NCBI GenBank assembly: GCA_024137785.1
Contig: JAHRHZ010000002.1
Span: 10,705,263 to 10,769,262 of the forward strand
Length of the DNA: 64,000 bases
From: Ginglymostoma cirratum
Taxonomy: Eukaryota
Direction of reading: 5' to 3'
Under the pieces are notes generated by a model. It saw nothing but the letters and a program-made list of their open reading frames with translations. It did not search any database and was not told the origin of the DNA. The position numbers and the translations under genes are program-made. Positions 1-64,000 of the stretch are shown piece after piece. Position 1 is the stretch's first letter. Each line of letters opens with the position of its first letter.

Positions 1-146
1 GGCCTAGACCCTTCTTCTGAAGAAGGATCTAGGCCCGAAACATCAGCCTTCCTGCTCCTCTGATGCTGCTTGGCCTGCTGTGTTCATCCAGCTCTACACC
101 TTGTTATCTCAGATTCTCCAGCATCTGCAGTTCCTACTATCTCTCC
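1..146 (+). mobile_element. Penelope-derived mini-element with hammerhead-like core; fold-back junction at 1-35, cut by the window edge
   Basis: CTGAAGA-AGGATCTAGGCCC-GAAACATC at 17-44. Positions 1-17 are the reverse complement of 19-35 with one mismatch. Same family as 53075-53296. Confidence 0.75.
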
Positions 147-454
147 AGCATTCGATTTGCCTTCCTTATTACTTCAGCCAGCCACAAAATAGCATGAATC
201 CAAGAGGCAACATTTTTGTTATTGATCTTTAGACGTGTGCCTCACCGATAATGTCTGTCCGCTCCTGATCTGTATCCTAATGATTTGGCAGATTTCCCAC
301 TCTGCCATTTCATCAAATCGGAGGATCAGTGCTAGTTCGATGAAGGGCAAAGGAGGGCCTGTCAAGAGCAGCACCAGGCATACCTAAAATTGAGGACGTT
401 AATCTACTACACAGGACCACCGAGATCCTAAATAGTGGGATCAGCATGCAATAG

Positions 455-815
455 CGCTTGGCCTCTCGTTGCCTTGGAAAGGCAGCCAACATTATCAAAG
501 TCCCCTCCCAACCCGGTTATAATCTCTTCCAACCTTTTCTGTCGGGCAGAAGATACAAAAGCTTAAACGCGGACCAACAGATTCAGGGACAGCTTCTTCC
601 CTGCTGTTATCAGGCTTCTGAATGGACCTCTCAAATTTCAAATTTAATGTTAATCTAGCTCTTTGTTCACCTTCTCTGCAGCACATTGTATTCCTTGCTC
701 TGTTCTATTATCCTAAAGCACTTTGTATGGTATGATCTGCCCCTACTGCACGCAAAACAAAACTCTTCACTGCACCTCGGTACATGTGACAATAATAAAT
801 TAAACCAAATCAAAA
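455..815 (+). mobile_element. Rex1/Babar-like LINE 3' end
   Basis: Matches the 3' end of the RT-bearing copy at 15620-16900 (cttttcactg...gtacatgtgacaataa tail plus AATCA repeats). Confidence 0.7.
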
Positions 816-994
816 GCTTAGTGGACCTCAGCTCGTGAACCTTCTCTGAACGGCCTCCAATGAAATAATACTTTTTCCTTCAGTAACAGGATTAAAACTG
901 CTCACAATACTCCAGATCTGGTCTCACCTGAACCTGACAGTTGCATTAAGAATTGCCTACTCTTATCCTCCATAAAATAGGATCAACATTTTGG

Positions 995-1290
995 GGGTGG
1001 CATGGTAGCTCAGTGGGTAGCACTGCTGCCTCACAGCACTGGGGACCTGGGTTCAACAGCACCCTCAGGTGACCCTCTGTGCGAAGTTTGCACATTCTCT
1101 CTGTGTCTGCAAGGGTTTTCTCCACACAGTCCAAAGATGTGCAGGTTAGGATGGATTGGCCATGCTAAATTGTGCAGGCTATTAGCCAGTCTTGGGAAAT
1201 GCATGGCAACAGTGCAATGCTCTTTAGAAGTTTAGTGCACACTTGTTGGACAAATGGCCTCTGTCTGTACTGTAAGGGATTCTGTTATTC
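995..1290 (+). mobile_element. tRNA-derived V-SINE (HE1-like)
   Basis: A/B-box head (tggtagctcagtggg...ggttcaa), V core (gtttgcacattctc...ccacagtccaaagatgtgcagg), CR1-like tail. Confidence 0.85.
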
Positions 1291-1939
1291 CAATAATCTT
1301 CCCAATTACCTGCCACACTGGTGTGCTAGCATTTTGTGTTTCAGGCAGTAGCTACCTTCCAATCCATAAGAAATGTTTCAGAGTCTGTAGAATTTTGAAA
1401 GATGAGCCGCAATGCATCCACTGTTTCTCAGGCCACTTTCTTAAGTGCAATTCGAGGACAGAGACCAGTCTAGCTCCAAATACAAAGGATATCAATATTA
1501 GTGCACAGGATGAAATTGCCACATCCCTTTCCACTTATCCAAAAAAAACCCCTTCTATCATCCTCAGGGTAACTTTTACCCTTTCCTTCAGCTCTGCGAT
1601 TGGTCAGCCAAGACATCTGAGGCCACATGAAGCTCAGCAGAGACCGTCCTAGTCCTGAGTGAGCTACCATGACAACGATAACAAGTAAAGTGCCGCATGC
1701 CCCATGCCAATTGACCCAGCCAGTGACAGCAATCAGCTTGTCCAGTCAGTGATTGGTAGAATTGGCAGTTGAGTGTGTTGTTGGCATTGATAATCTCATG
1801 AGCAGGGTTGTGAGTTAAAAAAGAATCAGCAAACAGAAGTTTTGCACTAAACACCGGTTGACAATCCCATGGAGTGAGGTGGAGTGTTGATTTAACATCT
1901 CATCCAATATTCCTGGTTGCCTTTAACAGAGACAGAGCT

Positions 1940-2285
1940 GGGGGAGGCAATGGCACCGTGGTATTATTGTGTGACTATTAATCCAGAAACACAGCCCATG
2001 GTCTGGGGACTGAGGTTCAAACCCCACCATGGCAGTTGGTGGAATTTTAATTCACTCCAGAATCTGGAATCAAGAGTTTAATAATGACCATGAAACTGTT
2101 GTCAATTGTTGGGGGGAGAACTCATCTGGGTTACTAATGTCCTTTCGGGAAGGAAACTGCCATCCTTTCCTGGTCTGGACTACATGTGAATCTAGACCCA
2201 CAGCAACGTGGTTGACTCTTAACTGTCCTCTGGGCATTTGGGAATGGGCAATAAATGCTGGTCTAGTTTGTGACACCCTCCTAGT
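1940..2285 (+). mobile_element. Second tRNA-derived SINE family (tail shared with the LINE at 13061-14018)
   Basis: tRNA-like head and gggcaataaatgctggtct tail. Other copies at about 12258-12605(+), 29290-29560(-), 30885-31165(+), 32190-32515(+), 51012-51368(-), 51880-52200(-), 54150-54918(-). Confidence 0.75.
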
Positions 2286-2489
2286 GTTTCAAGTATATGT
2301 GAATATTAGCATTGTGTTTGTAAGAGGGGATAGTCAAACTCCAACGTTTCATGTGTTTACCAGATATGCAACTGTGCAGAACCAAACTGCTTTTGTGTCA
2401 ATGTATATATGCAAAGTTATTTTTATGAATAAAGTATACTTTTGAAATTTCAAAAATGTGAATTAAAAAAAGAAATGGATGGGCATAGA

Positions 2490-2770
2490 TGGAAGGCAGC
2501 AAGTTGGCTCAATGGTTAGCACTGCTGCCTCATAGTGCCAAGAGCTTAGGTTCAATTCCAGCCTCAGGTGACTGTGTGGAGTTTGCACATTCTCCCTGTG
2601 TCTGTTTGGGTTTCCACACTCAGTCCATCAATGTGCAGGTTAAATGGATTAGGAATGTGGAGTTATGGGGGAAAGGGAGGGGAATTGAGTCTGGGTGGAA
2701 TGCCCTTCAGAAGGTCTGCATGGATTTGATGGGCCAAATAGTCTGCTTCCACACTGTAGCAATTGTATGA
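2490..2770 (+). mobile_element. V-SINE (HE1-like)
   Basis: Same head, core and tail as 995-1290. Confidence 0.8.
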
Positions 2771-3412
2771 GACTAAATCACATGTGATCCCAGCTGAAAT
2801 TCACTTTTACTCCTACCATACAGTTCCTGCCTCACACCCTCATGATGGAATTGCCTGTTCATAGAATCATAGAGTTGTACAGCACAGAAACAGACCCTTC
2901 AGTCCACCTCGTCCATGCCGACCAGATATCCTAAATAAGTCTAGCCCCATTTGCCAACATTTGGCCCATATGCCTCTAATTGTAATAGATAGCAGTGTAA
3001 TCAGCAACAAGAGCAGAAAATGCTGAAAATATTCAGCAGATCCGGCAGCAGATAATCGTGAGAGGTACGCAGAGTTAACATTACAGCTCTGTGACAAATC
3101 AACCTGGACCATTAACTTTGTTTCTCTCTCTGTAGATGCTGGCCCACTTGCTGAGTATTTCTACGATATATTCACCATTTTCACAGCACTCTGTTTCTGC
3201 ACAGCATTCAGTCCGATGCATGATGATGAGATCAGGTTCTGTAGATCCAACTGGACTGTGTAGGAGCCCGCACTGTATAAGTTGTAACCTTCAGCAAACA
3301 GACAGTTCCAAGGAATTGCTAGACTATTATGTTCAAACCTACCAAGGAACAGGGGCTTATTACGAGATTTTCAACAGGTCGAACAAAATAGGTCATAGCA
3401 CAGAGCAATTCA

Positions 3413-4060
3413 CCAAGATGACGTCAGAGTAAGACTCCTGAGCTCTGTCCATTTCTTTTCTTTTTTCTCTCTCTCGGTGTTTTCTTTTTCTCTGTCCTTT
3501 TACCTTAGGGCCTTGGGCAGCATTGGCAACATCAGGGGTGAAAGCCAACGTGGACTCCCGGTCTCAGTGTGGGCTTGAACTCCCGGCCTCAGCGTGGACT
3601 TGAACTCCCTGCCTCAGCGTGGACCCGAACTCCCTGCCTCAGCGTGGACCCGAACTCCCAGCCTCAGCGTGGACGCGAACTCCCAGCCTCAGCGTGGGCT
3701 CAAACTCCAGGCCTCAGTGTGGGCTCAAACTCCCAGCCTCAGCGTGGGCTCAAACTCCCAGCCTCAGCTTGGACTCGAACTCCAGGCCTCAGTGTGGGCT
3801 TGAACTCCAGGCCTCAGTGTGGGGTCAATCTCCCAGCCTCAAGGTAAAGCCCAGCGCAGTCTGGCTTGAAAGGCCTGCTATTCTGAACTCTTATTTCTCT
3901 ATTTTTCTAATTTATTGCTGGACTTTTTATTCCTTTACCTTTGTAATTTTTTTCCCCTAAGAATTTGTGCTTAAGAATGGTACCTGAGATGGTGCCATAA
4001 GTGGCGACTCATAAATTTTTCTCATGTGAGTACACATGACAATGAAGCTAATTCTAATTT
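3413..4060 (+). mobile_element. Non-autonomous retroposon with an internal 25-bp minisatellite and Rex1-like tail
   Basis: CCAAGATG start, pyrimidine tract, minisatellite, then a gtacacatgacaatgaag tail. Confidence 0.5.
3553..3841. repeat. 25-bp minisatellite, about 11.5 copies (consensus AACTCCCAGCCTCAGCGTGGRCTCR)
   Basis: Direct inspection. It explains the three overlapping repetitive ORFs at 3569-3960. Confidence 0.95.
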
Positions 4061-5384
4061 GGTTATTGAATAGGCCAGACAAAACAGTTTAAGGTTACAG
4101 GCAGCTAGTCAGCAGCAGGCAGCGAAGTAAGTGGGTAGCCCTGAGGCATTTGAAAGGTCACTATCCGCTGGAGAGCAAGCACTTTGGCAAAGAAAGGTCT
4201 GCCAGCCATTATACTGTTAGTGACAATGGGGCAAGGGAGTGCCCATGAGTAGGAGTGGGGTCACTCAGAGCAGCATAAACTGTACTGACGATGAGATGTT
4301 GGTGTGCCATACAGCAAATGCATTCCTAATGTCTGGGATTAAGGGAAAGCGAGGTGAATGTGTCATTGTGGTAACTCATGAGGAATAGCTTTTGAAAAGC
4401 TTTTGAACGAGAGGGAAGTTTGAACCTGTTTTAAAGTCTGTTGTGACTTTCTAGGCTGCAGTGCCACAGGTGTCAGAGTTACAGTGTTGCTGAGAATTGC
4501 ATGGGATCAGTCTTGGCCACGTTTGCGATTTGATGTGCTCTGTTTGATTGCAGTTTTGCCTCATGTTTATTCTGGATGTTAAAATATGCAAATGGTACAT
4601 ATATTGTATTACCATTCTAATTTCGTAGAGAAGAGTTTAGTTGGTTTAAAACTGAAATCTTGAGCTCTTATTCTGTTAGAAAGCACCTGTGATCTCACAA
4701 CTTTCTTGACTTTAAAAATCAAAGTTTCTGGTACCTAGCTGCAGCATAAATTTGGCAGCCTAGTCTGGGATGGTGTGTCATCTAGACTCGAACCATTAGC
4801 TTACTATCTCTCTCTCTCTCTCTCTCCACTGATACTGTCTGACCTGCTGTGATTTCCAGCACTTTTTGTTTCCAGTTGGGATTATGAGAGTCAACAGAAG
4901 GTGTAACGGTGTTAAACCAGAACAGTTTATCCGGGTGTCGTACACATTATCGAGGTCAGTAAATGGTGGGCTGTCTCTTCAAATTGTGTGTGTGAAATAA
5001 AGCCATTTTTATATGCACCCGTCAAGGTATGACTGCCCTGTCTTCTCATAGAGAGAGGTCTGCTCCTGAATCTCGTGGTGATCCGTTCCGGGTCTTTCGG
5101 TAGCCCCTAGTCTCGATGGTGAGGGTTATAAGGAGTTGTGTGATCTGAGGAAGTCACAGAACTGAGGTTTCAGCTCACAACATCCTGTTTACAACCTAGA
5201 GGGAGAGGATAGGTGGAGCTGACAGAGACAACTGTAAACCCGCTGAGTTAGCAGCACACACAATGTTACGCTCCAGACCCACCCTGGCATACTGCAGTCA
5301 AAAACAGGTGGCATTCCAGGGTTGGAAAAAAATGCATAAATAGCCCTTCTCACTTACAAGACCAGGGTTTTACACCAGTTTTTG

Positions 5385-5625
5385 TAATGCAGGAAATGCA
5401 GCAGTCAGATGTGCTGAGCAAACCCACTAACACAGGAAATGAGATAATCTGTTTTTATTAGCGATGTTAGATTAAGGGTAAATATTGACCAGGGCACCCA
5501 GGGATCGTAGTCAACATAGCCAGTGGGACCTTTTAGATCCAGCTGAGATGGGTTCTGAGGTTTGTGAAAGCTGGCACTGCTGACTGTGCAGCACTCCCTC
5601 AGCCTGGAGTTTTGTTCTTGAGAAC
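5385..5625 (-). mobile_element. Degenerate Deu-domain SINE (SacSINE1/AmnSINE1-like)
   Basis: Minus strand reads GAGGGAGTGCTGCAC...CCTGGTCAATATTTACCCT...AAAAACAGATTATCT, matching the Deu-core pattern recalled from memory. Confidence 0.6.
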
Positions 5626-5684
5626 TTGAGTGGGATTGGATCATTTTAATGCATCCAACCAAATGTCCCTGGCATTCACCTTAT

Positions 5685-6015
5685 TGGCACCACTGCCTCC
5701 CAGCACCAGGGACCCAGGTTTGATTCCACCCTCAGATGACTGTGTGTTTGTGTGTGTGTGTGTGTGTGTGCGCGTGTGCGCAGAGTTTGCATGTCCTCCC
5801 TGTGTCTGCACGGGTTTCCTCCGGATGCTCCGGTTTCCTCCTACAGCCCAAAGATGTGCAGGTTAGGGTGGATAGGCCATGCTAAATTGCCCATAGTGTC
5901 CAGGGATGTGTAGCCTGGGTGGGTTAGCCATGGGAAATGCAGGGATATACATTAGGTGGGCTGCTCTTCAGGTGGTCAACGGGCTGAATGGTCTGCTTAC
6001 ACACTGTAGGGATTA
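5685..6015 (+). mobile_element. V-SINE (HE1-like) with internal (TG)n expansion
   Basis: V core, with TG microsatellite at about 5741-5780. Confidence 0.85.
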
Positions 6016-9000
6016 AATTCCTCTGGTAATAAAGGATGGTACCAGATTAGCTTTACATGCTGCGCCTGCATTTGTGATTCACGGACTGGAACACCCAAAT
6101 CCCCCTGCATCCTGGAATTCCCATGTGTTCTCCCATTTAAATGTATTCTGCATTTTCACGCATTCTACCAACTTCAGCAACTTCACATTTTCCCACATTG
6201 TATTCCATCAGCCAGAATTTTGACCACTCACTCAACAAATCCATAGCCATCTGCAATGTCTTTATGTCTTCCTCATGACCTGCTTTACAACTTCACTTGA
6301 TGTTACAATTTAACTTGTCTGCCATGACTTTGCTCCTCTCATCTTAGTCATTAATGTAAGTTATAAAAGGTTCAGGGTCCAACGCAGACTCCTGCAGAAC
6401 TCCATTCATTGCCACCTGCCATTAGATAAAGATTCAGTTATACATATACGCTTTGGTTTCTGCTAACCAGCCAACCATCTATCAATGCTAAAGTGCTACT
6501 CTAGCACCATGGCTTTTAATTTTCCACAATAACCTTTGATATACTGTTAACCTGATCCAATCAGGGAGCCCTGGCTGACAGGCATAAAGTGGAGTGTCAG
6601 AGGTTCTGTTCACTCTGATGGACTGGCTCTGAGGAAGCTGGGCCAGCATTAAGTATGTGCACGTGTAAATAAAGGGAGACTTGGTGACAGGATACCGGCC
6701 TCTGTGGAGTTATCTCAGAGGCGATGAGTGAAAAAAAAATGTTCCTGAAGAAATTCCCTTCCAACAGTCATCTTTGAATAGAGGTAATCATTTCGTCCAT
6801 CATGCTGTTATTTGGGAAGCTTGACATGTTGGATCCTGATGTGGAAAGAATGCATTATTTTTTCTAGTGCGAACGACATTGGGGCAGATGAAGAGCAATG
6901 AGTAATTCTCCTGACAGCTTGTGGACCCTCAGCTTTTTCGGTTATTAGGAGCCTTACTTTTCCGGAGGTATCAGATACAAAAATCTTTCAAGAGTTGATG
7001 GATTCAACTAAGGAATATTATGAGCCCAAGACTCCTCTAATTCCGAGACACTTGGTTTTACTCAGCAGTTTGAGAACTGGGGGGAATCCATGTCAGGATT
7101 TTTAACTTGGTTAAGATAACTGGCAGAGTCATGTGATTTTGGTTTAACCCTAAATGAGATGCTGTGAGACTGTTTAGTAAGCGGGATTAATAATGCAGCC
7201 ATGCAAAAGTGCCGACTACCTGAATATCAATTGGACTTCCAACAAGTACTACACCTGGCTTTGTCACTGGAAAATGTGGCAAGTGGAGTATATGAGTTAC
7301 AGGGTATGCATGTACCTGCTGGGCCGACTAGGCTTGGGGGCACACCACTTGAGTGAAGCCAATTGCACAGCCTCACTCAGGGCATATCCTGACCAGACGG
7401 ACTCCAGGTTAGCCCACAGCAAAACCCCAAAACAAAGCCAAGCCTTAACATTTTCTTCAGGATTCGGGCCAGCGAGCCATTATAGATGCGAGCTCCAGAC
7501 AGCAGAAGAGTCCCACTAGGCCTGATTTGAGTAAGAGAACTCATAGGCCGGTATCCAGGAGAGGGCACACCCTGGAAAACCCACCTACACCTGGCTTGGA
7601 ATAGTTCAAATGCTTAGCAACATCCAAATTAGAACCAATCAAAATAAATGTCTGGTTAACTGGTCACCCAATGGTGTTTGATACGGGCAGGGCCGTTTCA
7701 GTGTTTGCAGAACCAGTCTTTAACAAAATTCGCTTTTGACTCCAACTCTTAAGTCTGCGTAAGACCTTGGCTAGACTGAGAAGCTATACCAGGGAACCTC
7801 TATAGATTAAGGTTACAGCTTTGGTTCCAGTCTCTTCCAACTGGGTCAGTTACCAGTGATTGTAGTAAAAGGCTCGGGCCCAAGCCTGATGGGACAATTT
7901 TGGTTGAAAAAGATTCATTGAGATTGGCTCAACATTTTTCAATTAGAAAATGGCTGCCTTTGAATGAAGTCCTAATTAAAAAGCCAGAGGTTTTTCAGGA
8001 AGGTCTAGGTACTATCAAAGGAGCCAAAGCCACCTTGCTTGTTGATTGGGAAGCAATTCCGTGATTCTGCAAGGCTCGTCCAGTGCCATTTGCCTTACGA
8101 GCAAACGTAGAGGCAGAAGTTAGTGAGCTGGAAAGTGAAGGAATCACCAAACTAGTCCAGTTTGCGGGAGAACTGATTGTGAAATCTGACAGGTTGGTTC
8201 ACCTTTGTGGAGATTTTAAACAAACAGTGAACCACTTCTCGCAGCTCAATACATACCGAATCCCTTGCATAGAGAATTTATACACGAAGCTGGCAGGGGG
8301 CACCTATCCTTCACGAAAATGGACATGAGCCATGCCTATCTGCAATTGTGGTTAGATGAGGATTCCCAGAAGTATGCTACAGTTAATGCCTGTAAGTGTT
8401 TGTACCAATACACGACAATGGCATTTAGGCTATCATCAGTCTATGGCATTCTCCAGCGGAATGTGGAGAACATTTTATAACATCTACCCCAGTTTGCCAT
8501 TTATCTATATGATGTGCTAATAATGAGGAAGACCAATAAGGAGCATTTAGAAAACTTGGACGTAGTCCTTACACGTTTCTCCAAGGCGGGCGTATGCCTT
8601 GGGAAGGAAAAATATGTGTTCCAGGCGCCCCAAGTGACCTACTTGGACTATAGAGTCAACAAGACCGGGTTATACACATTGGAAGATAAAGTGAGGGTGA
8701 TCAAAGGTGGCCTGGCTCCCATCTCGGGACCAGAGCTTAGGTCTTTCCTTGGACTGGTGATTTATTATGGAAAGTTCATGCATAACCTGGCCTCCATCCT
8801 GATACCCTCGCATCCGCCCAGACTTGGAAATAGCCTCGTAGCCAAGATGCAGCCTTGAGGGACGTGAAGAAGTGAGATGTGGTGCTGACATGTGATAACG
8901 ACCATGTACAGTATTGGGGTCATATTGGCGCGATGAAGAGGAATGCCCAATAACGTATGCTTCTCTTGGCTGATACAGTGTGCAAGTATGCCCAGATAGA

Positions 9001-9783
9001 GAAGGAAGGGTCGGCAGTCATCTTTGGTGTGAGAATGTTCCATCAATACCTTGACAAACATAAATCTGTATTAGCACAGACCGCAAACCCCTGCTAGGGC
9101 TACTCATACAGGACAAGGCTGTGCTGTCCATAGCTTCAGGTCAAATTCAGTGGGGGGCTCTCATTCGAAGTGATACAATTACAAGCTGGAACACCACCCG
9201 AGGGGCCAAGTAGCAAACATGGATGCCTTGAGCTGCTTCCCACTGGCAGATACACCACTGACGATGCTGCCATTTGAAGGATCATTCTGGTTTTAAACAT
9301 TTTAGGCACACTGCTGGTCACCACTGACAATATCAGGCTGTGGATGCAAAAAAAAATCCAGTGCTGGCAAAACTGAAACATCTGGTGGTGATGGGGGAAG
9401 CAAAAGGACAGTCACAACCAGAATCGAAACACTTTTTTGAACCCGGAGAGACCAGGTCATAGCAGAAGATGGAATTTTATTGAGGGGAGTGGCAGTGACT
9501 GCCCCGAGCAAAGGTCGCTGCCAGATCCTGGCTGAACTCCACCAGGGGTCATCCTGGGGTGTTCAAAATGAAGATGTTGGCGAGAAGTTCTGTTCGGTGG
9601 CCAGGATTGGATGCTGGCGTAGCTGCGTTGGTGGTGCAGTGCCCAAAGTGCCAGCAAGGGCAAAAATTACTGACAGCAGCTCCCTCATTTCCGTGGGAAT
9701 GACCGGGTAAACCTTAGACTCGGTTACATGTTGACTATGCACTGCCCTTTTGCGGGCTCATTGCAGGCGCCCACTCGAAGTGG

Positions 9784-10563
9784 TTGGACGGGCATAGATT
9801 CCATTCGTCAAACATGGGGACAATTACAGAAAACCTGCGCACATCCTTTGCAATACACAGACTCCCTGAAGTGTCGGCCATAGACAAAGGGCCATCGTTT
9901 ACCAATGGGGAGTTTGAGTATTTCCAAAGGCCGAGTTGCATTCATTATATAAGGACAACTCCATACCATCCATCATCTATTGGTCTGGCAGAAACATTGA
10001 AGGCCGGCTTAATGAGACAGCCTACAGCTTTGCTCGATACCAAACTGTCCCAGTTCCTGTTTGATTATAGGACCGCCCCTCATATAAGTGCAGGAATAGC
10101 TCCAGCAGAGTTACTGATGGGGAGCAGACTTCCTGGGCCTGGGGGGAATGTGAAATGGCACCAGGAACTACAATGCTGGACAAAAGACTGTGCTAAGCCA
10201 GAGACACAGTTTACTTCAGGGGACCAACTTTGGTGTAGTAACCACGGGAATAGTCCTGCAGGGTTAAGAGGCACGGTCAACGCAAGGTCATGTCTAGTGA
10301 CTTATAAAGTTTGTGTAGGTGCGACGGTGTTGAACAAGCACAGGGACCATATGAAAGCTGCAAACTCACAAATGGTGCAGGAGCAAACCGTGCCGGCCTC
10401 CTCAATTTTTTCTCCAACTGTGTTTTCTCAGAACTCATGGGGTCCCCTTTTCCGTCAAGTGTTGAGGGTTCCCTGGAATGCAATGGATGTTGCCGCTTTG
10501 ATGGCTTTGCTGCCTGTAGGGAAGAATGAATTTCTTCCCAGATGCTCTGGATGTGAGAGGTGA
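9784..10563 (+). pseudogene. Gypsy integrase remnant
   Basis: rve-core motifs (IDKGPSFT, YHPSSIGLAE, YRTAPH). Part of the dead element. Confidence 0.85.
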
Positions 10564-10684
10564 GCTACTGCGCATTGCACAACACCCGTATCTGAGGCAG
10601 TGTTGGAGGAACCTGACTTGGTACTAAAATGCCCCAGGAGGAGGTACACTAAAAAGAACTGGCCCATGTCCTCAGGAGGAAGAA

Positions 10685-10917
10685 TGTATTGATTGTAACA
10701 AGGTCAGCCAGCTGGACCTTGTAGAATAGGAGTTCCCTGATTGGGCTTTTAATCTGGTCCAATCAGGGAGCCCTGGCTGACAGATATAAACAGGAGTGCC
10801 AGAGGTTCTGTTCACTCAAAGAGCTGGCTCTGAGGGAGCTGGATCAATGTCAAATATCACGCACATATAAATAAAGGGTGACTTGGTGATGGGATACCAG
10901 CTTCTGTGGAGTTCTTC
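10685..10917 (+). repeat. 3' LTR of the Gypsy element
   Basis: Begins with TG after the PPT, contains TATAAA and AATAAA, and is similar to 6544-6717. Confidence 0.85.
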
Positions 10918-13060
10918 TGAAGAAGGACCGCTGGACCTGAAACAATTTCTCTCCACTGATGCTGTTGGATCTGCTGAGATTTTCTAGCAAGTTCTGTTTT
11001 TGTTTCAGATTTCCAGCCTTTTCAGTTCTTTTGATTTATTGACCCGATATTTCTTCCTGTATACTTTTCCATCCATTGTGTTAGGGGCCCTGTATACCAT
11101 TTCCACTGGTGACTTCTTACCCCTACTATTCCTCAACTCGAACCAAACAGATTCGACATGTGATCTCATGAACTAAGGTCATTGCTATCAACTGCACAAA
11201 TATGATCAATTAAAGTGTGACCTTTACCTAGCCTCCTATTTTTCTTGAATAAATCATATCCCTCAATATTCAAGATGCAATTCTCAAAAGCTTTGATGGT
11301 TATCAATTTATATTTATTTATTTCAATATATGTCTTAGCAATTTGTTTCTTTTGTTACAAATGCTATGCACATTCAGATACAGACCCTTTTGTTTTGGCT
11401 TTTTGTTATCTTTGTAGCATCTAGTCTTGATTGTTGGTGTATTCTTAAGTTTTATCTTACTGCCCCTTCCTGCCTTCTCTGATGCTCCTTTCCCACATCA
11501 CAATTTTCCTCCCTTATGTGATCTCTGCTTTTTGATTTGTCACATGTTTCCACACTCAACAATGGTGCTAAATCATGCCTTGTGAACGATTTAGGTGATT
11601 CCATCTTTTCCAGAGCAGGGAAATCTCTGATGTACACTTTTCTGAATCACCTACTTCCTTTGGCGGGGATAATCCTAAGGTTTTGGAGCAGATTTGTAGC
11701 TCCGGTTGTCGGTGTTGAGGTTGGTTGGCTCACCGAGCTGGTTCGTTGCTCTGCAGACATTTCATTATCCTGCTGGGTAACATCATCAGTGGAGCCTCTA
11801 ATGAAGTGCTGTTGTGTTTTCCTGCCTGTTATTAAACCTGGTGTTCATTGAGCTGGATTACCTCATGACCAGTTTTCCTTCACAATGGAGTGGAATAATC
11901 CTCCCAGAGACACAGAGTGGCTTTAGGTCTTCCAGAGGAACCTCTAGTATGGTCTTTGTTGCTGGGAACATCCAAGAAAAACTTTGAGAGCAACACGAGA
12001 AACTGTTTGTTGCGTTCCTGGGTCTGACCAAAGTACTCAACTCACTAAACCGTGAGGATCTAGATGGTTCTCCAGAGATTCTGATTTCAAGAAACCCTAT
12101 TGCAATGTTGCAAATGCTTCAGGATGATATGACTACAATTGTATTAAGTGTGAAGGTCTTCACTCTGGACTGGTGTATGATAGCCCTCAAGTGGTTTGCC
12201 ATCAACCTAACAGTGGCAATGCACCTTCAATTGCACTATGGAGACAAAAAATAAACTGAGGAGGTGATGGTCTAGTGGTATTATTGCTCGTTTATTAATC
12301 CAGAGATGCAGGTTATCTTCTAGGGACCTGGGTTCAAATCCTGCCAAGGCAGATGGTGAGATTTGAACTCAATCAAATCTAGAACTAAGGGTCGAATGAT
12401 GATCGTGAAACTGTTGCTGGCTGTTGGACAAACTGACATGATTCACTGAGTCTTTTTTGGGAAGGAAATCTATTGTCTTTACCTTGTCCAGTCTACGCGT
12501 GACTCCAGACTCACAGCAATGCGGCTGACTCGCAACTACTCTCTGGGCAATTAGGGATGGACAATAAATACTGGCCTCGCCTGCAACACCCACATCCTGT
12601 GGATGTATACAAAACTTGAGCACTGTCCAGATGGAAAACTCTTCAACTTCCATTGTTGCCATGTGAAAACTGACCATCATTGATACAGATGATTGACAGT
12701 TTGCAGATGACTGCACTAAATTTGCAAGCTACTCAAATCTCTACAATTCTGCAAATGTGGGACTCAGACCATTCTTGAATGTTCCCAACAATAAAACTCA
12801 TATTATTCCAGACCTGGTCACTCAAACATTCCACCTCACATCTACACTGAAGGTGAGACTCTGAAATACTGAGCACTTCCCATACCTTGGCAGCTATATC
12901 TCTCAAAGGACCACTGAGGAAGAGATCCAACACGAGCTGCATAAACTAAAATTTACAGCGGCGAGTGTTTGACAACAAAGGGATCTACAAAGGCAGCGCA
13001 GTGTCTCAGTGGTTAGCACTGCTGCCTGACAGGGATCCAGCTTTGATTCCAGCCTTGGGC

Positions 13061-14018
13061 AACTTCATCAGTGACCTCCCCTCCACCATAACGTCAGAAG
13101 TGGGGATGTTCGCCAATGATTGCACAATGTTCAGCACCATTTGTGACTCTTCAGATACTGAAGCAGTCCATGTTCACATACAACAAGATTTGGACAATAT
13201 CCAGGCTTGGGCTGACAAGTGGCAAGTGACATTCGCACCACAAATGCCAGGCTATGACCGTCACCAATAAGAGACAATCTAACCACTGTCCCTTGACATT
13301 CAATGGTGTTACCATCACTGAATCCCCCACTATCAACATCCTGAGGGTTATCATTGACCAGGAGCTCAACTGGACTCACCACATAAACACAGTGGCTACA
13401 AGAGCAGGCCAGAAGCTAGGAATACTGCGGTGAGTATCTCACCTCCTGACTCCTCAAAGCCTGTCCACCATCTACAAGGCATAAGTCAGGAGTGTGATGG
13501 AATACTCCCCACTTGCCTGGATGGGTGCAGCCCCAACAACACTCATGGAGCTGACACCATCCAGGACAAAGCAGCCCACTTGATTGGCTCTACATCCACA
13601 AGCATCCACTCCCTCCACCACCGACGCTCAGTAGCAGCCGTGTGTACTATCTACAAGCTGCACTGCAGAAATTCACCAAAGGTCCTCAGACAGCACCTTC
13701 CAAACCCACAACCACTTCCACCTAGAACAACATGGGCATCAGACATATGGGAACACCACCACCTCCAAGTTCCCCTCCAAGACATTCACCAATCATGACT
13801 TGGAAATATATTGCCATTCCTTCACTGTCTCTGGGTCAAAATCTTGGAATTCCCTTCCTAATAGCATTGTGAGTCAACCTACAGCAAGTGGACTGCAGTG
13901 GTTCAAGAAGGCAGCTCACCACCACCTTCTCAAAGGGGCAACTAGGGACGGGTAATAAGTGCTGGGCCCAGCCAGTGACGCCCACATCCCACAAAAAAAA
14001 AATGAATAGAAAAAAAAA
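13061..14018 (+). mobile_element. 5'-truncated CR1/L2-group LINE (RT C-terminus plus 3'UTR)
   Basis: FISDLPS..EVGMFANDCT..QQDLDNIQAWADKWQVTFAP; A-rich end. Confidence 0.85.
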
Positions 14019-14078
14019 CTGTCTGCATGGGGTTCCTCTGGGGCACTCCGGTTTCCTCCCATGGCCAAAGATGTGCAG

Positions 14079-14180
14079 AACTCTGAGGAAGGGTCACTGG
14101 ACCAAATATGTTAATTCTGATTTCTCTCCACAGATGCTGCCAGACCTGGTGACCTCTTCTAGCATTTTCTGTTCTTATTA
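14079..14180 (+). mobile_element. Penelope-derived mini-element with 14-bp TSD
   Basis: TSD CCAAAGATGTGCAG at 14065-14078 and 14181-14194. Degenerate CTGAGGAAGGGTC hammerhead remnant. Confidence 0.75.
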
Positions 14181-15619
14181 CCAAAGATGTGCAGGTCAGG
14201 TGGACTGGCCATCCTAAATTGCCCATAGTATCTAAGGATGTGTAGGGTAGGTGGATTAGCCGTGGGAAATGCAAGGTTACAGGGAGAGGTTAGAGAAGTG
14301 GGTCTGGGTGGGATGCTCTTTGGAAGGTCGGTGTGGACACAATGGCCTGCTTCCACACTGTAGGGATTCTATGAAGTCAATAAACATCATAGAGTACAGA
14401 GCAGTTTGTCAACAACATACTAGTGTCTTCAGTGAGTCCTTGACCTACCATTAGTCGCCTAGCTGCTATCCAGGTGGCCAAAAACTGTCTTCCCCTCTGC
14501 ATCCTGTTTTCCCAACTCTTGAATGAGCAACATTCCAGAGAGGGCAAAGGAAACACACTAAGAGTAAACTTGAGGAAAGGCTCACTGTTGATGTTAATGA
14601 CTGGGAGAAGATTTCTACCCATCTTCAAGAATATAGCAAGACGTCCATCAATCTGCATTGGGCTTGGAGTCACAGCACCTTGATCATGAGGCAGGCTGCC
14701 TGTAGAGAAGGAAAGAAATGGAAGCACTTCAGATCCCTTGAGGTGTGCTGCTGTACGTGCCTAAGGACCTGTGGGTCAGATGTGAGTCTGCTCAGTCACA
14801 AGAAAGCGCATGACAGAAATTTGGAGCTCTGAGTAAAATTGATCCTCAACCTGAAAGACAGCCAATGGCTTTCTGTGTCATTCTGCCTGTGGAGACACCT
14901 TCAGCAATATTCTCCTGGTGTGTTATTTTGGTATCGCACACAGTCTTCCTGCACATTCACAAATAGATATACAAACACACACAACTTTTAGCAACATCCT
15001 CCTGTTGGATAAAAATAGAAACTGCTTAGCAGAGCTGGAAGTGCACGTGGACAGAGAACCAGAGTCTTGAGTCTGATATGACCGTTCTTCGGAACTGAAA
15101 AGTCAATTGGGCTCAAAACTCTGTTTCTCTCTCCACAGATGGTACAAGTCCTGCTGAGTTTCTCCAACACTTTCGGCTTGTATCACAGATTACCAGCCTT
15201 CCATGGACTTTGATTATGTCACCCTTTCTACATCACATACTTTTCTTCGATTTTGTTCTGATCATATACCTCTACTGCTGATGTTCTGATCTCACCTCAT
15301 TTGGTCTCGTGCTCTCTATCTCTAACTATATATCTATTTATCTAACTCCAGCTCATCAAATTGCCTTGATCCTTTGCACTTTGCAAACTATGAAGTCAGT
15401 AAACATCGTAGGGCACAGAATTGTTGTCATCCACATACCAGCATCTGCAGTGTGCCCTTGATCTATCATCAGTGAGCTAAATACTATCCAGGTGGCCAAA
15501 AGCTGTATTCCCCTTTGCGTCCTGTTTTATCAGCTCTCAAATGGCCAACATTCCACAGAGGACAAAGGAAATACACTAAGGATGAACTTGAGGAATGGCA
15601 CTGTTACACACCAGCTACA

Positions 15620-16900
15620 CAGCTGGCGCCATCTCCTTGACCCTACACTCATCCCCGGAACATCTAGACAGCTAAGATACCTATGTGAGCTGACTACAGT
15701 TTCGTCTTTAGCACCATAAGTCCAAACAAACTCATCTCTATCCCACCTCTGCAATTGGATCCTTGACTTTTTGACCCATGGACCACAGTCAGTAAGAATA
15801 GGTGACGACACCTGCTCCACTTTGATCCTCAACACCAATGCCCCACAAAGCTGTGTAGTCAGCCCATTACTATACTCCATATAAATCACGACCTTGTGGC
15901 TAAATTCCACCTGAACTCTATTGACGAGTTTGCTGACGACACCAGTGCATTGGGGCGGGTCTCAAACAATGATGAGACAGAATACAGGAGATTGAGTGCT
16001 CAGCAGTATAGTGTAAGGGGAACAATCTCTCCCCATAAATGTCAACAAAACAAAGGAGCTGGTCATTAGGAAGTGGAGTGGAGGGCACGCCCCTGTCTGT
16101 ATCAATGGTGCTGGGGTGGAGATGGTCAAGAGTGTCTAGTTCCTGGGAGTGATGATCACCAACAATCTGTCCTGGTCCACCCACGTTGACACTATGATCA
16201 AGAAAGCACAATAAAACCTCCACTTCCTCAGGAGGCTAAGGAAATTCAGCAGGTCCACAAAGACTCTGACCAATTTTTACAAATGCACTATAGAAAGCAT
16301 CCTATCCAGATGCATCACATCTTGGTATGGCAACTGCTCTGCTCAGGTCCGCAAGAAACTACAGAGGGGTCGTTGACACAGCCCAGTCCATCATGCAAAC
16401 CAGCCTCCCATCCACTGAGGAGCAGGAAAGTTGACCCTTCAGGGACCCTTCATCAGGTACCGACCTAAAACGTGGACTTTGCTGCTCCTCTGATGCTGTC
16501 AGACCTGCTGTGCTCCACATTTTTATCCACTCTGACTTCCAGTATCTGCAGTCCTTGCTATCTCCTTCCACCCATTGACTGCATCTATACTTCTCACCAC
16601 CTCGGGAAAGCAACCAACTTAATCAAAGACCTCTTCCGTCATGCACAAGATATGTAAAAGTTTGTATACATACATGAAAAGATTCAATAACAGCTCTTCC
16701 CCGCTGTTATCAGATTTCTGAATGGACTTCTCAAATTTTAAATTTAATGTTGACCTCTTGTGCACCTTCTCTGTAGCCGTACTACTCCCCTAGTGCACTT
16801 TGTATGTTATGATCTGCCTATACTGCACACAAAACAAAAGTTTTCACCAAACCTAGGTACATATGACAATATTAAATCGAATCAAATCAAATCGAATCAA
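15620..16900 (+). mobile_element. Rex1/Babar-like LINE, 3' half, decayed (Penelope fold-back insert at ~16420-16565)
   Basis: [30 protein letters not shown] and EFADDT RT motifs; AATCA/AATCG tail repeats. Confidence 0.85.
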
Positions 16901-17349
16901 ATGTCAGCATCTGCTGTTTTCTTCCTCTCCTACTGCCCTCAGTCGTCTCTCCCTACCACCATCTGCTGATATCTTCATCTCCCTGCACCCATAAGAATTA
17001 AAACACATTTACAGAACCTCCTATTTACATGAAAGCAAATACCCAGCAGATTGTGAACTATCATATTCCAACGGGAATTTGTACGGCTAGATCTGTGCTT
17101 GCTCATCGCTTCATGGAGAGAGGAGAAGGCTATGTAGCACATCCATGTGTGTTGTTTTTATTGCAAAGAATGTACTGTAATCATTAAAAAAATCTACACG
17201 TACAAAAAAAGGTTCCTAATCTGTTCCTTGCAGTCTTTGCAGAGATATAAAAGAGATGCAAACCATATGTCGCACTTTGACATCCTAAAGACTGTGCATT
17301 TTTTTTAATGAATAAAGTGTGTTTTTGGAAATAAAAAAAAACTAACCGT

Positions 17350-18540
17350 CCAGCTGCAAAATCAAAGGTAATTTTAACTCATGCAGGAAACATATTTACG
17401 TACACTTGGAGGCAGCGAGGGTCTAAGAATGAAATAGACCCCTATTGTACTTCAGCAGAAAGACCTCAGACGGTGGTCCTTCCCCACTGCCCGTTGGCAG
17501 CAGCTGCCCCAAGCTTTAATGTGTCCCTCAGCACATAGTCCTGGACCTTGGAATGTGCCAGTCTACAACACCCTGTCAAGGTCAACTCCTTGCTCTGAAA
17601 GACCAACAAGGTTCAGGTAGACCAAAGAGAGTCTTTCACAGAGCTGATGGTCCTCCAGGTATAGTTGATGTTTGTCTCAGTGTGCATCCTGGGGAACAGA
17701 CAGTAGAGCACAGAGTCCCGCGTCACAGAGCTGTTCGGGATGAACCTCGACAAAAACCACTACATCTCTCCCCAGACTTCCTTAGCAAAGGCACATGCTA
17801 GAAGGAGATGTGTGCTAGTTTATATCCCCCGTAGCCATTTCGAGGGCAGTGTGAGGTGGTGCAGAGAGTCAGGGCACACATGAAGGATCTCACTGGCAGT
17901 GCCCTAATCACGACTAGCTTCGTGATGTCTTGGTGCTTGTTAGAAAGTTTTGGTGATAAGGCATTCTGCCAAATGACTTTGACTTTGTGTGATTCTGCTC
18001 AGGGAACCACGCAATAGAATCCACCCTCTCCTTTTTCCACGGTGTCTCGAGGATGCTGCATGCTGACCACTTCCTGATGCACACTGCACCACTGGTCAAA
18101 GGTGTTTGTGGTGCAGTTTTGAGGAATGGGCCAGACCCACGCTATGTACAACAACAGAGAGAGAGAGACTGCTTCACACCTGAGAATCAGGTTTTTATCC
18201 CCAATGGAGAGGCAGCAGTGCTCCCGAAAGCCTCACCTTGGGAATGCACTCCTCCCAAATTTTGATGCATGCCCCAGCCCCTCCGAACCATATTCCTAGC
18301 ACCTTCAAGTAGTCTATTCTGTCGGTGAAGGGGATAAAGGATCAGTTGGCCCAGTTCCCAAAGAACATGGCCTCGCTCTTGCCTTGATTTACCTGGGCTC
18401 CTGAGGCCAGTTTGAAGGGGTCACAGATGGTCATGAATCTGTGCACTGGCAGCAGATCAGAGCACAAAATGGCAACACCATCCATGGACAGGTAGGCTTT
18501 GAACTGCAGCCCCTCGCTGCCTGGAATTGTCACTCTCTCA
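17350..18540 (-). mobile_element. Tx1/L1-clade LINE fragments
   Basis: Minus-strand RT segment YLSMDGVAILCSD...FKLASGAQVNQGKSEAMFFG plus a C-terminal Cys/His region. Confidence 0.75.
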
Positions 18541-18989
18541 GGCTCACATCTTTCCTTGTTTGTGGTCAAGATTTCCATTGAAACTGGCAACTTTTTAAAA
18601 AGAACATTCAATTTCCAGTTAACGGCTGACAGGGTAACAGGATTTAACTTTTTTTTAAAGGTACTAACTGTAACAAAGGACCTAAAACACGTTTAAGTAA
18701 ACATTAACTGAGTGGGCGACTTGTACTGCAAACCACTGAATGAAATGTTACCTTTTTGTGTTTTGGCACAAAACACAATTGTGCATATTTTCCTGATCAA
18801 TCTACTCACCCAAGTCGTCTGAAATAGGTGGGATTTGAACCGAAGCCTTTAGGGGGTTTAATGAGGCAACAACACCATCACTGTGCCATGAGAAACCTTA
18901 TGACATGACGCAGTCCTTCAAGTAGACATTCACTTCTCCCAGAATCAGTCAAAATGATTCTTAATTCCAAGAGGTTTATGCCTTTTCTT

Positions 18990-19635
18990 GATTCCCTGAA
19001 TGGGATGAGGCAAGTTGAAATAAACGTTAAGAAGGCATACAAGATCTTTGGGTTTATAAATACAGGGACAGAGTATAAAACCACTTCTTCAAATCATTGG
19101 TCAGACCATATTTGGAGTATTGTGTTCAGTTCTGGGCAGATTACATAAGGGAGGATGTTAAAGCCCTGGAGAGAGTTCAAAGGCTATTTACTAGAATGAT
19201 ACCAGGAATAAGGAATTTTAGATACCAGGAAAGATTAGAGAGATTGGGCCTACAATCTTTGGAGCAGAGAAGATTAAGCAGTGACCTTATTGAGGCGATC
19301 AAGATTAAGATTAAGTTTTGACAGTGTCAAGAAGGATATCTTGCTTCTACCAGTTGGCTATGTCAGTCAGTAGGGGTTGCAATTTTAAGATGGTCAGCGG
19401 GACAGTTAGGAGTGGGTTGAGGAGAAACTCCTTCACTCAGAGTTGTTCGGGTTTGGAATGCACTACCTGGGAGAGTGGTGGAGACAGATTCCATGGGAGG
19501 TTTCAAAAGAGAGCTGGATATTTATTTGAAATTGATGACTTTAGACGATTATGTGGATAATGCTGCGGAATGGGGCTAGCTGGGTAGCTCTTTTGGGAGC
19601 TGGCAAAGACAGGATGGGTCAAATATCCTCCTCTA
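18990..19635 (+). mobile_element. CR1 (HER1-like) LINE 3' fragment
   Basis: VRPYLEYCVQFW..ALERVQRLFTRMIPG..LEQRRLSSDLIE. Confidence 0.85.
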
Positions 19636-20895
19636 GAACATAAGATATAGGATCAGAATTAGGCCATTTGATCCACTGAGTCCACTCCACCGTATAATCA
19701 TAGCTGCTTTGTTTCTCAATCCTATTCTCCTGTCTTCTCCCTGTAACCCTTAATCCCCTTAATAATCAAGAATCTATCTGTCACTGTCTTAAATAAACTC
19801 AATGACTTGGCCTCTACAACCTTCTGGGGCAATGCGATCTGCAGATTCATCACTCTCTGGCTGAAGAAATTCCTCCTCATATCAGTTCAAAAAGGGTGTC
19901 CCTTCACTCTGAGCCTGTGCCCTCAGCTCCTAGTCTCTCCTGGGAGTAGAAGCAACTTCTCCACGTCCACTGCTTCCAGGCCTCTCAGTTTTCTTTAAGT
20001 TTCAATCAGATCCTACCCCTCATCCTTCTAAGCACTATAGAGTATAGAACCAGAGTCCTCAACTTCTCATCATATGATGGGCCTGTCATCCCCAGGATCA
20101 TTCTTGTTAACCTCTTTTGGATCTTGTCCAAAACCAACACATCCATCCTTAGATATTGGGACTAAGACTGCTCACAATATTCCAAGTGCAGTCTGACCAG
20201 AGCCTTATACAGCTTCAGCAGCACATCCTTACTCTTGTATTCTAGTCCTCTAGAAATGAATGCTAACACAGCATTTGCCTTCCTAACTGCCAACTGAACC
20301 TGCGTGTTATCCTTAAGAGAATCCTGAACTAGTACTCCCAAGTCTCTTTGTGCCTTACTTTGCCTGGAAGATAGTCTACACCTGTATTCTTCCTACCAAA
20401 GTGCATAACCTCACACTCTCATGCTGTATTACATCTGCCACTTCTTTGTTCACTCTCCTAAACTGGCCAAGTCCTTTTGCAGCCTTTCCATTTGCTCAAT
20501 ACTGCCTGTCCCTTCCACTTATCTTTATGTCACCTGCAAATTTGGCAACAATGCCCTCAGTTCCTTCATTCAGTTTGTTAATGTACGATGTCAACAGTTA
20601 TGGTTCCAATATTGACCCCTGTCGAACTCCAGTAGTCACCAGCTGCCATCCTGAAAAAGACCCCTTTATCCCCACTCTCTATCTTCTGCCAGTTGGCCAA
20701 TCCTCTATCCATGCCACTACCTTATCCCTAACATCGCAGGCTCTTATCTTGTGCAGCAGCTTTCTGTGTGGCACCTTGTCAAATGCCTCCTGGAAATTCA
20801 AATGGATCACATCTCCTTGGCTTTCCATTGCATAACCTGCTCGCTACTTCCTCAAAGAATTCTTTCAAATTTGTTAGGTATGACCTCCCTTTGAT
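19636..20895 (-). mobile_element. CR1 LINE 3' fragment
   Basis: Minus-strand CR1 RT segment (FQEAFDKVPH, KFAGD) and a ttctatgttct-type tail. Confidence 0.85.
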
Positions 20896-21269
20896 GAATC
20901 AAACATCACCTAAGTCCTCTAGCCCTCCTGGAGAGAAACAGGGCATGAGCAACCCTATGCCCAGAGGAAGAAGGAGAGAAGGGAAGAGAAGAGAAGAGGT
21001 GTAAAGTGAAAAGAAGGGAATGAGAACAAAGGAATTGTGCGGCCTGAGCAGTCGAACATTCCAAGTAGTGTGTTTTGATGTAAGTGCACTGTTGAGTTAA
21101 TAAAAGGGTGACTGGTGTGGTTTCTTTAACTGTTTACAATTGTATTTGGGAATATTTTGATATATGGATATTTTTGATAATTGTGATAGTTGGTATTTTT
21201 GGATACTTTGTATTTGAGGCTTTAGAGAATAAAGGAGTGAATTGATTAAGTTAGGACTGTGTGCCTTCT

Positions 21270-22443
21270 TGATTGATTGGATCACTTATTATCACGTGTA
21301 TTCTATGTAAAAATACTGTGAAAAGTGTGTACCTTCACCATTCATACATGGTGCCATTCACATTAACTTACAAAAAGATAAGGGAAAAAGATCACAACAG
21401 AGTCCAACTTTCCTTTCCACTGCTGCAGTCTGACTCTGGGAATTCCAGCCCTTGCCATGCCTGTTCCAGGGGCACACTTATATAATTACTGCCTCACCGT
21501 CCCCATTCTCACTGTCACTGCCTCACCGGCCCCGCTCTCAACGTCACTGCCTCACCGGCCCTGATCCCACCATCACTGCCTCACTGGAACCATTCTCACC
21601 ATCACTGCCTCACTGGCCCATTCTCACAGTCACTGCCTCACCGGCCCCGTCTCTGCCTCATCGGACCCACTCTCACCATCACTGCCTCACTGGCTCATTC
21701 TCAGTGTCAGTGCCTCTCCGTCCCCGCTCTCACTGCCGCTGCCTCACCGTCCCCGCTGTCACAATCACTGCCTCACTGGCCCACTGTCACCATCACTGCC
21801 ACCGGACCCATTCTCATCATCACTCACTGGCCCATACTCACCGTCACTGCCTCAACGGCCACACTCTCACCATTACTGCCTCAGCGGCCCCGGTCTCACT
21901 GTCAATGCCTCACCGACCACAGTCTCACTGTCTCTGCCTCACCGGCCCCACTCTCACCGTCACTGCCTCACTGACTCCACTCTCATTTTCACTGCCTCAC
22001 TGTCCCCTCTCTCACCGTCACTGCCTCAGCGTCCGAACTCTCACCATCACTGCCTCACTGGCCCACTCTCACTATCACTGTATCACCGTCCCCCTATCAC
22101 TGTCTCTGCCTCACTGTCCCCCTATCACTGTCACTGTCTCACCGTCCCGCTCTCGCCGGCCCACCCTTGACCTGACACCCTCGCTCTGGCTCACGATCAA
22201 TCTGCAACCGCGGCAGGACTCAAAACATATGTGTTCAGCTCCCACCATCTGGCTCCCAGTCATGACCCAGCTCCTCCCAAACTCCTGGGTAGGTAGTGGA
22301 AAGGGATGGGGGGGATAGATGTACAACAGAGGTAGAGAGAAGAAGTGAGGAACAAAAAGGAAGAACAAAGAAAGAAAGAGAAAGAGAACTGGCAAGCAGA
22401 GTGGCTCTCCAATTGAAGCGAATCACCATGCTGCCATCGTGGC
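21270..22443 (-). mobile_element. Non-autonomous retroposon with an internal 29-bp minisatellite and Rex1-like tail
   Basis: Minus strand: CCACGATGGCAGC start, pyrimidine tract, minisatellite, then cttttcacagt...tacacgtgataataag and (CAAT)n. Confidence 0.5.
21485..22160. repeat. Degenerate 29-bp minisatellite, about 23 copies (TCACTGCCTCACYGGCCCCACTCTCACCR)
   Basis: Unit starts at 21515, 21544, 21573, 21602 and so on. It explains ORF 21452-22318. Confidence 0.92.
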
Positions 22444-22964
22444 ATCATCTAGAATCACTTTCACTGATGTTAACTGTTGTTTCAGAGGCAGTCAACATTT
22501 AACATGTAATTAACACTTTGGAAGGATCTTTTGTGCCGCAAAAGTGAGCTTTCCATGGACATGTAACATTTAGGGCATTCTCATGTCAAAGGGGTGTTAC
22601 GTTTGGCCAAAATAATCGTCACATGCAGACATGTTACTGACAAGAGTGGGAGGAATGTGCAGCAAGTCAGCATCGCAGTGAAGCAGGCTGGGGAAAACAG
22701 AACTGTGTGAGAATAGTATCAGCGATAGCAGATAAAAACAAATGACAATGAGCACCTTTCTACCCGCCTGAGGCAAAAAAATGACTTCACAGGATATGGT
22801 TTGTGACAGTGTTCCCTCTGAACTGCAGTCACTTTGAGATTCCCTCTGAGTGAGGAGGTGAACAAAAATCAAAGTGAGACGGGAAGGAGCAGATAGTATG
22901 AACAGAAGAGTGCAACAGAAATGAGAACCAGAATAAGTAATAAAGATAAACTATCAAAGCTTAT

Positions 22965-23480
22965 AAAGAGATGTACAGCACAGAAACAGACCCTTCAGTC
23001 CAACTTGTCCATGCTGACCAGATATCTTAAGTTAACCTCGTCCCATTTGCCGGCATTTGGCCCATTTCCCTCTAAGCCCTTCCTATTCCAGGTGTCTTTT
23101 AAATGTTGTAATTGTACCAGCCTCCACCACTTCCTCTGTCAGCTCATTCCATACACGCACCACCTTCTGCATGAAAAAGTTGTCCCTCAGGTCCCTTCTT
23201 TATTTTTCGCTTCTCATCTTAAACCTATGCACTCAAGTTTTGGACTCCTTTATCCTGGAAAAAAAGACCTCAGCTATTCACTCTATCCATGCCCCTCATG
23301 ATCTTATAAACCTCTATACCGCAGCCTCTGACGCTTCAGGGAAAATAGCCCCAGCCTATTCAGCCTCTCCCTATAGCTCAAACACCCCAACCCAGCAACA
23401 TCCTTGTTAAAATCCTTTCTGCACCTTTTCAAGTTTGACAATATCCTTTCTAGAACAGGGAGACCAGAAATGAATGGAGT
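22965..23480 (-). mobile_element. CR1/HER1 LINE 3' fragment
   Basis: Same 3' sequence as 35308-35856 and 43427-43985. Confidence 0.8.
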
Positions 23481-23729
23481 ACTCCATCAAGTCTCTTTAT
23501 TTGAATGCACACACTGTATTTGTAATAAGATAGATAAGTTCACAGCACAAATATACAGGAATGCATATGATTTGATAGCTGTTATACAGATGTGGTGGTA
23601 GCATGACCAATGCAGGGAACTCAATATTTAATGGTATTCCTTCTTCTGAAAAATTGAAAGAAAGGAAACGGAGGTGGGGTGCCATTGTTAATAAAGGACT
23701 TTTTCAGTGTTCTAGTGAGCAGTATCATC

Positions 23730-24465
23730 ATAGAACCCCTACAGCATGGAAATAGGCCCTTCGGCCCAACAAGTCTACATTGATCATCAGAGCATCCCAC
23801 CCAGACACATTCCCCCTATAAGCCACCTAATCTATGCATCCCTGAAGAGTATATGGGCAATTTAGCATGGCCAACCCAGCTAGCCTGCACATCTTTGGCT
23901 TGTGGGAGGAAACCCACACAGCCATGGGTAGAATGTGCAAATTCCACATAGACTGAGGGTGGCATTGAACCCAGGTCCCTGGTGCTGTGAGGCAGCAGTG
24001 CTAACCACCAAGCCACTGTGAAAGAGGTGTAGTAGACTGTGATGTTAAATCAATTTGGGTGCAACAAAGGAAGGAAATTGTAGGTAGGTCTTGCCTATCA
24101 GCCCTGAAGATTTGCCTTACTGAGGGAGAAAGTATCAATCAGGAAACAATGAAGGTGTGCATCATCACAGAATCCCTACAGTGTGCAAGCAGGTCATTTC
24201 AGCCACTGACAAGGACCCCAACCAGACCCATCTTGTAACTCTGCACTTCCCATGGCTAAACCAGTTAGCCTACACATCCCTGGACACTATGGACAACTTA
24301 GCATGGGCCAATCCAACTAGCCTGCACATCTTTGAACTATGGGAGGAAACCCACGTAGACACAGCGAGAATGTGCAAGCTCCACACAGACAGTCAGCCAA
24401 GGGTGGGATTGAACCCAAGTCCCTGGTACTGTGAGGCAACAGTGCTAACCACCGAGCCATCATGC
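23730..24465 (-). mobile_element. Two V-SINE (HE1-like) copies (23730-24020 and 24165-24465)
   Basis: Reverse-complement heads, cores and tails. Confidence 0.85.
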
Positions 24466-24479
24466 AGTACACACTGTGG

Positions 24480-25895
24480 AGGTGTGTCAGTTGGTCACTA
24501 AAGTTGTCATGAGTAATTTTAAGCCAAATATTGACTAGACTAATTAGATGAACAATGAAAACATGGAAGACTAATTTGCAAAGCATAAACTTTTCTTGTG
24601 GCAGCAAGTTCCAAAGCTGCCTGGGGAGCTATTTCAGATCTAGTAATGTGCAATAAGATTGGATTACTAAGAGATCTCAGAGTTAAGGATCCTCCAGGAG
24701 GTAACGATCACAGTATGGTCCCAAATTTCAAATTCGTTTTGAGGAAGGGCAACTCAGAACTCCAAGCCGTGTCCTCAACTTAAGTAAGGCCAATTACAGA
24801 GATATGAAGATAGAGTTGTCCAAAGCAAGCTGGGTAAAATAGGAGAAAGTCAGTAGTTGAGCAATGGCAAACATTTAAGCAGACATAATGCTCCACAATA
24901 GATTCTCCCACTCAAAAAGATTTGATGAGAAGGATGAACCACTGTGGTTAACAAAAACAGTCAGGGAGAGTATCACATCAAAAACTAAGACATGTGAAGC
25001 CACTAAACTAATGATTAGGCAAAAGATTGAGAATCTATTAGGAACAAGCAGTAGACAACTACAAATCTAATAAAAAGGGAGAAAATTGATGCCATAAAAA
25101 ATAGGCAAGAAATAAGAAAACAAACAATGAGAGTTTCTGTGAGTATATAAAAAGAGATTGGCTAAAGTCAGTATGGGACCCTTAGAGGATGTGACTGGCG
25201 AATTAACAATGGGTAACAGTGGAATGGCAGATAATTTAAAATCAATATTTTATATCAGTTTTCATGTTGGAGTCTACTACAAACATCCAAAAGATTTCAG
25301 ATAAACAAGGTGTTAATGGGAAGAAAGATCTTGTTCCAATCTCTATATGAGGAATAAAGTATTTAACAAACTAATGGAACTGAAGGCAGACAAGTCACCA
25401 GGATATGATGGCCTGCATCTAATTGTTTTAAAGGAAGCTTTTATAGAATCACACAGCATGGAAACAGGCCCTTCAGTCCAACTCATCCTTGCCAACCAAT
25501 TTTCCCAAAGTCAACTAGTCCCATTGTCCTGTGTTGGCCTACATCCCTCTAAACCTTTCCTATTCATGTACCTGTGCAAATGTCTTTTAACTTTTGGAAC
25601 TGTACCTGAATCTACCACTTCGTCTGGCAGTTCATATGAACCTCTGTATGAAAAAGTTGCCTCCCAGGTCCCTTTTAAATCTTTCTCCTCTCACCTTAAA
25701 ATTATGGTCTCTAGTTTTGAACTCCCCTATCCTTAGGGAAAAGAATTTAGCTTTTAAAAACACTTACAAGGTCATCTCTCTGCCTCCTCTACGCAACTGA
25801 AAAAGCCCCAGTTTATCCAACCTCTCCTTATAACTCAAACCGTCCAGCATTGATAATGTCATTGTAAATCTTTTCTTCATCCCTTCCAATTTAAT
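24480..25895. mobile_element. CR1 LINE fragments (+ strand ORF2 middle 24480-25440; - strand 3' end 25443-25895)
   Basis: DLVMCN..DPPGGNDHSMV and KADKSPGYDGLH.VLKE motifs; HER1-like tail on the minus strand. Confidence 0.75.
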
Positions 25896-26279
25896 AGATG
25901 TGGGCATCACTAGATGGGCTAGCATTTATTGCCCATCCTGTGCACTGCTTGAAATACATTTGTTATATGTAGACACACAACACCATTAAGGAGGGAGTTC
26001 CAGTAACACTGAAGGTAAGGTGGCATGATTCCAAGTCTGAATGATAAGTGGCTTGAAGGGGAACTTACAGGTTGTGATGGTTCCACATATCAGAGAGTGA
26101 GTGAATGTTTGTGGATGTGGTGCCATTCAAACTTCTTGAGTGTTGTTGACGCTGCACTCATCCAGTGGGGAACATTCCATTACACTGCTGACTTGTGCCT
26201 TGTAGATGGTGGACAGGATTGGAAGTTTCAAGAGGTGGGTTGCTGCAGGATACCTCGCCTCTGACCTGTTGGTGTCTTC

Positions 26280-27560
26280 ACAGTATTTGTGAGCTTGAGT
26301 CTGTGAGAATGCACTTTTGAGTGTATATCTTGCGATGTATTGGTGAGAGTTAGTCTATGATAGTGCATTGGAAAGTGAGTATCTGCTGACATGTATCCAT
26401 GAGATGTGTGCTTGAGAGCCTGAATCATGTTCCATCTCTTCGAGAGCATGTTTTTGAGAGTGTGGATCTGTGTTGAGTGTCCGTGGGAGTGCATATGGGA
26501 GCATGTGTCTATGTATGTGTGTGTGCATGTGTGTCTGTGACAATGTCTATCTTGTATTTATATGTGACAGTGTGTATATCTGTGCTGTGTGTCTGTGAAT
26601 GTATCTATCTGTATGTTTATGTGTTATGTGTCTGTGTGTGACTGTTTGTGATGTGTGTTTCTGAAAGTCTGTATCTGTCATGAGTATCTGTGACAGTCGG
26701 TATCTGTGTTGTATGTCTGTGACAGTCTGTATCTGTATTCTCTGTGGTGTGTCTGTGACAGTGTCTACCAATGGTGTGTGTATGTATCTGTGTTGCGCCT
26801 GTGATAGTGTGTATCTGTGGTGTGCATCTATCTGTGTTATGTCTGCGACAGTGTATATCTACGGTGTGTATGTATCTGTATTGTGGCTCTGTAACAGTGT
26901 GTATCTGTGGTTTATGTGTATCTGCATGTGTCTGTGACAGTCCATACCTGTGGTGTGTACATGTAAGTGTTGTCTGTCTGTATGTCTGGACTCTGTGACA
27001 GCGTATGGCTGCATCTGACAGTGCATATCTGTGTTATGTATGTGTGAGCATGTTTTGTGAGCCAGTGTCTGTGAGAATGTGCATATGTGCCTTTGAGAGT
27101 GTATCTTGTGTTACGTATGTGTGTATCTTTTACAGAAGTTTGTGAGACTGTGTCCATGAGACTGTCCCTGTGAGTGTATGCACTATATTTGTATGTGTGT
27201 GATATCATGTATGTGTTGTGCATCTGTGAGTGTGTCTGAGTATATGTGCTATATCCGCTGTGTTTGCGAGGGCATGTCTGTGAGTGCATGTGCTGCACTC
27301 CTGTAAGTGAGTGTGTGTGTGTGTGTGTGTGTGTCTTTATGTGTCTTGGATAAGTGTGCCAGTAAGTGTGCGAATATTGAGTACCTCAATATGAGAGTGT
27401 CTTTGTCACTACGCCCCAGTTACTGAATGTGCTTTTTTTGTCGATAGATTGTACAGATTTCTGTAACCTTTTTGCCAGTGTGTATGTGTGCGTGTGTATG
27501 TGTGCGTGTGTATGTGTGCGTGTATGTATGTGTGTGTGTGTTTGAGTGAGAGAGATTTTC
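26280..27560. repeat. TG/TATCTG-rich low-complexity region with (TG)n microsatellites
   Basis: Degenerate GTGTATCTGT/CTGTGACAGT periodicity; (TG)n at about 27311-27335 and 27478-27540. Confidence 0.9.
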
Positions 27561-27639
27561 GGTGTCACATCTTTCTATATGTGAGAGTCTGCCACAACTT
27601 CTCTGCACACTTGATAACATCTCCCAGCCCCTGATCGTT

Positions 27640-28078
27640 CAGATACAGAACCGGTGGAGTTTATCTTTTACCTTCTGCTAAGGGAAGAAACAGCGGGGGT
27701 TATTGTTGAGGAAAGTTTCTGTGCTTGTGACCATTAAATTAGAGACTGGGTCCCGCTTGCAGTCTGTCTCTCAAACCGCCCTGGAAACAAAAAAATACCG
27801 GCCGGTTTGTCTGGGGACAGGCGGAGAATGAGTGCTGATGCGAACGTGAGGAATTTCACACAAGCAGAGCGGCGCTGCGGAAACTGAGGCGAGTGTGGGA
27901 TTTGTTTTTCTCTCTTTTGTTTTTAAATTGACTCGCCTGCAAATAACCTGGGGTTTACAGTCACAGGCTCTGCTGGGAAACAGCCCTTTTAGAGGAGACT
28001 GCAGTTTTCAAATTATTGTGTGATGCATGCGCCGAAAGTCAGAACAAAAATCACGAGCCCCTGACATTTCGGGACAGA
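27640..28078 (+). promoter_or_regulatory. Putative promoter/5'UTR of the NCR3-like gene
   Basis: Non-repetitive and locally CpG-enriched, with several GGAA (ETS-core) sites, just upstream of the donor AAG|GTGAGC at 28119/28120. TSS cannot be determined. Confidence 0.4.
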
Positions 28079-28119
28079 ATGAGAGTGTGGACGAAATTGG
28101 AAGCGGATTTTGGAATAAG
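28079..28119 (+). CDS. NCR3: Putative exon 1, 3' part (upstream in-frame ATG, MRVWTKLEADFGI-R); may be 5'UTR only
   Basis: Strong donor AAG|GTGAGC. Splicing to the acceptor at 31253 gives AG|G AGG ATG, in frame with the leader. Confidence 0.45.
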
Positions 28120-31100
28120 GTGAGCTGCATTGGAAATGGGACTTGACATAAAGAGATTTTTAAAAAAAAAACTCTGGAGGGCTTTTCTCTTTTTAAATTA
28201 AAGCAAAATACTGTGGATGATGTGAGTCTGTGACACAGTCTGCTGGGGAAACTCAGCAGATCTCTGTGGACACTGAAAAGAAACTGAATTCGAGTCTGGA
28301 ATGTTCCTCGTGTGCAATTTCCACTTTAATTTCATCATGTGGAGGTGCCGGTGCTGGACTGTTGTGGACAAAGTCAGAACACATGACACCAGGTTATAGT
28401 CAAATAGTTTTAATTTGAAACCACAAACTTTCCAAGCGCTGCTCCTTCAGATTTCGCGGCGTTCAGTTTCATGAGGTCGACTCAAACGCTTGCTGCCTGC
28501 GCAGAAGCTATTATACACACAAGGTAATGGGCTGAAATTTCATTCATTAAGTGAGTGAGAAATGTGAATGTATGTAGCGCCAAGTTTTCGGTCCCAGTGT
28601 GAAGATTCAGCATTTTGTTTGAAAATCCAGCGAAAGTAGCGGACGAATGTAAGTTTCGCGTTGCAATATCACCGACGATAATTGTTATTTTGCTTCAAGG
28701 AAGAAAATATTACAGATTTTATTTTTTATTTCTTTCATATCCAAACGTTTTATTTCAAGCCAGGTTTTGATTTCTTGACAAAATGAACCTCTTTATTGAC
28801 CTCTTCCGCTCGTTCCCAAGTGTGATCGACTGTTGGTGGGTTACAGATGGATTTTTGGCTCTTTAATTCCTCAGAATGTTACACTGGACTCGAAACGTTA
28901 ATTCCCCTCTCCTCTCAACAGATGCTGCCAGGTCTGACGAGTTTCTCCGGCGCTTTCCGATTTTGTTTTTGTTCTTGTCCCAATTTGACCTTTCCAACAT
29001 CCGCAGCATTTTGCTTTCATCTCCAAATTTGGAGATTTTGCCGAGCGAGGGGAGAATTTAGCATCCGGAGACCATTGTCAGGCGAGCAGCCGTTTATATT
29101 TGGCAGTGTTACGGTGGAGTTGTGTCCCTGTCATTCCCAATCTCAACCAACCACATTCAGCACTGCGACCCAGACTACCCAGCCGAAAGGAACAGCACCA
29201 GATGTGCAGGAATATAGGAGCAGACCATTCTGCCCCGACAGCATATTCCGCCATTCAATGAGATCTAACTGCATTTGACCCATATCCCTCAGCTCATTAT
29301 GTTTTAATCGTTCATGTATTGGCTAGCCTCAACCACACTGCTGTGGGCCTGAAGTCAGGATAGGCCTAAGGGACATGAGTGAACAGATGGATTATCCCGA
29401 CAATCGGCAATGAATTCGCGGTCATCATTAGACTCTTGATTCCAGATTTTTATTGAATTCAAATTCCACCATCTGCAGTGGTGGGATTCGAAACCCAGTT
29501 CCCAGAGCTTTATTTGGGTTAGCAGTCCAGTGATAATACCACGAGGTAATCACGTCCCCAAAACCTACCTCATATCTAAAATTAGCAACTGATCAACATC
29601 CAGTTTGTTGAAGGCAGTTCCAAACATCTATCACCCTTTGTGTGTCGGAATGCTTCCTAACATCTCTACTGAAGTCTGACCTTAATTCATAGACACATAG
29701 AAGAACCCTCTCCCAACTGATGCTCATGTGCTCTGTAGTTACATTATTCCACACTATCATTTACATTCCAGTGCATTTTGTCTCTCAATGTGCATCCATA
29801 ATGTCTAGATACTGCCTGAATATTTTCAATCTGAAACTATTTGCATGCACATCTGGAGCAGCTGACATTTGAGCCAAGTCTTCTAGCTCCAAAATAAGGA
29901 TGGTACCACTGTGCCACAAGAGGACCGTAACTATGCCACCGATCAAACCTGAGTGAGGAGCTTCCAATTAACCTGGTAATTCTGTCCAACTGTTATAAAG
30001 TCATAGAGTTATACAGCACGGAAACACACCCTTCGGTCCAACCAGTCTACGCCGGCCATAATCCCAAACAGACCTTGTCCCACCTGCCTGTGCTTGGCCC
30101 ATACCCCTTCAATTTCCTATTCACGTACCTGTCTAAATGCATTTTAAACATTGTAACTGTAGCCGCATCCACCACTCCTCTGGATGTTCATTCCACACAC
30201 AAACCACTCCCTGTGTAAAAATAAAGTTGCCCCTCATATCTTTTTTTTAAATCTTTCTCCTGTCTCTTTGGACTCAGTCATTTACTTCTTGCCCCATCCC
30301 CCCAACCCCATCTTCTGCATAAAACCTACCAGCTACCATCGGGTCTGAAGGGGATTACACCTGATTTCTCTCCACAGATGCTTCCAGACCTGCTGAGTTT
30401 TTCCAGCAATTTCTGTTTGCGTTAGAAAACAATAAACTGGCTTTAACCTTTTTCTTATTGCATTTCAGGCTTGTTTCAATCGGAAGGACTAAAGTTCACT
30501 GAGAGATTTTGTTGTTTGCATTTGTTCCATTGCATTGATTTGTGGTCAAATATCTTCCACATTGGGAATGGGAAAGCTCCTGGATTGATGCTTCAAGAAA
30601 ATAATTCTTAAAAATTAAAAGTCATGGATTTGTGACTCCATAAGTGTTCGGACACAAAGTTGAATTTATTTGCTTTCGATTCAGGATGTCCCAGGCCCCA
30701 AAGGCTTTTGTTGATCTTAAGTTTGAATGCATTCTCACGGGACTGTGTGTACACTTGGGGAAAATTTAACAATGGCAGAATGGATGCGCGGTTGGGTGAA
30801 ATGCAGTGGGTAGCTGCCGTGTAGCACTCATAGAGGGAGCTCAGGACCCCAATCAACATCCATAATGACCTTAACCATCTAAAGTGGGATGGTCATGGCT
30901 GAGTGGTGTTGTCACCAGACTGTTAATCCAGAGATCCCAGCTAATTGCTGGGGATTTGGGTTCGAATCTTGCCTGGGCATATTCAATTCTTGTCTTGAAA
31001 GGAAATCTTCACTTAAAAATCTAATGATGACCAAGGAAAAGCCCACACAATGTACATTAGGGAAAGAAACTGACATCCTAAACTAGTCTGGGCGACTTGT

Positions 31101-31256
31101 GACTCGCCCTCTGTGCAATAAATGCTGAATTAGGCAGCAATGCCCTCATCTTGTGAATGAATGGAAAACAAATTACAATGATGAGTTTTAGTTTCCGGTG
31201 CCAAGAGTGTTAATTTCACATTCCGTGCAATATATTTGTTTCCCTATTGCAGGAGG

Positions 31257-31299
31257 ATGAACCCAAGCACCATCCTCTGGATATTGGCTGTCTTCTCGG
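31257..31299 (+). CDS. NCR3: Leader (signal peptide) exon MNPSTILWILAVFS-G
   Basis: Acceptor tttccctattgcag ends at 31252, ATG at 31257, hydrophobic stretch, phase-1 donor CGG|GTAAGT matching the V exon. Confidence 0.88.
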
Positions 31300-34152
31300 G
31301 TAAGTATCAGTACGTTATGTATAAACTTTACGCATTGGTGTATGGTGACTGTGCAGCTAAAGGCAATAATGCATCGTGCAATAGACAAGCAAATTAGACT
31401 GCAAAGACACTGCTGAACAGTATCGCTTATGCTGTAATCCGCCGCAACTTCACGATGACCTAGTTCTACTCATCAACTGTTGCTTAATTATCAACCTGTT
31501 TGCCTCGCATTTATAAATTATAGAGCATGGGAACAGACACTTTAATCTAAATTGTCCACACTGACCAGACATCCCAGTCTGACCTAATCCCATTTGCCAG
31601 CATTTGGCCCATACCCTTAGCTCCACATGCCTTTTAAGTGTTGTAATTGTACCCGCCTCCACTACTTCCTCTGGCAGCTTATTCCACACATGCGCTACCT
31701 TCTGCAAGAAAAAAGTTATCTCGTAAGTCCTTTTTAAAACTTTCCCCTCTCATCTTAAAACAATGCCATCTAGTTTTGGAATCCCCCACTCTAGGAAAAC
31801 AGAAATTTCCTCTTGTTAAATATTTGTGAAGACCAAAACCATTCCCTCCAGTTCACCACAACTAACTCTATCTGTCTCCGTGGCAAGTGTCTTGAGGATG
31901 AAGCAGAGCACAAAATCATGGTGTATATATGACTTTGAGTTGAACTTCTTCATTGAGAGTCACGTTTTCAGATCATTTACCACTCACTTCCATCTTCATA
32001 AGACTGCCTGATTCCACCAAATCTCAATTCATCTGATGCTGGAACCATCAGAGATGCTATTGTTATCTCTATACTTGACTATACTGTAAGCACTTCCTAC
32101 ATTCCACCGTCTGTAAACCTGATCTCATCCGAAACTCTGATCGTCCTGCCATAACTCTCACAATGTGCTCCCTCCAGGCCCTGCTGGCAGAGTGACAGGA
32201 ATGCAATGTCACTGTGCTAGACTAATGCTGTATCAACACATTAACAAGTCCTACCAGGCAAGTGGTGGAATTAAGATTCATCATTGTTGAGGTCTGGAGT
32301 ACAAGGCTAGTCTCAATGATGGTGATTCTAACAATTATTATTGATGGTTCGTTAATGTCCTTTATGGAAGGAAATCTGCTATCTGTACCTGGTCTGGGCT
32401 ACATTACACATAACAATAGCATTGACACTTCAATAGACTACCAAACCATACAGCTCAATGGCAGTTACGAATGGGCAACCAATATTGACCTTACTAGTGA
32501 TACTCACATCCTTGTAAAGTGTGCAGTTCAGAAACAGGGAATTTGACTGAACCACCATTATTTCAAGTGTTTTACTGCAAATGAGCCTCTTCTTATTTCT
32601 TTTCCTCTCCTCCTACCATTTCATTCCATTCTCACTCATGTCTCACTGGCTTTCCCTTAAATACATCCTTGTTATTCACCTCAACTATTTCAAACAATTG
32701 AAAGTTTCCCACTTATCATTGGGTGAAAATTTATTTCTTGAATTCATTTTTGAACTTGTTACTGGTTATTTTGAATTCATGGCCCCGAGTCAATTCTGTT
32801 TGCTCATTTTTCAGTTTCTCTAAATTGTGTAGATCAGAAGAAGGTCAGGAACATGCACATTAATTTATGTGCAGTCTAATCACCCATTCATTTGAAATAA
32901 AATTAAACAAACTCTGCTTTAGTGAATAACTGAATGGGCAGTCTGTTTTAAAGATTAATTAAACGTTACAGCTAGATTGTTGAAAATCTTCAGAAGCAAC
33001 ATTTCTGTGGAATAAAAGCCTTGTGTTTAGCACCTTGATAGTTATGTTCAGGATGTTTCTACGATCCGGGGTGAACAGAGGGAAGAAAGTGGTTGTTGTT
33101 TTTTATACCCTGCATGAGTTGTCGTCAGTGCTCACAGTGACATTTCCTGTTCAACCTCAGTCTTTTCCTGGAACTGAGGAGTTGTAGCACATATCACTGC
33201 TTTCAAACTGGCCTTCTTATCATTTGCCATTTTCCCACATCCTATCATTGCGGAGTCGAGTGCTTTGCTGGATTTACAACGCTTGACCTCTCATAGCTTT
33301 CTCAGTCACAGAGTCTCAGAGTGATCATGGAGTCATCCTTCCTTTCTCTGTCCTTCCTCATAGTTATTGACACTTAACTTCCTGAGGACTTTTGCTGACA
33401 GTGGGGGATTTCAAGAGTAGGCAGCATATGAGGGGAGAGAGATTTAAAATGAACATGGGGGGCAATTGTATCAGAGAGTGATTCATGTGTAGAATGAACT
33501 TGTAGGGGAAGTGGTGGATGTGGCTACAGTTACAACGTTGAAAAGGAATTTAGATAAGTACATGAATAAAAAATGTTTGGAAGGATATGGACCAAGTGCA
33601 GGCAGGTGGGACTAGTTTAGTTTGAAATAATGGACTGGTTGGACCGAAGGGTCTGTTTATGTGCTGTATGACTCTATGACTCAGTAATATCAAAATAGCA
33701 CATTGGGTCTCCTCTAAATACGTGATCTCTGCGATAGATCAGCACTGCAGCTCTTTCAAATAACAAGTCACATCTACGGTGCTTTCATATCCTGCTTGGT
33801 GGAAACCAAGTGGAAGGATTTGCGGTTTTTGTTGATCTGCACATAGAATGGTGCAGCACAGTGAAGCCCATTCCGCCCACCATGCCAGTACAAGGTTTCT
33901 CAAAAAGCTCTTTTGTAATTGGACCGTAATCCTTTCCAAATGAAGGGTGCAGTCAGCTTCCTTGTTCAGACTGCAATGGAATCTGCTCTCACTGCCCTTT
34001 CAGACAGAGGACAGCATCTCATTGAGTGGTAAAACGGTTATCTAAACGTTGCTGCACATTCCCCCCCTATTGAGCTGGTAATTTGTTTATTCGTTTTAAC
34101 GTTGCCTCTCAAAGTTCCAACTTCCAATCACTTCCTCCCCTCTAATTTTCAG

Positions 34153-34485
34153 GAATCGGCGCAAGGAAGTTCCAAGTTGTTCAGAAACTTCCGAGGATTC
34201 TGGCGGAGGAGGGTCAATCAGTCCTCATCCCGTGCGAGTGGACAGGCCATGTCTCCTGGAATATAGGCTCTTTTAAATGGTTGAAGGATGGTGTGGAAGT
34301 TTCCAATCAGACAGTGAATTACACAGGGCGAGTGCACAGACCCCAAGAGGATTTCATCCAAAGCCATAATGCCTCCCTCTTGCTGAAGGAGCTGAAAGTG
34401 ACTGATTCCGGGATGTTTTCGTGCAGCGTGAAATTCATGCAGCTGGGTGAGGAATATGGGAATGGAACACAGCTCACAGTGAGAG
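34153..34485 (+). CDS. NCR3: Ig V-set (VJ-type) domain exon, NKp30-like
   Basis: Acceptor tctaattttcag, donor GAG|GTGAGT, 333 nt, phase 1/1. Has the B-strand Cys (LIPC), C-strand Trp (IGSFKW), DSGMFSC and a J-like YGNGTQLTV. Colinear with human NKp30 motifs recalled from memory (IGSVTW, EVRN..F.GR, FLHDHQAEL, LGVGTGNGTRLVV). Four N-glycosylation sequons. Confidence 0.95.
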
Positions 34486-34849
34486 GTGAGTGTTTCACTT
34501 GTCTGCAAATAGCCATGCGTGGCCGGAGAAATCAGTTCCACAGCGCGACTGGTAACTTTTCCCAGGTCTTTCCACCGATGGGGTTCTATTCAGTTCGAGG
34601 ACGCTCCCTGTAACACAATTGTAGAAAAGTACAATGTTGCACAAGTAAGAGATGCCTTTGGTTTGTTTGTTTGAGCTGAGTCAAACTCCAATGTTTGTTT
34701 TCTTCATGTACAGAACCAGACTGCTTTACTGACTTTTTATGTACATTTTTAATGAATAAAGTATATTTGTAAAGTTTGTGAATATTTATAAAGTCAATAA
34801 CGTGTAAACTATACATGGAAAGTTGCTACTATCGTGACTTCAGTATTAA

Positions 34850-35092
34850 ATTCTGTGTGGAGTTTGCACATTCTCCCTGTGTCTGCGTGGGTTTCCTCCC
34901 ACAGCCCAAAGATGTGCATGTTAGGGTGGATCGGCCATGCTAAATCGCCCATCGTGTTCAAGGATGTGCAGATTAAGTGGGTTAGCCACGAGAAATGCAG
35001 AGTTACAAGGATAGGGTCGGGGAATGGGTCTGGGTGGGATGCCCTTCCGATGGGCCGAATTGCCTATTTCCACACTGTAGGGATTCCATTCT
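34850..35092 (+). mobile_element. 5'-truncated V-SINE (HE1-like)
   Basis: V core and tail. Confidence 0.8.
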
Positions 35093-35307
35093 AAATTAGC
35101 TATGGATACATTATCAGCCTTTTTGCAAAATGTTTTGTCACATACTCCCACGAGCATCCTGATTACCCACTGTCCCAGATTATAATAATCAAGTAGGAAT
35201 CGATAATTTACGCAGGAGCCTGATTGTCATTTTGAAAATTAACTGGGAGGAATATATTGAAAATTGTAGAATAACAACTAATTTAATGTGCAAATGGAGG
35301 CAATGTA

Positions 35308-35856
35308 GTCATTGAGTCATACAGCACAGAAGCAGACCCTTCAGTCCAACCAGTCCATGCTGACCATAATCCCAAACCAAACTAGTCCCACCTGCCTGCG
35401 CTTGGGCCATGTCCCTCCAAACATTGCTTATTCATGTGCTTACCCAAATGTCTTTTAAACGTTGCAACTGTTTCCACATCCACTGCCTCTGGAAGTTCAT
35501 TCCACACACGAACCACTCTCTGTGTAAAAAATAAATTGCCCCTCATGTCTTTTTTAGATCTCTCTCCTCTCACCTGTAATATTTGCCCCCTGGTCTTGAA
35601 ATTCCCTATCCTACAGAAAGGACACCTATCATTTACTCTATCTCTACCCCTCATGATTTTATAAACTTCTATCAGGTCACTTTTCGACCTCCGACACTCT
35701 GGTGAAAAAAGTCCCAACTTGTGTATCCTTTCTTTATAACTCAAACCTTTCATACCTGGCAACATTGTTGTAATTCTCTTTTGAACCATCTCCAGCTTAA
35801 TAATATCCTTCCTGTAACAGGGCGACCAGAACTGGACACAGTATTCCAGAAGTGGA
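35308..35856 (-). mobile_element. CR1/HER1 LINE 3' fragment
   Basis: PLLEYCVQFWSPCYRKDIIKLE...FFTQRVVRVWNELPE. Similar fragments at 2862-2985, 30000-30265, 31518-31800, 33400-33682(+), 38562-39075(+), 42945-43260, 43427-43985, 44925-45090 and 62905-63265. Confidence 0.9.
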
Positions 35857-36493
35857 GCCTGATTTTCATTTTGCAAATTAACTGGGAAGAGCATTCTGAT
35901 AATTCTGAAGTTGCAGGAATAATAATTATTTAAATACGCAAATGGAAGCAATCATAATATTATGGAGAACAAAAGTGGAGAAAATATTCCTCTGTTGCTT
36001 GAAATTACACTTGAACCAAATTTGGAGTAATTTGGAGGCTTTAGATCCAGAAGGATATATTAGCCTTGCGAGATCACAAGCCTGACTTGCTAGTGTGGTA
36101 CTGCAGCTCGGTGTTTAAGCTGATGCATGGTTTTGGATTTTATAGATAGGAAAAAATTATTTCTTTTAGCGGGAGCATCAAGAACAATGGAACATGATCT
36201 GAAAATTAGAGACCAATTAATTAAACAGTGAAGGCAGGAAGCAGATTCAAATACAAAAGAGGGTGAGAATCTGGAACCCTCCTTGGAAAGCCTGAAGGTA
36301 CTGAAACTTGAAAAGGCAATGTTGATGGATATTGCAAGACAGTGTCAATAAAGGGGATGTAAATTGTTGTATTAGTTTGTCTTCAGGTTCGGATCAACCA
36401 TGATCTAACTAAATGATTGAATAGATGCAAGGGGCTGAATGCCGTGTTTCTTTTACCTGTGTTGTGCTCTGATTTGTTCTTTTTGTTTCTTAG

Positions 36494-36607
36494 AGAAACC
36501 AAAAGGTAGCATGACGCTATGGTTATTCCTGTTGATCGGTGCTCTGCTCCAACTAGCTCTCCTGTTAATTGTTGTGCCCTACTGTGTGAAGTTACACAGA
36601 ATGAAAG
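36494..36607 (+). CDS. NCR3: Stalk/transmembrane exon EKPKGSMTLWLFLLIGALLQLALLLIVVPYCVKLHRMK
   Basis: Acceptor ttttgtttcttag, donor AAG|GTCAGG, 114 nt, phase 1/1. About 24 hydrophobic residues followed by basic stop-transfer residues. Confidence 0.9.
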
Positions 36608-39518
36608 GTCAGGATGTGTATTTTTTTTGCTGTTTGGCAGATGTAAAGGTTGTGAGATATTGTGTTGCAAACATTTACATTTGTATTCTTAAGGTTGACG
36701 TATCTGATTGGCACTCTTAATCGCTTTGTCTTTATCGATCTCTTGAATTTCCTTCTCCCAAGCTCGAACCATTTGCCACTGTCTGTACCTCATCGTAGGT
36801 ATCACCTGTGGGTCAAAATTCTCACGCACCTTCTCTCCCCTTTCCAAAGCGCACACTACTAAAGATGTTAACCAATTAGAGTGATCGCATCCAGTTCGCC
36901 TGGTATGTTCCATTTCTCAAAAACCTGAGTAAAATCAACCCATAACTGACCTGCATATGCAATCAGAGGACTACACCTATTTAAATCGTCTGTTGGATCC
37001 CCTCTGTTACAACAGATCACAGCTAATGTACTTTCCTTCATACCTTCCAAATCTCCAATAGACACACTAACCATCACTAATTAACTGTTCCAATATAGTA
37101 ACAATCCATAAACACAGCTTTGATAAAAGGCAAACTCAGCAAACACATTGTCTCACATGCAACTCCCACAACAGGCAGAGAATACCCAATTTTTGGCTAT
37201 ACCCAAGAGAAGGAACGATTAAATTTCACTTCTTCAGCAGCCCAACTGCAACTGCTGAGAGCTGAAACTAAAAATCCTGGTTCTATGAGAACTTGACCTC
37301 ACCCTCTTAGGCTGTTTCCGTTGTTCCAACTTTTATCAAAAAAAGCACCTAAGGCCTCACAAGCTGTTTACTTTACTGGCTTTCCAACTAGCCAGCTCTG
37401 CACCTCTGTTTTATCCCTCTCATTAAAAAATAAGAAAATAACCTTTTAAAGCCACTGCATTATCACAAAATCATTTTAGCAATTTCCCCGCACTGCAGTC
37501 ACAGAATTCATTGGGGAAGGCGATGGTTGTGTGGGGGCGCTGAGGGATTAAGTGACCCTGGAAAAGGAGGTAGGGGTCCCCAGTCATTGCCGCGTGCAGC
37601 ATCCTGCTGGGCATTCTTTTCCAGCTTTCCCCAATCTCTTCCGTAATCACTCTGCCCTTCAGGCTGAACTGTCCCAAATACCCACTTAATTCTTTTCTGT
37701 ATCAACAGCTGAGATTTTAATTTATCAATCCGCTGCTAGCATTTTGAACAGTAAGCCACGGAGATTCCTCTTTCTCTGCCTACTTGATACAGAACTTTAA
37801 CAGCAGACTGTAAATTGGCACATTTTCTGTTCAGTTCATTCACAGTCTGTTTGGCCATGTCATGACTCCTGTTTGCACTGGGTACTCCTTAGTAAGCCTT
37901 CTCAGATTGGCTCAGGATGTGGCCCACGTACAACACATTTATCTGACTCCTTTGCTCCTGTTCCGCCAATTTTCTCAGTAACCTTTCCAACTGCTGACAT
38001 AATTTTCCTCATGTAACCTCTCGTTGTCTTCATGTAATATTTTATCCTCTAACTCTCTACCCGTTAACTGCTGCAAACAACTGACTCTTGTTGTAGCCTC
38101 ACTAAGTCAGCTTGGTCGCATGCTTTCCTTGCTCTCCACATGTTACTTCACAACATTTCTGACCAACGGATCGCAGACTCGTTACTAATTTACTGCAACG
38201 CTCAACAACTAGGGCTACGTCTTATTTAGCTCCTTCCTTAATATCTCTGACTGTGCTTGGCAATCTGCCATTCTTTACTCTTAACTCTTTAGGCATCTTC
38301 TAGGAGATACAAGAAGCGACCAGATTCACTTCACAAATTCTGCCATTAGTTTCTCACACTCAGCAAACACCCGCTTTATTCCCAACTGCTGATCAATTCT
38401 CTAAGGCTGGGGAATTCGACTTCTAAACAGCTTAAAGTCCCAGCTTATCAATGGCCACTCAGTGTTGCCCGAAAGGAGTACTCAGACTTTTTTACTCAGA
38501 TATGTGACAGACAAATGACAGGGAACTTCATTAAACAAGCTCTTCATTATTTCAACTCTCAGTTATAGGAAGGATGTTATTGAGCTGGAGAGGGTTCAGA
38601 AGAGATTTAAGAGTATGTTGCTGGGTATGGAGGGTTTGAGTTTTAAAAGAATGCTGCATAAAAGCTGAGACTTCTGTCATTAGAAGTTGAGAGGTGACCT
38701 TACAGAGGTTTATAACATCATGATGGGTATGGATAGGGTCAATGGAATGGTGTCTTTTCCCATTCTTGGGATTTGAAGACTAAGGGGCATATTTTTTAAG
38801 GTGAGACAAGGGATTTCAATGAGGCACAAGGGGAAAATCTTTTCCACAGAGAGTGGTTCACATATGGAATGAAATTCCTGAAGAAGTGGTGGATGGAGGT
38901 ACAGTTACAACATTTAAGGGTCACTGAGATAAGTACATGAATAGGAGAGCTGTGGGGGGGATATAAGCCACGAGCAGGCAGATGTGACTAGTTTACCTTG
39001 GAATCATGGTCAATGCGGACTGGTTGCACCCAAAGGTTTGTTTTCATGCTGTTTGGCGCTATGACCATGACTCAATAGAAGGCATACATTAGTTGCAACA
39101 TTTAATTCTTACTTCACTTAACTTAAATTGAAATTTAACTCACTTCATTTAAATTCACCTTATCTTACTTTGCTTAATTCATATTTAACCCCAATTCATA
39201 CTTTAACTCTATAAGTTTGGCTTGAATGAAATACGATTTGAGTGAAGTGGCCAACATTGCTCTCAGTACAGATATTGCTTTGTGATTCTTTATTTTCTCT
39301 GAAGATCACTTCAGGGCCTGACTTCTCAAATTTGGTCTTGAAGGTTTCTCCTGCAAAAAATTCCTTTGTTCTGTTAAATTATCTCAAAAAGTATGCACCG
39401 CCTACAGAGACTTCTCTGACGCTCAACCAATGGATTGACCAAAGCCAGATCACATTGTTCAATCTCAACTAATGGAGTTTATTGGTAAATAGCTCCCAAA
39501 TGATTACATCAAATAAAC

Positions 39519-39918
39519 NNNNNNNNNNNNNNNNNNNNNNNNNNNNNNNNNNNNNNNNNNNNNNNNNNNNNNNNNNNNNNNNNNNNNNNNNNNNNNNNNN
39601 NNNNNNNNNNNNNNNNNNNNNNNNNNNNNNNNNNNNNNNNNNNNNNNNNNNNNNNNNNNNNNNNNNNNNNNNNNNNNNNNNNNNNNNNNNNNNNNNNNNN
39701 NNNNNNNNNNNNNNNNNNNNNNNNNNNNNNNNNNNNNNNNNNNNNNNNNNNNNNNNNNNNNNNNNNNNNNNNNNNNNNNNNNNNNNNNNNNNNNNNNNNN
39801 NNNNNNNNNNNNNNNNNNNNNNNNNNNNNNNNNNNNNNNNNNNNNNNNNNNNNNNNNNNNNNNNNNNNNNNNNNNNNNNNNNNNNNNNNNNNNNNNNNNN
39901 NNNNNNNNNNNNNNNNNN
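39519..39918. other. Assembly gap (400 N)
   Basis: Run of N. Confidence 1.
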
Positions 39919-40329
39919 TTTATTTCTTAGGTACTTCGCAGTTTGCCTCAACTGCTCCAACACACAGCAACATTTTGGCCGTGCTGTTGTTGAATCAGTT
40001 TCTCCTTGTTGCATCTAAAACATCACAAACAGAAATGTTTCATCGAATTCTGCCATCAAATGCTCTCAGAACTTCTTTAAGGCTGCCCCTTGGTCTATTC
40101 TTTCCGCTGATACATTTTGAGAGAAAAAAATGAATTAAAGTCAATCATATGCATTTGCATTGTTCTTCATTTTGTCTGTCGTTTGTAGTGAATAACTTTG
40201 TGCAATTAATATCTTTAAGTGCAGACTCTACAGTTCCATGCACAAAACTGGCATCAATGAATAATGAGACTTAAGTAATAAGAAATGTCTTCTGTAATCC
40301 AATATTTTTCTTGTGTACCTTTGTTTTAG

Positions 40330-40348
40330 GAGCTCGCCGGGCTCAAAG
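40330..40348 (+). CDS. NCR3: Cytoplasmic micro-exon 1 (19 nt; GARRAQ)
   Basis: Acceptor ctttgttttag, donor AAG|GTGAGT, phase 1 in / 2 out. Confidence 0.8.
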
Positions 40349-40731
40349 GTGAGTGAGCATCAGCAGGTACACATTTACTGGTTAAGAAATGCACTCTGTT
40401 AGCATTTGAAGTGATTGAAAGATTTGTAGACAGTTGAGCAGTAAATTTTATTTCATGCAGATTGTCTGCAACCCATTTTATGCAAGGATACAGGAGCCTG
40501 GAATACTCATCAGAGTTGAGACAGAGCTCCACATAAATGCACCTGAGATGCCCCCATTCTACAAAGTTAAAGGTCAAATTTTGTGAAGTTTTAGTCAGCC
40601 AGGAAAATCTCCTTGTCTCACCAGACATGATGGGTTGAACAGCCTTCTCTCTACTTTAAATACATCCATATTTCTGTGGTCAAATGTTATCAGCAAATGT
40701 GGTTGAGTTATTCATTTTCATTTTTTTGTAG

Positions 40732-40769
40732 ACAAGTCCAAGTTAATTCAGAAATCATCGGCGTAGATG
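40732..40769 (+). CDS. NCR3: Cytoplasmic exon 2 (38 nt; RQVQVNSEIIGVD)
   Basis: Acceptor tttttttgtag, donor ATG|GTACGT, phase 2 in / 1 out. Confidence 0.78.
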
Positions 40770-41178
40770 GTACGTAAAGCTGGTTTTGGTTATATTTGAA
40801 AATAATATAAACTTCAATGGGGTTATTAAAACCCTCAGGATTACCATGATACTGAGTTTAAAATGGTTGAAAAATTTCCAGTTTGACACCCGAGTTACGA
40901 TTCAGAAAAAAAATTCCCAAACATTACTGTTCTCTTAACTCATTTAATAGCTTCTTATAAATGTTTCTATTTCCACAAAGTACTTACCTCCCAGTCAATG
41001 GCATCTGATTTAATCAAAGGCAGCACTTTATTTTCACTCTTCCATTGAACAGAAATCACATCTTTAGAGATAATTACAATTTTCTGCCTCTTAACAGCTT
41101 TTTTTTTAGTCATGGATAATAAGCAGGGGGCTGGATGAACACAGCAGGTCAAGCAGCATCATAGGAGCAGGAAAACTT

Positions 41179-41206
41179 GACGTTTCGGGCCCAAACCCTT
41201 CATCAG
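41179..41206 (-). ncRNA. Minimal type I hammerhead ribozyme core
   Basis: Minus strand CTGATGA-A-GGGTTTGGGCCC-GAAA-CGTC: CUGAUGA and GAAA boxes, GGG/CCC stem II, palindromic ACGU stem III, GUC cleavage triplet. Confidence 0.75.
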
Positions 41207-41458
41207 AAATGCGTGGTCGAGCAGTTTCAAGGCCGAAGAGGTGATGAGAGAGTTGCAGTGGGAGAGATATTCCCTGAGGTTTGTCCGGAGGGAGGAGGGT
41301 AACTTCTTCAGGGTAGGCATCCTTAGAAGAGGCTTCGCAGTGGGGTTAAAATTGTATCAGAGATAAAAGGTACTGCAGATGCTGGAGAATCCGAGATAAC
41401 AAGCAGGGGGCTGGATGAACACAGCTGGTCAAGCAGCATCATAGGAGCAGGAAAACTT

Positions 41459-41486
41459 GACGTTTCGGGCCCAAACCCTTCATCAG
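41459..41486 (-). ncRNA. Minimal type I hammerhead ribozyme core (second copy)
   Basis: Identical to 41179-41206. Confidence 0.75.
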
Positions 41487-44400
41487 AAAATTAGTCATGG
41501 TGGGCACTTACGCAAGTTAGAGGAAAGTAAAGTTCTGTGGGAGAAACAAGTATGTAATTACAGGAATGTGGATATGAATATTAGTGAAAAAATATACACT
41601 TTGTCACACTTGTCTTGTACCCATCAGGCCAATTCACTAATGTAAATACTAAAGTAAAGGGAAAACATATTGCATATCACAGTATTGTATGAGAGAAAAT
41701 GCTAATTGGTTGGCAAATTGCCTCTGACTACAGAGGTGTTGAGATGTAGGATGAACTAGTTCTGGATGACTGACAGTTAACTGCCAAAATTTCATTAAAT
41801 ATTCAACTAGACAGCTTGACACTGATTGTTCTGGGCATTGCCCAACTGATAATCCTAAATTGGTTATCAGTGTAATTCTTCATGAATCAGTATTATATAG
41901 CAAATATTTTCCAATCACAGAATCATCGTAGTGTTGGATGCTGCATTGTGAGGTTTGCAAGTGCAGACTAGTTGCATACCTTTCTTCTTTCACTGAGTTG
42001 GAGGGATATTCAGCGTCGTAACATTCTAGAGGGCTACAGAGATAGGGCTGGAGAGTAGGACTAGCTGGGTAGCATTTTTGGGGGCCAGTACAGGCATGAT
42101 AACTTGAATGGCTTCGTTTTATGGTAAGATTCTGTGATTCTATTATTCTAAGTTCTGACATTCATTGGGACAAATGGCTGACTTTACTAGCATCAGGCCA
42201 ACAATGAAATTCACATGCCACATTAATTAGCTGGGTGATAGGCAGAATGCCTTTTCAGCTTGGCAGGAAAAATGAAACAGATGTGCTTGCTATGACTGAA
42301 ATTTATGATGTGGTATATGCCTTTCAATACCTGGGTGATGCTCGACAAGTAAGCCATATGTTCGTTAGACAAAGACCAAATATCATATAAAATGACATAT
42401 CCTTTCAGTTGTTTGCCACAAGCAGGTGCTGACTACATGCAACCAGCCCATGCAGGCAAAACGCAGACCAAACATTAGATGTGATCCTGTGATTAAACAA
42501 CATTTTCCAAATAATCTTTGGGGGTATGTAAAACATAAACTTTCAATAAAATATGATTCTCTTCAGGTATAACTACATGAAATATGACCAAACCATTATT
42601 TGACAATGGATATATACATTAATAAAATTTAAGGACTGTAGTGAGAGAGTGGGGAAAGTGTGGCGAAGTGGGAGTAACAGACTTGTGAAAGGGACAAGAC
42701 AGACTCCATGGGCTGACACACATTCTACTGAGCTGTATCAGCCTATTCTATGGTTCTATTCTAATTGTGACATGAATACCTGAGATACTCAACTGTTGGA
42801 TACATTGGGGTTGAATTTGGATGTGAATGGGGCTACAGGACATGCTGGAAATTGTATTTTACTGACTGTTATACCAGCTGATGATCGTACACTCATATCA
42901 AAGATAAGATTGAACATTAACCAGGAAATTGGGTGAAAAGATAAAGAAAGAACAAAGAACAAAGAAAACTTACAGCCCAGGAACAGGCCCTTCGGCCCTC
43001 CAAGCCTGTGCCGATCTCAATCCACTGTCTAAACCTATCGCCCAATTCCTAAGTATCTGTATCCCTCTGCTCCCCACCTACTCATGCATCTGTCCAGACG
43101 CACCTTAAATGAATCTACTGTGCCTGCCTCTACTATCTCTGCTGGCAACGCATTCCAGGCACCTACCACCCTCTGTGTAAAGTACTTTCTGCGTGTATCC
43201 CCCTTAAACTTTTCTCCTCTCACCTTGAACGCGTGACCCCTTGTTATTGAATCCCTCATAGATAGTTTTACCTCTCAGATGAAATCACTGTATGTTGATT
43301 TTACTAAGGGGTAAGATTGTTTAGGGTATAGAGCCAATGTTCCGAATATTCTTTGTGGTTTTCACAATTGGCAGTTTCAGGTAAAAATGCAGCTGTTTCA
43401 ATGAAATTTATCAAAATGCATAATTTGAGTCACAGTGTCGTACAGCACAGAAACAGACCCTTCGGTCCAAACAGTCCAAGCTGACCATAATCCCAAACTA
43501 AACTAGTCACTAGGCCCATATCCCTCCAAACATTTCCTATTCATGTACTTATTTAAATGTCTTTTAAATTTTGTAACTGTACCCACATCCATCGCTTCCT
43601 CTGGAAGTTCATTCCCCGCACGAACCACTCTCTGTGTAAAACATAAATGCCCTTCATATCTTTTTTAAACATTTCCCCTCTCACCCTAAAAAATGTCCTC
43701 TTGTCTTTAAATCCCACACCCTCGGAAAAGCACACCTGCCAGTCACCTTATCTGTACCTCATGATTTTATGAACCTCTATAAGCTCACTCCTCAACCTCC
43801 AGTGAAAAAAAGTCCCAGAACATCCAGCCTCTCCTTAGAACTCAAACCTTCCATTCCTGGCAACTTCCTGGTAAATCTCTTCTGAATCCTCTCCAGCTTA
43901 ATAATATCCTTTCTGTCATATGCCGACCAGAACTGAACACAGTAATCCAGAAGAGTTCTCACCAGCACCCCGTAAAACCTCAAACGGATATTGGTTCTTT
44001 TAAAAGACAGTCAGTTGAATAAGCAAACACGATAAACTGAAGGCATTTCATACAATTTATGAGCTGCAATGAGTCTTATGCTTTTATTTGAACATAAGGA
44101 AGCAACTGTATCAATGTTGCAAAACTATTACTGGCCCTAGGGACAAAACTGATGAGTTAAATAACAATCAATTTACACGTTACAGTGCCCTACACACAGT
44201 AACTGGAAGTGTTACTATCAACATTGGTTCATGTTGGAATTACTTATGGGAATATTGTTGAACAGTACACTGCAAGGGTACCTTGCTCTTCTTTGAAAGA
44301 TGCCAGGAAATTTTACTGACTGTGAAATGGTTCCTGTTTAATTGAATGAAGAATGTCTGACAATGCGGCGCTCCCTCAGTTCCAGACAGAAATAAAAAGC

Positions 44401-44542
44401 CATTTTTCTGTTCTCCGATGGTGGATTGTCGCTTGAATCCAGGTCTTTCACTATTTAGTGTTGCGAACTAAGCACAACTGGAAGTATTAAACAGTTTTAT
44501 GGACATACTTATGAGGTAGTATCTCATATATATTCATATAGA

Positions 44543-44855
44543 TGGTGGCTAGTGTTTAGCACTGCTGCCTCACTGCGCCAGGGACCTGGTTCCGTTCCAC
44601 CCTTGGGCGACTGTCTGTGTGGAGCTTGTGCGTTCTCCTCGTGTCAGCATGGGTTTCCGCCAGGTGCTCCGGTTTCCTCTCTCAGCCCAAAGATGTGCAG
44701 GCAAGGTGGATTGGCCATACTAAATTGCCTGTAGTGTTCAGGGGTGTGTGGGTAGGTGGGTTATAAGGGGACAGGTCTGGGTGGGATTCTCTGAGGGTTG
44801 GTGTGGAGTTGTTGGGCCAAAGGGCCTGTTTCCACACTGTAGGGATTCTATGACT
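44543..44855 (+). mobile_element. V-SINE (HE1-like)
   Basis: Full head, core and tail. Confidence 0.85.
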
Positions 44856-45123
44856 ATAAGAAACTCTTTCCATAAAAGTGCCTCTAATGCAACATTTCCA
44901 ACAATTCCAGCAGTTACCTTCTGTTATAGAGTCATAGGGTCATAGAGCATGGAAACAGACCCTTTGGTCTAACCAGTCCATGCCGAACATAATCCCAAAC
45001 ATCCAGCCCCATGCTTGTTATCTCTAAACTAGTCTAATCTGCCTGCTCCCAGTCCATATCCCCCCAAAACCTTTCCTATTCATGTATGTTCTATATTTGC
45101 ATTCTCATGCTTTTGTTTTTTAG

Positions 45124-45164
45124 ATATTCTAACATTACCTGTCCTGGATGAAGTGCAGAATCTG
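45124..45164 (+). CDS. NCR3: Cytoplasmic exon 3 (41 nt; DILTLPVLDEVQNL)
   Basis: Acceptor ttttgttttttag, donor CTG|GTAAGT, phase 1 in / 0 out. Confidence 0.82.
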
Positions 45165-46879
45165 GTAAGTAACCTAAAAGGAATACAATCACAACACTTG
45201 AAATCTGCATTTGCAGATTAGGATTGAAACAAAATATACCCAAGTCCCCATATACAAAATCAAATACAAGGTTGTAGAAATACCTAGACTGTTCCTGAAA
45301 ATGATTGCCATTAAAGACCAGAAATAGATTTTGTTAAAAATAACTGGGACGCTGACACTGCTCACTATTATACTCAAGGTCTGCTGCCTCAATTCAAAGT
45401 GTAGTTAATAATTTGCTGTCAGACATCCCACGCTTCCTTATTGGCTCTGATATTGTGGTCTCATCACTGCGAGCAACGCACCGCCTTGAACTTGGGATAA
45501 TTGATGATTAGGTTTCCAGTATAATGATGGCAGATAACAATTAAAGCAAGCACATTGAGAAGTAAATGACCCGAGCATCAAAAAACAGTGACAGACAACT
45601 GTATTGCTTCTGAAAAAGTTCACAAGTATGAAGTCTCATTTCTGAAACAGGTAATGAGTTTGGAAATATCATTGTATGTGTACTGAGAGAGTGTGTATAC
45701 GTTTTAATCCTAACTGTATTTCACAATCTTATTTCACTTTCTGTTCTTGATTTAAATCCAGTTAATACTCTTTGCTTTATCTATTACGGTTTGCATTCTG
45801 GGATTACAAGTGGCAGCATAAATTGCTGGTAGCCAGCAGATAATATTCAGTTCCACTGTTGTCAACAAGATTAAACATCAAGGACAGTGTTTAATCAGAA
45901 GTCAATTCCATACCATCTGCTTTATGCCATTTGTTAGAATATCTTTTATCCCTATGTGAGTCAGCGTGGATTGTTCAATTGGATAGTTCCTGGTCTTGCT
46001 GGATATGTTAGACTACCTGCAGATAGCACTCTTAAATTAATTTAAAACTTCTCTGCAGACTAAAATCTGTAAAACAAAGTTGTATACAACCGTAGCTGAG
46101 ACAATGAATGATCGCCATTGATCAACTGTGAAACTCAGACATTACATTCTGCATCGATAAAGCTGATACCAAATAACTGTAAGGAATATGATCACCTTTC
46201 ACTTCTAATTGTTTCAGAGAAAACATATTATTTCAATGTTTTACCAAAAGGAAGTCGTAACACACGTTCATTGGCAAACAACAGGAAGAGCATGGTTGAG
46301 TCTCATTTGGAGACAGTGCCAAAGTTCTTAGAGTCTCCAATAACAAGCGAGAGATTGTTTAATCTGTGGTGAGGATTACCTTAAAAATCTACATTTCACT
46401 GATCCCTACTAGTTAAATTGTACATTTTAAGATCAATATCCTTGATATTCAGACTCCTTCCAGTCAAATGAAGACATTTACTTCATGCAGGAGAATATTT
46501 GTCTCTATGGACTCAACATGACATGAAATTTCTGCATGTTTATTGACAACAATATCAAAACAGTGAGCTGTTCTGGCATGTTGGTGACATGGGAAGCATG
46601 CCAGTGAGACTCTTTAGGTCCAAGCATGCTGATGATGTCGTAAGCATGGGAGCTCAAGGGATTTTCTTACTCTGTTCTCACAATGTGTTAAACATAGTTG
46701 GGATATTTCGTTTTTACCAGTGATAACTTAAAACACAGTGAAAGGAGTTTCATGTCCAATATTACTGCATTTATTTTAGGGTGGCTACATTTGAAGCATT
46801 CATTGGTGCAACAGCAGTTCTATTCAGTTATGTTTAAACTGCAGTGAAGCACAATGCTAATTGGAGCACACATGCATGC

Positions 46880-47210
46880 AGGTGGCATGGGGACTCAGTG
46901 GTTAGCACTGCTGCTTCACGTCAAGGCAGGGACCGGGTTTTAATTTGGGCAACAATCTGTTTGGCATTTGCGCATTCTGCCTGTGTCTGTGTGGGTTTCC
47001 TTCCAGAGTCCAAAGATGTGCAGGTACGGAGGATTGGCCACGCTAAATTGCCCGTAGTGTCCATGGATGTATTGATTAGGTGAATTAGCCACAGAAAATG
47101 CAGAGTTATAGGGTAGGGGGTTGAGTCTGGGTGGGATGGGATGCTGTTTGGAGGGCCAGTTCAGACTTGATAAGCGGAATGGCCTGCTTCCGCACTGTGG
47201 GGATTCTATG
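46880..47210 (+). mobile_element. V-SINE (HE1-like)
   Basis: Full head, core and tail. Confidence 0.85.
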
Positions 47211-47478
47211 TATAACTTTAACTCCAACAGTAGAGAATTATGATTTTTTTTCTGTGACAGTTAATAGATGTATGGTTATGTCAATGTATAAAAATGTCTT
47301 GGTCTATAAAAATGTCCATTTGATTGGGTAATGTTTTATTTTATGACAGGATCAAGACAAGAGTAGACTGGAATCTGATGCACTGTTCATGGTATGGAAG
47401 TATTCCACTTTGTTCAATTATGTTCCCCTTCATTGAAAACACAGTCATCATTAACGGAGTTTGGTTTGTGTTCCGTAG

Positions 47479-47522
47479 GTTGAAAACAATGAAGACACAT
47501 CGATTTACACACCTATGGAAAG
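47479..47522 (+). CDS. NCR3: Cytoplasmic exon 4 (44 nt; VENNEDTSIYTPME, YxxM motif)
   Basis: Acceptor gtgttccgtag, donor AAG|GTGAAT, phase 0 in / 2 out. Acidic residues precede the Tyr. Confidence 0.82.
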
Positions 47523-48828
47523 GTGAATCCTAATTCTTCCATTGCAATGGTTAGAGATACAGACCGCAGCTATTTGTCTTCCAGTATCGCCTATGGAATG
47601 CATAGTAGTCAGCTGAGGCACGTTATAAAGCTATCTTAGTGTGGTTATGAATGGCATTGAGGTCAACGATGTAGTAATGTATGGGCTTCCCTGCGTTGCC
47701 CCCGACAACTGAACATTAGGTCTACGAGAGAAGTGCAGGATTCCCTGTTACATTTCATGGGTAGTCTATTGGATGCGCTGGAAACTGATAAAAAAAACAC
47801 AACATTGCATCATTCTGTTACAACAAAGTAAGCCTTGGCGATTATCAGAAGACACTTGATTGTGCTTTCCGAATTCAAATGTGGTCAACGATATTAAAAC
47901 ATCAAGTAACCATAAGGAACATGATCATCTTTCACTTTTCATGTTTTCACAGAGAAACCGTAATATTTCAATTTTGCACTAGTGGAAAGTCATAACACAT
48001 GCCCATTGGTGAAAAATAGGAAGTGTATGGATTAATCCTGCTGCAAGGATTCCCAGAACTCTCCAGCAAAAAACAGTATTTTCAGCCTGCTCCCACCATG
48101 TGCAAAAGTAGCTGGTGGACCCGACAGTGGAGCAAGGTCTGCTCAGACACTTATTTCAAAGACGTGGTCCCAAGTGTTACTAAGTGGAGCATGAAATCAT
48201 CACTCCACATCAATTTGGCCTCTTTAGGACACTTGGGCATACATTTTTAGCTTGCAAACCAGGAGGGAGAAGATCAGCAGTTCATTCTGCATTCCATCAG
48301 CTTTTCTTCCCAGTCAATTCAATGCTGTTCTGGAATCGCTCCTCCGGTGATTCCCAGCAAGTTGACTTTCACCCCAACTATTTTACTCCATACAATTTGT
48401 TTCATTTTCTGCCATATCCCTCTCTGTATTTGATTGCTTCTTGTTGGGTTTCAAATGAATTTACAGTCATGTAGTAGTGTTATTGATAGAGCAGGAGCTA
48501 ATTTTAACCGAAGGCGAGATGAGCAGAATACCTGGTGGAATCCCAGTTTTACATTGTAAGCTGCATCACCCCACATTAGGGAGTTAAATCAGGTGCAATG
48601 CGAAATGAATGGAGCAAGTGACCTACCATTTGGGATGTTGAGGGGATGAGTGTAGGTCGAGATTTAAGGAGAAGCAAATTTTACTCAGCTGCTCCATAGG
48701 AGTGTCACAACATGACTCAGCTTGTTGATTAAAAGTATTTATAAAAGAAAAGTTGAAACAAGTGTGATTGATTGCATTCTCTGTCAGAACAAAATAGCAT
48801 TATCTGTTTTTTTTTTGGTTTCTGACAG

Positions 48829-48866
48829 CCTAAAGGCCTTCAACAACTCAACAGCGACTGAGATGG
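48829..48866 (+). CDS. NCR3: Cytoplasmic exon 5 (38 nt; SLKAFNNSTATEM), GC donor (alternative GT donor ends the exon at 48870)
   Basis: Strong acceptor (T-run...ctgacag). Only the phase-2 frame is open, which matches exon 4. Donor TGG|GCAAGT. Confidence 0.7.
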
Positions 48867-48963
48867 GCAAGTAACTCAATTCATTTAAATGTTTGGAAGA
48901 GCTGGTGAGAAATTAGAAGTGCATCTTTGTGGACTAACATAAACCACTTAAACCTTGCTTCTA

Positions 48964-49055
48964 GATAACAAGCATGGGGCTGGATGAACACAGCAGGTCA
49001 AGCAGCATCATAGGAGCAGGAAAACTTGACGTTTCGGGCCTAAACCCTTCATCAG
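48964..49055 (-). mobile_element. 92-bp Penelope-derived mini-element with an intact hammerhead core (49028-49055) and 14-bp TSD
   Basis: TSD AAACCTTGCTTCTA at 48950-48963 and 49056-49069. Minus strand CTGATGAAGGGTTTAGGCCCGAAACGTC. Confidence 0.85.
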
Positions 49056-49107
49056 AAACCTTGCTTCTATCTTTCTTACCATATATTGGGAGATCTTCTG
49101 GAAATAG

Positions 49108-49142
49108 ATACCCTTCATGGCTTTTCAAGTGATAGTGATTGG
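49108..49142 (+). CDS. NCR3: Cytoplasmic exon 6 (35 nt; DTLHGFSSDSDW); alternative in-frame acceptor at 49093
   Basis: Strong donor TGG|GTAAGG. Phase 1 in / 0 out is exactly what links the GC donor to the next exon. Acceptor is modest. Confidence 0.55.
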
Positions 49143-49436
49143 GTAAGGTTTTGCTCTGGTGTCATGACAGTGCATTCATCTGGCACCTTTCAAGCTCAGA
49201 AGCGATTACAGCCAATGAGGGACTTTTGAAGTGTAGTCATTGATGCAGTGTTAAAAACACAGATTTGTATAAGGCAGTGTCCCAGAGGAAGCAATTGATA
49301 ATGATAAAGTCTAATGTCACTTATTCAGGAAAGCACGTCAGTCAAACCACTAGAGTGAACTCTCCTGCGGTTCTTCAAAATTATGTCATGGGATTTTTTG
49401 AATTTGATTTATTATTGTCACGTGTGCTGAGATACA

Positions 49437-49978
49437 ATGGCCTCCTCTACATCGGGGAACTTCCCAGAGGCTTGGAGACTGCTTTGTGGAACACCTACGC
49501 TCTGTTTGCGACAAATGACAACACCTCCCAGTTGCGAACCACTTCAACTCTCCCCTCCCACTGCCTGGATGACATGTCCATCCTTAGCCTCCTCCAGTGT
49601 CACGATGATGCCACCCGAAAAATGGGGGAACAACACCTCATATTCCGCCTTGGAAGACGACAGCTCAATGGTCTCCAAGTGGAATTTAAAAGCTTCAAAA
49701 TCTCCCCAGCCCCCGACCTCATCCCAAGACCAGCCTCCCCTCTGATCCCCACCTCATTGAACTGACCATCTTCTCTCCCACCTATCCACTCCTCCCACCT
49801 CACTGACCAATCCCCACCACTGCCAACCTGCTATCACTGCCATCCCACTGTCTATTTATTTCAGAGCCCCCGTTCCCTCCCCCTTTTCTGAAGAAGGGTC
49901 CCGAACTGAAAGGTCAGCTTTCCTGCTCCTCTGATGTTGCCTGGCCTGCTGTATTCATCCATCTCCACACTGTTATTA
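49437..49978 (+). mobile_element. Penelope-like element 3' end (GIY-YIG endonuclease remnant plus pseudo-LTR)
   Basis: GLLYIGE...PSH..DMSILSLLQCH.DATRKMGEQHLIFRLG. Degenerate hammerhead at 49888-49915. Confidence 0.8.
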
Positions 49979-50480
49979 CAGTGAAAAGTGTTGTCTTATG
50001 TGCTTTATAGGCAGATGGTACTATACAAGGACATCAGGGCAACAGGACAGAGTGCATGTTATGGAGTTGCAGCCACAGAAAAGGTGCAGTGAGAGATCAA
50101 CATTAACATTTAAAAGGCCTATTCAAAAGTCTGATAACAAGGAAGAAGCTGTTCGTCAAATGTTTGTATATTCTACCCAGCGGAAGAGATGGAAGGGAGT
50201 ATAACCAGGGTGGGAGGGGTCTTTGATTATGATGGTTGCTGACCTGAGGCAGTGGGAAGTATAGGTGGAGTCAATGGATGGAAGGTAGGTTTGCATGGTG
50301 GACTGGGCTCTGGTCACATCTCTGCAGTTTCTTGTGGTGTTGGGGAGAGATATATCATGCTATGATATATCCAAATCAGCTGCTTTCTTTGGTGCACCTA
50401 TAAATATTTCTAAGAGTCTTTATGGGCATGCAGAATTTCCTTAGGCTCCTGACGAAGCAGAGTTGTTGTTGTGCTTTTAC
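49979..50480 (-). mobile_element. Rex1-like LINE 3' fragment
   Basis: Similar to 52320-52850 and 16200-16900. Confidence 0.7.
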
Positions 50481-51541
50481 ATCCACTAGAATTTGCAAAA
50501 TTCGGTAGCACTCGGGTAGCATTTCACGAGTCCAGATTTGAGATTAGAGTGAAGCTTGATTCCATAATCTTTTGACTCAGTAGTTCTCCTGGGTGAATGC
50601 AGAAGGCAGCTTGTTTCTGCTATCATTATTTGAATTAGCGACAGAGAGAGAAGAGTAAATTCTCCACAGTGCATGGCCTAAATGTAGTATGTAGAACTGA
50701 TTTGAAGTGCCTTAACACAATCTCTAGTGTTTTTTGGTTCATAACCGGAAATTACTCATAAATTACCTCAAAACCATTTATCCCCTTCGCTGTTCTGAGA
50801 AATAGAAACATTACAATGAATTTGCTTCCTTGAGATTTATATTGGACCCATGCTACATCTAATATTGAACGTAAAAACAAATAGTGGCTTTCATTTGACC
50901 GATGACAAAGGAACAAATTTTCAGAGTAACTACCTGCCTCAATATGCAATGTCAAATGAAAGGTACTACCTGGAAATTGTAACAACATGGTAGATGTAAC
51001 TTGGTAATTATTTTTATTCATCAATGGGATGATGACACTGTTGACTAGGCCAGCATTTATTGCCCATTCATAATTGCCTAAAGGGCAGTTAAGAGTGAAC
51101 CATATTGGCTGTGTGTCTGGAGTCACATGTAGATGAGAGTCGGTAAGGATGACAGTTCCTTTTCCTGAAGGACAAAACTGAACTAGATGGGTATTTCCTG
51201 ACAATTGACAATGGATCCATGGTCATCAATAGACTCTTAATTCCAGATATTTATTGAATTCAAATTCTACCATCTGCCATGGCAGTATTCAAACCCAGGT
51301 CCCCAGAACACTGCCTGGGTCTCTGGATTAACAGTCCACCCATAATACTGCTAGGCCATCCTCTCCCTTTGGTATACGACATAGCGAAGACTAATCGTGT
51401 TTGTTTCACAGTTCTCTACTTGCTATTAAGTCATCGGCATTCATGATGTAAGCCAACTATTGCTTTTTTTAAAAGATGATTGTCAGTTAGAAATTATATA
51501 AATATAGGTGTGTTCATTGGTATTTGTCTCTTTTCCATCAG

Positions 51542-51562
51542 TTTGGCTCAACTACTGGCAAG
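51542..51562 (+). CDS. Possible optional 21-nt cassette exon (FGSTTGK, phase 0/0)
   Basis: Acceptor tttgtctcttttccatcag, donor AAG|GTATTG. Frame-neutral, so the ORF does not require it. Confidence 0.3.
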
Positions 51563-52319
51563 GTATTGCAGAATTAAGTTCTCCTTCAAAAATGCCATCG
51601 ATAATTGTGATTTACTGCAATTGTGTGGGAATGAGGGTATGCTAAGATGCAAGATATTCCACCTCTCAAGATGTCCACTTTTCAGGGTAAACGTTGTCGG
51701 CATTTTGACAAACCTCATTCATTCCAGCATATGGCTTTCATAAAACAGACTGAGGCATCCAAGTGCATATCAATGAGATGAACTGGTCATTTATGTTACT
51801 TTACTGCTGTATCTGGAACTGTTATTTTTAAAGTAAACATTCATAACGATAATGATTTCACTCAATGCAATCACCATTATTTTTTATTCCATCGTGAGAT
51901 GTGCATTGGAACTGGAATTTTTTTGCCCTATTCCTAACTGCCCTTGGAAAGAGGGCAGTTGAGAGTCAGCAACATTACTGTGGGTCTGGAGCAAGATGTA
52001 GGTCAGACAAGATGATGAATGCAGATTTCATTCCTTCAAGGGAAATACAACAAGCAGGATTTTTGAAAAACATTGAGATTGCTTCTTTCAATTTCAGATT
52101 CATTGTTTGAGCCACCACTGATAGGACTTAAACTCACGCCCAACAGACTGAACATCAGTCTTGGAATGCTAGTTCACTGGTGCTGTTACTACATATTAGC
52201 TAATGTGGTGAAGTGGTGGGTCGGTGGGATAGAGATCAGACGACAATTTAGCACTCTGATAGCATTGCATTTGAGTTCCAGTCTGGATTTGAGAGTTGGG
52301 TGGAGCTTGACATCATAAA

Positions 52320-52850
52320 ATTTTGATTCGATTTGATTTATTGTTGTCGTACGTACCGAGATGCAGTGAAAAGTGTTCTTTTGCGTACTATACAGGCAGA
52401 CTGTGCAATACAAAGTGCATCAGGGTAGCAGAATAGCGTGCAGAATACAGTGTTACAGGTGTAGAGAAGGTGCAGAGAGAGAGAGAGAGGTCAGAATTAA
52501 CATTTGAGAGGTCAGTTCAAAAGCCCAATAACAGCGGGGGAAAAGCTGTTCCTGAATCCGAGCATACATGTGTACAAAGTTTTATGTCTCCTGCCTGACT
52601 GAAGGTGGGGTAGAAAGAGTATAACCATGGTGGGAGGGGTCTTTGATTATGTCGGTTAGTTTCTTCAGGCAGCAGGAAGTTTAGATCGAGTCAAAGGAAG
52701 GAAGGCTGGTTTGTGTGATGGATTCGGCTGTGTACATGACTCTCTGTAGTTTCTTGTCGTATTGGGAAGAGCAATTGTCACAACACACTGTGATGCATCC
52801 AGATAGGATGCTTTCTATGGTGCATTTATAAAAATTAGTCAGTGTCTTTG
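52320..52850 (-). mobile_element. Rex1-like LINE 3' fragment
   Basis: KTLTNFYKCTIESILSGCITV...KKLQRV, plus tail. Confidence 0.8.
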
Positions 52851-53074
52851 ATTCACAGGCGACAGGATATACCTCATTGAGCAGCAATCAGCATTATACT
52901 GGGGGGGTATAGGTGAGGATAGCCACAGCAAGTATCTTTATGAGAAGGGCTATGGCAATCCAGGAATGAATAGATGGCTTTATAGAAATGTGAGGACAGG
53001 CTATTCTCGGCTGTACGATCGTACAATTAGAAGGTGGCTCAACTGATTCCAGAACAAATCTGCTATTTTTTCAA

Positions 53075-53296
53075 AGGTAACAACGTGTAGAGCTGGATGA
53101 ACACAGCAGGCCAAGCAACATCAGAGGAGCAGGAAGGCAGATGTTTCGGGCCTGGACCCTTCTTCAGAAAAATGAAGAAGGGTCCATGCCCAAAACGTCA
53201 GCCTTCCTGCTCCTCTGGTGCTGCTTGGCCTGCTGTGTCCATCCAGCTCTACACCTTGTTATCTCAGATTCTCCAGTATCTGCAGTTCCTACTATC
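53075..53296. mobile_element. Fold-back (head-to-head) Penelope pseudo-LTR dimer with 16-bp TSD
   Basis: Arms 53075-53167 and 53172-53264 are near-perfect reverse complements. TSD TCTGCTATTTTTTCAA at 53059-53074 and 53297-53312. Confidence 0.85.
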
Positions 53297-53422
53297 TCTG
53301 CTATTTTTTCAATCTCTCTTCCAAACTGTCATGAACAAAGCATCAATCTACCAGGCTTTACTTTGCCTTCCTGTGTTGAACTCCATTGACTTTTTCTTAC
53401 CCATTATATTTTGTTCTTGCAG

Positions 53423-53451
53423 ATTGCCAAACTCCTCCGCCCAAACCATGG
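53423..53451 (+). CDS. NCR3: Cytoplasmic exon 7 (29 nt; IAKLLRPNH)
   Basis: Acceptor ttttgttcttgcag, donor TGG|GTAAGC, phase 0 in / 2 out. All three frames are open, so the frame is inferred from its neighbours. Confidence 0.7.
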
Positions 53452-53794
53452 GTAAGCAATAATCTAAAGTGCATAGTTCATCAACAAATGATACAAAAGT
53501 GTAATCTTTAGTTGCAATCATTTCACAGGCGCATCTGTCACCATTGATAAATATGTTATTTATTTCATGCTGTTCCTGATCAAACTGCCTTTCAAAATTG
53601 TAACCTGTTGGAACCCAAAGAATTGCATTTTTCCCCAAATTTCAGATGAGATTTTCTACACATGTAAATTAGCGAGCAAATTGGCTGGCTCTCATAAATC
53701 AACATACTGAACAATTACAGAACATGACTGAAACAACATGAAAATAAAGCATTCAGCACACTTAGTTGAAAGATTACGAGATGAGACAAAATTA

Positions 53795-54125
53795 GAGTAG
53801 AACCACCCCAGTGCGGAAGCAGACCATTCGACCCTTCAAAACTAAACTGACTCATCAAAGAGCATCCCACTCAGATTCATCACCTTACCCAGTCTCGAAT
53901 TCGACATTTCCCATGGCTAACCTACACATCCCTGGACTGGCCAATTTAGCATGGAAAATACATCTAACCTGCACATCTTTGGACTGTGGGAAGAAACCGG
54001 ATCACCCAAAGAATACACACACAGATGTAAGGAGACTGTGCAGACTCTACACAGACAGTTGCCTGAGGGTAGGATCGAACCCAGGTCCCTGGTGCTGTGA
54101 GGCAGCCGTGCGAGCCACTGAACCA
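53795..54125 (-). mobile_element. V-SINE (HE1-like)
   Basis: Reverse-complement head, core and tail. Confidence 0.8.
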
Positions 54126-54324
54126 ATCCTTAAATGGGCACTTTTTCTTTTCTTTATTCATTCACGGGATGAGGGCATCACTGGATAGGCCAGCATTTAT
54201 TGCCCATCCCTAATTGCCCAGAGGGCAGCAAAGAGTCAACCACATTACTGGGGGTCTGGAGTCACATGTAGGCCAGGCCTGGTAAGGATGGCAGTTTCCT
54301 TCCTAAAGGACATTAGTGAACCAG

Positions 54325-54740
54325 GTCCTGCTGTGTTCATCCAGTTCCACACCTTGTTATCTTGAACTCTCCAGCATCTGCAGTACCTATTATCTCTGAA
54401 TAATTTTAATCCCAGTGCGAAGCCTCCTCTCTGGATACCTACCCTGAAGAAGTTACCTTCCTCCCTCCAGAGATCTCTCTCCCCCTGCAACTTGACTGAC
54501 GTATCTTCTCCCTACTCCCCCACCTGTACTCACCTTTACTGGCTCCATTCCTGCCTCTTTGACTTGTCTGCCTCCTCTCCACGATCCATCTTCTATCCAC
54601 CTCCCCATATTTATTTCAGAACCCTCTTCCCCTCCCCCATTTCTGATGAAGGGTCGAGGCCCAAAACGTCAAGCTTTCTTGCTCCTATGATGCTGGTTGG
54701 CTTGCTGTGTTCATCCAGCTCCACACCTTGTTATCTCGCG
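54325..54740 (+). mobile_element. Internally deleted Penelope-like element inserted in a tRNA-SINE
   Basis: pLTR remnant, 5' region shared with 41210-41394, 3'UTR, and a pLTR with a mutated hammerhead at 54643-54670. Confidence 0.75.
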
Positions 54741-55917
54741 TTTTAAGAACAATCGATAATGGATTCATGGTCATCCTCAGATTTTTAAGTGTAGGTATTT
54801 TATTGGATTCAAATTCCACCATCTGCTGTAGCAGGATTCGAACCAGAGTCCCCAGAACATTACCTGGGTTTCTGGATTAACAGTCCAGTAATAATACCAC
54901 TAGACCATTGCCGCCCCTTGAAAGCTTTGTTGCATTTATGGCCATTACTTTCTCAAAATTGCTTGCATTTGACAACATTCCTTGCTTCATCTCGATAGAA
55001 AAGGCTGGCCACTTGTGCAAATGTTATGTAACCGAAGCGCGTGGAGTAAGGTTAATTTAGCCTAACTGAACATTTTGTTTAATTAGACAACTTCATCAAA
55101 TGGTGTACAATATGTAACATTAGTGTTAGACAAGACATGCGGATCATCTTCTCTGAACGTGATTGTGGAAGGCGATGATTTAGAGTGAGTCAAAAATTTC
55201 TCTCTTTGAAATGACTCAAATGTCATATTTGCCTTATTCACTTGAAACAGAAATGACTGGAGGGTTGCTTAAAAAGAAAAACTTTTATTCACCGTTTCCG
55301 CAGTGCTCCAACAATCACAGTTGGGGAGTTAACATTGTCACTTAATACATCATTGAAAAAAACATTATTCGAGATACGCACTTCCTTTCCAAAACCATTC
55401 TTTCTGTAATTAGCCTCAGCCTGTTGGTCAATATGACATACTGGAATCAATTTATTTCTTGTTGACTTCTGTCAATGAGTTCAATTCTTCCCAAATTCTG
55501 GCAGAGCACGTCAGTTAGTCCACTGCTGAGCAATGCTTGGAAGCTGCTGGATGGATTTCCTGAATCCTGCCTCAGGTCTGGTAATTTGACTAGTCGAATT
55601 ACATCTGGACCGCAACACCTCACATTCACCTTTAAATTAAGGCAAAGTTAGCGTCTAGACTATCTTCTTAATACATTTTGAGGGGGTTTGGTCTGGTTCA
55701 TAACCAGAACGAAAAATGAGGCTTCATTGAAATAAAATGGGGCACAGTGGGTGGTTGGGGAGGCTGAAGATATTTGTTTTAGAACACATGCCCTGAGTTT
55801 CTGAGGCATTCTTGTTTAATTATGACTTTTTCGATGTTTACTATCATCTCAGTAGTTTTTAATTCCTTGATGAGTATTTTATTCTCATGTTTGCAATCTC
55901 TTCCTCTCCTTTTGCAG

Positions 55918-55952
55918 GCATGATTATGGATATGACGAGCTTAACGTAACAG
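55918..55952 (+). CDS. NCR3: Cytoplasmic exon 8 (35 nt; GHDYGYDELNVT, YxxL motif)
   Basis: Very strong acceptor ctcttcctctccttttgcag, donor CAG|GTGACT. Only the phase-2 frame is stop-free. Confidence 0.8.
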
Positions 55953-57570
55953 GTGACTAACAAGGAAGTATATATTTTGGGGAAGCTGGATGGTTTATTA
56001 TATCTTGCAACCTTTGTCTTGTAACCTCAAGAATTTGAGGCAAGTAGTGATTAATTCAATATGGCTTTGCTCCCCCTGTTGACCGTAAGTCCCCCCTGTT
56101 TATTGGTGCAGGATATTGTTGTGAGTGAAGCAGACAGTTTCCCAGAGTCAACGGAGTGAAATGCTGGCTGATTCGGTATTTCTGATAACTTCCCACAAAG
56201 CGAGTTTCGATCCCATCTTTCCAGCTCAGAAAATGACCTGTCAGTTGATACATTTTGACGTTCCTTCCGTGTATGACTCAGAGGGACGTAAAGTAACAGG
56301 ACGTTGAAGTGAAAGCGATGATTATGGAGAGACTTGTCTTAAGGTCCCTTTGTTTCAACTGATGCTGGTTACTGTTAGCACATAAAACACTACCTCCTAT
56401 TTTGCTCCCTTTGAAATACCTGCCCAGATGTAGCGATTTCTGTGGTACACGTTGCATATTTTCCCGGTTACATTGAATATGGTACTAAATAAAAGTGATC
56501 TATAACCCTGCAGCAGTGGTGATGTAGGCAACCAACTTCATCAACTATTCCATTTGAGGAATTCTCACAGTCAGCAATGTTTGAATTTAAATTGAGAATG
56601 TCTTCACCGTTGATTTTAAAACTTGATGAAATAAGGATACAGTTTTTTTGAAAATACATATTTTTTTTCTCTCACTGTGGAGACATCCAAGATTTCCCAT
56701 CAAAAGAATCTTTACAGTGCCAGCAAGTAAGTCATTTCCAAGTGAAAGCTAATACAGGTCTCTTTAAAGAAGGTGTATTTTAGGCATTTGTTTTACTCTG
56801 ACTGATAGTGCAGGACTGGGAAGTTCAGTAATATTCCATTGCTTGGGGGATTTCGGGAACACATTCTTTGGAGCAAGGCAGAATCACTCGAGCAGCAGCT
56901 CTGGGGTCCTCCACATTATTAAGTACATGTACAGTGTCCAGACGATAATGCCAGTTTCAGTGCAATTATGACGATGGTAGTGAAGGCTAGCAGTGCCGCT
57001 GTCATTATCACTTCAAAACTTACAGAATTTATGTAATATCTCTTTGTGGAATTAAATCCATTTTATAATGCGTTCAAGGTGAACAGGACCACCTTTTTAT
57101 TCACCATCCCTAGTAGTTCTGTAAAGCTAATTGTGGTATCAGTTCTCGTGGTGGAAGTACTTCCACCATTTTATTCGGTTGGTAATGTCAGGATTTTGAT
57201 ACAGTGCCCATAAAAACTCGGATATATGCCCACGATGGCAACCTGTTGCTTGGCATTTATGCTGTCAGGATCTTGCAGCTGCCACAGAATGAAACAGCAC
57301 AGAAGGAGGCTATTCAGGACAGTGCACCAGTGTTAACCCTTTCAAATAGCAACCCAATTTATCCCATTTACCTGCAACCCTGCAGGAAAAACTTTGAACA
57401 CTTTAACTGTAAATATGTAGAATAAAATTCCTGGCATGATCTTTAAAATTGCTATGCTATCAATGCAAGTTTAAGGAACTAAGGATTGACACTGTTGTTC
57501 TGAGACTGTTTCCTTGTGGGAATGAGACATAAAACTATTTACTTGTACTTCTCTCTCATTTAATTCTCAG

Positions 57571-57611
57571 CCAAACGGTGTCTTAAACCTGAAAGCATAC
57601 CAAAGGACGAG
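57571..57611 (+). CDS. NCR3: Cytoplasmic exon 9 (41 nt; AKRCLKPESIPKDE)
   Basis: Acceptor ctcatttaattctcag, donor GAG|GTAAGA, phase 1 in / 0 out. Confidence 0.8.
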
Positions 57612-58222
57612 GTAAGATAACAGTGACAGTGCCCTTCACTTGTGTAAGCCAAGTTGGCATTTAATTCAATGCCAGTTCCAATTAAAGATTAAAAATATGA
57701 GCCAGTTCCAATTAAAGATTGGCAGCTAATTGCCATCCGCAGAAGGTGACAATTAATGGTTGGAAAGTAAGATGACATTCATTTTTGGAGGGTTTTTGTT
57801 GTGGTGGAGGAAGCTGAAAAGATGGATAAGGTCAACTGGAGTTCTTTATCCATTGTTCATTAACATTGAGGCATTTATACAATCCCTTCAAAGTGTGTTT
57901 TGATTATTGTGCTTAACAGAATTATTCATATTTAATAGTATCTCATCAAATTGGACTTGGGTCAACAAAGCAAACATGGAATATTCTGAACCATTAGAAA
58001 ATAAAACTGAGGGAAACAGACAGTCATTAGGATTGCGATTCTCACATCTTTTACACTAATGAGCAAATTGTATCAGACTTATTGTTTGCATTTGCAATTA
58101 AAGCAACCTATATGCACCCTGTGTTAACATGAAAATCTATAGGATGGGGCATTCGTGGAGTTTGCTTTAACCGGTGTTCAACTGTACTGCTTAACCATGG
58201 TTCCTCTTCATAATTTGTGCAG

Positions 58223-58270
58223 GAAAATGGAGAAAATCCTCAGGAGGGCATTGAAGTATTGAATGAATAG
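58223..58270 (+). CDS. NCR3: Terminal coding exon (ENGENPQEGIEVLNE*)
   Basis: Acceptor cttcataatttgtgcag, phase 0, TAG at 58268-58270, followed by AT-rich 3'UTR-like sequence. Confidence 0.72.
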   Translation, partial: ENGENPQEGIEVLNE

Positions 58271-59245
58271 GACGATGGAGAAATTGTACCGAATCTTCTG
58301 TTTTCAGTGCAGAGGCTCATGAACGTGTCTGGTGTGACATCAGCCCTTGTTTCATTCTTATTTGATACACAGGATTAGAAATGATATTCAACAGAAAAAG
58401 TCAATCCAATCCAAGCATTTCAGGCCTGTGGTTCGACTCCACTCAAACCTGTCCCCATCTTTCTTTTCTAAACCTATCATCTGAACTGTTTATGCTCATT
58501 TCCCTTATTTGCCTATCTAGTTTCAAAATTTAGTGCCTCAACACTTTGTGCTTTAACCAAACCACATCGTAAGATGTTCCACATTCTGACCGAGCTTAAG
58601 ACCAGGAAGTGTCTAATAACAATTGGACTTTATTTATCTCATATTGAAGACTCATCGTTATGCTCTTCCCCACAAAAGGAAACATTCTCTCTTCATCGAC
58701 TTTGTTAAAACTGTTCATAATTTCAAAGACTTGCACTCAGACTCTCCTCGACTTTCATTGTTGTTTTCATTTCTTGTTCTTGAGAAACAAAGGAATAAGT
58801 TACTTTTTTAGTGCCTGTTCTGCTTCCAGGACATTTCAAAGCTCTTTGCAGCTACTGAAGGCATCTGATAGCAAATGTCCTTCTCTGTATTTTAAAATTT
58901 ATTTGTGTTATCCAATAAGCATTGTAAATCAGTGTATGAATCATAAAGTGTAAATGTTTTGATGTGTTTTATACATTCTTGTCCTGTAGTGTTGTGTTGG
59001 AATATTATTTGGTTCTCTAAATCAGAATTTTATTTGTTTTCATTGTTTCATGGTTGGCTCTGCGTTCAGGGTCGAGAAACAGGACTGGTGCCTGTACTCA
59101 TTAGCAAAAGAATAAGCACCCTGCTTCTCCTGTGGTACAAATTGATGTTTCCTTTGGAAATTGGAATTCTTGCATCTGTCCTGATGTATTTAAATGAAGT
59201 GTTTCGACAAAGAGTTGCTGACTAGTGCATTAAATGCTGGACAGA

Positions 59246-59251
59246 AATAAA
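59246..59251 (+). promoter_or_regulatory. Candidate polyadenylation signal AATAAA
   Basis: First canonical AATAAA I found after the stop codon; another lies at 59581. Confidence 0.35.
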
Positions 59252-62200
59252 TAGTTGCATTATGTCTATTTGACATTGACTGTCCTGCACAATATTTTGC
59301 TACATATGCCCATGTTTTTCTCCTGAAACTGACAGACACAGTTAAACTATCTGTCTTAACCTACTGGGCCAACAGGAAGCCCACAGGCTACGTGGAAGGT
59401 TCATTTTGTACATCAGCCGATATCACTCTTCAATGGCTTTAGTGGTCAGTATATTTGGGCTGGTGTCATGCACCCGCACTTCTAATCTGAGCTGTGATTA
59501 AGAGGATGACAGACTCCATGTTGAAAGCCAGATTTGGAGTGGTCTTTGGCCTCCTCCACATTTGTGGGAGAAGACCTCTGAATAAAGGTCACTTATACTG
59601 CTGCCTAGACCACCACATTAATTTCAAGTTTAGAGCTTGGCCGAAAGGCTATTAGGGAAATGGCAATGCGTACAATTGAAATTTTAATGAGTGAAAACAC
59701 AATTCTGAATGATGGAATGAGGTCCAGTAACATAGTTAAGAAAGCATGTTTCTAAGCATGGGAGAGAAGGTTCAGTAACGCGTCCGCTATTTCTCTAACA
59801 TTGAATATCCTCTGTAAACTATGTTGCACCTGATACAAAATGAATGTGACTCATGTGGAATCAATGACTAACAACATAATCAAAAATGAATCAAAACTGT
59901 TGTAGCGGCACAAGGCTAAAGTTAACGAGTTGGCCAAAAATTGTTGACAGCTACATACAGCAAAGTTTCAAAGCCAGACTTGTGGTCTCCATTTAGAGAT
60001 AGTGATAATGATAAGATTCTCCATAGAAAGAAACATTGGAGAAGTTAATCAGACTTGTGTAAACCGGCGATTCTAAATAATAAGTATTTTAATAAGGGGC
60101 AATTTTGAAAGGCCTAGTTTAGCCGCAGTCCCAATTTTGCGATTAATTTAATTTAATTTATTTAATTATTTAATTAGAAGGAAATGTCTGATTCTACAGA
60201 ATTCTGATTTTTTTAGGTAGCTGTAGAATTGGAAAAGCAAACAACGCATTCATGTGAAAGGTTAATTGCATTCCTTGAGGTAATGTTTGTCGGCAGTAAA
60301 GACATCCATTGCGTAATTAGGGAAGATAATGTAACAGATGGTGTAAACACAACCTCAAAAAGACCATTGGCACAGGAGGAGGGCAGTGGAAGGTGGTAAA
60401 AAGAGGTCATGTCTCGGGAGAGATATAAAATTGAAGCTTAAGTGCAGATGTAGATAATTTGAACAAATTCTGAGTGACAAAAAAAATTAAAAAATACAGA
60501 ATGTAAATATGGTTATGAACCCTTGTTATTTGTGGAATCTAAACAAGTTTCTTTTAAAGACTTGGTAAGATTGTAAAATGATTAAATTTCACAATTGTCA
60601 ATGGAATTCGAATGTATGCTTTTTCTTGAGAAATGAAAATTAGTAATGGAAAGCACTTAGAGTAGAAACAGTACAGATTTATTTACAAATCAAAATTTTG
60701 TTTAAAGTTCACTTACAGCATGCAAACAGAAGGGGTTGTAAACCGCAGTTGCAAGTCATAAGGACTGTTGTTTGAAATGAGAGACGGGTTGTTCTCAATT
60801 TGTCAGCTGTGTTGCAGAATTGCAGTCACTTTATATTCAAGTTGATTTTAAAGACTTTATAACAATTGGTAGAAATCAATACCCTTCCTAACCTGTCATA
60901 CTAAAGTTGGTGCAGAACTTGGAAGAGTTCTTATTGATAAGTAAGTATCCAATTTATTGACAATTAATGAGATGCAGCTGGCAAATGTCTGGGAAGGAGT
61001 ATAACAGTCAGAAGTATTGTAATATCCCAAAGACAGATGATGGAGGTATCTGGGAAACATCATGAAATTATGGGAGGACCTAGGGCTGCCCATAGAGTTG
61101 TCCCTCATTGATTGTGTGTTTACAGGATTGGATGTATAGATTGCGGAGATGTAGCTAACAATGACATCAATATTGCATGTAATTATTATAACAGAGAAGG
61201 TGGTGCTCAGATGGGGAAATCAGAGTGTCATTGAATTCTCTTCCAATCTGAGCTGTGTTTAAGACGGCAACTGGGCCCTGCATGAAAGCCAGATGCATAG
61301 TGGTCCCTGCTCTCTCCTTCATGTGGTAGAAGCATTCTGAATAAAGATCACGTGTGCTGCTGAACACTGACATCAAGACTCCTTTTTGACATTTCTTCCT
61401 AAATCCCTAACAATCACCTTGTAATTCATATGAATATGAGGATCCAGGTGGATGATTGTAGATCATGTGAAGTTGTCCTGCAGGAGCATCTTGAAGTTGT
61501 AGGGTATTAACCACATTCTCCAGATCATAATCTGAATGGTGAATCCAGGAAGTTAGTCAAATAATTTGTCCTGTCGAGTTATTTCAAAGCTCTGACTGCC
61601 TCTGGAAGGTTAGCCAACAGCTGTGAAAAACAAGAAAATCTGAAGGGAATACCAAACCCATGAGTTTTATATATATTTCCATGTAGGAACTTTGGAATTA
61701 TTTTAATACGAATAAACACAGGTCAAATTAATAGTGAGTAAAATCCTGAATGGTGAAATTCTGATGGAAACGAACAAGAAATAAAAGCATTTGTCTTGGA
61801 AAAGTTTGAGCTGGTTTCTCAATAATGTTATTCCATTTCCAGTTCTCTGCTCTTGTCCCTGATGCTGCTGAGCTCAAACAGGGCATGTTACGCCAGAGAT
61901 CATCCACCATCTCTGACCAGGATTCATTGAGTGCCACTTTATGTAGTAAATCTTCAGCTATCCATCTCAACCACACTCCCACCCACATCTAACAGGTATT
62001 ACTGAGTAGTGAATAGTTGCAACAACTGTAGATGCTTCTGCCTGCATTATACAAAGAGGCTCTGGGGTTCACATGTAAGGCACATTCATGTAGTATCCAT
62101 GGTGTCATTGTATGAGTCATTTTTGACTTTGTAACCTGTGATAAAGTTTTGGCTGTAGTTCAGTGCTAAGGGAGACCATAGAAGGCCAGTGTGAATCTTA

Positions 62201-64000
62201 CCAGCAAGTTGAATATGCTTCCGATCATACTAAAGTCAGGGTGGAAATCAGGAATAGGAAGCACGTGGAGGACAATATACACATCACTCCCTGTCACGCC
62301 TTTCCCCAAAACAAGACGCAAATTACATAGAATCTGACAGCAAAGCCTCTTAAAACTTGACCAGTGCAGAATTTAGAAATTTAAAGATCATGGATGGTCT
62401 GAATGGTAAAATCTAACTGAAGAACCAAAATGAATTCTTCTACAAACAAACAAATCAGGAGCTGATGTGGACCTTTCAGTGCCTTAAAACTACTCCACTG
62501 TTCAATAAAATCACGACTGTTTTGCTTGTGGCCTCAGCTCAGCCATCCTCTCGACAATCTTTAACTTCCTTGTTAGCTAAAAACTATTCAACTCTGCCTT
62601 GAATGTATTGAATTTGCCCCGCCTTTACCAATCTTTGGGAGAAGACAGTTTCACAGTGCCATGACCCACTCTGGAAAAAGTTCCAGCTCACTCCATCTTC
62701 AATGGGAGACTCCTTACTTTTAAACTGTGCCCTCTCGTTCCAAGGAAGATGCAAACAAAGAACTGCAGATCCTGGAAACCTGAAACAAGATCAGAAATTG
62801 TGGGCAAAACTCAGCAGGTCTGCAGAGACAAAACAGACTTAATGCTTCAAGTCCATTTGCCCCTTGTGTTAACTCTGTATTTCTATCTCCATTCCACACT
62901 GTATGAGTCATAGAGTCATGGAGATGTACAGCAAGGAAACAAACTCTTCATTCCAACTCTTCCATGCCGATTAAATATCCTAAATTAATCCAGTCCCATT
63001 TGCCAGCATTTGGCCCATACCCCTCTGAACCCTTCCTATTTACGTACCCATCCAGATGCCTTTTAAATGTTGTAATTGTACCAGCCTCCACCACTTTTTC
63101 CAGCAGCTCATTTTATACATGCACCACCCTCTGAGTAAGAAAAATGCCTCTTAAGTCGCTTTTATATCTTTTTCCTCTCACCTTCAACCTATGCCCTCCG
63201 GTTTTGGACTCTCCTGCACTGAGGAAAAGACTTTGGCTATTCAAACTATTTACCCTATCCATGCCTCTATCCATCTATGATTCTATGATTCTCGATGCTA
63301 CCAGAACTGTTGATTTTCTCCAGCACTATCTGTTTTAGTCCCCTCGTTAACGTCTCTGCCATAAGGGGACACATTTTCTCAGCATCGCCTTACATGTTCC
63401 CTCAGGACGTTGCATATTTCATTAAGTTGACCTCTCAGTCATCAAAACTCCAAAGAATACAGAGACAAGCCGTCAGATACTTCCTCGGAAAATAACCTCC
63501 CATTCAAGGTATCAGTAAAGTGAAACATTTCTCAGATAACTGCCAATACATTGATGTCCTTTCCCGATGAAGACATCAAAATTTTACACAGTCCTCCAGA
63601 AGGAGTCGCCCCAATATCCCATACAACCATAGCAAACCATCGCGACATGTATGTTCCATTCATTCACCTAATATCATGCTCGTTTAATTACCCTGTACAA
63701 CATTAATATTTACCTCCACAATACAAATGCTAGTTGCCGAACAGAAAGATAAATATATGGGCATTTTATCCTCATCCAGTCAGTTTTATTAATTTGTTTA
63801 CAAGTATCAACGGCTTTTGAAAGGGGATCTTCAGAAACGTATGTATTAGGTTTCATGAACCATCGATGGTGAAACTTCGAGTGAAGTGTTCTGCTTTTGC
63901 TTGACGAGGTCCAGGAGAAATTTGTCTGGAACTCATCCGTAGTTCAAACGTTTGAACTGAAATCCACGCTGATCGCAAGAACATTTGTCAGCAACTGATC

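Follow-up and report, generated by a model that had tools for sequence, protein, structure and literature searches.

The window, a 64,000-nt stretch of the Ginglymostoma cirratum genome, contains on its + strand an intact gene of 14 exons that runs from a leader exon at 31257 to a stop codon at 58268–58270 and encodes a type I protein of 320 aa. The protein comprises a leader, a single germline-joined VJ-type V domain, a short stalk, a transmembrane (TM) segment and a long tail (~163 aa) that is spliced from 11 exons of 19–98 nt. Relatives were found by a full HMMER search and aligned to the window by local tblastn, with exons searched singly. Close relatives, namely P0153 (Stegostoma tigrinum LOC132206215), P0156 (Chiloscyllium punctatum XP_072406317) and P0165 (Rhincodon typus LOC125486942), match the window exon by exon, giving 14 exons, all 14 of which are compatible in a phase check; among the 13 donors a single one is GC and the remaining 12 are GT. 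The features are as follows.

31257–31299, + strand: leader exon (MNPSTILWILAVFS plus 1 nt), donor gtaagt; tblastn with the leaders of P0001, P0005 and P0165 (87–93% identity) and phase check
34153–34485, + strand: VJ-type Ig V exon, phase 1 to 1, ending in J-like YGNGTQLTVR; 87% identity to the Stegostoma NCR3-like protein P0001 and 83% to Rhincodon P0165
36494–36607, + strand: stalk/TM/juxtamembrane exon (E KPKGS MTLWLFLLIGALLQLALLLIVVPYCV KLHRMK); 90% identity to Rhincodon P0165
39519–39918, no strand: run of N (assembly gap) within the intron that separates the TM exon from t1
40330–40348, + strand: t1, 19 nt (G-ARRAQ-), phase 1 to 2, strong acceptor and gtgagt donor; counterparts GAQPAQ in Stegostoma and GAQRAQ in Rhincodon, the length being too small for a similarity score
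40732–40769, + strand: t2, 38 nt (R QVQVNSEIIGVD), phase 2 to 1; tblastn with P0153 (77% identity) and phase check
45124–45164, + strand: t3, 41 nt (D ILTLPVLDEVQNL), phase 1 to 0; tblastn with P0153 (35 bits) and P0165 (82% identity)
47350–47391, + strand: t4, 42 nt (DQDKSRLESDALFM), phase 0 to 0; tblastn
47479–47522, + strand: t5, 44 nt (VENNEDTSIYTPME), with YxxM at Tyr220; AG/GT splice sites; tblastn
48829–48866, + strand: t6, 38 nt (S LKAFNNSTATEM + G), phase 2 to 1, predicted GC donor gcaagt; tblastn
53423–53451, + strand: t7, 29 nt (D CQTPPPKPW), phase 1 to 0; 80% identity to DCQIPPPKLW of P0153
55087–55184, + strand: t8, 98 nt (TTSSNGVQYVTLVLDKTCGSSSLNVIVEGDDL), with the ITIM VQYVTL at Tyr256; 87% identity to P0153 (E = 4e-12)
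55918–55952, + strand: t9, 35 nt (E HDYGYDELNVT), with YxxL at Tyr285; AG/GT splice sites; 100% identity to P0153 and P0156
57571–57611, + strand: t10, 41 nt (A KRCLKPESIPKDE), phase 1 to 0; 73% identity to P0153 and phase check
58223–58270, + strand: t11, last coding exon (ENGENPQEGIEVLNE, then stop); 69% identity to P0153; X3 contig
58271–59270, + strand: probable 3′ UTR, to an AATAAA at 59246; X3 contigs, with the poly(A) signal found by scan and the 3′ end predicted

The tail of the Stegostoma tigrinum LOC132206215 model (P0153) gives nine collinear + strand tblastn matches to the window at 25–60 bits, and because the reversed window, searched as a control, reaches a top score of only 21 bits, the tail-exon matches lie above chance. 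Exon collinearity holds against P0156 and P0165 as well. A splice-site scan alone yields 69 candidate micro-exon readings, more than can be used, and becomes informative only alongside the homologues. The reading frame is independent of the assembly gap, since the relatives show no missing residues at the corresponding junction (...KLHR(A/M)KG-AQ(P/R)AQ-RQ..., with zero extra residues). The window's own protein is absent from the matches of a word search that took the Stegostoma tail as query, so there is no existing annotation for comparison, and Rfam returned nothing at gathering threshold over 31000–60000. The initial annotation of this locus had described a 285-aa protein with a ~128-aa tail built from ten exons of 19–48 nt. 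Nine tail exons within the 19–48 nt range were recovered with compatible phases, but the original ten could not be reproduced, and the lengths have to be revised to those given above, as the earlier model did not account for the 98-nt ITIM exon and the 29-nt t7.

The ranking of PDB matches, used as a proxy for a V-domain tree, places the V exon closest to human NKp30, at E = 7e-11 when the sequence is searched singly and at E = 2.5e-20 when a shark profile is used; the second-ranked PDB family stands at E = 1.9e-8, and no CD28, CTLA-4, ICOS or PD-1 chain is found among the 60 PDB matches listed. The named non-shark matches of the V domain are NCR3 of frogs and turtles, and the exon, which is a germline-joined VJ unit, carries the J-like motif GxGTxLxV in its terminal residues. 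These sequence comparisons support the membership of the V domain in the NKp30/NCR3 family, as had been proposed for it. Human NKp30 is structurally near CTLA-4 and PD-1 (PMC6514059). The shark V domain lacks a MYPPPY-like loop, and the stalk, EKPKGS, lacks a Cys.

The TM segment contains zero R, K, D or E, in agreement with the initial annotation; its sole polar residue is a Gln in the middle of the membrane span, and a juxtamembrane Cys is present. A TM arginine that pairs with CD3zeta or FcRgamma is a hallmark of mammalian NKp30 (PMC6514059). Xenopus NCR3 (P0126) is likewise without a TM Arg, which suggests that the Arg is a trait of the amniote form rather than of the NKp30 family as a whole. 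The absence of the Arg, taken with the conservation of the tail motifs across elasmobranchs, makes the earlier suggestion that the receptor signals on its own plausible; however, because the position of the Gln is occupied by Glu in several relatives, including that of Stegostoma, the TM segment may still engage a partner or form a dimer.

The tail carries three tyrosine motifs, namely SIYTPM (YxxM), VQYVTL (a canonical ITIM) and GYDEL (YxxL with an acidic lead-in), of which the first and third had been noticed before and are confirmed here on exons with AG/GT splice sites. YxPM, the ITIM and YxEL are all kept in sharks and a ray. The ITIM is present in 7/7 long-tail relatives from six genera (as VQYATL, IHYATL, IQYASI, VQYATI, IQYAVI, IQYTEI and VQYSAL). 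The distal Yx[ED]L is found in seven of the eight relatives that reach that point, the exception being Heterodontus P0012, in which Phe replaces Tyr (GFAEL), and IYxPM in six of eight, Heterodontus P0154 having IDTPM and P0012 no such motif. The YDEL tyrosine lies 29 residues downstream of the ITIM tyrosine. A spacing of 29 residues is typical of ITIM pairs, as in PD-1, KIR and PECAM-1. An ITAM reading of the two YxxL-type tyrosines was rejected, since an ITAM needs them 6–12 residues apart. The −2 residue of GYDEL is Y, D or F, here and in the relatives, where a second ITIM or ITSM, placed ~20–30 residues downstream for tandem SH2 binding, would have I, V, L, S or T; the hydrophobic −2 residue of an ITIM is thus lacking. 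With its acidic lead-in (EHDYGYDEL here, EQDDGYDEL in Mobula) the distal motif resembles a hemITAM (DEDGYxxL), a likeness at the level of the motif only, and such a motif would be activating; the YxxM could likewise contribute a positive PI3K signal. YTPM, YVTL and YDEL each also fit YxxPhi, and the YVKM of CTLA-4 has both sorting and SH2-docking roles. That the tyrosines serve mainly as sorting or endocytosis signals, rather than as SH2 docking sites, nevertheless seems to us highly improbable, given that the conserved V or I at ITIM −2 and the acidic context of YDEL are not needed for sorting and that three motifs at ITIM-like spacing exceed what trafficking needs.

Transcript data aligned over 53400–59399 show that the ITIM exon is transcribed and spliced. 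Contigs from two studies (X1 and X3, both guessed to be RNA) end precisely at both edges of this exon: in the X1 contig the aligned part covers only 55086–55184, with 29 and 27 extra letters flanking it, and the X3 contig ends at 55184 with 118 further letters beyond. In principle the t8 contigs could stem from a paralogue with an identical exon. An X1 contig begins precisely at 53423, the start of t7, which is suggestive only. Contigs also break off at the acceptor of the last exon: an X3 contig aligns from 58221, preceded by 15 spliced letters, with 0 mismatches over 252 nt, and X3 contigs together span 58221–58778 with 0–1 mismatches. Some pieces of X1 are unspliced, and one, which carries 17 mismatches, is divergent and probably derives from a paralogue. 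Over the same 53400–59399 interval, raw-read depth is very low (below 1 in the single poly(A) run; in X9, too few reads for any of the listed joints), and run X10 has no aligned reads.

At the end of t6 an alternative GT donor lies after 48870, 4 nt downstream of the GC donor; joined to t7, it produces a frameshift, with a stop codon reached in t8. We therefore place the end of t6 at 48866, followed by the 29-nt exon, because this is the only route that keeps the ITIM exon in frame. A non-canonical GC donor (at 48867), the stop codon met on the GT route, the very low depth of run X9 and the presence of several paralogues nearby would fit a decaying duplicate in a tandem cluster of NKp30-like genes, in which the GC donor is a splice lesion and the tail is frameshifted. 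Against this, all 14 exons are open and the remaining splice sites intact, the G before GCAAGT conforms to the standard GC-AG donor consensus, the 3′ UTR of this very copy is transcribed and spliced, and the TM exon has 90% identity to its orthologue-like counterpart in the whale shark; we consider decay very unlikely.

By phase arithmetic, t4 (42 nt) and the block t6 + t7 + t8 (165 nt) can each be skipped in frame, and in-frame joins that omit the ITIM are possible from t5 to t9 and from t6, by its GT donor, to t9. The t4 counterpart is a cassette in Heterodontus, in which isoforms P0014 and P0157 differ by exactly the t4 segment, and Heterodontus isoform P0154 lacks the t6–t8 block. Reading past the t5 donor gives MER and a stop, just as Rhincodon model P0165 ends in YTPMER, and P0165 and Heterodontus P0002 both stop shortly after the YxPM motif. 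Alternative use of the small exons probably tunes which tyrosine motifs are present. These observations admit a dual or switchable receptor, in which splicing of the t6–t8 cassette or an early end after t5 would give ITIM-bearing inhibitory forms and activating forms with YxxM and a hemITAM-like motif. The annotated Heterodontus isoforms differ by precisely these frame-preserving blocks, t6 ends in tandem GC and GT donors, and human NKp30 changes function through alternative tails (PMC6514059). The Heterodontus models, however, are automated predictions of a different paralogue, and the short Rhincodon model may be a mere truncated prediction. We regard a switchable receptor as rather unlikely.

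The same ITIM-less forms bear on the earlier proposal, built on a model without the conserved, transcribed ITIM exon, that the receptor is a costimulator of the CD28/ICOS type, signalling mainly through YxxM (PI3K p85) and YxxL from a tail without an ITIM. YTPM is indeed present and conserved, the in-frame joins that bypass t8 would supply the required tail, and the Heterodontus and Rhincodon models that skip t6–t8 or end after YxPM are in line with it. Yet the ITIM exon is found in every long-tail relative and in spliced contigs of the same species, the placement of the ITIM 29 residues upstream of YDEL resembles the layout of inhibitory receptors, the V domain is not nearest to CD28 or CTLA-4 among the 60 PDB matches listed, and the MYPPPY-like motif and stalk Cys are both absent. 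We regard the costimulator as unlikely.

Taken together, we consider it reasonably probable that this is an intact 14-exon orectolobiform gene for a self-signalling, probably inhibitory NKp30-type receptor with an ITIM tail. The receptor, whether inhibitory or dual, is probably nearer to PD-1, BTLA or PECAM-1 than to CD28. We infer that binding of a B7H6-like ligand would lead Src-family kinases to phosphorylate the tail, whereupon the ITIM and the distal YxxL would together bind SHP-1 or SHP-2 through their tandem SH2 domains and damp activation; the YxxM may add, as it does in CTLA-4, a docking site for PI3K p85 or an AP-2 endocytosis signal. A bolder proposal, which we hold to be speculative and unlikely as a whole, is that the elasmobranch NKp30 lineage is an ancestral self-signalling co-receptor whose gene toggles between an inhibitory tail (t6–t8 included by way of the GC donor) and an activating one (the cassette skipped, or the tail ended after t5), that the conserved mid-TM Glu/Gln drives hemITAM dimerisation, and that mammalian NKp30 with its TM Arg is a late simplification.

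NKp30-family receptors of sharks carry a conserved tail of their own with tyrosine motifs, among them a canonical ITIM; if these function as their sequences suggest, the receptors would not be adaptor-dependent activators in the mammalian manner, a distinction relevant to the evolutionary split between the NKp30/B7H6 axis and CD28/B7 co-signalling. The analysis also provides a correct exon model for a type of gene that automatic annotation has truncated or misnamed in several shark genomes; names in use there include ‘protein turtle homolog’, ‘SIRP beta-2-like’ and ‘polymeric immunoglobulin receptor-like’. The literature searched contained no text on shark NKp30 tails. The novelty is modest: the initial annotation had fairly remarked that it would lie only in the architecture, but this architecture is already contained in public, uncharacterised annotations, relatives being annotated though unnamed in other sharks and a ray, and amphibian NCR3 already has an ITIM and no TM Arg.

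The nearest counterparts are P0153, P0156 and P0165, whose V domains are 72–87% and TM exons 66–90% identical to those of the window and which have the same tail, sharing as a group IYTPM, the ITIM and HDYGYDELNVT. All three are automated ‘uncharacterized protein’ models: P0153 begins inside a V domain, P0165 ends after YTPMER, and P0156 starts with repeat-derived sequence and continues through the t4–t5 intron; Stegostoma has Glu in place of the TM Gln. Human NKp30 (NCR3; PDB 3NOI, 3PV6) is likewise a type I protein with a single VJ-type V domain, but it has a TM Arg and a short tail without tyrosine motifs and is encoded by four exons, whereas the shark gene has 14 exons and no TM Arg. Xenopus tropicalis NCR3 (P0126, XP_031756258) resembles the shark protein in lacking the TM Arg and in carrying a C-terminal ITIM (LVYSTV), so the NCR3 family already has ITIM-bearing, apparently self-signalling members; its tail of ~38 aa, however, has this single motif, is without YxPM or DYGYDEL and shows no sequence similarity to the shark tail. 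CD28, ICOS and CTLA-4 have, like the shark protein, a tail YxxM and an ectodomain of V type that falls in the broader CD28/NKp30 structural group, and differ from it in the V domain, in the loop and stalk Cys described above and in the ITIM. PD-1 and BTLA, whose ligands are B7-like, also combine one V domain and an uncharged TM segment with an ITIM and a second tyrosine motif ~25–30 residues off, and BTLA has in addition a third, Grb2/PI3K-type site; their V domains belong to another family, with no match among the 60 PDB entries listed, their second motif is an ITSM and their tails are not divided into micro-exons. In PECAM-1 (CD31) the tail is encoded by very short exons, an ITIM (VQYTEV) and a second motif lie on separate exons, and splicing edits signalling. 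PECAM-1 has six C2-type Ig domains and a tail without sequence relationship to that of the shark receptor, but it shares with the shark gene both the micro-exon tail and the placement of the ITIM and the second motif on exons of their own.

The splice-site scan was by itself uninformative about the cytoplasmic tail, returning 69 candidate micro-exon readings, and the tail exon boundaries were instead settled by long-tail NKp30-like proteins found among the database relatives compared (P-numbers), namely Scyliorhinus P0004, Mobula P0009, Heterodontus P0014/P0157, P0154 and P0012, Carcharodon P0151, Stegostoma tigrinum P0153 (LOC132206215), Chiloscyllium punctatum P0156 (XP_072406317), and Rhincodon typus P0165 (LOC125486942). 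The Stegostoma tail aligned to the window as eleven collinear pieces, all on the plus strand, nine of them scoring 25–60 bits; in a reversed-window control no hit exceeded 21 bits. Splice sites of the leader, V, and transmembrane (TM) exons match the consensus, and the phases of the three exons fit together.

Exons of the rebuilt 14-exon gene (t1–t11, cytoplasmic-tail exons)
31257-31299, +, leader exon, MNPSTILWILAVFS
34153-34485, +, V exon, J-like YGNGTQLTVR at its end
36494-36607, +, TM exon
40330-40348, +, t1, 19 nt
40732-40769, +, t2, 38 nt
45124-45164, +, t3, 41 nt
47350-47391, +, t4, 42 nt
47479-47522, +, t5, 44 nt, SIYTPM
48829-48866, +, t6, 38 nt
53423-53451, +, t7, 29 nt
55087-55184, +, t8 (the ITIM exon), 98 nt, VQYVTL
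55918-55952, +, t9, 35 nt, DYGYDEL
57571-57611, +, t10, 41 nt
58223-58270, +, t11, 48 nt, stop codon included

Exon-by-exon tracking gave consistent phases throughout and a product of 320 aa. When full-length relatives were searched by tblastn against the whole window, no further leader, V, or TM exon came to light, so the downstream tail exons have no other 5′ partner here. The initial annotation had proposed a tail of ten exons of 19–48 nt and a protein of 285 aa. Nine of the eleven rebuilt tail exons, both of its quoted tyrosine motifs included, stand within the 19–48-nt tail it described, whereas the 98-nt t8 cannot be among its exons; neither its tenth exon nor its total of 285 aa was recovered. 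The structural description was thus mostly right but missed the key exon.

A run of Ns (39519–39918) sits in the 3.7-kb intron that separates the TM exon from t1. Across the TM/t1/t2 joints the window reads KLHRMK-G-ARRAQ-R-QVQV, Stegostoma KLHRAK-G-AQPAQ-R-QVQV, and Rhincodon KLHRMK-G-AQRAQ-R-QFQV; because no residues are missing, the reading frame is independent of the gap. Together t1 and t2 (57 nt) encode a membrane-proximal 19-aa unit (QxQRQxTDIPxxTS...) that occurs in triplicate in one horn shark paralogue, P0157 (Heterodontus francisci, residues about 168–225), a pattern that indicates duplication of the micro-exon pair.

Assignment of the V domain to the NKp30 family held up both with the single exon and with a profile built from the window V exon and five shark relatives. 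The four top solved-structure matches of the exon are human NKp30 entries (E about 7e-11), followed by CD276 (8e-6); the profile gave NKp30 at 2.5e-20 (76 bits) and the next family at 1.9e-8 (37 bits), with no CD28, CTLA-4, PD-1, ICOS, or BTLA chain among the 60 solved-structure matches listed. In a HMMER search of 1.84 billion proteins, the named matches outside elasmobranchs were NCR3 of frogs and turtles. The closest proteins come from Rhincodon, Stegostoma, and Chiloscyllium, as fits an orectolobiform shark.

The tail tyrosines of the window protein are Y220, Y256, and Y283/Y285, with 29 residues separating the ITIM tyrosine from the YDEL tyrosine. All seven relatives with models extending that far carry a canonical ITIM (VQYATL, IHYATL, IQYASI, VQYATI, IQYAVI, IQYTEI, and VQYSAL); they span six genera and include the ray Mobula. 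The two motifs singled out initially, YTPM and YDEL, are also kept in relatives: IYxPM is found in six of eight (the two exceptions, both from Heterodontus, are P0154, with IDTPM, and P0012, with no such motif), and the distal motif follows the consensus (H/Q)D(Y/D/F)(G/E)Y(D/E)EL, in which the second tyrosine alone is conserved, except in P0012, where it is lost (GFAEL).

Exon t6 ends in tandem donors (window 48863–48876), a GC donor (G|GCAAGT) and a GT donor (gtaact) 4 nt downstream. Only when t6 ends at 48866, at the GC donor, and is followed by t7 is t8 in frame; in all relatives the t6/t7 junction is of phase 1, reading M-(D/G) ahead of the t7 peptide. The GT donor followed by t7 leads to a stop codon inside t8; it is in frame only if spliced straight to t9, with the t6–t8 cassette skipped, giving ...TEMGKHDYGYDEL, and this splice was probably the one chosen in the initial annotation.

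Transcript matching covered 53400–59399 and used contig sets from two studies (X1 and X3), both presumed to be RNA; every listed run came from a single organism. One 155-nt X1 contig (depth 16.7) matches 55086–55184 only, without mismatches, and has overhangs of 29 and 27 letters at its two ends. The match of a 178-nt X3 contig likewise stops at 55184, and the 118 letters beyond equal in length t9, t10, and 42 nt of t11. Another X3 contig, 267 nt long, opens with 15 spliced letters and then matches 58221–58472 without mismatches; more X3 contigs extend coverage to 58778. The contig ends at the limits of t8 and the spliced start at t11 indicate that the ITIM exon is spliced at its two boundaries and that the last-exon acceptor is in use, and the 3′ UTR pieces point to a transcript of the window copy, not of a paralogue. 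X1 also includes unspliced pieces and one piece with 17 mismatches, and depth over the exons in a poly(A) raw-read run (X9) is below 1. We judge the observation to be genuine; the gene appears to be both intact and expressed.

At 53800–55000, within the intron immediately preceding the ITIM exon, an expressed interspersed repeat gives a very deep signal in the RNA runs (about 180,000 at most in contigs), with numerous chimeric joints; this repeat also supplies a spurious N-terminus to P0156, residues 3–31 of which match 54042–54128. Retroelement remnants with reverse-transcriptase and integrase-like ORFs lie upstream of the gene (8083–10563), and reverse-transcriptase C-terminal fragments (...VQFWSP.YRKDI..LE.VQ...) recur on the minus strand in its introns (35382–35951, 43035–43259, and 43792–43983). 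The low-complexity region 20000–27500, strongly strand-skewed and with ORFs rich in Ser/Pro/His/Thr or in Cys/Val on opposite strands, looks like simple repeats rather than genes. No Rfam family, hammerhead included, reached the gathering threshold in 31000–60000.

The TM segment quoted in the initial annotation is present in the TM exon and contains none of R, K, D, or E; a mid-membrane Gln is its sole polar residue. The juxtamembrane Cys is likewise there, just after the segment (VVPYCVKLHRMK). "Uncharged" is accurate for the window copy, but the family keeps a polar mid-TM position: Glu occupies it in Stegostoma, Carcharodon, and two Heterodontus proteins; the window, Rhincodon, and Mobula have Gln; Chiloscyllium has His or Asn. 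This position (within window TM 36532–36576) is polar in all relatives compared (P0153, P0151, P0014, P0002, P0165, P0009, and P0156), the tally being four Glu, three Gln (window counted), and the remainder His, Asn, or Thr. A polar position kept across the family could serve dimerisation or pairing. A conserved TM Glu is unusual among ITIM receptors, a possible sign of dimerisation or of a partner whose TM carries a basic residue. Some NKp30-like relatives combine a short tail with a TM Arg, among them P0132 (Dermochelys NCR3) and the basking shark protein P0017 (Cetorhinus maximus XP_078422539; TM IVRGVIIITMII), which suggests that the shark family pairs activating with inhibitory forms.

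Inhibitory receptors of the immunoglobulin superfamily such as KIR, LAIR-1, PD-1, and PECAM-1 recruit SHP-1/SHP-2 via tandem SH2 domains. The standard signature of such receptors is found here: the TM lacks a basic residue, and the tail has a canonical, conserved, transcribed ITIM followed by another YxxL at the spacing of an ITIM pair. By analogy, the protein is probably a self-signalling NKp30-family receptor of inhibitory or co-inhibitory type; we infer the sign of its signal from these features. SHP-1 or SHP-2 would dock on the ITIM and distal YxxL with their tandem SH2 domains. The CD28-like costimulator proposed initially, without knowledge of the ITIM exon, is to be replaced by this ITIM-centred reading. 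The YxxM of CTLA-4 binds p85 or AP-2, and that of the shark receptor may do likewise.

We keep alive the alternative that the protein is a dual receptor and not purely inhibitory. The distal motif lacks the −2 residue of an ITIM and has an acidic, hemITAM-like lead-in (DDGYDEL in Mobula), and annotated Heterodontus isoforms skip exactly the frame-preserving t6–t8 (P0154) or t4 (P0014 compared with P0157). Two models, Rhincodon P0165 (...YTPMER) and Heterodontus P0002, stop just past YxPM; the P0165 ending is a read-through of the t5 donor, and the same read-through hits a stop in the window. Alternative tails alter the function of human NKp30 too (PMC6514059).

In the literature searched, of which coverage was partial, we found no published account of the long shark NKp30-like tail, and public annotations label the shark and ray proteins that share exactly this tail "uncharacterized" or give them misleading names. 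Mammalian NKp30 has a short tail and a TM Arg and is partnered by CD3zeta or FcRgamma (PMC6514059); the shark gene differs from it in lacking the TM Arg. Xenopus tropicalis NCR3 (P0126, XP_031756258) also lacks the TM Arg and carries a C-terminal ITIM, LVYSTV, so that ITIM-bearing NCR3 relatives are already present in public databases.
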